Notes: generated by a model from the sequence alone, not told the origin. 64,000 nt of DNA from Candidatus Eremiobacteria bacterium (GCA_963737065.1 CAVTRC010000002.1:160001-224000); one strand, 5' to 3'; positions 1-64,000 are shown, numbered from the stretch's first letter. Numbers and translations are program-made.

Positions 1-102
1 GCCGCGCGCGTCACATCACCGCGCGACGACGTGCGCGAGCCGGTCGACACCGCGGCGACGATCGAGGAAACCGTACCGGCAGAGGTTCCGCTTACGCAAT
101 AG
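1..102 (+). CDS. 3' end of a gene truncated by the window edge, product unknown
   Basis: Open frame ...AARVTSPRDDVREPVDTAATIEETVPAEVPLTQ* ending TAG at 100-102, convergent on the next gene. Confidence 0.4.
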   Translation, partial: AARVTSPRDDVREPVDTAATIEETVPAEVPLTQ

Positions 103-105
103 CAG

Positions 106-879
106 CTACAACGGCGTCCCGGACGCCGGATTGGGATTGAACCGTCCGAACGTCGCCGGATCGTTGCGGAATTCATTCTCGAGATCGGTGACGCGATGCG
201 TGTCGCTTGGGTGATCCGAAAGCATTTCGATTGGAGGCGCTTGCTGCGACGAACCTTCGAATCGTCTGAAGAGCCAGACCATGCCCCATGGATTTTCGCC
301 GGCCTGCGCGCAGATATACGCGCCTGTGTGATCGGCGGCGCTCTCCACCGGTCGCGAGTAGCTCAAGCTCTCGAGTTGCGCCCCCGTACCGACGACCATT
401 TGGCCGATCGTGCTGTTACCGACGAGCATTCCGGCTAGGCCGGCGAGCAGCGAAAGGTTTTGTTCCTTCCGGTACAGGTTGTAGACGTCGTGATGGATGT
501 CGTGTGAGACTTCGTGGCACAGCACGCCCGCAAGTTCTTGCTGATTCTGCGCGAACGACATCATCGACGTCGTGACGTAGACGTTTCCGCCGGGCACCGC
601 GAACGCGTTCGGCGAGCCGTTGTTGACCAAGATGAAGCGAAACGGAACAAAGTACTGATGGTCCGCGACGCTTTTGATGCGCTTCGCGATCGGACCCAAC
701 TTTCCGTAGAGCGGCGAAGACGTTGGAACGACCTTACTTTGAAGCTGCTCGTATTCTTGCTGGCCGACTTGCAGTTCCCATTGTTCTTGCTCGGTGTACG
801 CCTGCGCCGGGACGGCGGCTGCGAACGTCGTGGATAACGCGAGAAGCGATGCAACGGCGAAGCGGGCAAACGTTTGCAT
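106..879 (-). CDS. M48-family zinc metalloprotease with signal peptide
   Basis: PNAFAVPGG, HExxH (CHEVSH), YSRPVESAAD and LSDHPS motifs. Start taken at MQTFARF (879), which gives a signal peptide ending AQA. Confidence 0.85.
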   Translation of the reverse strand: MQTFARFAVASLLALSTTFAAAVPAQAYTEQEQWELQVGQQEYEQLQSKVVPTSSPLYGKLGPIAKRIKSVADHQYFVPFRFILVNNGSPNAFAVPGGNVYVTTSMMSFAQNQQELAGVLCHEVSHDIHHDVYNLYRKEQNLSLLAGLAGMLVGNSTIGQMVVGTGAQLESLSYSRPVESAADHTGAYICAQAGENPWGMVWLFRRFEGSSQQAPPIEMLSDHPSDTHRVTDLENEFRNDPATFGRFNPNPASGTPL

Positions 880-979
880 AGAAGACAGTATTCCCACATC
901 TGTTAGAACGTGCAACGGGCCCGGCTGAGTGCCGTGCCCGCTGTATTTTCGCGATGAGAACTTGGTTAATTCGACGCCG

Positions 980-3088
980 TTAATGTGCGAGGAACCCAAC
1001 GAGCAATAATGCGACGATGTTCAGCACTTTGATCATCGGGTTGATCGCGGGACCGGCCGTATCTTTGTACGGGTCACCGACCGTATCGCCGGTCACCGCT
1101 GCTTGGTGAGCGATGGATCCTTTGCCGCCGTACTGACCATCCTCGATGTATTTCTTCGCGTTGTCCCATGCGCCACCGCCGGTCGTCATCGAAATTGCTA
1201 GAAAGAGACCCGTGACAATGGATCCGACGAGAATACCGCCCATGACTTGCGCGCCCGTGTTACCGGGCAGTACGCCGAACACCGAGAGCAACACCACGAT
1301 GATCGGAACGCCAACGGGAATCAGCGCCGGAACGACCATCTCTTTGAGAGCGGCAGTCGTCACGATGCCGACCGTCGTTGCGTAGTTCGGCTTGGCCGTG
1401 CCTTCCATGATGCCGGGAATCTCACGGAACTGACGGCGCACTTCTTCGACGACAGCACCGCCTGCGCGTCCGACCGCTTGCATCGAGAGGGATGCGAACA
1501 GATACGGAAGCAGACCGCCGATGAAGAGACCTGCGAGTACGTACGGATCACCGATCGCAAAGAGATCCGTGACGCTCGCCGCGCAATCGGCGCCGCCGGT
1601 CGCGCCGCACTTGGCTTTGATCAACTCCTGCAAGAACGAAGCAAAGAGTACGACCGCCGCGAGTGCCGCCGAACCGATCGCGTATCCTTTGGTGACAGCC
1701 TTCGTCGTATTTCCGACGGCATCGAGCGGATCGGTGACGTTGCGCACGCTCTCGGGCATGTCGGCCATTTCTGCGATACCGCCCGCGTTATCGGTAATTG
1801 GTCCGAACGAGTCGATCGCGACCACGATGCCGGCAAGTGAAAGCATCGCCATGACGGCAATGCCGACGCCGTACGTTCCGGCCAGACCGTAACTGACGAG
1901 AATACCGATCACGATAACGATTGCGGGGAGCGCCGTGCCTTGCATGGAGACCGCAAGTCCAGCAATGATGTTTGTTGCGTGTCCCGTGACCGATGCCTTC
2001 GCAATGCTGCGTACCGGCGCGAACTGCGTACCGGTATAGTACTCCGTAATGATCGTAATCAAACCGGTGACGGCAACGCCGACGAGCGCGCAGAAAAAGA
2101 TCGCAGTCGGATTGATGTCCGTCGATCCGCCGAACGTTGCTTTGGTCGCGAACCAAAATCCGATCAGCGCGAGAATACCGGCGACGATCATACCGTTGTA
2201 AAGCGACGCCATGATGCGCGTTTTCGACACGGAGCCCACGCCGACGATCCACGACCCGATGATCGATGCGACGATCGAGAGCGCCCCGAGGACGAGCGGA
2301 AACGTGGTGGCGCCGGGTACTTTGTCGCCGAAGACGAGATTGCCGAGCAACATCGCGGCAACCGTCGTGACGCAGTACGTTTCGAAAAGGTCTGCTGCCA
2401 TGCCGGCGCAGTCGCCGACGTTGTCGCCCACGTTGTCTGCAATAACGGCCGGATTGCGCGGATCGTCTTCGGGAATACCGGCTTCGACCTTACCGACCAG
2501 ATCGGCGCCGACGTCGGCCGCCTTCGTATAGATGCCGCCACCCAGACGCGCGAAGACGGAGATCAGCGAGCATCCGAACGCGAGACCGACCATTGCGCCG
2601 AGCGTGCGCGTCGTGTCGCCGCCGTTCGTGTTTTGCAGAATCGCGTAATATCCCGAAACGGCAAGCAATCCAAGGCCGACGACGAGCATGCCCGTTACCG
2701 TGCCGCCGCGGAATGCGACGTGCAGCGCCGGGCCTAAGCCGCCGCGCGCCGCTTCTGCAGTGCGCACGTTCGCGCGCACTGACACGATCATTCCGATGAA
2801 GCCGGCGGCTCCCGAAAGAATCGCGCCGATCAAGAAGCCGACTGCGGCCTCCCAGCCAAGCGGAGGCGCGAAAAAGATGATGATCGCCAGAACGATCGCA
2901 ACGATTCCAATCGTCGTGTACTGGCGCTGCAGAAAGGCCATCGCGCCTTCCTGAATGGCCGCCGCGATCGATTTCATCCGCTCGTTGCCGTCCGGCCGCC
3001 TGAGCACCCAAAAGGTGAGGACGATACCGTAAATTACGGCCAGGGCGCCACCGATCAGGCCGGCCAAAATCGCAGATTGTGCCGTCAT
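980..3088 (-). CDS. hppA: Membrane-bound H+-translocating pyrophosphatase, probably K+-independent
   Basis: [47 protein letters not shown] and [11 protein letters not shown] motifs. GNTTKA carries Lys at the K+-dependence position. Confidence 0.95.
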
Positions 3089-3205
3089 TCATGCCCTTAC
3101 GTAGGAGTAGCAGCAAACGCAGCGCGTAAGGCGCCGCCTAAGCGCGACGGGTACCCCTAAAAAGCCTACTTTTCCTTTAGAAGCGCCGCACGCTGCGCGA
3201 CGCGA

Positions 3206-3748
3206 TTACGCTTCTTCGATTTTTATAAAGCGGTCGTACGCTTCGGCGATCACGCGGCGGGAATAGGCGGCGTCGTGCCAGCCGCGCACGGTGGTTTGCT
3301 TTCCTTCAAGTGCTTTGTATGTGTCGAAGAAGTGTGAAATCTTGCGCAGCAGGTGCGGGAAGATCTGCGAGTAGTTATGGATCTCTTCAAACGCGGGCTC
3401 GCCGACCGGTACTGCAAGCACCTTGTCGTCTTGCTTTCCGCCGTCGGTCATCTCGAGCAAGCCGATTGGACGCGCGCTTACGAGACAACCCGAGAACGTC
3501 GGTTCAATGGCGAGCACCAGCACGTCGAGGGGATCGTCATCCAGCGCCAGCGTTTGCGGCACGAATCCGTAATCGCCCGGATAGTGAATGGCCGAGTGCA
3601 GCGCGCGATCGAGCCGGAAAATGTCCAGTTGTTTGTCGTACTCGTACTTATTGCGCGACTTCTCCGGAATTTCGACGACGACGTTGATTTCGTCCGGTTG
3701 ATTTGCGCCGATCGGCAAGTGGAGATAATTTCGTCCGGGAGCGTCCAT
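3206..3748 (-). CDS. ppa: Soluble inorganic pyrophosphatase (family I)
   Basis: VVEIP...NKYEYDK, YPGDYGFVPQTLALDDDPLDVLV, DDKVLAVP and HFFDTYK motifs. Start at MDAPG (3748). Confidence 0.92.
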   Translation of the reverse strand: MDAPGRNYLHLPIGANQPDEINVVVEIPEKSRNKYEYDKQLDIFRLDRALHSAIHYPGDYGFVPQTLALDDDPLDVLVLAIEPTFSGCLVSARPIGLLEMTDGGKQDDKVLAVPVGEPAFEEIHNYSQIFPHLLRKISHFFDTYKALEGKQTTVRGWHDAAYSRRVIAEAYDRFIKIEEA

Positions 3749-3847
3749 AGCGAGCCCGGTTGTTCGTGTCCCGCGGCGAGGGGACCTCGATAGTCCGACA
3801 AGCTCTACCAAGGCTCAATGCGACAAGTGTGGTAGTAGCCATGAGAG

Positions 3848-5050
3848 ATGGAAGATGTCGAGTTTCTCGTCGTCGGCGCAGGTCCGGCAGGCAGCACTGC
3901 TGCGAGAGAAGCAGCGGCTTCGGGAATTGAAACGCTCGTTCTCGAGAAAGATAGCGTCGTCGGTGCCAAGCGCGTGTGCGCCGCGGGCTTGCGTCCCGGT
4001 TTTTGCGAAACGTTCGATCTTCCCCGCGACATCGTTCATTGCGACACGCCGCGTCTCGCACTCTTCGACGAGCAAGGACGCGAATACGAAGTTCTGTTCG
4101 GTCCCGGTCACACGTCGACGCGCGAAGAACTTGATGGGACGATGGCTCGACTTGCGCACGCCGCAGGCGCGGAAATTCGAACGCAATCGTTACTGAAGCA
4201 TTTCAGACGCGAACACGATAGCGCGGTCATTGAATACGCCGATCTCGCGTGCGGAGCTCGCAAGAACGTGCGCGCGCGAACCGTCTTTTTCGCCAACGGC
4301 GCCACCGCGCGGTTCGAGCGGCTGAGCGAGGAACGCGCGTTCGATGACTCGCGATGGGATGCGGGCTTGATGACGACGCTGCAGTACCGGGTGTACCTCG
4401 ACCGTCCCGCCGCCGCCATCGCGTATCAAACGCTCGAGCTTCATTATTATGTGTCGCGCGGCCGTCAGATCGTCGCATGGATGTTCCCCAAGCGCGACCA
4501 CCTGGCGATCGGGCTGGGACTCATCGGAAAACTGCCCGGAGCGCAATTGCGTGAGGAGTTGGATGCGTTTACCGGGCGCGTTCGCGGGCGGCTCTACCCC
4601 GGCGCGACCGTCACACAGGTAAAAGAGGAAGGCCACTTGCTCTTCGGCGGATGGCCGCGTGCGCAATTCGCCGAGCGCGGCGTAATGGTTGGTGGAACCG
4701 CCGCGGGGCTCGTCGATGCGACGAACGGTGAGGGAATCTTCGAAGCAGCGATGAGCGGGCGTCTCGCCGCGCACGCGGTGCAAGAGCATCGCCACGCGCC
4801 GCACGCCGCATCCGAGCGTTATCGCGACCGGCTCAACGCGCGCTTTCTCCGCCGGCTCGAACGCCGCGTGCGCCTCATGCGCTTTCTCGAGGAGCGGCCG
4901 AAACGTTACGGCCTGCTCTTCGAACAACTTGCATCGAGCCGGCGTTTCTCCAACGCGCTGTATCAGGAAGATCGCGAGCGAACAATTTTCGACCGGGCCG
5001 TCCTCTATGCGCATGCTTTACGTTTTGGCGTGAGGGCTTCGTTCGTGTAA
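3848..5050 (+). CDS. Geranylgeranyl reductase-family FAD-dependent oxidoreductase
   Basis: VVGAGPAGS, W-x-FPK and GTAAGLVDATNGEGIFEAAMSG motifs. Confidence 0.8.
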   Translation: MEDVEFLVVGAGPAGSTAAREAAASGIETLVLEKDSVVGAKRVCAAGLRPGFCETFDLPRDIVHCDTPRLALFDEQGREYEVLFGPGHTSTREELDGTMARLAHAAGAEIRTQSLLKHFRREHDSAVIEYADLACGARKNVRARTVFFANGATARFERLSEERAFDDSRWDAGLMTTLQYRVYLDRPAAAIAYQTLELHYYVSRGRQIVAWMFPKRDHLAIGLGLIGKLPGAQLREELDAFTGRVRGRLYPGATVTQVKEEGHLLFGGWPRAQFAERGVMVGGTAAGLVDATNGEGIFEAAMSGRLAAHAVQEHRHAPHAASERYRDRLNARFLRRLERRVRLMRFLEERPKRYGLLFEQLASSRRFSNALYQEDRERTIFDRAVLYAHALRFGVRASFV

Positions 5051-5071
5051 GCGGCGAAGCTCGCCCCACCG

Positions 5072-5893
5072 GTGTCCACTGTCGCTATTTCCGAAGCGGA
5101 GTTTCTTGCGCTGCGCGATTGTATTCGCGAGCGTTTTGGAATTTTCTACGACGATACGAAACAGTTTCTACTGCAAAGCCGCTTGCAAACGCGTCTTCTC
5201 AAAACGCGAATGCAAGATTTTCGGTCGTACTACCGGCTTCTCACTACGGCCCCCGAACGCGACGCGGAATGGGCCGAACTCGCTTCGGTCTTGTGCAACA
5301 ACGAGACGTACTTCTTTCGCGAGAGAGCGCAACTCGACATCCTCGTCACCGACGTGCTCGATGAAGCGATAAAAAACGGCGGCCGCCTCAGAGTATGGTC
5401 CTCGGCGTGTTCCACCGGCGAGGAACCGTTCACGATTGCCATGATGCTCTTGGAGAGCAAACGCATCAGCCGCGCGGCGATCACGTTGCGCGCGACGGAC
5501 CTTTCTCCGCGCGCCTTGGAAAAAGCGTCGACCGGCTTCTATCGTGAACTTTCGTTTCGCGCGACGCCGCCCGAAGTGGTGCAAAAATATTTTCGCCCGT
5601 TCGAAGGCGGCTTCTTCATCAACGACGACGTTAAGCACATGGCGCAGTTTTCGCGGATGAACCTCCTCGATGACCGCTCGGTCGCCGCGATGGGAATTCA
5701 TGACGCGATTTTCTGTCGCAACGTCTTGATCTATTTCGATAAGCCCACGCAGAAGCGCGTCGTCGAGGCATTCGCCGGCGCTTTACGGCCCGGTGGATAT
5801 TTGTTCTTGGGGCACGCGGAATCGATCATGCGGCTCACCGGCCTCTACGAGCCCGTCGTCACTGCGAAAGCGATCTACTATCGGCGGAAATGA
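5072..5893 (+). CDS. cheR: Chemotaxis protein-glutamate methyltransferase
   Basis: NNETYFFRE, VWSSACSTGEEPF, IFCRNVLIYFD and LFLGHAES motifs. Confidence 0.95.
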   Translation: MSTVAISEAEFLALRDCIRERFGIFYDDTKQFLLQSRLQTRLLKTRMQDFRSYYRLLTTAPERDAEWAELASVLCNNETYFFRERAQLDILVTDVLDEAIKNGGRLRVWSSACSTGEEPFTIAMMLLESKRISRAAITLRATDLSPRALEKASTGFYRELSFRATPPEVVQKYFRPFEGGFFINDDVKHMAQFSRMNLLDDRSVAAMGIHDAIFCRNVLIYFDKPTQKRVVEAFAGALRPGGYLFLGHAESIMRLTGLYEPVVTAKAIYYRRK

Positions 5894-5906
5894 CGGAACG
5901 ATAGAG

Positions 5907-6977
5907 ATGATCAAAGTCTTGGTAACAGACGACTCCGCATTCATGCGGCGCGCGATCACCACGATGGTCGAAAACGAAGCGGACATGGAAGTGGTCGCCA
6001 CGGCGCGCAGCGGAGAAGAGGCGATCACCAAAGCGCTCCAGCTCGAGCCGCACGTCATCACGATGGACGTGGAGATGCCGGGAATGGGCGGCCTGGAAGC
6101 CGTACGCCAGATCGTCGCCGATCATCGTATACCGATCATCATGTGCAGTTCGCTGACGCATGAAGGTGCTGAGACGACCTTCCGCGCGCTCGAGCTGGGC
6201 GCGGTCGATTTCATTCCGAAGCCCGACGCGGCCTACGTGAACATTCAAGACGTTGCGCGCGACCTTGTTGCGAAGATCCGCGCCGTGTCGCTGCGCGGCG
6301 CGCAGCCGTTCGTGCACACGCCGCCCGCGGCTGCGGAGCGGCCACGGATCATTGCGTCGCCACCGCGCGTCACGCCGCTTGCGCGCTCGGCGTCGAAGTA
6401 TCAATGCGTCGCGATCGGGACGTCCACGGGCGGTCCCGTCGCGCTCTCACACGTCGTGCCGATCCTTCCGGCAAACTTTCCGCTCCCCGTATTGATCGTC
6501 CAGCATATGCCGATGGGCTTCACGCGTCCGCTCGCGGATCGGTTGAACGCGCAGAGCAAGTTGAACGTGCATGAAGCGGTGAACGGCATGGTGCTCGAGC
6601 CGGGAAGTGCGTTAGTGGTTCCGTCGGGTAAACAAATCGTGCTGCGTCGCGCCGCAAACGAAGTGGAACTGCGCCTCGTTGATGACGCGGGTACATCGTT
6701 ACATGTACCGAGTGTGGACCGCCTTGCCGAGCAAGTGGCCGACGCGTACGGCGGCGGCGCGATTGGGGTAATTTTGACGGGCATGGGTCAAGACGGTGTA
6801 AAGGGTTTGCGCAAGCTGAAGGAGCGCGGTGGGTATGTCATCGGTCAGAATGAAGCGACGTGCGTCGTGTACGGCATGCCGCGCGCTGCAGCGCGCGATG
6901 GACTCGTCGATCGCGAAGCTGCGCTCGACGACATTCCGCAATTACTATGCGACCTTTCGGGCGTAGCAAACTCTTAA
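5907..6977 (+). CDS. cheB: Chemotaxis methylesterase (REC + CheB domains)
   Basis: IKVLVTDDSAFMR receiver domain, GTSTGGP, VQHMP, ILTGMGQDG and VVYGMP motifs. Confidence 0.95.
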   Translation: MIKVLVTDDSAFMRRAITTMVENEADMEVVATARSGEEAITKALQLEPHVITMDVEMPGMGGLEAVRQIVADHRIPIIMCSSLTHEGAETTFRALELGAVDFIPKPDAAYVNIQDVARDLVAKIRAVSLRGAQPFVHTPPAAAERPRIIASPPRVTPLARSASKYQCVAIGTSTGGPVALSHVVPILPANFPLPVLIVQHMPMGFTRPLADRLNAQSKLNVHEAVNGMVLEPGSALVVPSGKQIVLRRAANEVELRLVDDAGTSLHVPSVDRLAEQVADAYGGGAIGVILTGMGQDGVKGLRKLKERGGYVIGQNEATCVVYGMPRAAARDGLVDREAALDDIPQLLCDLSGVANS

Positions 6978-7076
6978 CCGTTTGTGGGGCGGACGGACTA
7001 TGGTTGTGAGTAGGAGGCTGTGCGGCAACTGTGAATATGTCGCACCGACGCGCGGTGTGCGCGTTCTCGGGGTTGC

Positions 7077-8003
7077 ATGAAGCTGAGCCGTAGTCCACGC
7101 AGCTACGTTATCGGCGGCGTCGAACTCTCGCGAGAAGAAATCGTTCACAAGTACTTGCACTTAGTGAAGTATGTGGCCGGTCGAATCTCAGTTAACTTAC
7201 CGCCGAACGTGGAGATCAACGATCTCATAAACGACGGTATTTTAGGCTTGATCGATGCCATCGAAAAATACGATGACGCGCGCGGTGTGAAATTCGAAAC
7301 GTACGCAATCACTCGCATTAACGGGGCAATCCTCGATGCGCTTCGTTCGCTTGACTGGGTCCCGCGCGCGGTTCGGCAACGCGCGCGCGAACTCGAGCGC
7401 ACACATCAAGAATTAGAAACCGAACTCGGCCGCGTGCCGACGCATGATGAGATCGCCGAGCGTATGGGCCTGTCGTCGAAAGAACTCGATCAGATCATTC
7501 AGCGGGTGCGCGGCACCGCGGTGCTTTCACTCGAAGAGTTTCTTCCGAACGAAAAGGGTTACGAGATTCCGCTCGTCGACACGTTGCGCGACGAAGACAA
7601 CGACGTGATGTTCGAAGTCGAATCCCGCGAAGTGCGTGCCGAGCTCGTGGATGCGGTCGAGAATCTGCCGCCACAAGAGCGCACGGTGATTCGTCTGTAC
7701 TACTTCGAAGGCCAAACACTCAAGGAAATCAAGGGCGCACTCGGAGTTTCCGAGTCCCGTGTTTCGCAGATTCACGCGCAGGCCGTCATTCATCTGCGCC
7801 AACGCCTGCGCGAGTTGCGCAACGATCTCGGCTACCGTGAAGACGACCCCACGATCAAGCAAAAGTACCTGCGCAAGCCGCAACCCGGTGCCGATACTAA
7901 AGTAGAACGCACCCTACGCGGGGAAGTAACGGGTGATGGCGATTCGTCCCGTGGATCTGCAACTCGCCTACCTGGCCGCCCCGCAGAGCGCGGCCCAGGT
8001 TAA
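7077..8003 (+). CDS. fliA: RNA polymerase sigma-28 factor (FliA/WhiG)
   Basis: GLIDAIEKYD, KFETYA, LRSLDWVPR and VSESRVSQIH motifs. Confidence 0.95.
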   Translation: MKLSRSPRSYVIGGVELSREEIVHKYLHLVKYVAGRISVNLPPNVEINDLINDGILGLIDAIEKYDDARGVKFETYAITRINGAILDALRSLDWVPRAVRQRARELERTHQELETELGRVPTHDEIAERMGLSSKELDQIIQRVRGTAVLSLEEFLPNEKGYEIPLVDTLRDEDNDVMFEVESREVRAELVDAVENLPPQERTVIRLYYFEGQTLKEIKGALGVSESRVSQIHAQAVIHLRQRLRELRNDLGYREDDPTIKQKYLRKPQPGADTKVERTLRGEVTGDGDSSRGSATRLPGRPAERGPG

Positions 8004-8259
8004 TAGCGCGCAGCAAGCTCCCGCCGCCGCACAAGCCGCCGCACAAAACGCCTTCGCCGAACAGGTTCATAACCGGGAAGAGACGATTGCCGAAGCGGAA
8101 CATGCCAAGAACACCGGCATTCGTACGAGTCCCGACGGTCAGGACAGTAGCGGCGGCTATACGCCGGACGAACGCAAACGGCGCGAGTATCGCGCGCCCG
8201 AGGACAGTTCGCCGCTCGGATTCGCCGACGGTGAACACTTTATTGACGTTACGGTGTAG
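7936..8259 (+). CDS. Hypothetical protein downstream of fliA
   Basis: MAIRPVDLQ start and G-x-FIDV C-terminus typical of small flagellar-locus proteins. Overlaps the fliA 3' end. Confidence 0.65.
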   Translation: MAIRPVDLQLAYLAAPQSAAQVNSAQQAPAAAQAAAQNAFAEQVHNREETIAEAEHAKNTGIRTSPDGQDSSGGYTPDERKRREYRAPEDSSPLGFADGEHFIDVTV

Positions 8260-8278
8260 GGAGGCGCCTCCCTAACTG

Positions 8279-9919
8279 ATGTCCGGAATGGATCCGCTCG
8301 CCGCCATCGCGCTCCGGGCGGTTGCGAATGCACAAGCCGCGATCGAAGAAGCGACGCTCAATCTTGGCGCGGTCGTTAGCGACGTTCAGTCACAACTGAG
8401 TGTCGGTGATCTCCTGAGCGCAACGGTCCTTTCGCCGCAAGACGGCAGCGATCGCATCTCGCTCCTCGGACACACGCTGCCCGCTCAGCTTCCTTCCGGG
8501 ATCGATCCCGGCGAGACGATTGCTCTGCAAGTGACCGGATTTACAAACACCGCGATCATCGTGCGCAATCTCGGAACGGTTGATTCGCAGCAAGCGCCAC
8601 CCGAAGCCGCGGCGCCGTCGCCGCAACAGCCGCCTCGTGTACCGGTTGCGCCGCCGCGCGAACTTTTTGTTGCTGCATCGGTAAAGACGGAACGGGCGCC
8701 GGGCGCGGCCGCGCCGGCGACACCGCGCACATTTCCGCAACCACCCGCGGCACATGCGCCTGCGGAGATTGAAGCGCGACTGATTGCAACGCGCGCGAGT
8801 ACGACGATCGGCGCACCGTCGCTCAAACGTGAACCGCAAACGCCCGCGCCGCAGCGTGCGGTGCCGAGCGGAATGCCGTCACAAACCGCTCCGGCGCGTG
8901 CGCCGCTCGAACGCGCACAGCAAACGCCGTTGCCGACAACACCGCAAAGCGCATTGCTGACGCGGCTTCGCGTGCCCGTCACGCCGACGACGCTCGCAGC
9001 TGCGAAGCTCGTCGAAGCCGCCACGAAAAATGCCACAGCTGCATATGAGAAACTGGATGCGGTGCTCGCCAAGCTTCCGCCGGATCCGCGCGCCGCATCG
9101 TTGCGATCGACGTTGTCATTCGTTGCACGGTTCGATTTGCGAAACACACGCGCATTGCCCGAACAGATTGCCTCGTACGTCTCAAACGTTGTGACGAGTG
9201 CCGAATCAAAGACTGCGCAAATCGTGCGCGCGTGGACTCAGGCCGAACCCCTCGGGTTTGCGCAAGTTGCAGATCGAGCGCAGCCCTTACCGGGCGCAAC
9301 CGTGCGCGTCCCGGAAGCGCCGGTTGTATCGCAATCCATCGACCCGTCGTTGGTAAATGTCGCCGCACGTGCGGCCGAACGCGCCGTTGCGCTCGATCAC
9401 GATGTAAAGACCGCGCTCCTGCAATTGGTTGCCGATCCGCCTCCGGGGAGTTCAACGCAAGTCATTGCGGCCTTGCGCGATGCGCTTACCGCAACGACGG
9501 CGGCGCAGCTTAATGCACTTGCACCGGAAAACAATACCGCGAACACGATCGCGATTCCGTTGCCGGCGTATTTCTATGACGGCGGCCAGCCCGCGCAGGT
9601 GCGCATCTCGCGCGATGCACGCAACGGCAAGAACCCGATGGATGCCGACAATTTCCACATCGCGTTCGTGCTCGACACGAAGTCACTCGGCACCGTCGCA
9701 ATCGACGTGCAGACCGCCGGACGCAGCGTGCGCCTCGATGTAAAAACCGAAACCGCGCGCTCCGCCGATCGCTTCCGGACGTCGCTCGGCGATCTGCGCG
9801 GGCGGCTGCAGGCCTTGCATTACCGCGTCGCCACGATGGCAGCCGGCATCGCGCCGCGAGTGAAGAGGGACGGACCCGCGCCGCCGTCGCGAACGTCGAA
9901 TGTTGACACGCAGGCATGA
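8279..9919 (+). CDS. FliK-like protein (Pro/Ala-rich, C-terminal hook-length-control-like domain)
   Basis: C-terminal FVLDTKSLGTVAIDV segment. Coupled by ATGA to an EscU-like gene, as in Bacillus ylqG-ylqH. Confidence 0.65.
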   Translation: MSGMDPLAAIALRAVANAQAAIEEATLNLGAVVSDVQSQLSVGDLLSATVLSPQDGSDRISLLGHTLPAQLPSGIDPGETIALQVTGFTNTAIIVRNLGTVDSQQAPPEAAAPSPQQPPRVPVAPPRELFVAASVKTERAPGAAAPATPRTFPQPPAAHAPAEIEARLIATRASTTIGAPSLKREPQTPAPQRAVPSGMPSQTAPARAPLERAQQTPLPTTPQSALLTRLRVPVTPTTLAAAKLVEAATKNATAAYEKLDAVLAKLPPDPRAASLRSTLSFVARFDLRNTRALPEQIASYVSNVVTSAESKTAQIVRAWTQAEPLGFAQVADRAQPLPGATVRVPEAPVVSQSIDPSLVNVAARAAERAVALDHDVKTALLQLVADPPPGSSTQVIAALRDALTATTAAQLNALAPENNTANTIAIPLPAYFYDGGQPAQVRISRDARNGKNPMDADNFHIAFVLDTKSLGTVAIDVQTAGRSVRLDVKTETARSADRFRTSLGDLRGRLQALHYRVATMAAGIAPRVKRDGPAPPSRTSNVDTQA

Positions 9920-10212
9920 GCGGTTTCTTCGACTTTCGCAAACGCATATTCAAACGGCCGGCCGCCGCGGCGCTGCAGTACGACCCGTTGAAGTCGGATC
10001 CGCCGCAGGTCGTTGCCGTCGGACGCGGCGTGACCGCCGACGAGATCGTGCGCGTCGCAAAAGAGCACCACGTGCCGCTGTACGAAGACGCAGGTCTGGT
10101 TGAGGCGCTCGCGCGATTGGATGTTGCGGACTGCGTGCCGCGCGAGCTGTATGCCGTCGTCGCCGAGGTTCTGGCTTACGTGTACCGCCTCGATGAAGAC
10201 TGCGCCGGTTGA
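9916..10212 (+). CDS. EscU/YscU/FlhB cytoplasmic-domain-like protein
   Basis: AAALQYD...PQVVAVGRG..ADEI...ELYAVVAEVLAYVY. Confidence 0.9.
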   Translation: MSGFFDFRKRIFKRPAAAALQYDPLKSDPPQVVAVGRGVTADEIVRVAKEHHVPLYEDAGLVEALARLDVADCVPRELYAVVAEVLAYVYRLDEDCAG

Positions 10213-10221
10213 CTCGCTGTA

Positions 10222-10237
10222 TCGAACAGGTGTTCCC
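10222..10237. promoter_or_regulatory. Putative LexA (SOS) operator, Gram-positive type GAAC-N4-GTTC
   Basis: TCGAAC-AGGT-GTTCCC about 27 bp upstream of ftsY in the ftsY-recA-recX run. Confidence 0.55.
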
Positions 10238-10263
10238 TATTCGGGTACTGAAGGGGTAGTTCC

Positions 10264-11193
10264 GTGAGCTGGCTTCAACGGTTGCGGACGTCGCTCGGAA
10301 AAGCGCGCGACAGCTTCGCCGCGGTTCAAAACTTGGGCCGTGCGAAGGCGCCGCTGACCGACGAATTTTGGGACGAACTCGAAGATCTGTTGATCATGGG
10401 CGACTTCGGCGTTCCGACCACGCAGAAAATTGTCGAGGGACTACGAACCGTTGCGAAACAAGAGGCGTGGAAGACGACCGACCAACCGGTCGCGCGCTTT
10501 CACAAAGACGTCGAACGTTTTCTGACGCTGCCCGGCGGTGAGCTCGAGTTCAAATCGCACCCGGCCGTCATACTGATCGTCGGCGTCAACGGCAGCGGTA
10601 AGACGACGACGATCGGCAAGCTTGCAGCGCGTTTCCATAACGAGGGCAAACGTGTGCTCGTCGTCGCCGGCGATACGTTCCGCGCCGCCGCAACCGAACA
10701 GCTGGCGATCTGGGCGCAGCGCAGCGGCAGCGAAATCGTGCGCGGCGCCGAGGGTGCTGATCCCGCCTCCGTCGTCTTCGACGGCATTCGCGCGGGCAAG
10801 GCGCGCAACGCCGACGTGATTCTCATCGACACAGCCGGGCGTCTTCAAACGAAGACGAACCTGATGGAGGAGCTGAAGAAAATCCGCCGCGTCATCGAGC
10901 GCGAACTCGGTGCGCCGCCGGACGAGACGCTCCTCGTTGTCGACGGAACGACGGGACAAAATGCGATCTCGCAAGCAAAAATCTTCAACGATACGACAAA
11001 GCTCACGGGCGTCGTCGTGACGAAGCTCGATTCGACGGCGAAGGGCGGCGTGCTCGTCGCGATCGTCGACGAGTTGGAAGTCCCGATCAAATTCATCGGC
11101 TTGGGGGAAAGCATCGACGCGCTGCGTCCATTCGTGCCGAAAGAGTTTACCGAAGCCCTGTTCGAGGATGCACCCGATTCCGTTCGCGCCTAA
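10264..11193 (+). CDS. ftsY: Signal recognition particle receptor FtsY
   Basis: GVNGSGKTTTIGKLA, DTFRAAA, DTAGRLQ and TKLDSTAKGG motifs. Confidence 0.97.
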   Translation: MSWLQRLRTSLGKARDSFAAVQNLGRAKAPLTDEFWDELEDLLIMGDFGVPTTQKIVEGLRTVAKQEAWKTTDQPVARFHKDVERFLTLPGGELEFKSHPAVILIVGVNGSGKTTTIGKLAARFHNEGKRVLVVAGDTFRAAATEQLAIWAQRSGSEIVRGAEGADPASVVFDGIRAGKARNADVILIDTAGRLQTKTNLMEELKKIRRVIERELGAPPDETLLVVDGTTGQNAISQAKIFNDTTKLTGVVVTKLDSTAKGGVLVAIVDELEVPIKFIGLGESIDALRPFVPKEFTEALFEDAPDSVRA

Positions 11194-11222
11194 ATTACGG
11201 CATCGCTAAAAATGCCATGCAC

Positions 11223-11251
11223 TTGGCATTCGCAAATGAGAACGTTATAGG
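11223..11251 (+). promoter_or_regulatory. Putative sigma-70 promoter of recA
   Basis: TTGGCA-17 bp-TATAGG in the ftsY-recA intergenic region. Confidence 0.5.
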
Positions 11252-11308
11252 GTGACTGTGACGATAGAACAACAACGCATAGCGAAACTACGAATGGAGA
11301 AGCGAGCG

Positions 11309-12355
11309 ATGGCAGCGCAAGACGAACGGCAAGTGGCTTTGAGCAATGCCCTGGCGCAGATCGAACGGCAATTCGGTAAGGGTTCCATTATGAAGATGGG
11401 CGACTTCCAGGAACGGATGGCGTTCGAAGTGGTGCCGAGCGGATCGATCGCGCTCGATCTTGCGCTCGGCGTCGGCGGCTTCCCGCGCGGACGCATCATC
11501 GAGATCTACGGCCCGGAGTCGAGCGGTAAGACGACGGTCGCGCTGCACGCGATCGCCGAAGCGCAAAAGAGCGGCGGCACCGCGGCGTTCATCGACGTCG
11601 AACACGCGCTCGATCCCAATTATGCCGCCGCGCTCGGCGTCGATCTCGATAATTTGCTTGTCTCGCAGCCGGATACCGGCGAACAGGCGCTCGAAATCGC
11701 GGAAATGCTCACGCGCAGCAATGCAGTCGACGTCATCGTCGTCGACTCCGTCGCCGCGCTCGTGACGAAAGCCGAACTCGAAGGCGACATGGGCGATGCG
11801 CACGTCGGTCTGCAGGCGCGTCTGATGTCGCAAGCGCTGCGAAAATTGACGGCGGCGATCTCACGCAGCAAAGCGGTGATGATCTTCATCAACCAGCTCC
11901 GCGAAAAGGTCGGCGTCATGTTCGGCAATCCGGAAACGACCTCGGGCGGCCGCGCGCTGAAGTTCTACGCGTCGGTGCGTCTCGACGTCCGCAAGCTCGA
12001 ACAGATCAAAGTCGGCCAAGACGTCGTCGGCTCGCGTACGCGCGTCAAAGTGGTGAAGAACAAAGTGGCGCCCCCGTTCCGTCAAGCCGAGTTCGATATC
12101 ACCTATGGACGCGGCATCTCGAAAATGGGTTCGATTCTCGACGTTGCGCTCGAGCAGAACATCGTCGGTAAGAGCGGTTCGTGGTACACCTACGGTGATC
12201 AACGCATCGGTCAAGGACGCGAAAATGCGAAGGCGTTCTTGGAAGAGCACAGCGACGTGGCGAGCGAGATCGAAACGAAGATCCGTGAAGCACTTGCCAA
12301 GGTCGTTTCCAAGAACGGACACGCCCAGAACGCCGCCGCGATCGCTGAAGAATAA
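11309..12355 (+). CDS. recA: Recombinase A
   Basis: [21 protein letters not shown] and [14 protein letters not shown] motifs. GGAG RBS before ATG 11309. Confidence 0.99.
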
Positions 12356-12816
12356 TGGCGACCGCGTACGCATCCGCACTTGCGATGCTTGCGCGGCAGC
12401 GGTTGACCGAAGCACAGCTTTGGCAGAAGCTGGAACGAAAAGGCTACGATGACGACTCCATTCGTGGTGTCGTCACTCGTTGCCGGGACGAACGCTTTCT
12501 CGACGACCGCCTCTATGCGCAGCTCTACGTCGAGCGCAAACGCAAAGCGATCGGCAATTCACGCCTCGTCGGCGAATTGGTCCGGAAAGGGATCGACCGT
12601 GACGCCGCCGCGAACGCCGTCGCCGCGCTCGAGGACGATGAGCGAACCCGCTGCACTCGCGCGCTCGAATCGATTCAGCGCAAGAAGCCGAACGCGTCGT
12701 ATTCCATCACCGCGCGTGCGCTCGAACGCCTCGGGTTCCCGGCCTCAATCATCTATGCGACGCTGCGCGACCAAGCCGCAATCCACTTTCCGCAACTCGA
12801 CGACGTGTCGGTCTGA
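12355..12816 (+). CDS. recX: RecA regulator RecX
   Basis: Overlaps the recA stop. [31 protein letters not shown] and ELVRKGI three-helix repeats. Confidence 0.88.
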
Positions 12817-12819
12817 TGG

Positions 12820-13704
12820 CTATCCTTCGACCGGTTCCGCATTCTCCGGCGCCACTTGCGCATAATTGAGAATTGAGACGAGCAAGACGCCGCCGATGCA
12901 GTTACCGATGAACACCGGAATGAGGAAATCGAGCAAGAAGTAGCCCCACGACGCCGCACCGGCAATAACGGCGTAGAGTGCCTCGACGGAGCCCGCGATG
13001 ATGTGCGAGAGCCCGGCGGCACCGACGACGTACGTGATGATGAGCACGACCGCCAATCGTGAATGTTCCGCCGCAGGCAGCAGCCACACCATCAACGCAA
13101 TCAGCCAGCCCGCGAAGATGCCTTTCACGAGCGTCACCGCAAAGCCAAAGGACAACGTCGTCACGCCGACTTGCAGAAACGCGTGCTTGACGTCCGGTGC
13201 GAACGCACCGGTGTGAAACACTAAGAGCGCAAAGAGCAGGGCGCCGATCAGATTCGTGGCGAGGACGATGCTCCACAGACGCACGACGTTCCTGAACGTG
13301 CGCAGTTTCTCTTTACTGTCCAGCAGCGGAATGATCGCGGTGACGGTATTCTCCGTGAAGAGTTGCTGACGTCCGGCGACGACGATCATAAAGCCGAGCG
13401 TGTACCCGAGGTTAACGATCAAGGGGCGCCACGGCGCATTCGGCGGCAAGCCGGCATCGATCATGCCGGTTGCTACGAGCGAAAATCCCATGGAAAGCCC
13501 CGCCGCAAGTCCTGAAAACGCGAGCGACGCGTTGGACCGTTCCAGCTCCTGTTGTCCTTCCTGGCGAACGGTTTCAAACACTACCGCGGCGCGCGGGGTA
13601 ACACGCCGTGTTGCGTCTTTGACTTCCTGCTCGGAGAGCTGTTTGGTGCTCTCGCCGTCTTGCGACTCGCTCGAACCGCGAACGATCATCCGATCCTCAT
13701 TCAC
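12820..13704 (-). CDS. Formate/nitrite transporter family (YfdC-like)
   Basis: SGLAAGLSMGFS, GRQQLFTENT, GIFAGWLIALMVW, HIIAGS and GNCIGG motifs. Confidence 0.9.
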   Translation of the reverse strand: MNEDRMIVRGSSESQDGESTKQLSEQEVKDATRRVTPRAAVVFETVRQEGQQELERSNASLAFSGLAAGLSMGFSLVATGMIDAGLPPNAPWRPLIVNLGYTLGFMIVVAGRQQLFTENTVTAIIPLLDSKEKLRTFRNVVRLWSIVLATNLIGALLFALLVFHTGAFAPDVKHAFLQVGVTTLSFGFAVTLVKGIFAGWLIALMVWLLPAAEHSRLAVVLIITYVVGAAGLSHIIAGSVEALYAVIAGAASWGYFLLDFLIPVFIGNCIGGVLLVSILNYAQVAPENAEPVEG

Positions 13705-13779
13705 TGGCCCCTTGTACCCCGGTCATTTTTGCGCCAAGCGATGTCAGGTCCGGTCGTGGCTGCGGGCACTAATCGAAGC

Positions 13780-14469
13780 ATGCCTGCCCCGACGATTGTG
13801 GTCGCCGAAGACGACGTGGCGATCCGCGAGCTGCTCACGCACCATTTGGAACGCGAAGGATTTTCCGTTGTGGCGGTCGGCGACGGACAAACGGCGTTGC
13901 GTACGGCGCGGCGAGCCGCGGATCTCGTCATCCTCGACATCGGGCTGCCGGGCATTGACGGATACGACATCGCGCGAACATTGCGTCGCGAGGAGCGCGC
14001 AATTCCGATCGTCATGTTGACGGCGCGCGTCGACGAGATCGACCGCGTCGTCGGCTTCGAACTGGGTGCAGACGACTACGTCTGCAAACCCTTCTCGCCG
14101 CGTGAAGTGATCGCACGCGTGCGCGCCGTGTTGCGACGCAGCGGCACGACCGTCGACGCGCCACCGGCCTTGTTGCAGTTCGGCCGATTGGAGATCGACG
14201 AAGCCGCGCGCGAAGCTCGCGTCGATGGGGTCGACGTGCGACTCAAACCGCGTGAATTTGCGCTGTTGCTCGAATTGGCGAACAATGTCGGCATCGCGCT
14301 CTCACGCGAACGGTTACTGGAGCGCGTGTGGGGTTTCGATTTCGACGGCGACGAGCGTACGGTGGACGTGCATGTTCGGCGGCTGCGCGCAAAGATCGAA
14401 GAAGAAGCGACGCTTCCGCCGATGGTGCAAACCATCCACGGATTCGGCTATAAGTTCGTGCGCGCGTAA
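13780..14469 (+). CDS. OmpR/PhoB-family response regulator
   Basis: VVAEDD, ILDIGLP, GADDYVCKPFS and winged-helix [14 protein letters not shown]...GFGYKF. Confidence 0.95.
   Translation: MPAPTIVVAEDDVAIRELLTHHLEREGFSVVAVGDGQTALRTARRAADLVILDIGLPGIDGYDIARTLRREERAIPIVMLTARVDEIDRVVGFELGADDYVCKPFSPREVIARVRAVLRRSGTTVDAPPALLQFGRLEIDEAAREARVDGVDVRLKPREFALLLELANNVGIALSRERLLERVWGFDFDGDERTVDVHVRRLRAKIEEEATLPPMVQTIHGFGYKFVRA
14242..14469 (+). repeat. Left copy of a ~228 bp direct repeat (regulator 3' end)
   Basis: Matches 40714-40941. Manual count gives 21 mismatches over 14251-14466 versus 40723-40938. Confidence 0.95.
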
Positions 14470-14485
14470 ATGCAACACCATACGA

Positions 14486-14590
14486 GCCTTTGCGTCGGCT
14501 GCCGGCCGCACATGCGTGACGCAGACGTGCTGGCGCACGATGGCGCAAGCGACTGGCTTGCGGCGGCGGTGCTCTCACCGACGCGCGCGA
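14486..14590 (+). pseudogene. Remnant of the histidine kinase 5' region
   Basis: AFASAAGR/MRDADVLAHDGASDWLAAAVLSPTRA versus VFAAAADRIMRDGDILGHDRGSDWFAVAMLSPTRA in the intact kinase (~41116-41221). Confidence 0.85.
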
Positions 14591-14735
14591 ATCGTCGAGG
14601 TTTCCGTCAACCAGCACCATCGGTTTGTTTGCGTGCGCGGCAACGTAGCGAGATACATTCCATGGAACCTTCCTCTCGACGCCTCCTAAATCAACCGGCG
14701 CCCGAACATGTCGAGAGTTCAGTTTCAATCGGGTT

Positions 14736-14870
14736 TCATAAAGGTCCGTTGCCCACGTGTTCTTCCGTGTCTTCAACGCCGTCGTCTCTAATGTCGTCGG
14801 GAAAGATTGGATCGTCGCTGGCTTCATCGGGTCCCGGTTCCGACGGATGAATTGTCTGGTTTCGCTCCAT
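14736..14870 (-). CDS. Possible 44 aa acidic small protein
   Basis: MERNQTIHPSEPGPDEASDDPIFPDDIRDDGVEDTEEHVGNGPL*, read by eye, below the ORF-track cutoff. Confidence 0.35.
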   Translation of the reverse strand: MERNQTIHPSEPGPDEASDDPIFPDDIRDDGVEDTEEHVGNGPL

Positions 14871-14962
14871 ATCGCACTCAGTCTAACGCACGCCGAACGC
14901 TATATCTGCGCGGTTTTAGACAAAGAGCGCGGCGGCCGGTTCGTACGGCAGAAAGCTAATTC

Positions 14963-15751
14963 TTAACGCGCTGTCCCGGGCTCTTTGGAGTTGTCTGCGC
15001 CGCGAAGGAAGCCGCTGAATTGATCCCGCGCGACGGCATAGCATTCACAGGCCGTTTCTTCGAGACCCGATCGATCTTGAATCGTAATGCATCCGTGAGC
15101 GTAGTTAATATATCCAGCGCGCTGCAGCGCGGCGAGGGCTATCGTGACTCCGGAACGGCGGCTGCCCAACATCATCGCGAGATATTCGTGTGTCAACAAA
15201 ATCTCGTCGCGGCCAACACGATCGTGGGACAGTAGCAGCCAGCGGGCGCAGCGTTCGTACACGCTATGTAACCGATTGCAACCCGTAAGTTGCCCGAGAA
15301 AATTCACATAGGCCTGTAAATAGCGATTCAGTAACGCACTAAAGCGTGTGTCGGTCACTCTCAGGTGGTGAAAATGCTCCGCCGGCATCTTGATGGCGCG
15401 CCCAGGGACTTGACAATAGCTGTCATTTGCCGTCGTTGTACCGTCCATGAGCAATGGTATGCCGGAAGTTCCCTCGCGTCCGATCGTGCCGACTTCTATC
15501 TCCCCGCCCGCCTCCATGCGCGTTACGACAGAGAGCACGCAATCGATGGGGAAAAACACCTCGGCGATCGGTTCTCCGGCGCGGTAGATCGCAAAGCGAG
15601 CCGGCATTTCCAGCAGATCACCGACGCCCGCGATTTCCGCAATCCCGCGATCGCTCAGGTTCCGAAGGATTGCGTTGCCTTGGATTTCTTCGAGGGTGAG
15701 CTTGCTTCGTCGCGCGGGTAATCCGGCGTGCTTCCGGCCTTTCGTTGACAC
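14963..15751 (-). CDS. Crp/Fnr-family transcriptional regulator
   Basis: cNMP-binding FPIDCVLSV..EVGTIGREG, CNRLHSVYERCARWLL and HTH LTHEYLAMMLGSRRSGVT. Confidence 0.9.
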   Translation of the reverse strand: MSTKGRKHAGLPARRSKLTLEEIQGNAILRNLSDRGIAEIAGVGDLLEMPARFAIYRAGEPIAEVFFPIDCVLSVVTRMEAGGEIEVGTIGREGTSGIPLLMDGTTTANDSYCQVPGRAIKMPAEHFHHLRVTDTRFSALLNRYLQAYVNFLGQLTGCNRLHSVYERCARWLLLSHDRVGRDEILLTHEYLAMMLGSRRSGVTIALAALQRAGYINYAHGCITIQDRSGLEETACECYAVARDQFSGFLRGADNSKEPGTAR

Positions 15752-16041
15752 GAGAAATTACGCTCCTACAGGTTTCTAAAACTGCTTATTGGGCGCGCAC
15801 GACCTTTCCTTGCCTAAAACCGCACAGAGATATTCTCCATCCCGCAGGTACAATGTATCTCGCACAGCGGGATGGGAGCTTACATTTGCAATTATCAACT
15901 CGGGGAAGGACGTGCATCATTCCGCTGCGTGGCGCATCCGATATTGTTCCGCCGCGGAGCGCATTGGGCCGCCTAGGCAGCGGCATCAACGATTACGGCG
16001 CGGCGTCCCACAAAGCCGTGCACCTCGTTGACTCTATAGAG

Positions 16042-16371
16042 ATGATGCACGGTCGTGTGCATCGTGCCGTACACGAGAGCAGCTCGCAGATATGTTTGCG
16101 CCTCTCCGGTGACTTCGATATCTATAATAAGCGCGAACTCGCCGCGACGCTTGCGTCCTACGTAGCGTATCCGGCCATCACGATCGATCTCGCGCAGACC
16201 CGATTTATCGACGGCGGCATTATCGGCGTGTTTGCCCGCTTTGCAACCCTACGTCGCGAGCTTGGCGGTGCACAATTGCGGATCGTCAACTGCAACACAT
16301 TTATGTTTAAGCTCTTTTCCATTTGCCGGCTCGACACGCTCTTCTGCATTGAGGAACAACGCCACGCGTAA
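16042..16371 (+). CDS. STAS-domain protein (anti-sigma antagonist-like)
   Basis: LRLSGDFDIY..IDLAQTRFIDGGIIG..KLFSICRLDTLF. The usual DS phospho-Ser is replaced by Gly. Confidence 0.75.
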   Translation: MMHGRVHRAVHESSSQICLRLSGDFDIYNKRELAATLASYVAYPAITIDLAQTRFIDGGIIGVFARFATLRRELGGAQLRIVNCNTFMFKLFSICRLDTLFCIEEQRHA

Positions 16372-16457
16372 CGCTAAACCTTTCGGTCTTCGAAGGTTTG
16401 CTTCGCTCCGATCCGCTTCATTGCCGGATCAATTCCATTACAACGAGGTGAACCAAC

Positions 16458-18244
16458 GTGACGACTAGTGATTTTCTCCTCGAACGTCTGGTCGAATGGG
16501 GGTTCTATCGCATTTACGGTTATCCCGGCGACGGCATCAACGGCATCATGGGTGCGTTCGACCGCATCGGCGACAAACTGCAATTCATTCAGGTTCGCCA
16601 TGAAGAGATGGCGGCGTTCATGGCGTGCGCGCATGCGAAGTTTACCGGCGAGATCGGCATTTGCCTCGCAACGTCCGGCCCGGGCGCGATTCATCTGCTC
16701 AACGGTCTTTACGACGCAAAGATGGATCACGTTCCGGTGGTCGCCATCGTCGGACAAGCGGCGACAACCGCGCTAGGCGGATCGTACCAGCAAGAAGTCG
16801 ATCTGCAAGTTCTGCTGCAAGACGTCACGGAATACGTTACACGGTTTCGAGCCCGGCGGCGATGCGCCACGTCGTCGACCGCGCCGTGCGCACGGCAAAG
16901 GGCATGCGCGCCGTCACCTGCGTCATCGTGCCGAAAGACGTTCAGGAGAGCCTGCGGTTCCCGAGCCGCCGCGCGCGCACAACAACATGAGCAGCAGCGT
17001 GGGATACTGCGCGCCCGTCGTCGTTCCGGCGCAGCGAGATCTGCAGCGCGCGGCGGATATCCTCAACGCCGGCGAGCGCGTCGCGATGATGGTCGGGCAA
17101 GGCGCCGCCAATGCGACGGACGAGGTGCTCGCGGTTGCCGATCGCTTGGGGGCGGGCATCGCAAAAGCGCTGCTCGGGAAAGACGTCGTTCCCGACGATT
17201 TGCCATACGTGACGGGCACGCTCGGGCTTGCTCGGAACGCGCCCGAGCTACGACATGATGAACGAATGCGACACGCTGTTGATGGTCGGCACGTGCTATC
17301 CGTACTCGGAGTTTTTGCCGAAGCAAGGCCAGGCTCGCGGCGTGCAGATCGACATCGATCCGCGCAACGTCGGCTTGCGTTTTCCGACCGAGGTGAACTT
17401 GATCGGCGACAGCCGCGATACGCTTGCCGCGCTGCTGCCGTTGCTCAAGCCGAAAACTGACACCGCGTGGCGCGAGAAGATCGAGAAGGGCCAGAAGGGC
17501 TGGCATGCCGACGAAGAGGCGCGCTGCCACGTCAAGGGCGATTTGATCAATCCGCAGCTGGTATTTTGGGAGCTGAACGAGCGCCTACCCGACAAGGCGA
17601 TTCTTACCGGCGACGCGGGCACGCCGACGAACTGGTTTGCGCGCAACATTCAGATGCGGCGCGGCATGAAATCTTCGCTCTCGGGAGGCCTGGCGACGAT
17701 GGGCTCGGCGGTTCCGTATGCGATCGCCGCGAAGTTCGCCTATCCGGATCGAGTCGTCATCGCGTGCGCCGGCGACGGCGCGATGCAGATGAACGGCAAC
17801 GCGGAGTTGCTCACGGTCAAAAAGTACTGGAAAACGTGGTCCGATCCGCGGCTGATCTTCCTCGTGCTGAACAATTCGGATCTCAACCAAGTGACCTGGG
17901 AGATGCGCGTCGAGTCGGGCAATCCGAAATACGAAGCCTCGCAAGATCTGCCGGTCTTCAACTATGCGCAGTACGCCGAATCGCTCGGTTTGCGCGGCAT
18001 TCGCGTCGAGCGATCCGAGGACATCGCGCCGGCGTGGGATCGCGCGCTTGCGTCCGACCGGCCGGTGGTTTTCGATGCGGTGGTCGATCCGAACATCTCG
18101 CAGTTGCCGCCGCACATCACGCTTGAAGAGGCGCACAACCTCTTCTCGGCGATGCGGAAGGGCGATCCCGACGAGGGCGGCGTGATCAAGGAGAGCATCA
18201 AGAGCGTGCTCGCCGGCATTCTGCCGCACCGCGGAGAGAACTAA
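16458..18244 (+). pseudogene. Thiamine pyrophosphate enzyme (pyruvate oxidase/PoxB-like), frameshifted
   Basis: GYPGDGING, RHEEMAAFMA, ATSGPGAIHLLNGLYDA and GDGAMQMNG motifs split over several frames. Confidence 0.85.
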
Positions 18245-18246
18245 AG

Positions 18247-19359
18247 GTGGCTCTGACCGCCGTGCGCGTGCAATGCCCGATCGAGCGATCGACGTGCGCG
18301 CGTATCGCATCCCGACGAAGTCGCCGGAATCGGATGGGACGCTCGAATGGGATGCGACGACGCTGGTGTACGTCGAAGTGCAGGCCGGCGGACAGACCGG
18401 CATCGGATACACGTATGCCGACGTTGCGACCGCGAAACTCGTCGAAACGATGTTGCGCAATGCCTGTTGGGCAAAGACGCGATGCAATCGGCGCGCGCTG
18501 GGACGACATGGGCAACGTTACGCGAATCTCGGACGCGACGGCATCACGTCGATGGCGATTTCGGCGGTCGACGTCGCGCTGTGGGATCTGAAAGGCAAGA
18601 TGCTGGACGGCCGGTCTGCGTGTTGCTTGGTGCGGCGCGCAAACGCGTGCCGATCTACGGCAGCGGCGGCTTCACGTCGTACACCGCGCGAACATTTGTG
18701 CGCGCAACTGCATGGCTGGGTGACCGACGGCATCCCGCGCGTGAAAATGAAGGTCGGACGCGAACCGGACGAGGACCCAAGCGCGTCGCAGCTGCGCGAG
18801 GGGCAATCGGCGACGACGCGGAACTTTTTGTCGATGCCAACGGCGCGTATTCGCGTAAAGCAGGCGCTCGCGCTGGCGCGGCGTTTCGCGGAACGGCGGG
18901 TGACGTGGTTCGAGGAGCCGGTGTATCGCGAAGATTACGAAGGTACGCGACTGGTTCGCGACGGCGCGCCGGCGAGGCATGGACATCTCGATCGGTGAGT
19001 ACGGGTACGGGCTGTACGGTTTGCGCGATGCTCGACGCGCGATGCATTGACGTATTGCAAGCCGACGCGACGCGCTGCGGCGGCTTTAGCGGCCTGCTGG
19101 CGGTTGATGGGCTTGTGCCAGACGAAGATGATGCCGCTTTCGACGCATTGCGCACCGTATGTTCATTTGCACGCTGCGCTCGCGTGCAAGCAGATTCGCC
19201 ACATGGAGTATTTCTTCGATCACGTGCGCATCGAGAAGATGCTTTTCGATGGCGCAGTCGCGCCCGCGGGCGGCCACGCTTACCGCGCATGTGAGTCGCC
19301 CGGCCGTCGGACTGGAATTCAAGCGCGCTGACGCCGCAACCGCTATCTTATCTAGGTGA
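18247..19359 (+). pseudogene. Mandelate racemase/enolase-superfamily protein, multiply frameshifted
   Basis: PESDGTLEWD, AISAVDVALWDLK, YGSGGFTSY, KMKVGR, FVDANGAY, WFEEP and EYFFDHVRIE pieces in alternating frames. Confidence 0.85.
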
Positions 19360-19363
19360 GCGT

Positions 19364-22300
19364 ATGATCAAGATTCTGACGGCACTCGAAACGCACGCGC
19401 ATTCGGAGCGGACACGATCCGGCGCCCACGCAGCGTCCCGATGCGGTAAACGAAACCGACGTCGACGTTGCGGCCGCTGGAACGCGCTTTGCGCGCTAGC
19501 GTTCGAGGCGAAGTACGCTTCGATGACGGTAGCCGGGCGTTGTATTCGACCGATGCTTCGAACTACCGCCAGGTGCCCGTCGCCGTTGTGATTCCGCATG
19601 ACGCCGACGATGCTGAAGCGGCCGTGCGCCGCTTGCCGAACGTACAGTGCTCCCGATCTTTGCACGAGGTGGCGGCACGGATTTGGCGGGCAGCACGTGC
19701 AATGCCGCCGTCGTTTTGGATTTCTCCAAATACATGAACCGCGTCGTAGAGATCGATTGGGAAGCGAAAACGCGCGCGCGTTCAGCCTGGCTGCGTTCTC
19801 GACGATCTGCGTGACGCGGCCGAAAAGCGCACGCTAACGTTTGGGCCCGATCCCGCAACGCACAACCGCAACACGCTCGGCGGAATGATCGGCAACAACT
19901 CGTGCGGGATGCACGCGCAGATGGCCGGCAAAGTGGAAGAAAACACCGAAGAGCTCGAGATTCTTACCTACGATGGCCTGCGCATGCGCGTCGGGCCGAC
20001 GACCGATGAAGAGCTCGACGCGATCATCGCCGAGGGCGGCCGGCGTGGCGAAATCTATGCCAAGCTTCGCGACCTTCGGGATCGCTACGCCGATCAAATC
20101 CGCGCACGATTTCCCGCACATCCCGCGCCTGGTTTCAGGCTATCCGCTGCAGCAACTATTGCCCGAAAACGGTTTCAATGTTGCTCGAGCGCTCGTCGGC
20201 ACCGAAAATACGTGCGTGACGGTAGTCGAAGCAAAGGTGCGGCTCGTGCACAGTCCGCCGTTTCGCACGATGGTCGTCTTCGGATTTTCGGATATCGCAA
20301 CTGCTGCCGACCACGTTCCCTTCTGCAACGCGCACGGACCAATCGCGCTCGAAGGTCTTGATACAAGCATGTTCATGTACATGCATGACAAAGGGATGTC
20401 GACCAACGGGCGTGCGATGTTTCCTGACGGCAACGCGTGGCTCATCGTTGAGTTCGGCGCAGATACCGAGCAAGGAGCGAACGACAAAGCAGACGGACTG
20501 ATGGCGGCATTTAAAGCGCGTGAAATCGTGCCGAGCATGAAGCGCTTCGATGACGAACATGAGGAGCAACTGCTCTGGGAGATTCGCGAGTCCGGACTCG
20601 GCTCGACCTCGAAGATTCCGAACCTTCCGGATTTCTATCCCGGTTGGGAAGACTCGGCGGTTGGTCCCGACAAGCTCGGTCGCTTACATACGCGACTTCC
20701 AAAAGCTGATGTCGCAATATGGTTACCATGCTTCGCTCTACGGGCATTTCGGGCAAGGCTGCTTGCATTGCAGCATCGATTTCGATCTATATACCACCGA
20801 GGGAATTGCAAAGTACCGCAAGTTCGTCACCGAAGCGGCGCACATTTGCGTGAAATACGGCGGCTCGTTATCGGGCGAGCATGGCGACGGTCAAGCTCGC
20901 GGCGAGCTGCTGCCGATCATGTTCGGCGACGACTTGGTCAAAGCGTTTTGTGAATTCAAAGCAATCTGGGATCCGCAGAACAAAATGAATCCCGGTAAGG
21001 TCGTGCACCCCTATAAGCTCGATGAGAATTTGCGCTGGGGGACACACTATGCGCCGTGGGAGCCGCAAACGCACTTTGGATTCGTCGAGGACAACGGCAG
21101 CTTTACCTATGCTGCAAACCGCTGCGTCGGCACCGGAAAGTGCCGCAAGCACGATTCGGCGTGATGTGTCCGAGTTACATGGCAACGCGCGAGGAGATGC
21201 ACTCAACGCGCGGGCGCGCGCGATTGCTGTTCGAGATGCTTGAGGGCAATCCACTCACAGAACGGTTGGCAGGGATGAAACCGTCAAAGAGGCGCTGGAT
21301 CTCTGCCTCGCCTGCAAAGGCTGCAAGGGCGAATGTCCGGTCAAGTCGATATTGCGACCTACAAGGCAGAATTTCTTTCGCATTACTACGAAGGCCGCGC
21401 GCCGCCCAATCGCGGCGTACGCGTTCGGGTTAATGTACTGGTGGGCGGAAGCCGCGGCGCTCGCGCCGTCCTTGGTCAATTTTTTCACGCAAACGCCCGG
21501 GCTGCGCGATGTCGCAAAGGCGGTAGCACGGTCGCGCCGCAGCGGCGCATCCCGCTGTTTGCGCCGCAGACGTTCCGCTCATGGTTTGCCGCGCGTGCCG
21601 CCCCGCAACGTCGGAAAGCCGGACGTCATCCTGTGGCCTGACACATGGAACAATAATTTTCATCCCACGACAGCGCAGGCCGCCGTGGAAGTGCTCGAGG
21701 ATGCTGGGTTTCACGTGACCATTCCGAAGGTTGCGCTGTGCTGTGGCCGGCCGCTTTACGACTACGGGATGCTCGACTTGGCCAAAACGATGTTGCACGA
21801 GATCGTCGCTGCGCTCAAGCCGCAGATCGACGCGGGGACCTGTATCGTAGGTCTCGAGCCCAGCTGTGTGTCGGTCTTCCGCGATGAGATGCCGAATCTG
21901 CTGCACGGCGACGAGGACGCCAATCGCTTTAAGAAACAAACGTTGCTGCTCAGCGAGTTTCTCGAGCACTACGCGCCGCACTACCAGCCGCCCAAGCTGA
22001 AGCGCAAGGTTCTCGCGCAGGCGCACTGTCATCAGCGGTCCGTCCTCGATGTGTCCGCTGAAGAACATTTACTCAAAAAGCTCGGCGTTGAGTATTCGTT
22101 TCCCGACTCCGGCTGTTGTGGGATGTGCGGCGCGTTTGGTTTTGAAACCGGCGAGCACTACAAAGTTTCGATGGCAGTCGGCGAGCGCAGCTTGCTGCCC
22201 GCCGTACGTGCTGCTTCCGCCGGCACCGTTATCGTCGCGACCGGTTTCAGTTGTCGCGAGCAGATCGCGCAGACGACAAATCGCCAGGCGTTGCACCCGG

Positions 22301-22491
22301 CGCAGCTCGTCAAAATGGCGCTGGACGACCGCAACAGCGAGCGTGACGATGTGTTTCCTGAACTGCGGTACATGGCCGATCCGGCGGTTGAACGGCGCAA
22401 ACTCATGCAGCGCGCTGGGGTGGCCATCGCGATCGTGAGTGGCTTTGTGGGTGCGATCGGCATCTTCACGTTCCGCAAGCGAACGCAGTGA
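19364..22491 (+). pseudogene. FAD-binding plus Fe-S oxidoreductase (GlcD/GlcF, YdiJ-like), multiply frameshifted
   Basis: YSTDASNYRQ, GGMIGNNSCG, SLSGEHGDG, CVGTGKC, CCGRPLYD, HCHQ and GCCGMCG motifs across frames. Confidence 0.85.
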
Positions 22492-22521
22492 AACTCACCG
22501 ATAAAGTCGCGATTATCACCG
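22488..22521 (+). pseudogene. 5' stub of a short-chain dehydrogenase
   Basis: MKLTDKVAIIT coupled by GTGA to the previous gene, with similarity lost just before the TGxxxGxG motif. Confidence 0.55.
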
Positions 22522-22653
22522 CAATAGCCCGGGCACTCGCTTTCGAATTCGCCGTGCGCTTCTTTGTCGAACTGCGCCTTATCGAGCGCCGCAAGCTTGG
22601 CTTTGAGATGGTCAAGTGGGTACGCGAGAGGAGCTTTGTCGAAGCGTCCCGAT

Positions 22654-22758
22654 CTCCCCCCCCCTCTTCCCCCACCCCCCTCTCCCGTACTCTGCTCCGC
22701 CACACCCACCCCCCGCCCACCCCCCCCCGCGACCTACCGGCTTCCCCCGCCCCCTGCC
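22654..22758. repeat. C-rich low-complexity tract
   Basis: Runs of 4-9 C over ~100 bp, unlike any other part of the window. Confidence 0.9.
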
Positions 22759-22820
22759 GTGGGGAAAGGCTACGGTGGCGAGAACGAAGATGACGAATAG
22801 TTCGATCTGTTACCGTACAT

Positions 22821-23561
22821 CTAATATCCCGTATATTCTTCCACGCGCACGTCATCGGGCGACACGCCGGTCGCGGCAAGCATACTTTGCAGGCTCTTCA
22901 CCATCCCCGGCGGACCGGTGATGTAATAGATCGCGTTCTTCGTTGAGCTGGCGTATTTTGCCAACAGCTCAGCGTTGATTTGCCCGGTTTCGCCCGTCCA
23001 AGGCAGCTTGGAGTCCTTCATGTCGGTCATCGTCGCTACTACGGTGTAGTTAGCGTTGGTTTGTTGTAACGCTTGGAGCTCGTTTAGAAACGCTGCATCC
23101 TCGGGACGGCGGTTTGAATAAAACAGCACGATACGATGCGGCAGCTTCAGGTGAGACGCTTGAAAGACGATGCTGCGAAACGTAGTTACACCAATCCCAC
23201 CGGTGAGCGACACCGCCGGCCGAGCAGCATCTTCGTGTAACGTTAGATCGCCGAATGGACCCTCGATCTTAGCTGTACTTTCTAATGCTTCGGACTTCAA
23301 GTCACACTTAAACGCGGTGTCTCGCATACGTGTCGCGATGAGTATCGTCTTTTCGTACGGTGCGCTTGCGATGGAAAATCCTCGCTTATTCCCTTCGCTG
23401 TCAGTCTCCGATGGATTGGGAAGGGTGATATCGATGAACTGCCCAGCGATAAACGTCCAATCCGGTGGCTTTTGAAATTCGAAGGCGATCGTGCCCTCGG
23501 CAACTTGATGACGGGCTTTGAGCGGTGATATAAACGTCGGCCACGTCGTAGCGGTTTCCAT
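22821..23561 (-). CDS. FNR-like FAD/NAD(P)-binding oxidoreductase
   Basis: FIAGQF, RGFSIASAP, EGPFG, TGGIGVTTF, FYSNR and YITGPPGMV motifs. Confidence 0.88.
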   Translation of the reverse strand: METATTWPTFISPLKARHQVAEGTIAFEFQKPPDWTFIAGQFIDITLPNPSETDSEGNKRGFSIASAPYEKTILIATRMRDTAFKCDLKSEALESTAKIEGPFGDLTLHEDAARPAVSLTGGIGVTTFRSIVFQASHLKLPHRIVLFYSNRRPEDAAFLNELQALQQTNANYTVVATMTDMKDSKLPWTGETGQINAELLAKYASSTKNAIYYITGPPGMVKSLQSMLAATGVSPDDVRVEEYTGY

Positions 23562-23843
23562 ATTGATTACTATACGTGAGTCTGCGATCCAGTTTTGCCT
23601 AAAAAGCGCACAGATACGCATGCCTTTAGACGGTTACACTGTATCGACAGGAGCTTAGATCGTTGAAACGCGATTTTTGCCTCATTTCGAGTATGCATAG
23701 TTGCTCGATCGAGCAACCCTATGCGACCGGCCTGATGGCACAACGGCTAATCGCGACGCCGCTAAGACCGGCGTCGCGAAGACTAACGTGTTTTGCGGTC
23801 GCGATGTGCCTTGCGTCGCGACTGAAGCGGGGAGCACGCCATC

Positions 23844-24140
23844 ATGTTTGTATCTATTCCGTTCCTGGTCGTCTACGCTATCATCCTGTTGCTGCTGATT
23901 GTCAATGCCGCGCAAATCCTCGCAAGTATTCCGGCGGCCATGCAGTTGCGTTATCTCCAAACGCTGAGCGAAATCGGCGCAGAACAAAACTCCACAACAA
24001 TCTTCCCGATGCCGATCGATCTGATCAAGCCGTTCTTGGAAATCCTCGACAAGAAGGCAGAGTTGGCGCCTTCAGTGGCCGTAACAGCGGCGCCCACCGC
24101 GACGCTGGATGGGAACGGCCGCGCGCTGATCCCGACGTGA
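23844..24140 (+). pseudogene. SPFH/stomatin (slipin) gene with the core domain deleted in frame
   Basis: N-terminal TM segment joined directly to the C-terminal AMQLRYLQTLSEIGAEQNSTTIFPMPIDL. Confidence 0.75.
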
Positions 24141-24154
24141 CGTAAGGCGCTCGT

Positions 24155-24916
24155 TTGAGCGAGACGCTTAGGGCGGAGGTCGGCGCTCGCGGTCTTGGCT
24201 CGACCGACCGACAGGATCGCTGGTGGATCGCGCCGGCTGTCGGGGGTTTTGGACTTGCGGTCTTCATCGTCTACTCGACCTGGGCCGCGTTTGCCGGTGT
24301 CGATTTTCGCTACGGGCCGTATCTCTCGCCATTTTATTCGCCGTATCTGCGGCCGGCGTGGTTCCCGCTTTCAGGCTCACTACTCGTCCTATGGGTTCCG
24401 CTCGGCTTTCGCGTAAGTTGCTATTACTATCGCAAGCTGTACTATCGATCGTATTTTTTGAGTCCGCCCGCCTGCGACGTGAGCGAACCGTCACGCACCT
24501 ATACCGGTGAAACCGCGTTCCCACTGAAGTATCTGCCGATCGTACACCGTTGGTTTTTGTACCTCTCGATCGTCGTGCTCATTTGGCTGTGGATGGATGC
24601 GTTCCGAGCGTTCGATTTCGGCGGCCATTTTGGGATCGGGCTCGGATCACTGGTTATGCTGCTCAACGTCGTCCTGTTAAGCGGATTCACCTTTGGCTGC
24701 CATGCGCTCCGCAACGCCGTTGGGGGGAACTTGCGCTGCTTCTCGTGCGCAACCTGCGGCGGCGTACGCTATGGCGCCTGGAGAACCGTTACCCGGCTCA
24801 CGATGCAGCATCAATTGTGGGCGTGGCTGAGTCTGTACGGCGTGGGACTCACAGACCTGTACATTCGGCTGTGCGCAATGGGGGTTTTGAACGACCCGCG
24901 GGTGACTTTCCGATGA
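24155..24916 (+). CDS. Succinate dehydrogenase membrane anchor, mycobacterial Sdh1 type
   Basis: YLSPFYSP, FRVSCYYYRKLYYRSYF, YTGET, HRWF, GCHALR and HQLWAW motifs, upstream of sdhA/B. Confidence 0.85.
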   Translation: MSETLRAEVGARGLGSTDRQDRWWIAPAVGGFGLAVFIVYSTWAAFAGVDFRYGPYLSPFYSPYLRPAWFPLSGSLLVLWVPLGFRVSCYYYRKLYYRSYFLSPPACDVSEPSRTYTGETAFPLKYLPIVHRWFLYLSIVVLIWLWMDAFRAFDFGGHFGIGLGSLVMLLNVVLLSGFTFGCHALRNAVGGNLRCFSCATCGGVRYGAWRTVTRLTMQHQLWAWLSLYGVGLTDLYIRLCAMGVLNDPRVTFR

Positions 24917-26722
24917 ACGAAAGCAGGCATCCAATCTATCGGGCGGACGTGTTGGTCATCGGCGCGGGCGGCGCGGGGCTTCGGGCGGCGATCGAAGCCG
25001 CGACGGCCGGTGCGCACGTGGCGATCGTCTGCAAATCGCTTCTCGGGAAGGCGCACACGGTCGTCGCGGAAGGCGGCATCGCTGCCGCCATCGCCAGCGT
25101 CGATCCGGATGACACGTGGCAAACCCATTTCCGCGACACGATAGCCGGCGGCAAATACGTCAACAATTGGCGGATGGCGGAGCTGCTCGCGCGAGAAGCG
25201 CCGGGTGAGATTCACAATCTCGAGCGGTGGGGCGCGCTCTTCGACCGCACGCCGGAGGGCGGCATCATGCAGCGGCTCTTCGGCGGGCATACGTACAGCC
25301 GGCTCGTCCAAGTCGCAGATCGTACCGGCATCGAGCTTATTCGAACGTTGCAAGACAGAACCGTCGAACTCAAGCTCGACGTGTACATGGAGTATACGAT
25401 TACGCGGCTGCTCCTGCGCGATGGGCGCATCGCCGGTGCAGCAGGCTACGTTCGCGAAACGGGGCGTTTTGTCGTGTTCGAAGCCGCCGCCGTTATCATG
25501 GCCACCGGCGGTTCCGGGCGGCTCTACGCCGTCACGTCAAATTCGTGGGAAGGGACGGGTGATGGCCAGGCGCTCGCATTTGCCGCCGGCGCCGAGCTCA
25601 TCGACATGGAGTTCGTTCAGTTTCACCCGACGGGAATGGTGTGGCCCTTAAGCGTGCGCGGCATTCTGGTGACTGAATCCGTGCGCGGCGAGGGCGGGAT
25701 CCTAACGAACAACACGGGCGAACGGTTCATGCAACGCTACGATCCAAAACGGATGGAACTCTCCACGCGCGATATCGTCGCGCGCGCGATTCATACGGAG
25801 GTTACGGAAGGACGCGGCTCGCCGCACGGCGGCGCATTCCTGTCGATCTCGCATAAGCCGGCCAAATTCATCAAGCGGAAGTTGCCCTCGATGTACAGCC
25901 AGTTCATGGAATTTGCCCACGTGGACATTACCAAAGAGCCGATGGAGGTTTACCCGACCACGCACTACATCATGGGCGGCATCCGTGTCGATGCTGAAAC
26001 CGCGGCGACGAACGTTCCAGGTCTGTTCGCCGCCGGCGAGTGCGCGGGTGGCCTCCACGGTGCGAATCGGCTGGGCGGAAACTCGCTCTCCGATCTTCTC
26101 GTCTTCGGCCGGCGAGCTGGTGCCGCGGCAGCAGCATACGCGCGCGGTGCAAAGCATCTTGTCCCTGAACCGCTTCGAGATCGAGCGGGCGGAGCGCGAG
26201 ATGCTCGCACCATTCGAACCCGGTGATGGCGAGAATCCGTTCGCGGTGCAGGAGGATTTGCAGACAATGATGATGGCGGATGTCGGCGTTTTTCGCACGG
26301 AGCAGGGATTGCGCGATGCGCTGGCCCGGCTGGAAGAGCTTCGGAGGCGGGTCGTCAATGTGCGCGTCAACGGCTCCCGGCTCTACAATCCCGGTTGGCA
26401 TACCGCACTTGACCTCAGGCATATGGTGCAGATCGCCGAAGCGATCGTGCGCAGCGCGTTGCTTCGCTGCGAGAGCCGGGGTGCCCACACGCGCGTGGAT
26501 TTTCCGGCTCTGAACGCTGCTCTGGAAAAAGTCAACACAGTGACAAAGCTGGTCGACGGAGTAATGCAGACGGGATTCATCGAGCGGTCTCGCATGCCCG
26601 CCAATCTCGCAGGCATCGTGTTCGAACGCGTTGCTTCCGACCGCGAACTCAAAGGGTATGATAAAACGCTGGCAGATTCGTTTCCCGCGAGCGATCCGCC
26701 GCCCGGGCCGCTGGTGATCTAG
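24913..26722 (+). CDS. sdhA: Succinate dehydrogenase/fumarate reductase flavoprotein, one frameshift near 26165
   Basis: IGAGGAG, KAHTVVAEGG, EFVQFHPTG, THYIMGG, GLHGANRLGGNSL, then ESRGAH in a second frame. Confidence 0.9.
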
Positions 26723-26727
26723 TACAC

Positions 26728-27552
26728 ATGCGGCAACCTGTTGCGCTTGAAAGCATTCCAACGGATCAGCTCGCCGTACGTCGCGACCTGACGGGGCAAA
26801 CGGTAACGCTCCGAATCAATCGCGGCGAGGCCAACGATGTTGCGGGAACCTGGGTGGATTTTGCGGTCCCACTCGAGTCCGGAATGGTCGTCCTCGATGC
26901 CGTGTTATACGTTCAGGCGCACTTCGCCAACGACCTCGCCGTCCGCTGGAACTGTAAGGCGGCAAAGTGCGGCTCGTGCTCGGCCGAGGTCTGCGGCCGA
27001 CCGAAGTTGATGTGCCGGACGCGACTTGAGGAGCTGGATTGCAAGGAACCGATACTCGTGCAGCCGCTCCAGACGTTTCCGCGGATCCGCGATCTGGTTA
27101 CTGACGTCTCGTGGAACTATCGCGTCAACCAGACGATTCCGCCGTTCAAGCCGCGTTCCGACCGCGAGTGGCGGTTTTACCAGCGCGATGTCAATCGCGC
27201 GCAAGAGATGCGCAAATGCATCGAGTGCTTTTTGTGTCAAGATGTCTGCCACGTCCTGCGCTATCAAACCGAGGTAAAACCGCGCTATGCCGGCCCGCGC
27301 TTCTATGTGCGCATCCTCGGTCTGGATGCGCATCCGATGGATAACGAGAATCGCTTGGAACTGCTCAAAGGTGATGCCGGCATTGGGCTATGCAATGTGA
27401 CTAAGTGCTGCACCGAAGTGTGCCCCGCGTACATTGAGATCACCGATAATGCGATCATCCCGGCGAAGGAGCGCATCGTCGATGCGTACCAGGATCCACT
27501 CCGGAGATTGTTTCGAAAGTTGCGTCTATTCATGAAGCATAAGTCACCATAA
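26728..27552 (+). CDS. sdhB: Succinate dehydrogenase iron-sulfur subunit
   Basis: CKAAKCGSC, CIECFLCQDVC and CNVTKCCTEVCP motifs. Confidence 0.92.
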   Translation: MRQPVALESIPTDQLAVRRDLTGQTVTLRINRGEANDVAGTWVDFAVPLESGMVVLDAVLYVQAHFANDLAVRWNCKAAKCGSCSAEVCGRPKLMCRTRLEELDCKEPILVQPLQTFPRIRDLVTDVSWNYRVNQTIPPFKPRSDREWRFYQRDVNRAQEMRKCIECFLCQDVCHVLRYQTEVKPRYAGPRFYVRILGLDAHPMDNENRLELLKGDAGIGLCNVTKCCTEVCPAYIEITDNAIIPAKERIVDAYQDPLRRLFRKLRLFMKHKSP

Positions 27553-28482
27553 TGGTACTTCGTTTCGTTGCGGCGATCACTGTAGCCCTGTTCGCTTGTA
27601 GCGGAGGTCGGCGCGGGTATACGCGCTCGGCATTACCGTTTGAATCGCCCCCGCCAAGATCCAACAACGCTGTCGGGTCGAGGAACAACGATCCAAAACT
27701 CTACGTCGTGAATGCGGGCAACAGCACGGTGAGTGTTTTTGACCTGGCTAACACCAGCAGTACACCCATCGTGATCACGGGCGGCGGGCTATACGGCCCC
27801 TCCGGCGCGACGATCAACGCGAAAGGTGATCTGTACGTCACGAATCCGGTCGTCGACAGCGTGAGCGTCTTCGATACCGCGCATGCTGACGCGGTGATGC
27901 CGGAGATTACAGGCCCTCGCAATCCATACTATCCTGGCGGCGCGGCGGTTGACGAGAACGGCACTCTGTACATTGCAAATGCTGGCGTCAACAGCGTTTC
28001 TGTGTTCGACGGCCTACCCAGCGCGGTGGAGCGGACCATCACAGGAGGTGGGTTGAGCACCCCTTGGGGCGTAGCAGTCGGCGCGAATGGCAAGCTGTAT
28101 ATCGCGAACGAGAACCGCAACAGCGTGAGCGTCTTCGATACGGAACATGGCAACGTCGCGCTCAGGCCGATTAGCGGCAACGGGCTGAACTTTCCCTTCG
28201 GAATCGCGATCGCGCCGAATGGCAGGCTGTACGTCGCGAATTTAAACAGCAACAAGGTGAGCGTATTTAACACGGCGCACGCAAATGCGGCGCTCGCGCC
28301 GATTACTGGCGGCGGTTTGCGCGGGCCCTCCGGCTTGGCGCTCGATGCCGGCGGGAAGCTTTACGTTGCGAATTCCCAGCTAGCAACGCGTGAGCGTGTT
28401 CGATACGATGCACGGGAATGCGGCATTAAAGCCCATCACCGGCGGCGGCCTGAACTTTCCGTATGGCATTGCAGTCCGCTAA
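27552..28482 (+). CDS. Secreted/lipoprotein NHL-repeat beta-propeller, frameshift near 28385
   Basis: Six ~43 aa repeats LYVANxxxNSVSVFDTxHxNxxLxPITGGGLxxPxG. The last repeat continues in another frame to TAA 28482. Confidence 0.75.
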
Positions 28483-28513
28483 GAACTCATTTCCATCGGA
28501 CATCGAGCACTGA

Positions 28514-30175
28514 ATGTCGATCGTCCCTTCTCGCTACCAGCCTCCACTTCCGATTGACCGCATCATCGTTCGTGATGCGCTGGATATCGATGCCGTCACG
28601 ATGGACGTCGTGTTCGTCGGCGGCGGCCCAGCCGGATTCGCCGGGGCAATCGAACTCGCGCGTCTCGTGAAGCGAGACAACGAGGGCGGCGGTACGCTCG
28701 GCGACGTGCAGATCGCCGTGCTCGAGAAGGCTGAAGGGCTAGGCGAACACAACCTCTCGGGCGCGATCGTCAACCCGTGCGCGATCCGCGAACTCTTCCC
28801 CGAAGTCTCGGAAGCGGAGCTTCCATTCCGCGGTCCCGTGCATGGCGAACGCGTGTACCTCCTCACCGGTGAGCCGCGCATTCGGATTCCGACACCGCCG
28901 ACTATGGCGAACCATGGCTACTACATCGCATCGATATCGGAGATCGTGCGTTGGCTCGGCCAGCAGGCGGAATCGCTAGGAGTCAACGTCTTCACGGGGT
29001 TTCCGGTCGATGCATTGCTGGTCGAAAGCCAGCGCGTCATAGGCGTGCGCACCGCGCCATCCGGCCTTATGCGCGACTCCTCGCACGGTAGCGCGTACCA
29101 GCCACCGGCTGAGATTGCGGCGCGCGTCACCGTGTTGAGCGAGGGTACTCGCGGAATGCTGACGGAGGCTTACTGTGAATGGCAGCGGATCACGAGCGAG
29201 AACCCCCAAATTTTCGCACTTGGGGTAAAGGAGGTCTGGGAGACGAAGCGGCCCCTCGACCACGTCATCCACACCCTGGGCTGGCCGTTGCCGAGCGACG
29301 CGTTCGGCGGTAGTTTCATCTACCCGCTCGCGTCGAATCTCATCGCGATCGGGATCGTCGTGGGTATGGACTATCCCGAGGCGTCGCTCGACGTGCACGT
29401 GCTGCTGCAGCGCCTGAAGCTGCATCCGCTCGTGCGCCCGCTGCTTGAGGGTGGCCGCATGCTCGAATGGGGCGCGAAGACGATTCCCGAGGGTGGCTAT
29501 TACGCGCTCCGCAGCCGGCGATCGGGCGATGGGCTCGTCATCATCGGCGATGCGGCCGGCTATGTCGAGGTCGCGTCGCTCAAGGGAATCCACTACGCGA
29601 TGCAGTCGGGGATGTACGCCGCCCGCGCCATCTTCGACGCGTTGAAGTCGGGAGACACGTCGGCCCCCTCGCTACGCGCCTACGACCGCGCTGTGGACGC
29701 CAGCTACATCGTCAGCGACCTGCGCAAACGCCGTAACATGCGCCTCGCTTTCCAAGGTTCCAATCTTTACGTCGGTGGCATCAAGGCAAGCATGATGACG
29801 CTGACGAAGGGCGCTTTTCCAGGCCGGAAGATCGATTCGCGTCCCGACGCGGAAATGCCGCGCGCGCAAGCGCGTGCCGCACCAGTTCCGTTTGCTCCAG
29901 ACGGTACGATCACATTCAACAAGCTCGATGCGAACTACAGGTCCGGCAACGCGACGCGCGACGACATCCCGTCGCACCTTCTCGTCGGTACGGATATTCC
30001 CCCCGCGGTCGCAGAGCTGTATGAGCACATGTGCCCGGCGGGCGTCTACGAGCGGCGCGGTGACCAGCTCATCGTGAACCCTCCAAACTGCATCGACTGC
30101 AAAGCGACCGATGTGATCGGGCCGCGCTGGACGCCGCGCGAGGGTACGAGTGGACCGCACTATCGGCGTATGTAG
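28514..30175 (+). CDS. Electron-transfer flavoprotein:quinone oxidoreductase (FixC-FixX-like fusion)
   Basis: VGGGPAG, HNLSGA, LGVKEVW, GAKTIPEGG, GDAAG, KGIHYAM and C-terminal CPAGVY..NCIDC. Confidence 0.9.
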   Translation: MSIVPSRYQPPLPIDRIIVRDALDIDAVTMDVVFVGGGPAGFAGAIELARLVKRDNEGGGTLGDVQIAVLEKAEGLGEHNLSGAIVNPCAIRELFPEVSEAELPFRGPVHGERVYLLTGEPRIRIPTPPTMANHGYYIASISEIVRWLGQQAESLGVNVFTGFPVDALLVESQRVIGVRTAPSGLMRDSSHGSAYQPPAEIAARVTVLSEGTRGMLTEAYCEWQRITSENPQIFALGVKEVWETKRPLDHVIHTLGWPLPSDAFGGSFIYPLASNLIAIGIVVGMDYPEASLDVHVLLQRLKLHPLVRPLLEGGRMLEWGAKTIPEGGYYALRSRRSGDGLVIIGDAAGYVEVASLKGIHYAMQSGMYAARAIFDALKSGDTSAPSLRAYDRAVDASYIVSDLRKRRNMRLAFQGSNLYVGGIKASMMTLTKGAFPGRKIDSRPDAEMPRAQARAAPVPFAPDGTITFNKLDANYRSGNATRDDIPSHLLVGTDIPPAVAELYEHMCPAGVYERRGDQLIVNPPNCIDCKATDVIGPRWTPREGTSGPHYRRM

Positions 30176-30639
30176 AAGTGCGCGCGTCTCCTGGCGTTTC
30201 TATTTCGGCTCTTTTGTTTTCCTGACCCCAACCGCCGCTTCAATATACCGCGCAAGACGACGGCTTCGTTGTGTTGAGTATCTTTCGCACCGTAGATCAG
30301 AGTCATCGCACGTGCGTGCTTTGCGGGGGCGACGATCGCGGAAATCGCCTCACGCGCCTCAGGTTCTTTCAACTCCGCTTTATAGCGTTTCTCAAACTCT
30401 TGCCAACGTTCGGGATCATGACCAAACCATTTGCGCAAGGCTGTGCTCGGCGAAACGTCTTTCGCCCACATGTCGAGACTCAATTTGACTTTACTGATCC
30501 CGCGTGGCCACAGCCGGTCGACCAGAATGCGGACCCCGTCGCTTTTAGCGGGCTTTTCATACGCGCGCTTCAATAACAGTTCCACGTTGGGCCTTCTGTA
30601 GGCTGCATCAACGAGCCGTTGCGAGTCGATTTCGGCCAT
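30160..30639 (-). CDS. DUF488/YeaO-family protein
   Basis: KRAYE...DGVRILVDRLWPRG, PSTALRKWFGHDPERW and HNEAVVL motifs. Confidence 0.88.
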   Translation of the reverse strand: MAEIDSQRLVDAAYRRPNVELLLKRAYEKPAKSDGVRILVDRLWPRGISKVKLSLDMWAKDVSPSTALRKWFGHDPERWQEFEKRYKAELKEPEAREAISAIVAPAKHARAMTLIYGAKDTQHNEAVVLRGILKRRLGSGKQKSRNRNARRRAHFYIRR

Positions 30640-30949
30640 TGTTAAGCCGAAAACCGGTGTCTGCCGCGTATGGCTTGGTCCCCGACCCACAGCCGAGCAG
30701 CGTCCAAAACGACGGCGTGCGCGACAGCCGTCGGTTGGGCTACTGGAAATGCAGTATATTCGTCGCGATCGCCAAGAATCGACGCGGTTCTTGACGTCCA
30801 TAGGGCTGGCTTCCAGGGCTACAATTTCAAAAGGCCCCACCGTGCAAACGGCTCGGCCCTAAGGAGGTCACGACTCGTTCTCCGGTTAGTCCACACAAAC
30901 CGAAGAGATCCACGATTCGGTGATACCAACCATCAGAAAGAAGGCCGAA

Positions 30950-31419
30950 ATGGACGCGATCACCCTACTCAAAGCCGATCACCACGCTGTCGCAGACCTG
31001 CTAAAGCAGATCAAGGACCTCGACGAATCTGCTCACGCCCAGCGGCGAGAGCTCTTTCGACAAATTGACAAAGAACTCACCCTGCATTCGAAATTGAAGA
31101 AACAATCTTTTATCCCGCGCTCAAGCAAAAGTCGAAGTCGGAGGATGACGGCGATGCGACTCAGGAGGTCCTTGAGGCGTACGAGGAGCACGCCAACGTG
31201 AAAAGCATGCTCCAAAAATTGGAAAGCACGGATGCGGCGGATGAGACATACAATGCGAAATTGCAAGTCCTAAGCGAATTGGTGAAACATCACGTACACG
31301 AGGAAGAGCACAAGATGTTCAAAGAGGCGGAAGACTTGATGAGCGAATCGGAGCTCGAGCAGCTCGGAGCAAAACTCGCGCAAGCCAAAGAACAACTGCT
31401 AAGCAGCGCCTCTGCCTAG
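30950..31419 (+). CDS. Hemerythrin-domain protein, frameshift near 31100
   Basis: MDAITLLKADH, LTLH, EEH and HHVHEEE motifs over two frames. Confidence 0.82.
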
Positions 31420-31745
31420 GCGGCGTAACGTTCGGCTCGTCCGTTCGTTTATGGCGGCACGGCTGCTCACTCGGCCACGGAACGGCGCGGGAGGAAGAAC
31501 TCGCACGACGCATTCGCACAGCCGCGATCGAGTCGCTCGTCAACTCCGCACCGTCTCCAAGAGCGCCCCCCCTGGTGGCATTGCCACCGCCGGCTCATTT
31601 CCGACGCCGCGCTCCTCCTACATGCTTTCCGGTGGAACACTTGCACGACGGCAAACTTCGGCCGCACATTCCTACGGCGAGGCGTTCGTACGACGGCGGA
31701 GGGGAAACTCCGCTATGACGTACTTTCGTTCGCTGACATTATGGA

Positions 31746-32676
31746 GTGAATGATCGATATGGCAGCACCAGACATCACGGGCGGATCGATCCACAAGAAT
31801 CCAAGGAAGCACGAGCCGTTGCAGAAAGCGTGCAGAAACTCGTGCATAAAGCGTTCGCCAGTGCGGGTCCAAGCGGTCAAAAGCTCAAGAACTTCCTGAA
31901 CGGCACCTGGCTGGGCGATCCACTGCACGTCACCCTCACCGATGTTCCGATCGGCGCCTGGACGACGGGGCTTATTTTCGATGCGTTCCAGTGGGTCAGC
32001 GGCCGCGATGACTTTGCCGGCGCCGCCGATGCTGCAGTGACAATCGGGATCGCGGGCGCACTCTGTGCAGCTGTTTCGGGCGTAACCGACTGGCAGGATG
32101 CGGATGCCCCAGCTCGCCGAATTGGGATGACGCACGGTATTTTGAACTTGAGCGCAACAGCGTTGTTCGGCGCTTCACTGATTTCACGCAAGCGCAAGTC
32201 ACGGAGCATGACGCGGGTACTGCGTGCACTGGGCTATGGCTTCATAACTACCGCCGCGCATCTGGGCGGCGAGATGATCTACACGCACCGCGTGGGTGTT
32301 GATCGTACCGCCGGCCAAGTGTTTCCGGAAGACTTTGTGTCCGTGTTGCCGCATCGGAACTGGCAGAATCACAGCCCAAGCGCGTCGAGCACGATGGTGT
32401 TCCGATCCTTTTGGTACGGCGTGAAACGAAGATCTTTGCGCTGGCTGAAACTTGCTCGCATTTCAGCGGGCCTCTTTCGGAAGGCAAACTAGTGGGAGAC
32501 AGCATTCAGTGCCCATGGCACCGATCGCGATTCGCACTGGACGACGGACGGGTGCTCGATGGGCCGGCGTGCACCGCCAACCGTGCCTTGAAACGCGCGT
32601 ACGCAACGGGCAGATTGAAGTGCGCAAACCACTGAACAAGTCGGCTCCGCCGACACCGTCAGCTGTCGGCACATAA
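31746..32676 (+). CDS. DUF2231 plus Rieske [2Fe-2S] protein, frameshifted
   Basis: LNGTWLGDPLH..LTDVPIGAW, HLGG, then CSHFSGPL and CPWH in another frame. Confidence 0.82.
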
Positions 32677-32683
32677 GTATGGC

Positions 32684-33702
32684 ATGAGAATTCTCACGGG
32701 GGTAAAGCCCACGGGCAAGCCACACCTGGGAAACTATCTCGGTGCGATACGACCTGCGTTGGGTCTGGCGAAGAATGGGGCCATGCTCTTCATCGCAAAC
32801 TATCATGCTTTGACTACGGTGACTGACGCAGCCCAATTACGTCGCCTTACCTACGATGTTGCTGCATCATGGCTCGCTGCGGGGCTGGATCCCGAACGCG
32901 TGGTATTCTATCGCCAATCCGACGTGCGCGAAACGTTCGAGCTGTTCTGGCTGCTTTGCTGCACGACGCCGAAGGGAATGTTGAATCGTGCGCACGCCTA
33001 CAAAGCGATCGTCGATGAAAATTTGGCCCTCGGACGGGCTCCGGATGCCGCCGTTAACATGGGGATTTACAGCTACCCAGTCCTGATGGCGCAGACATGC
33101 TGCTCTTCGATGCGAACTTCGTTCCCGTAGGGGCGGACGAGAGACAACACGTCGAGATGGCGCGTGACGTCGCCGAACACTTCAACCGCTCGTTTGGCCC
33201 GGCCTTGACTATTCCCGAACTGCTCTTGAGCGGCGACGGCCAACCCTTACTCGGCACTGACGGTCGCAAGATGAGCAAGTCGTACGATAATGCAATCTCT
33301 CTATTTGCGTCGAGCGATGCGTTGCGAAAGTTGCTGCGTTCCTATAAGACCGACAGCACCGCTCCCCGTGCACCGAAGGATCCAGACGCGAATGGACTAT
33401 TTAGAATGTACGCCAGCTTTGTTGATGCTGATAAAGCAGCCGCCGTGCGCAAAGCGCTCCTATCAGGTGACATGATGTGGGACGAGCTGAAGGGCCTCAC
33501 GTTTGAGGCAGTCGATGGAGAGCTTTCTCCGTTGCGGCAGCGCTACGGCGAAATACGGAATGATGTGGCAGCACTGGAACGCATTCTTTCTCATGGGGGC
33601 GAAAAGGCGCGCGCAATTGCACGAAAAACCATGCAACGAGTGCGCGACGCGGTAGGCGTCGGTCACAGCCCCAGCATCGGCAAAGTCAAGGCCTTACACT
33701 GA
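32684..33702 (+). CDS. trpS: Tryptophanyl-tRNA synthetase, frameshift near 33090
   Basis: LTGVKPTGKPHLGNY, YRQSDV, YPVLMA, VPVG..QHVE and KMSKS motifs. Confidence 0.9.
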
Positions 33703-33766
33703 AGCGCGCCTGCGCGGGATCACTCTCGTAGTGATCGTGGTCGGCTTTTCGTGCGCCAAGCACGCC

Positions 33767-34693
33767 TTACATTGATCGCCGCATTGTCGCGCGGAACATG
33801 TCTTTGTCGGCGATGGAATAGTAGAGGTAGATGGCATCGCGTTCCTCGAGCGAGGACGCTGCAAAAGCGATGTCAGTGTCGGTCGTGTTGCGCGGAGGAG
33901 GCGGCGTCATGAGCGGTTCTTCGCAACGCGCAACGATGCGGGTATAGGTTTCATCGAAAATGGCCCAGCCAATTCGCCATTTGGCTTCTCGCGTTGCGCC
34001 GTTATAGAACATGACGGGGCGTCGCGGATCCGTCGTAAGCACGGGTCCCGTGCTCAGGTGCCACGAATCCCAGCGTCCCGGCCGCGAATTGAAAAACGGG
34101 TGGAGGATCCGCCATGGACCATGAACGGCGGGGGCGGATGCGATTCCGATTTTCGATGCGCCGGCAGATGCGTACTCGAAAAAGAGTCGCCAGGTTCCAT
34201 CCGCCACTCGGACAATCGTTGCTTCTTTCGGATTTTCGCACTGTGGCCTCGAAGAAAGCGCGATTCCCCGCTTTTTCAGGTGTTCAACGTCGGGGCCGGC
34301 GGCGAGGAAAAGCTGCCCACGCTTGAATGTCTGGTTCCAGCCGGTGTAATAGACGTAGTATGTTCCGTCAACTATGGCGAGTGTCGGGTCTTCGCATCCG
34401 TCTTTGTCGTCGTCGCCGGGGCCCGGCGCAATCACCGGCTGGTCACCCATGAGGAAATGCAAACCATCGCGGGAGCGACCGTAGTAGATCCGAGCGACCT
34501 TCTCGGCTGCAATCGTGGAGCGATTGACGGCGCGCAGTAAGAGTCCATAATGCGGCTTTTGCTGCCACACGAACGGACTGAGGGCGTACATCTCGGCGAG
34601 CGGACTCTTCCGCTCCAGCTCTAGCGATGTGATTTCGGCGACCGCGAAACCAGGTGTCTTAGCCATTACCGATTCGTCCATTGCCGATCCCAC
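33767..34693 (-). CDS. Five-bladed beta-propeller glycosidase (GH130/GH43-like)
   Basis: GCEDPT, YYVYYTG, MFYNG, WRIG and YLYYSIAD motifs. Confidence 0.75.
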   Translation of the reverse strand: MGSAMDESVMAKTPGFAVAEITSLELERKSPLAEMYALSPFVWQQKPHYGLLLRAVNRSTIAAEKVARIYYGRSRDGLHFLMGDQPVIAPGPGDDDKDGCEDPTLAIVDGTYYVYYTGWNQTFKRGQLFLAAGPDVEHLKKRGIALSSRPQCENPKEATIVRVADGTWRLFFEYASAGASKIGIASAPAVHGPWRILHPFFNSRPGRWDSWHLSTGPVLTTDPRRPVMFYNGATREAKWRIGWAIFDETYTRIVARCEEPLMTPPPPRNTTDTDIAFAASSLEERDAIYLYYSIADKDMFRATMRRSM

Positions 34694-34726
34694 ACGTTGC
34701 GCTCCTCTCGGACTGTGGCTCTCGTA

Positions 34727-35952
34727 TCACATCACGAATGTGCTGACGAGGAAGACTCCGGCAGCAATGCTTACGACAGCCGTCGTCGCCCAGCCCGCGG
34801 CTTTGAGCCATGGCGAAAAGGGCGTCCCCTGCATCACTTCTTTGTCGCCTGCTGCAAGTAGCATGAAGACGAGGGTGATCGGCGTGGCGATGCCGCCGGC
34901 GATTGAACTAATGAAGAGCAGCCGAATCGGCGATACGCCGGCGAAAGCCACGGCACAGCCGATCGCGGCGGCGAGCAACATCGTGGCATAAAATCCGCGC
35001 GCCTGAAAGAACTTCGCATCCAGTTGACCGACCCAGCGGAACATCTCGGCGACCACGTAGCCGGAGGTCGCGAGCAAGACCGGGAGGGCCAGGAGTGCCG
35101 AACCGAGCAGTCCGATCCCAAAGAACGCCGAAGCGAACCGGCCGGCGAAGGGGAAAAGCGCGGATGCGGCCTGCTGCGCCGTTTCGACCGTCCGGTGGTG
35201 GACGCCCAAGGTTGCACCCGTCGCGATGACGATGAACCAAAACGTAATTCCGGCCGCGATCGCTCCGAGGGTTGAATCGATCTGAACTAAACCCAGCCGA
35301 CGAGCGGAGGCCGTTCCTCGGCGATCTCGATCCCTTGCCAGACATAGGCATAGGCGGTCAACGTCGTGGCTAAGAGCGCGATACCGCCGGCCGTATACGC
35401 CGGGGACGGTTCGAAATGGGGAACGAGGGAATCGAGGAGTATGCGGTGCCAGTCCGGATGAGCGAAGAGCGCGGCTGCGATGTACGCAAGAAAGGCGAGC
35501 GGAATGTAGATGAGGATGGACTGGATGCGCGCATAATCCCGAGATGAGCAGTGCGACGCTGAACCGGCCAACGGCAGGATCCACCACTGGTAAGGAAGAT
35601 GCGTCAACAACTGGAGCGCCGCGCCGCCCCCTTCGAGATCGGCCGAAAATGTCAGAACGTTCACCACGAGCACTGCTAGGAGCACGACGGCGGCGCTTAC
35701 AGTTCCGTAACGCTCTCGCACGATATCCTCGAGGCCACTGCCTTTGGCAACCGTGCCGACCTGCGAACTGATGGCTTGGACGACGGCGAGCATGGGGATC
35801 ACGAGCACGACCAGCCAGCCCAGTCCGTAGACCGTCGTCGACCCGATAACGGCCAGCGTCGCGACGGTGGTTGGATCATTGTCGGACGCGGCCGAAATGA
35901 TCCCCGGAACCATCGAGCGGAAGAGGCCGAACTTGCCCGCCGCGGGAAGCAT
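34727..35952 (-). pseudogene. NRAMP-family divalent metal transporter, frameshifted
   Basis: PGIISAASDNDPTT, ADLEGG, TTLTAY and VETAQQAASALFP motifs split across frames. Confidence 0.8.
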
Positions 35953-36124
35953 CAGACGCGCTTTCTTCTCACATACACCAGCTTCATCGTCGCAAAATTG
36001 CGCCAGGCACCGATCGGTGGCGGTGCTCGAAACGCCTGGCCGGTATGTTATCGAAATGCCGAAGGTCGTCCGTACCCGCGCAAAAGCGGCCTTTCAGCGC
36101 GCTGGCAGAACGCGAGGCGACCGA

Positions 36125-36341
36125 TGGGTGTGGCGGGTGCATCATGGGAGAAGATCCCGGCAGCTCCGTGGTCAACAGCTATCTGCAGATGCGGGATTTC
36201 GAGAACGTCTTTGTCATTGGTGCGTCCGCCTTTCCGCAGAACGCCGGCTTCAATCCGACGTGCACCGTAGGCGCACTTTCGTACCGTGCAGCGGACGGCA
36301 TTATCAATCACTACATGAAGAAACCCGGGCCTCTGGTCTAA
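36125..36341 (+). pseudogene. C-terminal fragment of a GMC oxidoreductase (gluconate 2-dehydrogenase-like)
   Basis: GGCIMGEDPGSSVVNSYLQ..NVFVIGASAFPQNAGFNPT.TVGAL with no N-terminal part. Confidence 0.8.
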
Positions 36342-36379
36342 TGCATTACAATGTCTGGCCTCGCTCGGCTTTCGCGTAA

Positions 36380-37169
36380 GCCTGCGCACCACCATTACGC
36401 CCGTTGAGCCCTATCGCCTCGACTTGACGGCCCAGGGCGCTGCGCCGGGTAAGCAGCAACATCGTCGACGTCCTCGCGCGCAAAGGAACATACCTGCGTG
36501 GGTTGCGCGGCGAGCACTGCGTCAATATCATCGAAGTCCAACAGGAAGCGGACGGAAGTCTCGTGGTGCGGATTAGCGGGCGCGGCGCCGGCGTGCAGCT
36601 GGAAACTGTGAGAACGTTATTGGGGACGGGCGTGGACCTTCGTCGTTGGTACCGCCGGGTGGCGCGCTACCCGTGGCTCGCGCGCTCGCGCGGGATCTGC
36701 GCGGCGTGAAGCCGCCACGCTATCCCGACCTGTGGGAGGCGCTGTGCAACGGGATCGTGTTCCAGCAACTGAGCATTGCAGCGATCAAGATCTGTTGAGC
36801 CTAGGGCTGAGCCGTCAAAAGGTGACATACTTGAAAAATGCCGCTGCAGCGGTGAAGTCGGGTGCGATTACCATCTGCCCGCATTGCGCCGCTTCCGATG
36901 GCGGAGGCACTTATCGAATTGCAATCGGTCAATGGCATGGTCATTGGAGCGCCGCGAACATTCTCTTGCGGGGCTTCGGGCGTCTCGATGTTTTCCCGAT
37001 GGGCGACACAGGGGTCGCACAGAACATCAAACGTCTATCCGGCGATCCGCACGTCCGTCTGGACGATGTCTTTCTTGCACTTGGCGATATGCAAGGGATG
37101 CTCTATTTTCATCTCCTGCTCGGTAAATTGCGCAGTCGGCCGGCTTTCTCATCGGCGGCTTCGAATTGA
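36380..37169 (+). pseudogene. AlkA-type DNA-3-methyladenine glycosylase, frameshifted and internally deleted
   Basis: PYRLDLT, KPPRYPDLWEAL..IVFQQLS, GLSRQK and WSAANILLRGFGRLDVFPMGD pieces. Confidence 0.75.
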
Positions 37170-37274
37170 ATGAAATGGCGCGCGAGCGCTGCGCCGCTGG
37201 TGGTCTGTCGCGCTGCTTAGCGGGAGTGGGACATTTCACATGTTTACGATGATTCGCTGCCGTCGACAGCCACA

Positions 37275-37538
37275 TTGGAGAGAGTTTTGAAACTCGTAAC
37301 TGCAATAAATGCCCAAGACCTGGAGCATGCCACGCTGATTGCCGAATCGAACGAATTCGCGATCTATGACGTCGGCAATGACACCTACGCGCTCGTCCAT
37401 CGACATGCAGCCGTTGAATGGCAGGCGATCACGATCTCCGGCGACGGTCTCTTCCGGGTGCTCGAAATATTAGCGCAGGCTACCCGCACCTTGTACCGAG
37501 ACGTCGCATGCGATCTTTCAAGGCAGCGCCGTTCCTAG
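37275..37538 (+). CDS. Hypothetical protein
   Basis: Clean 87 aa ORF with protein-like composition, no recognised motif. Confidence 0.5.
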   Translation: MERVLKLVTAINAQDLEHATLIAESNEFAIYDVGNDTYALVHRHAAVEWQAITISGDGLFRVLEILAQATRTLYRDVACDLSRQRRS

Positions 37539-37685
37539 GCGAAACTGCGCTAGACCGTAAGACGCTAACGGAAAGCGGCACCGGAGCCGACGTAACCGAC
37601 GGCTCGCACGCGGCGGGCATTGCACGGATATACGAAGCTGATACAATGCCGACATCGAGTCGATGAATGAAGGAAGCGCAGTACG

Positions 37686-37904
37686 GTGACGAACCGGCGA
37701 TTTCGCAAGGGCGATCACGTGAGTTGGAATTCGGAAGCCGGCCGCGTCTCCGGCAGGATCGTTAAAGTGATCACATCGGAAATCCAATTCAAAGGTTACA
37801 CGGTTCATGCGAGCGACGATGAACCGCAATACGAGATTAAAAGTGATGAGACCGATCACATTGCGATGCACAAAGGCTCGGCATTGACGAGACTCGCTGA
37901 CTGA
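37686..37904 (+). CDS. DUF2945 (HVA1 Tudor-like) small protein
   Basis: GDHVSWNSEAG..HASDDEPQYEIKSDETDHIAMHKGSAL. Confidence 0.85.
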   Translation: MTNRRFRKGDHVSWNSEAGRVSGRIVKVITSEIQFKGYTVHASDDEPQYEIKSDETDHIAMHKGSALTRLAD

Positions 37905-38105
37905 CGCCGGTACTCCAGCACGGCGCAGGCGCCGAAGTCTAGCGCGATCGACCTCGACGATCCCATTGCGCTTCGTAGAGCGCCACGGCCATGCACCGTT
38001 GATGCAACCTCGTCGACGGTGCGCCCCATGAAGCCGGAAAAACGATCTTGATTGCGGAGTGTGCGACCCAGCCGCAGCGCATCTGCATGATGATCGGCGT
38101 CGGCG

Positions 38106-38852
38106 CTAATTTTGGAGTTTGATGTTCGAGAAATCGATCTGGCGCACGAGCGTTTCGCCTTCATATCCGAGAACGCGTATTGGAAGATTGCTCGTCGTTG
38201 AAATATCGACAATTTCGCGCGTCAAAGCGGTGTCGCTGCCGGAGGAGTTCGGAATAAGCGTAACGGCGTCAGTCGCGACACCGTCGATTACGGGACCCGT
38301 ACCCGCGGAGATTGTCCCCGGTGTATCGTGTGCGTGAGCAAGAATGGCAGCAAAGCTTAATTCATCGATGGATGACCCGCGGATAGTCGTGACGGCCGGA
38401 TCATGTAGTGCGAAGGTTTTCTTAAATAGCGCCGTCAAGCCGGAACCGCGGTGCGCGACCACGGTGTTACCGCCGCTCCACACGGCCGTCACGCCCGAAT
38501 TTGGGCCTTTGTCGTAGTGTACCGTGGCATTCGCCGGCTTGTGAAACGTATACTCGAATACCGCATTCTGCACCGTTGTGCCCTTCCGCTCGAAAATGGT
38601 GACCGTCGCGCTGTAGCCCGTGATGTTCGTCCACGCGCGGTCGAATGCGGCCAATGCGGCTGGGATCGCCGAAGGCGACGGACGTACTGGCGCCACGGAC
38701 GGTGATGGGCTTCCCGTTATCTGCGTCTGCGCGGGCGCCGATGTGATCAGCGAAATGATCGTTGTGCAAGCGACGATAACTATGACGATCGTCATTCTTG
38801 TCAACGAACTGCCTTGCATCGAAGGTTCAGAAACCGCATGCTTACCTTTCAC
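38106..38852 (-). CDS. Secreted protein, LolA/lipoprotein-carrier-like fold suspected
   Basis: Signal peptide, YSATV..FHKP and C-terminal LPIRV..YEG..VRQIDFSNIK. Confidence 0.55.
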   Translation of the reverse strand: MKGKHAVSEPSMQGSSLTRMTIVIVIVACTTIISLITSAPAQTQITGSPSPSVAPVRPSPSAIPAALAAFDRAWTNITGYSATVTIFERKGTTVQNAVFEYTFHKPANATVHYDKGPNSGVTAVWSGGNTVVAHRGSGLTALFKKTFALHDPAVTTIRGSSIDELSFAAILAHAHDTPGTISAGTGPVIDGVATDAVTLIPNSSGSDTALTREIVDISTTSNLPIRVLGYEGETLVRQIDFSNIKLQN

Positions 38853-39085
38853 GACGTCTTTATTTACCAGGCTTTATAGCCTCCATTTTATAATTTCTGT
38901 CCAGTCAGATGAAAACATCGTCTCGATTAGGGACGATTAAGGAAACCACTTGGTGATCGGTTGCCGATTCGTGAAGCGAACTGACAAGGCGCACGCGCCG
39001 TATTCGTAAATAGCAAGCAGCGCGATAAGGAATGAACGCAGAGCGGTGAGCGGGAACACGCGCTCAGAGAAGTGCAACACTTGCC

Positions 39086-40207
39086 GTGATCGAACGACCA
39101 CTTCGTAGCCTTATTTTTGTTGGGTTGGCAATCGGCATCGCGGTGCTCGCGTGGATCGTTGGCGCGGTCATCGAACACGTGAAAAATCTTTTCACGACGA
39201 TTATCATCGCGATCCTGTTTGCATATGTGATCTACCCGGCGGTTCGCCGGCTTAGTACGCGGATGCCGCGGCCGCTTGCCGTCATCGTCGTTTACATTTT
39301 AGCCTTTGCAGCGATCGGCTTCACGGCCGCTTACTTGGCCCCGGCGATCGCAACCGAAGCGATCGAACTTGCGCGGGCGATGCCCGCTGCATTACGCAGC
39401 GTGGAAAGCCAGGTTGCGCATCCGGGAACGAGCCAGTTCTTGGCGCACTTCCCACTCGCAGTCCGCACATTTATCGTTCAGAACGCCGCTCGCTTTGAAG
39501 TAATTGCGACCACGTTTGCGGGAAACGTCGGCTTGCACGCCCTCGACGTTCTGCACGGGACGGCGACGCTCGTCGTCGACACTTTTGTGATGCTGGCGCT
39601 CGCATTTTTCTTCATCATCGAAGCGGACCAGATACGGGCGACTTTTCTCCGGCTAGTTTCGCGCGATGCCCGGCCGGCAGCAACGAGCTTCATTGACGAG
39701 GTAGATCGGGTGATCAGCGGATTCGTCAGGGGCCAGGTTCTTCTCGCAATCGTCATCGGAATCGTTGTAACGCTGGTCTTATTGATCACGGGAGTACGCT
39801 ACGCGACGTTGCTCGGTGTATTTGCCGGCTTCGCAAGCGTCGTTCCAATCGTCGGCGAATTCATCGGAGCTGTTCCTACGTTCCTTGTTGCGCTTTTTAC
39901 TGTCGGACCGATTAAAGCACTGATCGTTCTGGCGCTGTTCATCGTCGTGTTCGAGGTGCAGGGCCGTGTTCTAGCACCAATCATCGTCGGCAAGAGCGTT
40001 GGCGTGTCCCCGCTGGTCATTTTCGTTTCGATCCTCGTCGGTGCTGAGGCGTTCGGCGTTGTCGGAATGATCGTGGCAGTACCGGTTGCTGGAATAATTC
40101 GCGTGGCGCTCGACCGGCTAGCTCCCCCCGAAGCGAGCGCGGAAATCACATCGGTCGAACCACGTGACGTTGCTGTTCGCCACGATACGAGGTCAGATAA
40201 ACTTTAG
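39086..40207 (+). CDS. AI-2E family (PerM/TqsA) transporter
   Basis: AYVIYP, GFVRGQ, VPIVG, LAPIIVGKSVGVSP and GVVGMIVAVP motifs. Confidence 0.9.
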   Translation: MIERPLRSLIFVGLAIGIAVLAWIVGAVIEHVKNLFTTIIIAILFAYVIYPAVRRLSTRMPRPLAVIVVYILAFAAIGFTAAYLAPAIATEAIELARAMPAALRSVESQVAHPGTSQFLAHFPLAVRTFIVQNAARFEVIATTFAGNVGLHALDVLHGTATLVVDTFVMLALAFFFIIEADQIRATFLRLVSRDARPAATSFIDEVDRVISGFVRGQVLLAIVIGIVVTLVLLITGVRYATLLGVFAGFASVVPIVGEFIGAVPTFLVALFTVGPIKALIVLALFIVVFEVQGRVLAPIIVGKSVGVSPLVIFVSILVGAEAFGVVGMIVAVPVAGIIRVALDRLAPPEASAEITSVEPRDVAVRHDTRSDKL

Positions 40208-40713
40208 CACTATACGGTTCCATCGCCATGGAACGCGAGCCACGGCGATTGCAACGGCGTAGTCGACCGCAGACGCGGGTTGCGTAAAACCGGATCTGCT
40301 TGCTCTTGTGACCTAGAGCGCGACCGGAATCTTCACCCCAGCCCGTCCGTGACTCTGTGCGTCGCTACGATTAACGTTGAACGGGGTGATAGCCCCGATT
40401 TTACGCGCGGCGCGCCTGTGGAGTTCAACAACACTATTCTGAGATCGTCGCGCGCAATAGCGACGCGCTAGCGCGACTCTCGGCCGCTGACGGACGGTCG
40501 GGTAAGGCCACCGAGAGTTCATCCGCGTCTCATCGCCGTTTGTTTGTGGCACTGTTCGTTGACGAAGGAACAGTAATGGGACCGTTCAGCTTGATTAGCG
40601 GCGCACCGAAACACGTACCGCCTGAAATCCGTCGTATACGGCGCATTCGGTGCCTTGAAGCCTCGGGGCGGGCGTTTTTCAAAAGGCTGGTATGCCTGGC
40701 TCACAGCGTGGAT

Positions 40714-40941
40714 CTAAAGCCACGTGAATTTGCGCTGTTGCTCGAACTGGCGAACAATGTCGGCATCGCGCTTTCACGCGAACGGTTGCTCGAACGCGTG
40801 TGGGGTTTTGATTTCGACGGCGACGAACGCACGGTGGACGTGCACGTTCGGCGACTGCGCGCGAAGATCGAAGAGGAAGCGAAGATTCCCGCGATGGTAC
40901 AAACGATCCACGGTTTCGGCTACAAGTTCGTGCGCGGGTGA
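40714..40941 (+). pseudogene. Displaced 3' third of the OmpR regulator (right direct repeat)
   Basis: LKPREF...GFGYKFVRG* with no receiver domain, abutting the intact kinase. Confidence 0.92.
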
Positions 40942-40945
40942 ATGC

Positions 40946-42079
40946 TTGCAGCGGCGTGTTCTCCGCAGCGATGGGTTCGTGCATGGACTTACTGAAGCGC
41001 TCGAAGCGCGCCGTGCACCGATACCGGTGCTCGTGTTGCGCCTTCCCGAGTTTGCCGAACTCGCCTGGCAAGATGGCCGCCGCGCCGCGCAGCGGTTGGA
41101 ACGAACGACCGTGCGTGTCTTCGCCGCCGCCGCCGATCGCATCATGCGCGATGGTGACATCCTCGGTCATGATCGCGGGAGCGACTGGTTTGCCGTCGCA
41201 ATGCTTTCGCCGACGCGCGCTGGCGCCGCGTTCGGTGCAATCGATGCGCGAGCGGCGCTGGAACGGATATGCGCAACTGTCGCCGTTGAAACGGGACGCC
41301 GCGTGGAGTCCGGCTGGTGGCCGGTTGAGTCACCGGCCGAAATCGACGCATTCGATGCGACGCGCGCGGCGGCGCTCGAGCGCGGCGCGCGCGAACGCGA
41401 GCGCTACGAGTTCCTTGCGACCGTAGGCCACGAATTGCGTACGCCGCTGACATCGATACGCGGATACATCGAAACGCTCCTCGATGAAGACGTTGACGGC
41501 GATACGACGCGGCGATTCCTCGAAACCGCCCGGCGAGAGGCGCTGCGACTTGCGCGACTCGTCGACGGAATGCTGGATTTCTCTATGCTGCATCTCCACT
41601 TGCCGGCCGCGTGCGGCGTCACCGAAATCGGTGCGGCGATACGCGCGGCGCTCGACGCGCTCGAACCGATCGCACGCGAGAGCGGCGTGACCGTGCGGTT
41701 CTCGAGCACGCTGGATGCGCGCGTGCGCATTGACGCCGACTCGTGTATGCACGCGCTCCTCAACGTCATCGAAAACGCAATAAAGTATTCCGGCAGCGGC
41801 GGAGCCGTGGAACTGTCGGTTAGCCGCGCGGATCCTTTTGTTTGCGTGAACGTCGACGATAACGGTCTCGGCGTTCCACCGGAAGAACGCGAGCGTATCT
41901 TCGGTTACGGTGCGCGCGCGCGCGTTCACGAGGGCGTTCGCGGCAAGGGCGTCGGTCTGACAATCGTGCGCGCGATCGTCGAGCGCGCCGGCGGACGAAT
42001 TGAGGTGGCGGACTCGCATCTCGGCGGAGCGAAATTTATCGTCGCATTTCCGTTCGCGGATTTCCATCATCCGATCTGA
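40946..42079 (+). CDS. Cytoplasmic sensor histidine kinase with a degenerate GGDEF-like N-terminus
   Basis: GHELRTPLTSIRG H-box, NVIENAIKY, DDNGLG and GKGVGL motifs. No TM segment. Start uncertain (TTG). Confidence 0.9.
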   Translation: MQRRVLRSDGFVHGLTEALEARRAPIPVLVLRLPEFAELAWQDGRRAAQRLERTTVRVFAAAADRIMRDGDILGHDRGSDWFAVAMLSPTRAGAAFGAIDARAALERICATVAVETGRRVESGWWPVESPAEIDAFDATRAAALERGARERERYEFLATVGHELRTPLTSIRGYIETLLDEDVDGDTTRRFLETARREALRLARLVDGMLDFSMLHLHLPAACGVTEIGAAIRAALDALEPIARESGVTVRFSSTLDARVRIDADSCMHALLNVIENAIKYSGSGGAVELSVSRADPFVCVNVDDNGLGVPPEERERIFGYGARARVHEGVRGKGVGLTIVRAIVERAGGRIEVADSHLGGAKFIVAFPFADFHHPI

Positions 42080-42165
42080 AGTATACCGGACGCGAACCGC
42101 GCGTGCGCACCGGCGCCGCCGGCGGAGCGATCGACGACTCGCTCAGCCGACTTCGTTATCACGCG

Positions 42166-42432
42166 TTACCTAGCAGATGCGCCTAATTCATCCGGCGGGA
42201 TCTCGATGTGCGCGACCGCGTCTATCGGATTCGCTTCCTGCTCAAGAGCGGCCTGAAGCGAACGCGCAACCTCAAAGTCTTTCTCGCGCCGGAGTACGCA
42301 GATAACGCCTGGGGCGCCGTGCGCGACTCCGATAACGTCCCATCCACGAGACGATAGCTCTGTAAGCTGCGCGGAGAGCTTTTCGTCGGGGTCGCCGGTT
42401 TGGATTCGGTATTCATGCGATACTCTAGCCAT
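42166..42432 (-). CDS. Small hypothetical protein (DUF4177-like)
   Basis: EYRI...LTELSSRGWDVIGV...VLRREK pattern. Confidence 0.55.
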   Translation of the reverse strand: MARVSHEYRIQTGDPDEKLSAQLTELSSRGWDVIGVAHGAPGVICVLRREKDFEVARSLQAALEQEANPIDAVAHIEIPPDELGASAR

Positions 42433-42615
42433 GATGCTTCGTTCGCGATGACCCGTGATAAGCACATTCCTCCCTATGTGAGCCGGGCTGTGCCTTTTTA
42501 CGGTTCCAGCATCGCATGCGTACTCCACCCGGAATCGCCGCCGGCGCGCATCGGAACGGAAGTCGCAGAACCAAGGCAAAGCAAGAATTATACGGCTTGC
42601 ACTGAAGCGGTCGTC

Positions 42616-45132
42616 ATGATCGTAAAGGGCGAGCCCACCCATCATGTTTCCCCGGAAAAGCGACTACCGAGCTATCGCGTAAACGCCGAACGGCTCGGCA
42701 TGGCGTGCAGTCTTGGCAATTCGAGCATCTGGGTGAACACAAAAAGTACCGGCGATATCGAACGTGTCTTCTGCGTCACCGAAGGAGTGGTCGCGATCGG
42801 TTCCATTTGCGTTCGATACGGGGTTGTCGGCAGACCGTTACGCGAGCTGTGGATGCAGCACGAGGAGGATCCGAGCGGACGAATATATTCCGCGCTGAGC
42901 ACGGACGGTACGACCGTGGAATTCGAAATCCATCCCGCATATCAGCGTCGTACGTTCACGCTCGCAGGCGCATTACGCGTTGAAGAAACGACGTTTGTAC
43001 CGCTGCTTGGACATGCAGAGGCGAGAAACGATCCGCCGATCGTGTACCAACATATCCACATTCATAACATCAGCGATACCGAACACGATATCCGCGTTGC
43101 GGGGTACGCGCGGCTGCGTGGCAATACGCAGGACGATGTCCTGGCGGACATGGACGACGATGTATTGGGACTGATCGCCTATAATCGGAATAATCCGTCG
43201 CTCGTGCGCGTGTTTGCAATGACGGAAAAGCCGAGTTCTTTCGAATCGAGCTTCGACTTCGGCGCGGTCTACCACACCTCACACATGCACCCATTACGTG
43301 GAACCACGCAAGCGCACGGGGACATTTTGGGAGCGTTGCAGCTCGAAATACAGCTCCAACCGGACGAACATAGACGGTTCGCCTTCAAAGCGGCGGTCTA
43401 TGGCAACGGTACGGAAGCCGCGAAGCAAAGTTTTTCGCAAACCATTTCCGGTCGGGATGCGTTGACGGAAACGATTGGCAATCTCGAAGAAGTGATTCAC
43501 CGCTCCGAGGTCGTCACGCCCGACGAAGTGATCAATGACGGAGCATTGTGGGCGAAAGTCAACATGCGGCGCGTCATGGCGAACTATCCCACGGGGTGGC
43601 TTTTTACAAACGATCCAGGCGTAACGTCAAACGTCGTCTGTCGCGATTGCGCGTGGTTTGCCGTCGGAAACGACTACTTTATGCCGTCGTTCTCACGCTC
43701 GCTGCTCGACACGTGGGCAGAGCGGCAATACCCGTCGGGGAAACTCCCGGAATACATGGATGCCTTGTCGGGCGCCGTCGAGGACGATGGGTTGAACATC
43801 AATGACGACACGCCGCTTTTTATTATGGCGGCGAGCCATCACTACCGCTCGAGCGGCGACGTCGATTGGCTCCGACGTATCTATCCGTCGCTTGCGAAGG
43901 CCGGACGCTACATCATTTCACAGATGGACGATCGCGACCTCGTCTTTTGCTCGGCGGATGATTCGCGCGGAAACGTATGGGCGATCGCCAGTTGGCGCAA
44001 CATCATCGCGAACTACAAAATCAACGGAGCTGTAACCGAGATCAACTCCGAGTGTGTCGCCGCGCTGCTGAGCTTGGCGCATCTCTCCGAACGCATAGAC
44101 GGTGCCGCGGTCGACGCTTCCACGTTTGCCGATGCCTCGGCTCGAATCCGAAGTGCGATGGCAACGCACCTCATAAACCCCGACAGCGGTCTGTTTTATC
44201 TCAACGTGGACGTCCGCGGCAACGCGCACACCGATGTAACGGGCGATCAGATCTTCCCCGTCATGTTTCACGCGTGCGACGATGAGACGAGTTTTCGTAT
44301 CATCAGTAGACTGAACTCACCGGATTTTTGGACCGACGCGGGCCTACGAACGGCATCGGCGCTGGACCCGCTGTACGATCCGCAGGCGTATGCCGGTTTA
44401 ATCGGGGGCGTTTGGCCCGGCTTGACGTGGTGGTATGCGTTTGCGGCGGCGCGCTACCATCCGGAGTTCATGGTTAAGGCGTTGCGTTCGTCGTTCGAAC
44501 ATTATGCAAAGGATCCGCGACGGTACAACACCGTGCCGGGCCAATTCAGCGAGTGGTTCGATGGAGATTCCTTAGCAAATCGCGGAATGCGTCTAAGCCC
44601 GTGGGAGCCGCCGCGCTTCCTTTGGGCTGCCATCGAAGGCGTTTGCGGGCTCACGCTGAGCGCAGATGTGCCGCAGATCAACCCGCTGGTTCCCGAAAAT
44701 TGGAAATGGCTCGCGCTGCGGCGACTTCGGTACCACGGTCAAGAGATTGCATACTTTGCCGTCCGCGTGAAGGGCTCGTTTCAATTGTTCACAACGTGCG
44801 AGATCGATACCGCCCACCCGCACTACGTCTACGATCGCGACATCTCCGATAGCGTGCCGATGTTCTCGCGCACCTCTCGTGCGGTGGCTTTTGAACGCGA
44901 CCGCGAAATCGTTATACTTGTCGGTAACGCGGGTAACGTCACGACGAACGTTCCCATGGATCTCTCTGCCATTTTGGACGCGAGCGCCAAGTATCACACG
45001 CGCATCTACAACTCTGAACGCGACGATTGGGAAACCGACGAGGTGTTAGCACGTAATCAGATCTGCGCGGTTACGGCAACGATCGAAAGCCAGGGTTATC
45101 GGGTCCTCCACTTCACGCGCGTCGACGAGTGA
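42616..45132 (+). CDS. (alpha/alpha)6 glycoside hydrolase, amylo-alpha-1,6-glucosidase-like
   Basis: RDCAW, DDTPLFI, GLRT..DP.Y..GGVWP and FSEWFD motifs. Confidence 0.75.
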   Translation: MIVKGEPTHHVSPEKRLPSYRVNAERLGMACSLGNSSIWVNTKSTGDIERVFCVTEGVVAIGSICVRYGVVGRPLRELWMQHEEDPSGRIYSALSTDGTTVEFEIHPAYQRRTFTLAGALRVEETTFVPLLGHAEARNDPPIVYQHIHIHNISDTEHDIRVAGYARLRGNTQDDVLADMDDDVLGLIAYNRNNPSLVRVFAMTEKPSSFESSFDFGAVYHTSHMHPLRGTTQAHGDILGALQLEIQLQPDEHRRFAFKAAVYGNGTEAAKQSFSQTISGRDALTETIGNLEEVIHRSEVVTPDEVINDGALWAKVNMRRVMANYPTGWLFTNDPGVTSNVVCRDCAWFAVGNDYFMPSFSRSLLDTWAERQYPSGKLPEYMDALSGAVEDDGLNINDDTPLFIMAASHHYRSSGDVDWLRRIYPSLAKAGRYIISQMDDRDLVFCSADDSRGNVWAIASWRNIIANYKINGAVTEINSECVAALLSLAHLSERIDGAAVDASTFADASARIRSAMATHLINPDSGLFYLNVDVRGNAHTDVTGDQIFPVMFHACDDETSFRIISRLNSPDFWTDAGLRTASALDPLYDPQAYAGLIGGVWPGLTWWYAFAAARYHPEFMVKALRSSFEHYAKDPRRYNTVPGQFSEWFDGDSLANRGMRLSPWEPPRFLWAAIEGVCGLTLSADVPQINPLVPENWKWLALRRLRYHGQEIAYFAVRVKGSFQLFTTCEIDTAHPHYVYDRDISDSVPMFSRTSRAVAFERDREIVILVGNAGNVTTNVPMDLSAILDASAKYHTRIYNSERDDWETDEVLARNQICAVTATIESQGYRVLHFTRVDE

Positions 45133-45184
45133 AAGTCGTCGCTTCAGGCGGAATCCGCGGCCGGCTCGTCGTAGAAGTACGCCC

Positions 45185-45514
45185 GTGACTATGTCGCGGG
45201 TTTCTTTTGCGCATGAGAGTGAGGCGTCGCTGGCGCGGCTGTTCGATTTCTACCGTATCGCGTGGGAATACGAGCCCCGCTCCTTTCCCATCGCGTGGAA
45301 TAGCGACGGCAAAGCCGTCGCCTTTTTTACGCCCGATTTCTATCTGCCCGAATACGATCTCTATATCGAACTCACCGTAGCAAAGCCGGCGCTGAACACA
45401 CGCAAGAATCGCAAAATGCGCTTATTGCGCGAACATCATCCGCACGTTCGGGTGAAACTCTTCACGCGCCGCGACGCGGAGCGCATCTTCGCGCGCATCC
45501 CGCGAGCCGCATGA
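45185..45514 (+). CDS. Small PD-(D/E)xK nuclease-fold protein
   Basis: FAHESE..WEYEP..FTPDFYLPEYDLYIELT, coupled by ATGA to hpt. Confidence 0.65.
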   Translation: MTMSRVSFAHESEASLARLFDFYRIAWEYEPRSFPIAWNSDGKAVAFFTPDFYLPEYDLYIELTVAKPALNTRKNRKMRLLREHHPHVRVKLFTRRDAERIFARIPRAA

Positions 45515-46020
45515 TCGGCGAAGTACTCTTCGACGCTGCTGCGATCGACCGCCGCGTGCGCGAGCTCGGCGCAGCGATATCGCGGGACTACGAGGGCAAA
45601 CTGCCCGTGCTCATTGGCGTGCTCAACGCTGCCGCGCCATTTCTTGCCGACCTCACGCGTGCGGTGTCGATTCCATGTGAATTCGATGTTATCGCCGTTA
45701 CGAAATTCAGCGACGTGGAGGGGATCAAATTCCAAAAAGACACTTCAGCATCCATTGAGGGTCGGCACATTATTCTTGTCGAGGACACGGTCGACACCGG
45801 CATGACGCTCGGGTACGTAGTCAAGGCGCTGCTTGCACGCCAGCCTGCGTCTCTCGCGGTTTGCACGCTGCTAGATCGTCCTACGCGCAGAATTGCCGAT
45901 ATACAGATTAGGTACCGGGGCTTTGAGGTCCCCGATGTTTACGTGGTGGGCTACGGACTTGACTACTTGGGACGATACCGCGAACTCCAAGCGCTCTACG
46001 CGCATGGTGCCTGGCCGTGA
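45511..46020 (+). CDS. hpt: Hypoxanthine phosphoribosyltransferase-like protein
   Basis: IILVEDTVDTGMT PRPP motif and YVVGYGLDY..YREL. Confidence 0.8.
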   Translation: MIGEVLFDAAAIDRRVRELGAAISRDYEGKLPVLIGVLNAAAPFLADLTRAVSIPCEFDVIAVTKFSDVEGIKFQKDTSASIEGRHIILVEDTVDTGMTLGYVVKALLARQPASLAVCTLLDRPTRRIADIQIRYRGFEVPDVYVVGYGLDYLGRYRELQALYAHGAWP

Positions 46021-47330
46021 CTAGATGGATGCGCGCCGTCGCGGCGCTCGCTTCGCTCGTTCTCGTCCTGTTGCCGCTGCGGGGCCCCTCGCTCGAGTTG
46101 CAGTCAATCGCTCGCGCCGCGGCCGATTATAAGAACTCAAACCCGCGGCTCGAGCAGATGTTCCGCTCGGCGCTGCTCGATACGGGGAAATTGGCCGAGT
46201 ACGCGCCCGACGGCACGGCCTATATCAAAACGGGTGACATACCTGCGGAATGGCTTCGCGATGCGAGCGCGCAGGCGCGACCGTATTTATTTTTTGCGAA
46301 GGACGATCCCGACACGCGAGCGCTCTTGCGCGCGATCATCGCGCGCATGACGAAGTACTTGCAAGTCGATCCGTACGCGAATGCGTTTACGATCGACTAT
46401 CGCGTATGGGAACAGAAGTTTGAGCTCGACTCACTCGCGTATCCCGTGACGCTTGCATGGAGTTACTGGAAAACGACCGGTGATGCGTCGGTCTTCACGC
46501 CCGATTATCAGAAGGCTCTTGATTCGATCCTCGCGACGATGCAGCGCGAACAAGATCATCCGCGCGACTCGCGCTACGGTCACAAAGAGCTCTCGAACGA
46601 CGGCAGAGGCCGCCCGACCGGCTACACCGGCATGATTTGGACCGGCTTTCGCCCGTCGGATGATGCCTGCTACTACAACTTCCTCATTCCCTCGGAGATG
46701 TTCGCGGTCGTCGCACTCGGCGACATGGCGGAGATCGAACGCGACATCTATCACAACGTCATCAAGGCGAACGAAGCGAAGTCGCTGCGCGATGAGGTGC
46801 AACGCGGCATCCAGACGTACGGTCTCGTGCTCGTGCCGAAATACGGCTACATCTACGCGTACGAAGTCGACGGTCTCGGACACGCGATCCTAACGGACGA
46901 CGCGAACATTCCGAGCCTGCTGTCCGCGCCGTACATCGGCTACACCGTGCCGAACGATCGCTACTACGACAACACGCGCCGCTTCCTACTCTCGCAAGAC
47001 AATCCGTCGTTCTATCAAGGCTCCGTCGCGCGCGGCATCGGCAGCTGGCATACACCCGACCACTGGATCTGGCCGCTCGCGCTCATTATGCAAGGCTTGA
47101 CCGCAACGACGGAATCGGAAAAACAAGACGTTCTCGGCCAGCTCCTCGCGAGCGATCCGGGCGATCACCTATTGCACGAGTCGTTCGATCCGAACGACCC
47201 AAAGCGTTTCACACGTGCGGATTTCGGTTGGCCGAACGCCCTCTTCTCGGAGTTCGTGATGACGCAGCTCCAAGGCGTAAACGAAATCCCAATGGGTGAC
47301 ACGTCGGACCTAGAGTTTCGCTCAGAATAA
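46017..47330 (+). CDS. GH125-family glycoside hydrolase with signal peptide
   Basis: TGDIPAEWLRDA, WEQKFELDSL, FRPSDDA, YEVDG..DDANIPSLLS and HESF..FGWPNALF motifs. Confidence 0.9.
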   Translation: MTRWMRAVAALASLVLVLLPLRGPSLELQSIARAAADYKNSNPRLEQMFRSALLDTGKLAEYAPDGTAYIKTGDIPAEWLRDASAQARPYLFFAKDDPDTRALLRAIIARMTKYLQVDPYANAFTIDYRVWEQKFELDSLAYPVTLAWSYWKTTGDASVFTPDYQKALDSILATMQREQDHPRDSRYGHKELSNDGRGRPTGYTGMIWTGFRPSDDACYYNFLIPSEMFAVVALGDMAEIERDIYHNVIKANEAKSLRDEVQRGIQTYGLVLVPKYGYIYAYEVDGLGHAILTDDANIPSLLSAPYIGYTVPNDRYYDNTRRFLLSQDNPSFYQGSVARGIGSWHTPDHWIWPLALIMQGLTATTESEKQDVLGQLLASDPGDHLLHESFDPNDPKRFTRADFGWPNALFSEFVMTQLQGVNEIPMGDTSDLEFRSE

Positions 47331-47347
47331 TCAGTGTGGAGGCGGTC

Positions 47348-47513
47348 CCCGTATCGGGTGTGGCGTGAGCCTCACATAGCGCGCGGGGCGTGTGAGGAGG
47401 AGCGGGCGCACGATGCGCTGGAGCGACGACGAGGCGAGGCCGTTTTTTCACACGAGGTGAAAAAACGGGCGTCCCCGCGCGCTATGTGAGGCTCACGCCG
47501 CACCCGATACGGG
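47348..47513. repeat. 166 bp palindromic element with 41 bp inverted arms (MITE/REP-like)
   Basis: 47348-47388 is the reverse complement of 47473-47513 with one mismatch. Internal 12 bp hairpin CCGTTTTTTCAC/GTGAAAAAACGG. Confidence 0.85.
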
Positions 47514-47558
47514 TGCCAGGCGGAATGTTTCGCCGTTGCTTCGTACCCCACACCTGTT

Positions 47559-48809
47559 ATGGCTAAGGCGGATGTCGTCGTTGGGATTCAGTGGGGCGAC
47601 GAGGGCAAAGGGCGCATCGTTGACTTGTACGCGCGTGAATACGACATCGTCGCGCGGTTCGGCGGCGGCGATAATGCGGGGCATCAAATCAAGGTCGGCG
47701 ATACCGACATTGCGCTTCGCATCGTTCCTTCGGGTGTGCTAAATCCGCATGTAGAATTGTTTATCGGCGGCGGCACTGTCGTCAGCCTCACTGGACTGTT
47801 GGATGAGCTCGATCGGCTTGCCGCAATTGGCATCGATACTTCTCGGGTGAAGATTTCGGATCGGGCGCATATCGTGTTTCCGTATCATGGCGCGACGGAT
47901 CGCGCGACCGAACGCAGCCGGGGAAGCGCTGCGATCGGAACGACCGGACGCGGCATCGGCCCCGCGTATGTTGACAAGGTCGCGCGAAGCGGCATTACGT
48001 TCGCGGATTTGCGACGGCCGGAGGCGCTTGCCGATAAGGTTCGTGCGAACCTCAATCGTGTTGCGTCGGTCGACGGTGAAGCGCTGCCGGGGGAGGCGGA
48101 TCTCGTCGCGCAGACGCTCGCATCGGCGGCTCGGCTTGCACCGCACGTTGTGGACGGCGTTGCGTACATCCATGAAAACTTAGAGCGCAATACGCGCGTG
48201 TTGATTGAAGGTGCGCAAGGTTCGCTGTTGGATGTCGGATACGGAACGTACCCGTACGTCACGAGTTCGCATACGATCGCGGGCGGCGCGTGCACGGGGC
48301 TCGGGATCGGGCCGACCGCAATCGGACGTGTGATCGGCGTGGTGAAAGCCTACTGCACGCGCGTCGGAGCCGGGCCGTTTCCCTCGGAGTTGCACGACGG
48401 AACCGGGGAACGATTGCGCGTGGCGGGCGGCGAGTTCGGCACGGTCACCGGTCGTCCACGTCGTTGCGGATGGTTCGATGCCGTCGCCGGGAGGTACGCG
48501 GTTCGATTGAACGGACTCTCCGCCGTCGCGGTCACGAAGCTCGACGTACTCAGTGGCTTCGAGCGCATCGGCATCGTTACGGAGTACCGTATCAACGATA
48601 CACCGGCCACGTTCGCCGATGCCGGAGCAGCGGGTTTGGACGTCGTGATCGAGCAGATGGACGGATGGAGCGAACCGATTGCTGACGTGCGTTCGATCGA
48701 CGATTTGCCGCAAGCAGCCCGGCGATACATCGCCCGGATAGAAGAGCTGCTGAGCGTGCCGATCGAATTAGTTTCCGTAGGACGGGAACGGTCGCAACTC
48801 GCTCGTTGA
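47559..48809 (+). CDS. purA: Adenylosuccinate synthetase
   Basis: QWGDEGKG, GGDNAGH, IGTTGRGIGPAY, EGAQG..YGTYPYVTSS and GTVTGRPRRCGW motifs. Confidence 0.98.
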   Translation: MAKADVVVGIQWGDEGKGRIVDLYAREYDIVARFGGGDNAGHQIKVGDTDIALRIVPSGVLNPHVELFIGGGTVVSLTGLLDELDRLAAIGIDTSRVKISDRAHIVFPYHGATDRATERSRGSAAIGTTGRGIGPAYVDKVARSGITFADLRRPEALADKVRANLNRVASVDGEALPGEADLVAQTLASAARLAPHVVDGVAYIHENLERNTRVLIEGAQGSLLDVGYGTYPYVTSSHTIAGGACTGLGIGPTAIGRVIGVVKAYCTRVGAGPFPSELHDGTGERLRVAGGEFGTVTGRPRRCGWFDAVAGRYAVRLNGLSAVAVTKLDVLSGFERIGIVTEYRINDTPATFADAGAAGLDVVIEQMDGWSEPIADVRSIDDLPQAARRYIARIEELLSVPIELVSVGRERSQLAR

Positions 48810-48854
48810 GCGGCAACGGTTCGTGAAGATTTTGTGGAAGTAGGCAACCTTCGT

Positions 48855-48881
48855 TAAAGCGATTGGGACCCTTACCGATAT
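48855..48881 (+). promoter_or_regulatory. Putative sigma-28 promoter upstream of fliF
   Basis: TAAA-N15-ACCGATAT versus consensus TAAA-N15-GCCGATAA. Confidence 0.65.
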
Positions 48882-48983
48882 TCGGGATAGTAGTCTGCTG
48901 GCTCATCCAACGGACTTCTCCCACGTTGGACATGGACGTCCAGCGCTGCAGGCCAAGGTCGGCTCGAAGAATTAAGGTAGATC

Positions 48984-50675
48984 TTGGATCGTTTTACGTC
49001 CGTCTTGTCGGGCATTACGCCGCGCCTGCAGCAGATTTGGCAAAGCCAAAATCGCCAAACGCGCGTCATTTCGGTGCTCGGCATTTCCGTGCTGCTCCTC
49101 GGCATTCTCGCTTTGGGGTGGCTTGAATTCGGACGTCAGCCGGCCTACGATACGCTGTTTTCGAATCTGTCCAGCGACGACGCCGCAGCCGTGACGCAGA
49201 AGCTCAAGGACGACAAGGTTCCCTACCATCTGTCGGCCGACGGCAAAACGGTCTCCGTTCCGGAGCAGTACGTGAGCGACGAGCGGGTCGCAATCGCCGG
49301 CTCGAATATGATCAAGGGCGGCGGCACCGGTTACGAACTGTTCGATCGTACGAACTTCGGCATGACCGATTTCCAAGAAAAGATTGCGAAGACGCGCGCG
49401 GTCGAAGGCGAGCTGCAGCGCACGATCAACGGACTCGATCCGGTAGAGTCTTCGCGCGTCAATATAGCGGCGCCGGAACAATCGCTCTATACGTCGACGC
49501 AAGATCCTACGACCGCATCGGTTGCGATCAAAACGAAGCCGGGGCAGTCGCTCTCGCCGGATCAAGTGAAAGGAATTACGGCGCTCGTTTCCGGCGCCGT
49601 AGCCGGGCTCAAGCCCGAAAACGTTACGATTGTCAATCAAGACGGTCAGATTTTGCTTCCCGGCGCCGGTCCAACCGCAGCCGGCAGTGACGGGTCGAGT
49701 ACCGACGCGCTGAAACTGACGCAAGAGCAGCTTCTCGCGAAAGAACGCTACGAGTCGACGCTGCAGCAGAGCGTACAGTCGATGCTCGACGATACGCTTG
49801 GCAAAAAGCGCGCGATCGCTCGCGTTTCGACCAAAATGGACTTCGACGCGCAAACGTCGGAAAGCAAAGTCTACGCGCCGCAAGGTACGGTCCTCTCGCA
49901 GCAGACGGAGCGGGAAGCGTATAACGGAACGCAGCCGGTTCGTAATCCGGCAATGGGCGTTCCCGGTACGACGTCAAATATCGGCACCTATCAAGCGCCG
50001 GCGCAGCAGACGGCAAACGGCCGGTACAATCGTTCGAAGTCGACGACGAACTACGACATATCGGAACAGAACATCAAGCACATCAATGCGCCGGGCAAAG
50101 TGTTGCAGACGAGCGTGGCCGTTCTCGTTGATTCTTCCGCGCAAGCGACGGCCGGTACGAACGGCACGCCGCTGCCGATCGGCGCAGCGAACGCGCAGAC
50201 GTATCGGCTGACGCTCGCGAACGTGCAACAGATCCGCAATAGTGTCATTGCGGCGGCCGACTTGAACCTCGCGCAAGGCGATCAAGTTTCGGTCGAAGCG
50301 ATTCCCTTCAACCCCTCCGTAACCGCGAGCGGTTCGCCCTCTTCAGTCACGACGACGGTTCTGGGCATTCCGGTCTGGGCGTTGATTGTCGTCGGCGGTA
50401 TCGCTGCCCTCGCCGGCATCGGTCTCCTCGCGATGCGCTCGCGCCGCAAAGGGTTCATGCCGAGCATGGAGCTGCCGTCGTTCGATACGTCGCTCGCCGA
50501 GGAGCTGCCGCCGTTTGAAGAGCATCCGATTCTCGAAAGCGCTCCGGGCGTCGCCGCGCCGATTCGTTCCGCGGCGGATCTGACACGCGAGCAGATGATC
50601 GAGTACGTCACGACCGTGGCGCAAGAAACCCCTGATTCCATTGCCAAACTCGTCAAACTGTGGCTGGCGGAATAA
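48984..50675 (+). CDS. fliF: Flagellar MS-ring protein
   Basis: GYELFD..FGMTDF, RAVEGELQRTI, ASV, LVSGAVAGL..ENVTIV and a C-terminal TM plus KLWL. Confidence 0.95.
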   Translation: MDRFTSVLSGITPRLQQIWQSQNRQTRVISVLGISVLLLGILALGWLEFGRQPAYDTLFSNLSSDDAAAVTQKLKDDKVPYHLSADGKTVSVPEQYVSDERVAIAGSNMIKGGGTGYELFDRTNFGMTDFQEKIAKTRAVEGELQRTINGLDPVESSRVNIAAPEQSLYTSTQDPTTASVAIKTKPGQSLSPDQVKGITALVSGAVAGLKPENVTIVNQDGQILLPGAGPTAAGSDGSSTDALKLTQEQLLAKERYESTLQQSVQSMLDDTLGKKRAIARVSTKMDFDAQTSESKVYAPQGTVLSQQTEREAYNGTQPVRNPAMGVPGTTSNIGTYQAPAQQTANGRYNRSKSTTNYDISEQNIKHINAPGKVLQTSVAVLVDSSAQATAGTNGTPLPIGAANAQTYRLTLANVQQIRNSVIAAADLNLAQGDQVSVEAIPFNPSVTASGSPSSVTTTVLGIPVWALIVVGGIAALAGIGLLAMRSRRKGFMPSMELPSFDTSLAEELPPFEEHPILESAPGVAAPIRSAADLTREQMIEYVTTVAQETPDSIAKLVKLWLAE

Positions 50676-51767
50676 ATGAACTTCGAGGTCGAATCGCCGA
50701 TCGTCAATCTCGCCGACTTCGGATCGATGCCGGAGCCGCCGTTCGGCATCATGCCCGAGCAGCCGCAAATCGAAATTTCGGGGCCGGAAAAATCAGCGAT
50801 CTTGTTGATCACGCTCGGGCTCGAACTCTCCGCCACCATCTTCAAATTCTTGCGTCAGGACGAGGTCGAGCGGATCGTCCTCGAGATCGCGAAGATCACC
50901 ACCGTACCGATCGAAAAGCGCGACGCGGTCATCCAAGAGGCGTATCAGCGCGCGATTGCGCTCAAGTATATCAACGAAGGCGGCATCGAGTACGCCAAGG
51001 AGATTCTGGAGCGCAGCTTCGGTGCGGGTCAAGCCGACGACATGACATCGCGGCTCTTCGCGGCGCTTAAGCACGGCAATCCGCTCGAGCTCATCAAAAA
51101 AACTGAACCGGCGCAGCTGCTGCAGTTCATTCAAGACGAGCATCCTCAGACGATTGCGCTAATTCTCGTGTATATGGTCGCCGAACAAGCCGGTGCGGTG
51201 CTCTCCGCGCTGCCGCCGGATTTGCAGGCGGAAGTTGCGATGCGTATTGCAATCTTGCAGAAAACGGCACCCGAAGTACTCGAACAGCTCGACGAGCTAC
51301 TCGGACGGCGACTGCTCGTCAGCGGCGCGGACTTCGCGAAGGCGGGCGGCGTACAGTCGCTCGCGAACGTGATGAATTTCGTCGATCGCGAAACGGAAAA
51401 GAACATTCTCGACGGTTTGACAAAACGCGACCCGGAACTCGCGCAAGACGTCAAAAATCTGCTTTTCGTCTTCGAAGACATCATCAATCTCGACGACCGC
51501 TCGATTCAGCGCATTCTCAAGGAAGTCGACGGCAAGGATCTCGCGCTCGCACTCAAAGTGGCCAACGAAGAATTGCTCCAGCGCGTCTACAAAAACATGT
51601 CGTCGCGCGCTGCCGTCATGCTCAAAGAAGAGATCGAGTTGCTCGGACCGACGCGCATGCGCGACGTCGGCAAAGCGCAGCAGCAAATCGTCGACGTCAT
51701 CCGCACCCTCGAAGAAAACGGCCAAATCGTCATCGCTCGCGGTGCGAAGGACGAGAGGCTGGTGTAA
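50676..51767 (+). CDS. fliG: Flagellar motor switch protein
   Basis: KSAILLITLG, GGIEYA, EHPQTIALIL, FVFEDI and NMSSRAA motifs. Confidence 0.97.
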   Translation: MNFEVESPIVNLADFGSMPEPPFGIMPEQPQIEISGPEKSAILLITLGLELSATIFKFLRQDEVERIVLEIAKITTVPIEKRDAVIQEAYQRAIALKYINEGGIEYAKEILERSFGAGQADDMTSRLFAALKHGNPLELIKKTEPAQLLQFIQDEHPQTIALILVYMVAEQAGAVLSALPPDLQAEVAMRIAILQKTAPEVLEQLDELLGRRLLVSGADFAKAGGVQSLANVMNFVDRETEKNILDGLTKRDPELAQDVKNLLFVFEDIINLDDRSIQRILKEVDGKDLALALKVANEELLQRVYKNMSSRAAVMLKEEIELLGPTRMRDVGKAQQQIVDVIRTLEENGQIVIARGAKDERLV

Positions 51768-51800
51768 TGATGACGTTACTTCAGTTTCCCGTTTTCTTCG

Positions 51801-51924
51801 CCGGGGGCCCCACGCGTATGCGTGGGGGGCGCCCTTCGACTTCGCTCAGGACAGGCTCCGCAGCGCAGCTGCGGAGCGCCGTTCCAATGAGCGGGGTCCC
51901 CGATGTGCGAAGCACATTGGGGTG
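51801..51924. repeat. Triple-hairpin small element, copy A, with a nested REP-like CCCTTCGACTTCGCTCAGGACAGG
   Basis: Homologous to 57500-57590. Hairpins CCCCACGC-GTAT-GCGTGGGG, CTCCGCAGC-GCA-GCTGCGGAG and CCCCGATGTGC-GAA-GCACATTGGGG. Confidence 0.8.
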
Positions 51925-51925
51925 T

Positions 51926-51976
51926 AACGGTCAAATCGTCATCGCTCGCGGTGCGAAGGACGAACGCCTTGTATGA
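51926..51976 (+). repeat. Duplicate of the last 51 bp of fliG (51717-51767)
   Basis: Both copies encode NGQIVIARGAKDERLV* and all differences are synonymous. Confidence 0.92.
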
Positions 51977-52099
51977 CCGATGCAATAACGCGTTCGGCGG
52001 CGCCAGCGGTTTCGCGGTCCGCGCACGCCCTTCGGCTGCGATTCGGACAGGCCGCGGCGCCGGTTAGAACCGGTGGGGGTCCATTTGTACGGAGTACGA

Positions 52100-52984
52100 G
52101 TGGGTAAGGTTGTAAAGTCCGCGCGCTTCGCTGAACGGAAGTACGTCGTCGGCGTGCCTGCTGTTGACGTCGTCGCGTCCGCGCCGCCGGTCGTTCAGTG
52201 TGACGACGCGTTTGCCGTTGCGCATCTTGCGACTGGTCTGAACGGATATTCGAACGGCGTTCACGCGCCGGAACCGGAGCCGCCCGCGGAACCTGTGCCG
52301 CAGATCGATTGGGAACGCATCCGCGCGGATGCGGAAGCGATCGTCGACCGTGCGGCGGCCGACGCGGAGACACTGCTGAAACAAGCTGAAGCGACCGCCG
52401 CCGATATCGTCACGTCGGCGCAAGCGCGCGTTGCGCAGATCGAAGAAGAAGCCCGCACGCGCGGCTGCCGGCGAGGGTATGATGAGGGACGCCAAGCCGC
52501 GCATGATGAGCTCGATCCCGTTTTCAAAACGATGCGCGAAATGATCGAAGGCATGCGAGCGCAGCGTGAAGGGTTCATCGCGAGCGCTGAACCGGAACTC
52601 GTGCGACTTGCGATGGCAATTGCGGAACGCATCGTGCATACGGAAGTTTCCAACACTCGTCAAGTCGTCGTTGAAAACGTGCGCGCAGCATTGACGCGTC
52701 TGGTGAGCAGAGAAGTCGTTACGCTGCGCGTGAACCCCGCGGATCACGAAACGATCCGTCAGTATCGCGAAGCGATCGTCGCCGCAAGCGACGTGGGGCA
52801 TCTGCGCGTCGTGGAGGATCAGCGGGTCGATCGCGGCGGCGTGCTCGTCGAAACGGACGCGGGAACGATCGATGCGAAAATCTCGACACAGCTGCGCGAA
52901 GCCAAGCGCGCGATTCTCAGCGAAGAAGCGATCGTGCTCGATACGTCCCAAGTGCGCGACGCACTGCTTCCGCCCGCGAGCTAG
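52100..52984 (+). CDS. fliH: Flagellar assembly protein FliH
   Basis: GxxxG repeat, LAMAIAERIV, LRVNP.D and GGVLVETDAGTIDA motifs. Confidence 0.9.
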   Translation: MGKVVKSARFAERKYVVGVPAVDVVASAPPVVQCDDAFAVAHLATGLNGYSNGVHAPEPEPPAEPVPQIDWERIRADAEAIVDRAAADAETLLKQAEATAADIVTSAQARVAQIEEEARTRGCRRGYDEGRQAAHDELDPVFKTMREMIEGMRAQREGFIASAEPELVRLAMAIAERIVHTEVSNTRQVVVENVRAALTRLVSREVVTLRVNPADHETIRQYREAIVAASDVGHLRVVEDQRVDRGGVLVETDAGTIDAKISTQLREAKRAILSEEAIVLDTSQVRDALLPPAS

Positions 52985-52985
52985 A

Positions 52986-54305
52986 ATGGCGCTCGACCAC
53001 GCATTCTCCGCGGAGGCGTATCTCGAACTCTTACGCAGTGCCGATCTCGTGCGTCAATACGGGAAGGTCCGCCAAGTCATCGGCGTCGTGATCGAGAGCC
53101 TCGGGCCCAATATGGCAGTCGGCGAAACGTGCCAGATCTCGTATCGGCGCACCGCCGAACCGGTGCTTGCCGAAGTCGTCGGATTCCGTGATAACAAAGT
53201 CCTCATCATGCCGCTTGGCGAGCTCGAAGGCATCGGTGCGGGCAGTGACGTCGTCGCGCACGGCGCACCGTTGGAAATCGGTGTCACCGATCATTTGCTC
53301 GGCCGCGTTCTCAACGGTTTGGGACGGCCGATCGACGGCAAAGGGACCGTCGTCGCCGATAATCGTGCCGTGATCACGGCGGCGCCCCCGCCGCCGCTCT
53401 CGCGACGCCGTGTCACGGAACCGCTTTCGCTTGGCATACGCGCGATCGACGGGATGCTCACGTGCGGCAAAGGTCAACGTGTCGGCGTTTTCGCTGGATC
53501 GGGCGTCGGAAAGTCGACCATTCTCGGCATGATCGCGCGCAACACGGCAGCCGACGTAAACGTCATCGCGCTCGTCGGCGAGCGCGGAAAAGAAGTGCGC
53601 GACTTTATCGAGCGCGACTTAGGTGAAGAGGGGTTGCGCCGAAGCGTCGTTGTGGTATCGACAAGCGATCAGCCGGCGCTCGTGCGTATCAAAGCGGGCT
53701 TTGTGGCGATGACGATTGCGGAATATTTCCGCGACCAAGGTCTCGACGTAATGTTCATGATGGATTCCGTGACGCGCTTTGCGATGGCGCAACGCGAAGT
53801 CGGTCTTGCAATCGGCGAACCCACCACGACACGCGGCTACACGCCTTCGGTGTTTGCGCTGTTGCCGAAACTCTTGGAGCGCGCCGGTACGTCGCAGAAA
53901 GGCACGATCACCGGATTGTTCTCGGTACTGGTTGACGGCGATGATATGAACGAACCGATTGCCGACGCCGTGCGCTCGATTTTGGACGGGCACATCGTGC
54001 TCTCACGTCAACTTGCCTCGGCCAATCACTATCCTGCGATCGACGTGCTGCAGAGCGTCAGCCGTGTGATGCCCGACGTGACCGATGCCAATCACTATTC
54101 CGCCGCGTCGGCGATTCGCGATATCTTGGCGACCTACCGCGAAGCCGAAGACCTCGTCAACATCGGCGCCTACGTTCCGGGAAGCAACCCGCGCGTCGAT
54201 CATTCACTCTCGAAGATCGAAGCCGTGCGCCATTTTCTGAAGCAAGGCATATACGAGACGAGCTCGTATGAAGCCACGATCGCGCAGCTGATGGGTGTTG
54301 CGTGA
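52986..54305 (+). CDS. fliI: Flagellar export ATPase
   Basis: FAGSGVGKST, GERGKEV, MDSVTRFAMAQRE and LDGHIVLSR motifs. Confidence 0.97.
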   Translation: MALDHAFSAEAYLELLRSADLVRQYGKVRQVIGVVIESLGPNMAVGETCQISYRRTAEPVLAEVVGFRDNKVLIMPLGELEGIGAGSDVVAHGAPLEIGVTDHLLGRVLNGLGRPIDGKGTVVADNRAVITAAPPPPLSRRRVTEPLSLGIRAIDGMLTCGKGQRVGVFAGSGVGKSTILGMIARNTAADVNVIALVGERGKEVRDFIERDLGEEGLRRSVVVVSTSDQPALVRIKAGFVAMTIAEYFRDQGLDVMFMMDSVTRFAMAQREVGLAIGEPTTTRGYTPSVFALLPKLLERAGTSQKGTITGLFSVLVDGDDMNEPIADAVRSILDGHIVLSRQLASANHYPAIDVLQSVSRVMPDVTDANHYSAASAIRDILATYREAEDLVNIGAYVPGSNPRVDHSLSKIEAVRHFLKQGIYETSSYEATIAQLMGVA

Positions 54306-54757
54306 AGAAGTTCGTTTTTACGCTGCAGCCCGTGCTCGATCAGCGGCAGCGCGTGGAGAACGAAAAGCAACAGATCGTGGCCCGGCGGCGCCGCGCGCTG
54401 GATGAGGCGGAAGGCGAGCTGAAACGTTTGAACGATCAGTTCCGGGCTAGCTCGGAGCGTTTGCGCGTGGAGCACCGCGATTTTAGCGCGGAAGAATTGC
54501 GCCTGCATTACGCACATTTATCGTTCCTGGACCGAACGATCGTCGCGCAGATCGCCGTCGTGGCGGAGCGGCGTGTCGCGCTCGATCGCGCGCGCGCCGA
54601 CTTGCTTGCCGCGAGCAAAGAACGGAAGGTCGTCGAGAAGCTCAAAGATCGTCGTCACGACGCGTACGTCGCCGAAGCGGCCCGTCAAGAACAGAATGCA
54701 CTGGATGATGGCAACGCGCGTCGACATATGCGCCGAGCGTTAGGAGGTACCTCATGA
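54302..54757 (+). CDS. fliJ: Flagellar export protein FliJ
   Basis: KKFVFTLQPVL..ERKVVEKLK..EQNALDD, directly after fliI. Confidence 0.9.
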   Translation: MKKFVFTLQPVLDQRQRVENEKQQIVARRRRALDEAEGELKRLNDQFRASSERLRVEHRDFSAEELRLHYAHLSFLDRTIVAQIAVVAERRVALDRARADLLAASKERKVVEKLKDRRHDAYVAEAARQEQNALDDGNARRHMRRALGGTS

Positions 54758-55392
54758 TCGTCACGCGTCAGCGGCGCAAACCCTTTCCGTGGAAGCGCTT
54801 CGTTCTGCCGGTCACCGCGATCGCGCTCGTTATGTTCGCATTCGCTTGGGAGCCTTCGCGCAATGTCATCGCAAACGGACGGATGGCGCCGGTATGGCGC
54901 GCATCCGAGAGCGCGTATGGTGCGCTTGCGAAGCCGTTTAGTTTCGCCGCGCAGAACGAGTTGCTCACGCAGAAGAACAGCCAGATCGCTGCACTGCAGA
55001 AACAGATCGGCGACGTGCAAACGCAGATGACTGCGAAGGATAAGAAGATCGCCGACCTCACGGCGCAGACGCAACAAGAGCAGTTGCGAGCGGTGACTGC
55101 AAAACCGGTGACGCAACCGGTTAGTGCGCCGGTCGCCGGTGAGGTGTCGACGTCGCAGACCTCCGGGAGCGACCTTGCCGGCGGCGCTTCGCCCGACATG
55201 CGGCGCACCGCTGCGTTCTGGGGCAACATGGAGCCGGAGAATGCCGCGAAAGTGATTCAGGAGCTTCCGGTGCCGTACGCCGCACGCGTGATGGCGCTGA
55301 TGTCGCCCGACGCCGTCGGAGCGATTCTGGACGCACTGCCGCCTGCATATGCGGCGAAGCTGACGCAGGATCATCCCGAGCTAAAAAAGTAA
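54754..55392 (+). CDS. YlxF/FlbB/MotE-like protein (MgtE N-terminal-like domain)
   Basis: TM plus coiled coil plus NMEPENAAKVI..MSPDAVGAILDALPP..AAKLT, positioned after fliJ. Confidence 0.8.
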   Translation: MIVTRQRRKPFPWKRFVLPVTAIALVMFAFAWEPSRNVIANGRMAPVWRASESAYGALAKPFSFAAQNELLTQKNSQIAALQKQIGDVQTQMTAKDKKIADLTAQTQQEQLRAVTAKPVTQPVSAPVAGEVSTSQTSGSDLAGGASPDMRRTAAFWGNMEPENAAKVIQELPVPYAARVMALMSPDAVGAILDALPPAYAAKLTQDHPELKK

Positions 55393-55404
55393 ACGCGCGC
55401 CCAT

Positions 55405-56745
55405 TTGGGTCGTCTCATCGTCCGTACACGGACGCTCCCCGCCGACGTTCTGACGCCCATCGGCGCGTATCTTGCGCTCGGGAAGGCGGGCGCATCGTGC
55501 CTGCTCGAGAGCGTCGAGCACGGCGGCAAGCTTTCGCGTTACTCGTTTATCGGGCTCGATTATGCCGCGACCTCGACGTTCGTCGCATCGCCGGATATCT
55601 ACGATCGTATCCGCGCGTTTCTGGACGCGTATCGTCCCGATGACGAATCGCAGCTCGGCGGTTCGCTCGTCGTTTTTGCGTATGACGCCGCGCGAGCGAT
55701 CGCGCATCTAGCGCCGCGCGCATACGACGTTCCGGCGATGCCTGACGCCTTCGTCGCCGTGCCGGGGACGTGGCTCGTGTTCGATCATCTTACTCATTCG
55801 CTCGTGCTGTGGGGCTGCGGTCAAGACGCCGCAGCGATCGATGCGCGCCTCGCACGCTACATCGTAACGATTCTTTCGAATACACCGCGTCTTGCCGGCG
55901 CGGTGCGTGCGCGCGCGCCGGTTGGTGTGACGATGGATCGCGGGACGTATCTGGAGAAGGTTGCGCGCGTCAAGCAGTACGTCTACGACGGCGACGTCTA
56001 TCAATTGCAACTCGGGATTCGCTTCGATGCGGAACTCGAAGGAACGCCGTTTGACCTCTATCGCGCGCTTCGCCGGCGTAATCCGTCGCCGTACATGTTT
56101 TACGTCGATACGGAATTCGGACAACTGCTCGGCGCGTCGCCCGAATTTCTCGTCCGGCTCGAAGGACGCAAGGCGCGAATCCGACCGCTGGCGGGCACGC
56201 GTTCGCGCGGCGCGACCGACGAACTCGATGCAGCGATTGCCGCGGAACTTCTCGCGAACGAAAAAGAACGCGCGGAGCACGTCATGCTCGTCGACCTGGG
56301 GCGCAACGATCTCGGGATGGTATGTGAGTACGGGAGCGTCCGGATCGACGAATTGCTGCAGATCGAACGCTACAGTCACGTAATGCACATCGTCTCCGAT
56401 GTCGTAGGACGCTTGCGTCCGGACTGCGACGCGCTCGATCTGTTTCGCGCGGGCTTCCCCGCCGGCACCGTCACCGGCACGCCGAAAGTCCGCGCGATGC
56501 AACTGATCGACGAACTCGAACCGGTAACGCGCGGCTTTTACGCGGGAAGCATCGGCCGGTGGAATTGGAACGGCGACTTCGATTCGTGCATCACGCTGCG
56601 CAGCGTTCACGTGCGAGCGGGGCGCGCGTACTGGCAAGCGTCGGCGGGCATCGTTGCCGACAGTGATCCTCAGTTCGAGTACGAAGAAGTCCTCCACAAG
56701 ACGCGCATTGCGCGCGAAGTCTTGAATGTTGGATTAACGGCGTGA
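55405..56745 (+). CDS. trpE: Anthranilate synthase component I
   Basis: LLES, NPSPYM, ASPE, RPLAGT, EHVMLVDLGRND, YSHVMH and PAGTVTGTPKVRAM motifs. Confidence 0.9.
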   Translation: MGRLIVRTRTLPADVLTPIGAYLALGKAGASCLLESVEHGGKLSRYSFIGLDYAATSTFVASPDIYDRIRAFLDAYRPDDESQLGGSLVVFAYDAARAIAHLAPRAYDVPAMPDAFVAVPGTWLVFDHLTHSLVLWGCGQDAAAIDARLARYIVTILSNTPRLAGAVRARAPVGVTMDRGTYLEKVARVKQYVYDGDVYQLQLGIRFDAELEGTPFDLYRALRRRNPSPYMFYVDTEFGQLLGASPEFLVRLEGRKARIRPLAGTRSRGATDELDAAIAAELLANEKERAEHVMLVDLGRNDLGMVCEYGSVRIDELLQIERYSHVMHIVSDVVGRLRPDCDALDLFRAGFPAGTVTGTPKVRAMQLIDELEPVTRGFYAGSIGRWNWNGDFDSCITLRSVHVRAGRAYWQASAGIVADSDPQFEYEEVLHKTRIAREVLNVGLTA

Positions 56746-57323
56746 TGTCAAGCGTTCTCTTTATTGATAACTACGACAGCTTCACGTATAACGTGGTGCA
56801 TTTGCTTGCTTCGCAAGGCGCTTCGCCGGACGTCATTCTGAGCGATGACCGAGGTCTCGGGCCCGAGCTGCTCGATCGGTATGCAGCCCTCGTCGTCGGA
56901 CCGGGGCCCGGAAATCCGTCGCAACAACCGCGGATGATGCAGGTGCTGCATGCCGCCATCGATCGCGGCTTCCCGGCCTTCGGCGTATGTCTCGGATTGC
57001 AGTCGATCGGCGAGGCGCTCGGCGCGCGGGTCACGCACGCGCCCGTGCAAATGCACGGTAAGACGAGCGAGATTTACCACGATGGCAGTGGACTTTTTTC
57101 AGGATTGCCCTCGCCGTTCATCGCCACGCGCTATCATTCACTGTGTGTAGACGAAGCATCGCTGCCTGTCGAACTTCGCGTGACGGCGCGCAGCAACGAC
57201 GGCGTCGTTCAAGGCATCGCGCATGTCTCGAAGCCGCTTTCCGCCGTGCAGTTCCACCCCGAGTCCGTGCTCAGCGAGCATGGCACGCGAATCGTGCAAA
57301 ACTTTATTGACACGCTCCCGTGA
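56742..57323 (+). CDS. trpG: Anthranilate synthase component II (glutamine amidotransferase)
   Basis: IDNYDSFTYN, GPGPG, GVCLG, RYHSL and QFHPES motifs. Confidence 0.92.
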   Translation: MMSSVLFIDNYDSFTYNVVHLLASQGASPDVILSDDRGLGPELLDRYAALVVGPGPGNPSQQPRMMQVLHAAIDRGFPAFGVCLGLQSIGEALGARVTHAPVQMHGKTSEIYHDGSGLFSGLPSPFIATRYHSLCVDEASLPVELRVTARSNDGVVQGIAHVSKPLSAVQFHPESVLSEHGTRIVQNFIDTLP

Positions 57324-57335
57324 GCATGTTACGCT
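57307..57335 (+). promoter_or_regulatory. Sigma-70 promoter of the leader and DAHP synthase unit
   Basis: TTGACA-17 bp-TACGCT with TG at the extended -10 position. Confidence 0.7.
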
Positions 57336-57344
57336 CGCCGAACG

Positions 57345-57437
57345 ATGACGACGATGAAATTCGTTGCGTGGTGGTGGCCGCTGACCGAGAGAATCTCCGG
57401 TGAAGCGTGTGTGCCATTGTCGTCGTCGCGTAAATAG
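57345..57437 (+). CDS. Trp-rich attenuator leader peptide
   Basis: MTTMKFVAWWWPLTERISGEACVPLSSSRK*, with three tandem TGG codons between promoter and terminator. Confidence 0.8.
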   Translation: MTTMKFVAWWWPLTERISGEACVPLSSSRK

Positions 57438-57462
57438 CGCGAGAATATTGGAAAAATCGACG

Positions 57463-57498
57463 AGGCCGCCCGGATCACCGGGCGGCCTTCATTTTATT
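57463..57498 (+). terminator. Attenuator terminator hairpin
   Basis: AGGCCGCCCGG-ATCA-CCGGGCGGCCT followed by TCATTTTATT. Confidence 0.8.
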
Positions 57499-57499
57499 A

Positions 57500-57590
57500 C
57501 CGGGGCCCCGCGTAGCGGGGGCGCGGAGCTGCGCAGCAGCGGAATGCGTTCCAACAAACGGGGTCCCTAAAGTGCGAAGCACTTTGGGGA
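57500..57590. repeat. Triple-hairpin small element, copy B
   Basis: CCCCGC-GTA-GCGGGG, GCTGC-GCA-GCAGC and CCCTAAAGTGC-GAA-GCACTTTGGG. Shares the CGTTCCAA and CGGGGTCCC linkers with copy A. Confidence 0.8.
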
Positions 57591-57599
57591 GCGAGCGAT

Positions 57600-58415
57600 A
57601 TGTACGAGTTGGCGCGGCGCGGCTCGAGCGGGAATACGATCGTAGACGTCGGCGGCACGCGCATCGGCGACGGATTTAGCGTCATTGCGGGACCCTGTGC
57701 GATTGAGGACGACATTCAAATAGAAACCGTTGCGCGTTGCGTTAGCGTGCATGGCGGCGCGCTGCTGCGCGGCGGCGCTTACAAGCCGCGGACCTCTCCG
57801 TATTCGTTTCAGGGGCTGGGCGATAACGGGGTCGAGTTGATCGCGCGCGCCGCGCGTCACCACCGTCTTGCGGCCGTCGTCGAAGCGCTCGACGCGGAAC
57901 AGCTGCCGGTGCTCGCGCGGTACGTTTCGATGATTCAGATCGGCGCTCGAAACATGCAGAATTTTGCGCTCGTCAAAGCAGCCGCACGCACCGGCTTGCC
58001 GATCTTACTGAAACGCGGACCGGCAGCGACGCTCGACGAGGTGCTCTATGCTGCCGAATACGCGCTGCTCGAAGGCAACCGTAACATCGTCGTGTGCGAA
58101 CGCGGCATCCGCGGGTTCGATCCCCAAACGCGTAACGTATTCGATCTCGCGGGGGCGCTGCGTCTCAAAGAGCTCACCCATCTTCCGGTCATCGTCGATC
58201 CGAGCCACGCGACCGGCCGCCGGACGCTCATCCCTCCGCTCGTGCTCGCGGCGGCCGCTGCCGGCCTCGACGGCGCGATGATCGAAATCCATCCCGACCC
58301 TGCGCGCTCGCGCTCGGACGCCGAACAGGCGCTGGATCTCGAAACGTTCGCGGACCTCATGGGCCGGCTCGTACCACTCGCTGCTCCTAAGGTAGCTTCC
58401 TTGGCGGGCCGATGA
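57600..58415 (+). CDS. aroF: DAHP synthase type I-beta, catalytic domain only
   Basis: IAGPCAIE, RGGAYKPRTSPYSFQGLG, QIGARNMQNF, CERGIR and DPSH motifs. Confidence 0.93.
   Translation: MYELARRGSSGNTIVDVGGTRIGDGFSVIAGPCAIEDDIQIETVARCVSVHGGALLRGGAYKPRTSPYSFQGLGDNGVELIARAARHHRLAAVVEALDAEQLPVLARYVSMIQIGARNMQNFALVKAAARTGLPILLKRGPAATLDEVLYAAEYALLEGNRNIVVCERGIRGFDPQTRNVFDLAGALRLKELTHLPVIVDPSHATGRRTLIPPLVLAAAAAGLDGAMIEIHPDPARSRSDAEQALDLETFADLMGRLVPLAAPKVASLAGR
58388..58415 (+). promoter_or_regulatory. Putative sigma-28 promoter upstream of fliK
   Basis: TAAG-N16-GCCGATGA. Confidence 0.5.
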
Positions 58416-58524
58416 AGAAGATGAGGGTCTAGGTTAGCTAGCTCCTTGTGTCGCTAACGCTGTTTGGGCGCCAGAGCTGGCGCAGCGTGCGGCGTTATTT
58501 CAGAAAGGAAAGGGGGTGAGATAC

Positions 58525-60075
58525 ATGGCTTCTGTACATTCAGTTATTCCGTCTGCAGCAGGCCCGACCGGCGCTGTTGCGTCAGCGCGTACGGGAACGG
58601 CGTTGAAAAGCGGGCTCGATTGGTCATCGCTCTCCGGAGCGATGGGCGTCAACGGTGCCGTATTTTCAAATCTTCTCGCTGGATCAAGCTCCGGCGCGAA
58701 TGTCGCTCCAAGCGCTTCGCAAAGTGTCCTAGCGCGCCTTACGGCTATGATGCAAAACGGAACGCCTTTATCGTCGATCATCGCTCAACTCTCGCAGAGC
58801 ATCGGCAACGCCGTACAGCAACAACTGACGGGAAAGCTGCCGCAAAGCGATCTCGATCGAATACGATCGTCGATCGCAACGTCGATCGCAAACGCGCTCG
58901 CTTCGCCGAGTAATGCGCCGCCGGGCAGCTCAGACCAACAAGTCGGCGCCCTCGCAACGCGGTTACAGCGGTTAATCGAATCGCTAGCGAGGGATACAAT
59001 GGAACGCTCCGGGCAGCAGAACGAATTCGCGGGAAGCATCTTGGACGCCAAATCGGCGAAAGACATCCCGGCCCAAGCACCAGCAAAACCAACGCCGAGC
59101 ACGACAATGCTCGACGTCTCTTCGCTCGTGCGCTCGTTACTGTCCGGCGCCGCTACGGCGCTCGACCAGCCACCACCCGCACCGGTCGCGCAAGCGCCGT
59201 GCGCCGCGGCTTGCGCTTCGCAGCCGGCGCTCGCTCCAGCGCAAACCGTCATCACGATGGCAAATGCACCGGATCTTCTCGCACGTATGCTCGTGCGCGC
59301 AGCCGGCGTCGACGCGCAAGCCTCCGCCAACGCCGGCGTTTCAAACGCTTCGGCCGGAACCGCAGGCAACGCCGCGCAAACACCGTCTGCGTTAGCGGCC
59401 CGATTCGAGTCCGCACTTTCGAACATCGTCTCAAACGCCACGCAGGCGTCTTCGGACGGATCGTTCGCGAACGGCGGACAAACGGGGCAATCCTTCGAGC
59501 GTCAATCCTCGCAGCAATCGCTTTCGAACCACGACTCGTCGCTGACGAACGCGCTCGCTGCACCGGCATTTTCGATGTCCGGAATCGTTCAATCTGCGGG
59601 CGAAACGACCGCGGGTGCATCGCGCGCCGGCGTCGACGCAGACGCCGTTGTCGAACAACTGGTCAAAAGCATGGTGATGCGCACGGACGCGCAAGGCTCC
59701 TCGGTAATTCAACTGCATCTGCAGCCCGAGAACCTGGGCGACGTGACGATGAAGATCACCGTTACGGGATCGCAGATCTCGGCGAACGTCGTCGCAGCCA
59801 ACGCCGACGTCCGCAATGCGTTGATGTCCAATCACCAGCAACTCGCACGTTCTCTCGCCGACGCCGGCTTGACGCTTTCCGGCTTCTCCGTCGACGTCTC
59901 GGGCGGCAATGCGGGCCGCGACCGTCAGAACAACGATCGCACGGCGGGCTTCGGCCGCCGCTACACCGTGCACGAACTGCACGGTGCATCGGAGTCCGAA
60001 ACGCCCGCGCTCGCCGCACTCGGTCCATCGATTCTCGACGGCTCGAGTTTGGCGTTATTCAACTACTTGGCATAA
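58525..60075 (+). CDS. fliK: Flagellar hook-length control protein
   Basis: Low-complexity N-terminus and C-terminal LHLQPENLGDVTMKI..LARSLADAGL, upstream of flgD. Confidence 0.9.
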   Translation: MASVHSVIPSAAGPTGAVASARTGTALKSGLDWSSLSGAMGVNGAVFSNLLAGSSSGANVAPSASQSVLARLTAMMQNGTPLSSIIAQLSQSIGNAVQQQLTGKLPQSDLDRIRSSIATSIANALASPSNAPPGSSDQQVGALATRLQRLIESLARDTMERSGQQNEFAGSILDAKSAKDIPAQAPAKPTPSTTMLDVSSLVRSLLSGAATALDQPPPAPVAQAPCAAACASQPALAPAQTVITMANAPDLLARMLVRAAGVDAQASANAGVSNASAGTAGNAAQTPSALAARFESALSNIVSNATQASSDGSFANGGQTGQSFERQSSQQSLSNHDSSLTNALAAPAFSMSGIVQSAGETTAGASRAGVDADAVVEQLVKSMVMRTDAQGSSVIQLHLQPENLGDVTMKITVTGSQISANVVAANADVRNALMSNHQQLARSLADAGLTLSGFSVDVSGGNAGRDRQNNDRTAGFGRRYTVHELHGASESETPALAALGPSILDGSSLALFNYLA

Positions 60076-60090
60076 GAAAAGAGGAAACAT

Positions 60091-60648
60091 ATGCCTTCGG
60101 CATTTGTAACCGGAACCACGGCGCAGCCGATCAGTTCGCTGATCGGTGTCAATGCTCCGACGACGTCTTCGTCGTCGAACAATGCGTCGCTCGGTCCCGA
60201 TGCGTTTCTTCAGTTGTTGACCACCGAGTTGCAGAACCAAGATCCCACGCAGCCGGAAGATCCGACGCAGTCGGTGACGCAGCTCGCGCAGATGTCGGAA
60301 CTGCAATATCAACAGCAGCTCACTTCGTCGTTCCAAAACTTCCAAAGCAACTTCGGCGTCATGCAAGCCGCATCGTTGATCGGCAAACAAGCAACGGTGA
60401 ACGTCGGAGCGGGCAGCGGAGCGTCCGCAGCGAGCAACTCGTCGTACGTAACCGGAACGATCCAATCCGTCGAAGTGCAGAACGGAGAGCCGTACTTCAC
60501 GATGGCGGACAGCAACGGCAAGGTCTACACCGATAACAACGGCAACGCGCTCATGTTCTCAACGGCCGAAATCACGGGCATCGGAGTGGGATCGGGAACG
60601 CCGGCCGGCACGGCGGGAACGACCAGCTCGAGCAAAATCAAGCTGTAG
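60091..60648 (+). CDS. flgD: Flagellar hook capping protein
   Basis: LGPDAFLQLLTTELQNQDPTQP..QLAQ and SLIGK motifs. Confidence 0.95.
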   Translation: MPSAFVTGTTAQPISSLIGVNAPTTSSSSNNASLGPDAFLQLLTTELQNQDPTQPEDPTQSVTQLAQMSELQYQQQLTSSFQNFQSNFGVMQAASLIGKQATVNVGAGSGASAASNSSYVTGTIQSVEVQNGEPYFTMADSNGKVYTDNNGNALMFSTAEITGIGVGSGTPAGTAGTTSSSKIKL

Positions 60649-60654
60649 ACTCTC

Positions 60655-61077
60655 ATGGACAACAACGAGATCAACCGCATAAACCAGCCCGGGATCATTC
60701 CCGGACCGGCCCCGCGTCCCGTCGGACGCCCGGTCGACATTCCGCCCACCGGAACGCCGACGTTCCGTTCGGTTCTCGATGCCGCGACGGCGGCTCCGCC
60801 GGCGACGTCCACAAGTGGATCGGAACCGCTCAAGTTCTCGGCGCACGCTATGCAGCGTCTGCAATCGCGCAACATCAGCCTCACCTCGGACGACGTGACA
60901 CGAATGAACGCGATGGCGGATAAAGCGGCGGCGAAAGGAGCGAAAAATTCGCTCTTCCTCGTTCGCGACGTCGCGATGGTCGTGAGTATCAAGAACCGCA
61001 CGGTCATCACCGCGGTCGACTCGGATTCGATGAAAGAAAACGTCTTTACGAACATCGACTCGGCGGCGATTATCTAA
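60655..61077 (+). CDS. Flagellar operon protein, TIGR02530 family
   Basis: LKFSAHAMQRL..KGAKNSL..NRTVITA..VFTNIDSAAII, between flgD and flgE. Confidence 0.9.
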   Translation: MDNNEINRINQPGIIPGPAPRPVGRPVDIPPTGTPTFRSVLDAATAAPPATSTSGSEPLKFSAHAMQRLQSRNISLTSDDVTRMNAMADKAAAKGAKNSLFLVRDVAMVVSIKNRTVITAVDSDSMKENVFTNIDSAAII

Positions 61078-61095
61078 AACAACTATTATTACTAC

Positions 61096-61153
61096 CCGAG
61101 GCGGACCGCATGCGGAGCCTCGGCCGCGGCGCGGAAGGATTGAAACGCCGCGG
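61096..61153 (+). promoter_or_regulatory. Two-hairpin structured leader of flgE (candidate cis-regulatory RNA)
   Basis: CCGAGGC...GCCTCGG stem followed at once by a CCGCGGCG...CGCCGCGG stem, with GGA-rich loops, 21 nt before the ATG. Confidence 0.55.
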
Positions 61154-61174
61154 ATCTACATGTGAGGTCAATAC

Positions 61175-63064
61175 ATGGCTTTCGATGCATTGAACATCGG
61201 GGTTAGCGGCCTGGACGCGTATCAGAGTTGGATCGACATGATTTCGAACAACATCGCGAATACGTCCACGACCGGGTTCAAAGGTCAACGCATGACCTTC
61301 GCGGACCAGTTTTATCAACAATTGCAAGGCGCAACCGGCCCATCGCAATCGCAAGGCGGAACGAATCCGCAAGATTTCGGTCTAGGCGTGAAGGTCAATA
61401 CCGTCGATACGCAGTTCGGTCAGGGCGGGCAACAAACCACCGGAATCAACACCGACATGATGATCAGCGGCGACGGATTCTTCGTGCTGCGCAGTCCGAA
61501 CGGTTCGAACACGCCGGTCTACACGCGTGACGGCGCGTTTTCGCTCAACCAGAACGGTTTGCTCTACGATCCGGGTTCGGGACTTGCCGTGCAGGGCTAC
61601 ACGGCGAACTCGAGCGGTCAGATCACCCAGACCGGCACGCCGTCGGACATCAACATTCCGATCGGTTTGACGGAACAGGCGACGGCAACGGGCGCCGGCG
61701 TGAAAGTCGGTCCGAACACCAGCGATCAGGTCTTCGATATGCAGATGGGCGGTAATCTCGACCAAACGCAATGGCAGCAACAGTTCGAGAACCACATCGG
61801 CGCATCGCCGACACCGGGCACCACAAAGACGATCTCAACGACGATCTACGACTCGCTCGGAAATGCGCACCAAGCAACGATCACGTATACTCCTGACACC
61901 GGCGGTGCGACGCCCGCGTCCTCGGCGTTGACCGCGAATGGCGCGCTCGCGGGCGGCGGGACACTCCTCACGGCCGCACCGACCTTTCCTCTGGACGGCA
62001 CGTTCAAAGGACCGAGTCCGACGACGGTTACCGTGGCCGTGCAGAACGGCGCGAGCGGACCGTATGCGCAGATTTCCGACGGTAACGGAAATACGATGAC
62101 CGGTTCCGCGAATCAAACGGTTACGTTCGACGGCGCGACCTTCACGCTCGGCAATTTCACTGCAGCTGATGCGGCGTCCGGAGCTTCGTCAACGTTTAGT
62201 CTCACTGCGGCGACGAACGGATTGCCGGCATCGGTCGACAATGCTGCGGGAGTCGCTGAAGCACCCGCGACGCGTTGGTCGGTAAGCGTTAGTTTCGCCG
62301 ATGGAACGCAATTCTCGGCGATCACGCAGGGCGCGAGCGAGAATGGCGCGGGCGTCGTCACACCGGCCACGACCGCAACGGCGAGTTCCGGTACGATCGG
62401 ATACGCGTATTTCGATCAGAACGGTCAGTTCATCAACACGTCGTCGATCGAAACGGTGCCGGCCGGTGGCGTGATCGGGCCGAATCAAGCGGCGTACCTG
62501 CACACGACCGGCAATCAGCCTTCGGTTACCGACGGCAACCAACTCAACATCGCCGTTTGGGGAACGGGCGCCGGAAATAATTCGACCGCCGGCGGTGTGC
62601 CCGCGACGCCCGGACCGATCGGTCTTGACTTCTCGGAGAACGCAAGCCTCGCCGGCGACTATTCAGCGAACGTCGTTTCACAGAACGGATACGCCGCCGG
62701 AACGCTCTCGAACATTTCCGTCGGACAGGACGGAGCGATCACCGGGTCGTTCACCAATGGCCAAACCAAAACGCTCGCGCAGCTCGCGATCGCAACGTTC
62801 CAAAACGAAGACGGACTGCAGCGGCTGGGCAGCAACCAGTTTGGGGCTACCGCGGCGTCGGGTCTCGCTCAACTCGGTACTGCCGCAAGCGGACGTTTCG
62901 GCAGCATCGTCGACGGAGCGTTGGAAGAATCGAACGTCGATCTTGCCGATCAATTTACGAAGCTCATCGTGGCGCAACGTGCATTCGAAGCGAATTCCCG
63001 CGGCATCACGACGGCCGACCAGAACTTGATCGACCTCATCAACATGCGCGCTTCGGAGAACTAA
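61175..63064 (+). CDS. flgE: Flagellar hook protein
   Basis: ISNNIANTSTTGFK, ISGDGFF, YTRDGAF, IYDSLG and LEESNVDLA..IVAQRAFEAN motifs. Confidence 0.96.
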   Translation: MAFDALNIGVSGLDAYQSWIDMISNNIANTSTTGFKGQRMTFADQFYQQLQGATGPSQSQGGTNPQDFGLGVKVNTVDTQFGQGGQQTTGINTDMMISGDGFFVLRSPNGSNTPVYTRDGAFSLNQNGLLYDPGSGLAVQGYTANSSGQITQTGTPSDINIPIGLTEQATATGAGVKVGPNTSDQVFDMQMGGNLDQTQWQQQFENHIGASPTPGTTKTISTTIYDSLGNAHQATITYTPDTGGATPASSALTANGALAGGGTLLTAAPTFPLDGTFKGPSPTTVTVAVQNGASGPYAQISDGNGNTMTGSANQTVTFDGATFTLGNFTAADAASGASSTFSLTAATNGLPASVDNAAGVAEAPATRWSVSVSFADGTQFSAITQGASENGAGVVTPATTATASSGTIGYAYFDQNGQFINTSSIETVPAGGVIGPNQAAYLHTTGNQPSVTDGNQLNIAVWGTGAGNNSTAGGVPATPGPIGLDFSENASLAGDYSANVVSQNGYAAGTLSNISVGQDGAITGSFTNGQTKTLAQLAIATFQNEDGLQRLGSNQFGATAASGLAQLGTAASGRFGSIVDGALEESNVDLADQFTKLIVAQRAFEANSRGITTADQNLIDLINMRASEN

Positions 63065-63066
63065 CA

Positions 63067-63335
63067 GACTTTATCTGCCAAAGCTAAAGCTTTGTCGGCT
63101 AAAGTCGCGTGATATGTGTAGCAGCAACGCCAAAGCTAAAGCTTTGTCGGCTAAAGTCGCGTGATATGTGTAGCAGCAACGCCAAAGCTAAAGCTTTGTC
63201 GGCTAAAGTCGCGTGATATGTGTAGCAGCAAGGCCAAAGCTAAAGCTTTGTCGGCTAAAGTCGCGTGATATGTGTAGCAGCAAGGCCAAAGCTAAAGCTT
63301 TGTCGACTAAAGTCAGCTGATATGTATTGCCAAGG
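63067..63335. repeat. Tandem array of five 52 bp palindrome-containing units
   Basis: GCCAAAGCTAAAGCTTTGTCGGCTAAAGTCGCGTGATATGTGTAGCAGCAA(C/G) starting at 63077, 63129, 63181, 63233 and 63285 (last degenerate). Confidence 0.97.
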
Positions 63336-63349
63336 ATGGCGAGTACTCG

Positions 63350-63375
63350 GGGCGGCAGAGCAGCATCTGCCGCCC
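63350..63375 (+). other. 10 bp GC-rich hairpin just before the flbD RBS
   Basis: GGGCGGCAGA-GCAGCA-TCTGCCGCCC with only a weak U-tract. Confidence 0.5.
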
Positions 63376-63394
63376 TTACCTTTGGAGGTTCCCC

Positions 63395-63595
63395 GTGATA
63401 GCACTGACCCGCCTAAACGGCCAGCCGGTCATGGTCAATTCGGACCTGATCGAGCAGATCGAAGAAACCCCTGACACCGTCGTCACGCTGACGTCCGGAA
63501 ACCGTCTCGTCGTACGCGACCGCATGACGGACGTGCAAGCGAAGATCGTTGAGTTCAAGCGGCGGATCCACGCGCCCGAACGGGGAGAGACCTAG
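63395..63595 (+). CDS. flbD: Flagellar FlbD/SwrD-family protein
   Basis: MIALTRLNG..VNSDLIEQIEETPDTVVTLTSG with GGAGG RBS. Confidence 0.93.
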   Translation: MIALTRLNGQPVMVNSDLIEQIEETPDTVVTLTSGNRLVVRDRMTDVQAKIVEFKRRIHAPERGET

Positions 63596-63615
63596 CGAGC
63601 ACATCGTACTGAGCT

Positions 63616-63642
63616 TGAGTAACCTGCTGCCTCGGCCGATAC
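63616..63642 (+). promoter_or_regulatory. Possible sigma-28 promoter for motA
   Basis: TGAG-N15-GCCGATAC (good -10, weak -35). Confidence 0.35.
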
Positions 63643-63675
63643 CCGATAAGACGCGGCTGTAAGCGGAGAGCGATC

Positions 63676-64000
63676 TTGGATTTTGCGACAGTCATCGGCC
63701 TGGTTATCGGGTTCGGTGCGATTCTTTTGGCGGGCTGGGTAGGCGGGATCGACCCTCGAGTTTTTGTCGCGCGATGGGACGCCTTCGTTTTGATTCTCGG
63801 CGGTTCGATCGGTGCGACGTTGACGTCGTTCCCCATGCGAACGTTTTTCAAGGGATTCGGCGGGGGCTTGCGCACCGCGTTCTCGGAAGCCGACTATCAC
63901 GAACGCGACATCATCTCAACGCTCGTCTCGTTTGCTGAAAAGGCGCGTCGCGAAGGTCTGCTCGCGTTGGAAAACGAGGCCGCTGCGCTCGACGATGACT
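63676..64000 (+). CDS. motA: Flagellar stator protein MotA, truncated by the window edge
   Basis: TTG start, DFATVIG..LILGGSIGATL..AEKARREGLLALE (absent from the ORF track). Confidence 0.93.
   Translation, partial: MDFATVIGLVIGFGAILLAGWVGGIDPRVFVARWDAFVLILGGSIGATLTSFPMRTFFKGFGGGLRTAFSEADYHERDIISTLVSFAEKARREGLLALENEAAALDDD

Follow-up and report, generated by a model that had tools for sequence, protein, structure and literature searches.

How did the 3' end of a response regulator gene come to stand twice in one stretch of a Candidatus Eremiobacteria bacterium genome, and what is the DNA caught between the two copies? The window analysed here is the whole stretch of 64,000 nucleotides (GCA_963737065.1 CAVTRC010000002.1:160001-224000); its genome is referred to as G000, and G001, G002, G003, G005 and G006 are the comparison genomes. 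A sequence-only reading had proposed an integrase-less island that was inserted into the regulator gene and regenerated its 3' end, an interpretation that our analysis supports in part. Using a direct-repeat search, we found the 3' end of the OmpR-type gene at 14235-14473 and 40707-40945 (239 nt, 88%), and blastn of the repeat against the whole 3.08-Mb genome returned two copies only (232 nt, 89.2%, E 6.7e-82), confirming the claimed duplication of the tail at a distance of 26.5 kb. The left copy (14235..14473, +) runs from regulator residue 228 to residue 305 and on through the stop codon and another 4 nt, and completes a full regulator at 13552..14469 (+) that matches Response_reg (1.2e-27) and Trans_reg_C (2.7e-25) in Pfam and has orthologues in G001, G003 and G006; the ORF is listed from a TTG at 13552 and its likely start is the ATG at 13777. 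The right copy (40707..40945, +) begins at regulator residue 228 and is headless, with a Pfam match to Trans_reg_C only. Over the shared codons, the Nei-Gojobori method gave 18.0 synonymous differences at 54.0 sites and 4.0 non-synonymous differences at 165.0 sites (dS 0.44, dN 0.025, omega 0.056), and the residue changes in the alignment are T/K, L/I, P/A and A/G, as first described. The duplicated regulator end is real.

Kinase sequence follows both tails. Behind the left copy lies the decayed stub that had been noted there (14469..14590, +), which lacks the kinase's first ~160 nt and covers nt ~163-282 of it. In the direct-repeat search (family D4) its segment 14511-14588 aligned with 41143-41220 at 73% and an offset of 160 nt, tblastn with the kinase as query found it as 27 aa at 67%, and it matches the kinases of G002, G003, G005 and G006 at 70-79%. 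Behind the right copy, a cytoplasmic histidine kinase with HisKA and HATPase_c domains and a conserved H-box occupies 40946..42079 (+; 377 codons, no stop); it is the sole full copy of this kinase in G000 and lies 26.5 kb from the regulator. Together, the receiver plus winged-helix regulator and the HisKA/HATPase_c kinase have the make-up of an OmpR/PhoB-family pair. The kinase had been called intact, and its frame is indeed open, but the GTGA stop/start overlap that joins regulator and kinase in the relatives is lost in G000 (a one-base difference), and the first in-frame start is the TTG at 40946.

The DNA between the two modules (14591..40706, about 26 kb) does not separate regulator from kinase in G001 and G006 and is accessory, as originally proposed for an island between regenerated and displaced regulator ends; its cargo consists of ordinary accessory metabolic genes. 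From the left, these include a Crp/Fnr-type regulator with an open frame (14963..15751, -; Pfam; 91% aa identity to one of two G003 copies), a STAS-domain protein (15745..16371, +; Pfam) and the pseudogene of a ThDP-dependent enzyme (16458..18244, +), which has split Pfam domains, single-base indels at 16837, 16949 and 17223 and three TGA stops inside the match, and whose orthologue in G003 is intact (595 aa). There follow a probably broken Enolase-superfamily (MR_MLE) gene (18273..19304, +), in which the ORF ends at 18998 and similarity to its paralogue on C1 extends to 19304, and a FAD-linked oxidase/CCG-domain (GlcD/GlcF-like) pseudogene (19468..22455, +) in pieces across all three forward frames, with split FAD_binding_4 and FAD-oxidase_C domains; in tblastn, its 1027-aa C1 paralogue aligns as four pieces in frames 2, 3, 1 and 2. 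Further on lie a 34-codon IS transposase relic of HTH_29/rve_3 type (22503..22604, -), whose IS has four full copies elsewhere in G000, an NAD_binding_1 oxidoreductase (22821..23621, -; Pfam; 90.5-92.7% aa identity to G003) and a frameshifted succinate dehydrogenase/fumarate reductase-type flavoprotein (24550..26722, +; ORFs 24550-26226 and 25913-26722) with FAD_binding_2 and Succ_DH_flav_C in different frames. Three Pfam-matched genes at 26728..30175 (+) have open frames and encode a Fe-S subunit (26728-27552), an NHL-repeat protein (27552-28670) and an ETF-QO-like protein (28514-30175). The right part holds a hemerythrin-domain gene split across two frames (30890..31416, +; six-frame Pfam), a second, divergent class-I (Trp/Tyr-type) tRNA synthetase-like gene (32684..33702, +) that is frameshifted into two ORFs and only 35% identical to the copy on C1, an Nramp transporter frameshifted at about 35302 (34727..35952, -; Pfam) and an AI-2E family transporter with an open frame (39086..40207, +). 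At least seven island genes are split or frameshifted in G000, and no split was seen in any flanking ORF scanned.

Parts of the island recur in G003 (14727-18326, 22772-23702, 33786-38362 and 38104-40190) and in G002 (38118-40153). Compared with G003, island genes have omega values of 0.12-0.47 and core genes of 0.02-0.11. Some island segments are 89-91% identical between G000 and G003 at the nucleotide level (dS 0.13-0.5), against 81-83% for the left core flank (dS 0.5-1.0), and the island ThDP enzyme is nearest to enzymes of other genera (85% and 78%; 69% to the genus-wide paralogue). Since divergence is lower in these segments than in the core flank and the ThDP enzyme has its nearest matches elsewhere, part of the cargo was likely acquired horizontally.

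The empty regulator-kinase locus that the sequence-only reading had in mind, with the two genes contiguous, is present in G001 and G006 of the same genus. In G002, G003, G005 and metagenome contigs, up to four headless modules of regulator tail, with or without kinase, stand in tandem with differing DNA between them. Other cargo does therefore sit behind the same gene, as supposed, but the cut falls at codon 177 and not at codon 228, which argues against a discrete element inserted in G000 at the latter codon. The 5'-truncated module tail comprises helix alpha5, the linker and the winged helix; in the full G000 regulator, the 3' part from about 14080 is the left module copy. Regulator homology found three headless copies in G002, two in G003 and one in G005, all six of which start at residue 177 (one of the six BLAST alignments starts at 185) and carry the same ~25-nt motif, termed J, just upstream of the cut; further J-bearing junctions occur in metagenome contigs. 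Beyond ~29 nt, the upstream flanks of the headless copies diverge, except in orthologous pairs. In G002 there are three full kinases, three regulator tails and a fourth J that is followed by a mere ~10 nt of tail; G003 combines one full pair with two further tails and two partial kinases, and G000 has one headless pair and one stub. Tail copies are 92-97% identical in amino acids, the kinase DHp domain is 89% identical on average, and no conserved start codon was found for the headless copies. Crp-STAS occurs twice in G003, each time behind a kinase remnant; most inter-module DNA is not duplicated.

The headless copy of G000 is cut at residue 228 and is without J, a motif that is absent from the whole G000 genome with up to 4 mismatches allowed. 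Comparison of the flanks with those of relatives showed that a unique spacer (40208..40706) occupies the place where G002 has a DUF2867 gene, J and the first 153 nt of the tail. The spacer has no similarity to the relatives' loci or the rest of G000 and no Pfam match in six frames.

Is the arrangement recent? Trees of the flanks gave ((G000,G003),(G001,G002)),G006 with support of 97-100, and synteny at both ends of the island is common to relatives. The left junction is also present in G003, where the DNA behind headless copy y is 89% identical to window positions 14727-18326, and the right junction is also present in G002 and G003, the AI-2E transporter lying upstream of the headless module in all three genomes. 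Trees and synteny argue that the array is older than these species and place it before the split of the four. G001 is sister to the array-bearing G002, and its empty site may therefore be due to secondary collapse of the array. Module copies differ by dS 0.7-2.1 in the tails and 0.7-2.1 in the kinases, and G000-G003 core genes by 0.51-1.04, values from which ages are rough because dS is near saturation. As in a segmental duplication, one breakpoint and junction recurs in all copies, and the copies are older than the species sharing them. Within the genus the kinase tree is a star, with G006 outside.

The headless copies and the orphan kinases are under strong purifying selection, with omega values of 0.014-0.071 (with dS around 1 or higher) and 0.09-0.25, respectively. 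The pair G002_b/G003_x (omega 0.048) was headless before the species split, given that its upstream flank is common to both. Since a mere duplication scar should decay, headless copies must be translated or otherwise kept; rather than a simple scar, the repeated unit is the whole module of tail and kinase.

We favour, at a probability of roughly 0.55, the explanation that homologous recombination has reshaped an ancient array at this locus, born of partial operon duplication or displacement, for which no dedicated recombinase was found. With the same slight preference, we regard it as old, decaying accessory DNA between regulator-tail/kinase modules that sister species also carry, and not as a recent mobile island. 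The two G000 repeats would be the first and last members of the old array, each module consisting of a 5'-truncated regulator tail and a histidine kinase. The anatomy, the junctions in common, the lack of known recombinase families, the broken genes and the pattern of selection are observed; the order of events and the mode of recombination we infer as follows. The array would have been born at the regulator-kinase operon after the G006 lineage had split off and before the radiation of G000, G001, G002 and G003, most likely when part of the operon was duplicated with one breakpoint falling in the regulator, at codon ~177; this would have created a single founding junction, J, that was then copied along with the module. 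Accessory DNA may have piled up between the modules, part of it horizontally acquired, while RecA-type recombination between the direct module repeats and ordinary deletions probably expanded, collapsed and reshuffled the array. In G000, recombination would have joined the full regulator to a module further downstream, of the type still headless in G003, removing the adjacent full kinase and leaving the order regulator, kinase stub, Crp; the last module may later have lost J and 51 codons by deletion. The trapped 26 kb is now decaying. The common cut and motif of the headless copies, the junctions in common, the age of the array, the lack of a recombinase at the locus and the decay of the cargo speak for this explanation, as does the twofold Crp-STAS of G003, a visible segmental duplication; the low omega of headless copies (G002_b/G003_x included), the conservation of J and the likely horizontal movement of cargo speak against it. 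An old operon duplication with infill had been named at the outset as the case against an inserted island; the picture in the relatives comes close to it, except that part of the cargo looks horizontally acquired.

An alternative is the import of modules by homologous recombination, the 'C-terminal displacement' proposed for Rhs/CdiA orphan arrays, which we consider possible but clearly less probable. Here a related strain or species would donate each module along with its cargo, recombination in the conserved alpha5/winged-helix coding region would join it to the resident regulator, and the resident tail and kinase would be pushed downstream; a unit could loop out by recombination of the modules on either side and enter another genome anew in a Campbell-like manner, making a recombinase unnecessary. 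This would fit the differences in cargo from module to module, the other-genus affinity of the ThDP enzyme, the lower divergence of some island segments than of the core flank, and the coding-type substitutions in every copy, which are expected if each had served in an expressed regulator before displacement. The architecture is also like that of orphan cdiA-CT/cdiI arrays, where initiation signals are missing from most orphans (PMC3150448). However, one cut point and one J in all headless copies fit a single founding junction better, unless J-bearing modules move whole; G002_b/G003_x, already headless before the split, remains constrained; and the array is common by descent to three species. 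In-place duplication and import from close relatives are not separable on the star-like kinase tree.

Somewhat less probable still, and in our view unlikely, is a family of site-specific integrative elements targeting regulator codon ~177, the main proposal of the sequence-only reading. Such elements would carry their own tail and kinase as the regenerating attachment-site arm, with J as the other arm and a recombinase that acts in trans, was lost or is of an unrecognised kind. The identical cut point with J exactly at the junction in all six homology-found copies and in further metagenome contigs, the empty sites in G001 and G006, and the direct repeats of the target's 3' end that border the insert all suit an element, and a conserved J beside the cut is also how an attachment-site arm would be expected to look. 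J appears conserved beyond coding needs, with a third-position major-allele frequency of 0.92 versus 0.67 at neighbouring synonymous sites, a figure inflated by the use of the J pattern to gather the copies counted. As a precedent, e14 in icd leaves an icdC 3' fragment (PMC13626634). Descent from one junction explains the common codon 177 and J in the relatives equally well. Moreover, known recombinase families are absent at the locus. Six-frame searches gave 12 matches to PF00589 in five genomes (G000, G001, G002, G003 and G005), none of them at the locus, and for PF00239 and PF07508 the one match lies on a small contig of G003 away from the locus, with none in G000, G001, G002 and G005; the whole genome of G002, which has four J sites, contains one PF00589 match and no serine recombinase. 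None of the 114 six-frame ORFs of the unannotated island parts matches a recombinase family, and no integrase remnant was found there or in the spacer. Phage, conjugation and mobilisation genes were found neither among these ORFs nor among 52 island ORFs and 112 ORFs of the relatives' loci, where the mobile-element genes are IS transposases only (three in G003 and one fragment in G001). Of the initial statement that the G000 locus has no integrase, tRNA or transposase, the first two parts stood, and the IS relic qualifies the third. The G000 cut at residue 228, the absence of J from that genome and the descent of an old array in common also count against an element. With regard to excised or circular forms, the only sequencing runs that contain the stretch yielded short contigs of low depth, none of them spanning a junction. 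A dif-like site with two inverted 11-nt arms would be expected at the junction of a Xer-exploiting element (IMEX); J and its surroundings, read by eye, lack such arms. Finally, an assembly artefact, be it a two-strain chimera or a collapsed or misjoined repeat, is highly improbable: G000 appears metagenome-derived (two contigs) and its broken genes are confined to the island, but copies 89% identical over ~232 nt are too unlike and too short to mislead an assembler, independent assemblies have the same junctions (left in G003, right in G002 and G003), the ThDP-enzyme indels lie outside homopolymer runs, and G000 holds no other kinase or J copy that could have been collapsed.

How does an array of this kind compare with known systems? 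'C-terminal displacement' was reportedly described for Rhs-CT/immunity arrays in 2009 (Jackson et al., cited in Poole et al. 2011). In Poole et al. 2011 (PMC3150448), as here, tandem copies of the 3' part of a gene, truncated at their 5' ends and each accompanied by a partner gene, stand behind the full-length gene, in cdiA-CT/cdiI and Rhs-CT arrays alike. The truncated copies start in a conserved coding segment of the main gene and mostly have no clear initiation signals, array content varies among close relatives, and through recombination with the main gene a module from further downstream can come to be expressed. Unlike those arrays, the modules here combine a DNA-binding tail with a histidine kinase instead of a toxin tip with an immunity gene, and their copies are conserved and not polymorphic, share one junction motif and are separated by tens of kilobases of unrelated cargo. 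Membership of the Rhs/CdiA family was rejected: the array works alike, but its modules are Trans_reg_C plus HisKA/HATPase_c, without polymorphic toxin tip or immunity gene.

The e14/icd case was reportedly described by Hill et al. in 1989. According to PMC13626634, the e14 prophage in icd of E. coli K-12 displaces an icdC fragment and, as at our locus, copies of a protein gene's 3' end border the inserted DNA on either side, the copy joined to the gene keeps it functional, the displaced headless fragment differs mainly by silent changes, and loss of the insert rejoins gene and fragment. However, e14 encodes an integrase of its own and is excised upon SOS induction, whereas a recombinase was not found at this locus. 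In further contrast to e14/icd, the duplicated unit here reaches into the kinase, occurs in several copies in relatives and is older than the species. In Streptococcus thermophilus, CIME/ICE accretion at the fda 3' end yields tandem units, some without their own recombinase. Such arrays are similarly bounded by repeated attachment-site-like copies of a gene 3' end, but rely on a related element's integrase and short att cores, and no integrase was seen at the present loci (PF00589, PF00239, PF07508). Ordinary OmpR/PhoB-type paralogues differ from the extra copies, which are entirely without a receiver domain, and from the G000 kinase in its 26.5-kb distance from the regulator, whereas receiver plus Trans_reg_C, HisKA plus HATPase_c and the GTGA overlap in relatives are those of ordinary OmpR/PhoB-type systems. 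On the favoured explanation, the locus resembles both the Rhs/CdiA orphan arrays and icd/icdC.

A repeat search of the window recovered a 239-nt direct repeat (14235-14473 and 40707-40945, 88% identical), which blastn against the whole source genome (G000; 3.08-Mb, 60% G+C, two contigs) returned as a pair of 232 nt at 89.2% (E 6.7e-82), with no third copy. Over shared codons the copies carry 18.0 synonymous differences at 54.0 sites and 4.0 non-synonymous differences at 165.0 sites (dS 0.44, dN 0.025, omega 0.056), and the alignment reproduced the four residue changes from which the sequence-only reading had concluded that both copies of the 3' end of the OmpR-type regulator gene evolved as coding alleles. 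The left copy ends a complete regulator (Response_reg plus Trans_reg_C in Pfam). The decayed kinase stub described behind it is real, since 14511-14588 matches the genome's own kinase at 41143-41220 (73%, at an offset of 160 nt) and the kinases of relatives at 70-79%. The right copy retains the winged-helix domain only, beginning at regulator residue 228, and the kinase frame behind it is open and encodes HisKA and HATPase_c. The earlier description of a headless copy with an intact kinase held for the missing head and the open frame but not for the kinase start: regulator stop and kinase start overlap as GTGA in relatives, whereas a one-base difference at 40937-40948 puts the GTG out of frame and leaves TTG at 40946 as the first in-frame start. 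No pair in the whole matrix is more alike than the two G000 repeat copies (89.3%), which suggests some gene conversion within this genome.

Both an integrase and a tRNA had been reported as missing, and neither was found. A six-frame family search of G000 and four relatives (G001, G002, G003 and G005) gave 12 Phage_integrase matches, none of them at this locus, and a single Resolvase/Recombinase match, which lies on a small G003 contig; the tRNA check was empty. At E <= 0.01 no recombinase or transposase family was hit by any of 114 stop-to-stop ORFs from the unannotated parts of the island, the ~26 kb between the repeat copies (14591..40706), and these ORFs covered 14470-14960 and 40210-40713. 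The statement that no transposase is visible was not quite accurate, because an IS transposase has left a 34-codon relic at 22503-22604. The corresponding IS, with a 345-aa HTH_29/rve_3 transposase, occurs in G000 as four full copies (C1:1137-2156, C1:68689-69711, C1:2419550-2420581 and C2:575737-576759), two partial copies and this relic, which sits at the right edge of a 4.4-kb segment (18326-22772) absent from G003.

Relatives were compared by a kinase search in 41 genomes followed by blastn and tblastn on fetched regions; the unpublished G014 and G036 appear only among the kinase-search rows and support no claim. The empty locus and the alternative cargo that the sequence-only reading had looked for both exist, in G001 and G006 and in G002, G003 and G005, respectively, but not as traces of a recent, discrete insertion. 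In G006, the local outgroup, the regulator and kinase are followed at once by a homologue of the gene at window position 45146. In G001 they are likewise contiguous, and directly 3' of the kinase lies a Tad/Flp pilus cluster of 18 kb together with an rve transposase fragment (G001:C2:437165-455309; loci L013 and L014), so that even in the absence of a module array this site is a hot-spot for insertions of other kinds. G002, G003 and G005 carry modules, each a headless regulator tail with or without its histidine kinase, in varying number. The left part of the G003 locus comprises the regulator with a full kinase, IS elements and headless tail y, behind which DNA 89% identical to window 14727-18326 is followed by further island pieces; its right part comprises a partial kinase, a second Crp-STAS pair, an AI-2E transporter, tail x fused to a partial kinase, and the right flank. 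The two Crp-STAS pairs of G003 (G003:C1:1634544-1636192 and 1643910-1647503; L018 and L019) each stand behind a kinase remnant. The copy with the higher nucleotide identity to G000 (89%) reaches only 68-72% protein identity and is thus probably itself a pseudogene. G002 holds three full kinases and three headless tails (a, b and c) on one contig, with different cargo between the modules (a TonB-receptor-like gene, a BTAD protein, a desaturase, AI-2E, DUF2867, Kup and others), and in G005 a short contig holds a single headless tail with a kinase. Further copies lie on metagenome contigs, and a public contig labelled Vulcanimicrobiota carries the same module. One metagenome contig of 3947 nt (L048) has two headless tails 2.5 kb apart with a kinase detected after neither, so that units can be very small.

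Homology searches found six headless copies in G002, G003 and G005. Each starts at regulator residue 177 (185 in one alignment), within receiver helix alpha5, and each is immediately preceded by a motif of ~25 nt that we call J. It consists of the run CCGCTCTCAAAAG with a few bases on each side (loci L022-L025 and L018-L019 in these genomes, and L047 and L048), and a fourth J in G002 is followed by only ~10 nt of tail. Beyond J the flanks are unrelated, save for the orthologous pair formed by G002 tail b and G003 tail x and for ~90 nt common to G002 tails a and c. G000 has no J at up to 4 mismatches; a unique 500-nt spacer there takes the place of DUF2867, J and the tail's first 153 nt. A search for the origin of J in the single-copy loci of G001 and G006 gave no match at the same tolerance. 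Species-representative genomes yielded 17 hits, of which the 12 in unrelated phyla were rejected as modules and are chance matches, none being followed by regulator sequence; beyond the genus J is thus found by chance alone. Third positions in J have a major-allele frequency of 0.92 against 0.67 downstream, a figure inflated because the copies were gathered with the J pattern. Read in the regulator frame J encodes PAALKS(G/V)D, and in an unrelated genome a J 20-mer encodes part of what we take to be an HU/IHF-type protein (ALKSGDKVSLVGFGTF); J may thus be a piece of coding sequence that was captured. An Rfam search of 97.6 kb from the relatives' loci returned 0 matches, so neither J nor the sequence around it belongs to a known RNA family. 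A consensus promoter scan found no promoter-like site at either junction, and terminator-like sites at the junctions were within chance (3 against 1.2 expected, and 2 against 0.9). An ATG, GTG or TTG lies 8-28 codons upstream of most headless copies, one of which has an in-frame TGA, and no conserved start-codon position was found among them.

Flank trees (left 14 kb; right 6.6 kb) gave ((G000,G003),(G001,G002)),G006 with support of 97-100. Array-bearing genomes stand on both sides of the first split and have both junctions in common, which indicates that the array is older than the four species; the empty site of G001 would then most simply be a collapse. Tails and kinases of the modules have each diverged to dS 0.7-2.1, and core genes of G000 and G003 to dS 0.51-1.04. 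A protein tree of 10 kinase copies was a star with G006 outside and none of its seven inner branches supported, and so gave no module orthology across genomes. Omega is 0.014-0.071 between headless tails and 0.015-0.020 between full regulators within the genus; for the kinases it is 0.09-0.25. All full kinases keep the H-box and G-boxes, and the DHp domain is the most conserved (88.8% mean identity). A reading of the kinase paralogues as diversified sensors was discarded, as the N-terminal domain, 78% identical on average, is not the most variable part.

The island carries accessory metabolic and transport genes at unremarkable G+C content: a Crp-type regulator and STAS protein, a ThDP-dependent enzyme and an enolase-superfamily enzyme, a GlcD/F-like oxidase, an NAD-binding reductase, an SdhA/B-like pair, an NHL protein, an ETF-QO-like protein, DUF488, hemerythrin, DUF2231, a second Trp/Tyr-type synthetase, GH130, Nramp, an HhH-GPD fragment, Hva1_TUDOR and an AI-2E transporter. 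Many are broken. Relative to an intact 595-aa G003 orthologue the ThDP enzyme has three single-base indels, none in a homopolymer, and a read-through search counted three TGA stops in it; compared with a 1027-aa paralogue the oxidase lies in four pieces (frames 2, 3, 1 and 2); four more genes, those for the SdhA-like flavoprotein, hemerythrin, the synthetase and Nramp, are each divided between two frames, and the enolase-type gene has a premature stop. No split ORF was seen among the flanking ORFs scanned. By comparison with the rest of the genome, the broken genes are spare copies: the cluster of ThDP enzyme, enolase-type gene and oxidase occurs both at window 16485-22319 (broken) and at C1:359695-365474 (intact), at 71.5% nucleotide identity, and the island synthetase is 35% identical to a copy on C1. 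Proteins from other genera within the family are closest to the island ThDP enzyme (85% and 78% aa), the genus-wide paralogue reaching only 69%, so that part of the cargo was probably acquired horizontally. Against G003, island genes have omega 0.12-0.47, that is, relaxed constraint, and dS 0.13-0.74, somewhat below core. Outside the island the window also holds a flagellar run at 48984-63064 (FliF, FliG, FliH, FliI, FliJ ... FliK-like, FlgD, FlgE), interrupted at 55405-58415 by anthranilate synthase I/II and DAHP synthase, a second FliK-like gene at 8279-9919, and on the minus strand (980-3811) a membrane H+-pyrophosphatase of 702 aa adjoining a soluble inorganic pyrophosphatase.

The locus is best read as a recombinase-free, ancient module array with decaying cargo, and of the proposed island in a regenerated regulator gene the anatomy stands in part, but not the discrete, recently inserted element using an att site. 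An old array of regulator-tail plus kinase modules would be the simplest account to fit all the data. A partial duplication with its breakpoint inside the regulator would have founded the array and created a single junction, J; the array would then have multiplied and filled with accessory DNA, while recombination between direct repeats repeatedly collapsed and rearranged it. G000 could have arisen from a G003-like state in two steps, a recombination between the full regulator and a y-type module, which would remove the neighbouring full kinase and leave regulator, kinase stub and then Crp, and a single deletion at the last module. What we infer is the order of these events and a role for RecA; the data directly establish the anatomy, the sharing of junctions, the lack of known recombinases, the decay and the pattern of selection. 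The strong purifying selection on headless tails and the conservation of J are not well explained by such an array.

Among the alternatives, modules and cargo may have been imported by homologous recombination, in the manner of the C-terminal displacement described for Rhs/CdiA (PMC3150448); we consider this rather unlikely. A family of site-specific elements, with J as its arm and a recombinase that acts in trans or is of an unrecognised kind, has a precedent for a regenerated coding 3' end in e14 at icd/icdC (PMC13626634), and seems to us distinctly improbable. We consider an assembly artefact very unlikely, since the junctions recur in independent assemblies and the repeat is both short and diverged. 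Sequencing reads were uninformative on chimerism, excision and expression: three soil-metagenome runs from one study (the best with 17% of words; no RNA run among those listed) gave short, low-depth contigs over 13000-32999, none spanning a junction, and these were mostly 90-95% alike to the window and hence from relatives.

The substitution pattern suggests that the headless copies are functional. They might not be scars but a maintained reserve of alternative output-domain-plus-kinase cassettes of one signalling pathway, a speculative reading that we hold to be improbable. Recombination at the conserved alpha5/J boundary could bring such cassettes into the regulator that is expressed, much as Rhs/CdiA orphans and silent pilin copies recombine into an expressed gene; alternatively, the cassettes could be expressed as receiver-less, constitutively DNA-binding regulators with extra kinases. 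On either view J would have a function, in recombination or in expression, and the omega of 0.01-0.07 would be explained for copies that were already headless when the species split. If the copies are functional, the locus would represent recombinase-free building, trading and pruning of signalling modules and accessory DNA in a little-studied phylum; if they are not, it would be an old duplication hot-spot of the ordinary kind. Where no integrase accompanies it, a regenerated 3' end is not necessarily the sign of a mobile element. To our knowledge such arrays have not been described for a two-component signalling system, and we do not claim their absence from print. Displaced headless gene ends with their partner genes, arranged in arrays, are familiar from polymorphic toxins and a few prophage attachment sites, and the G000 locus is a variant of these known kinds of orphan-module arrays and displaced gene ends.
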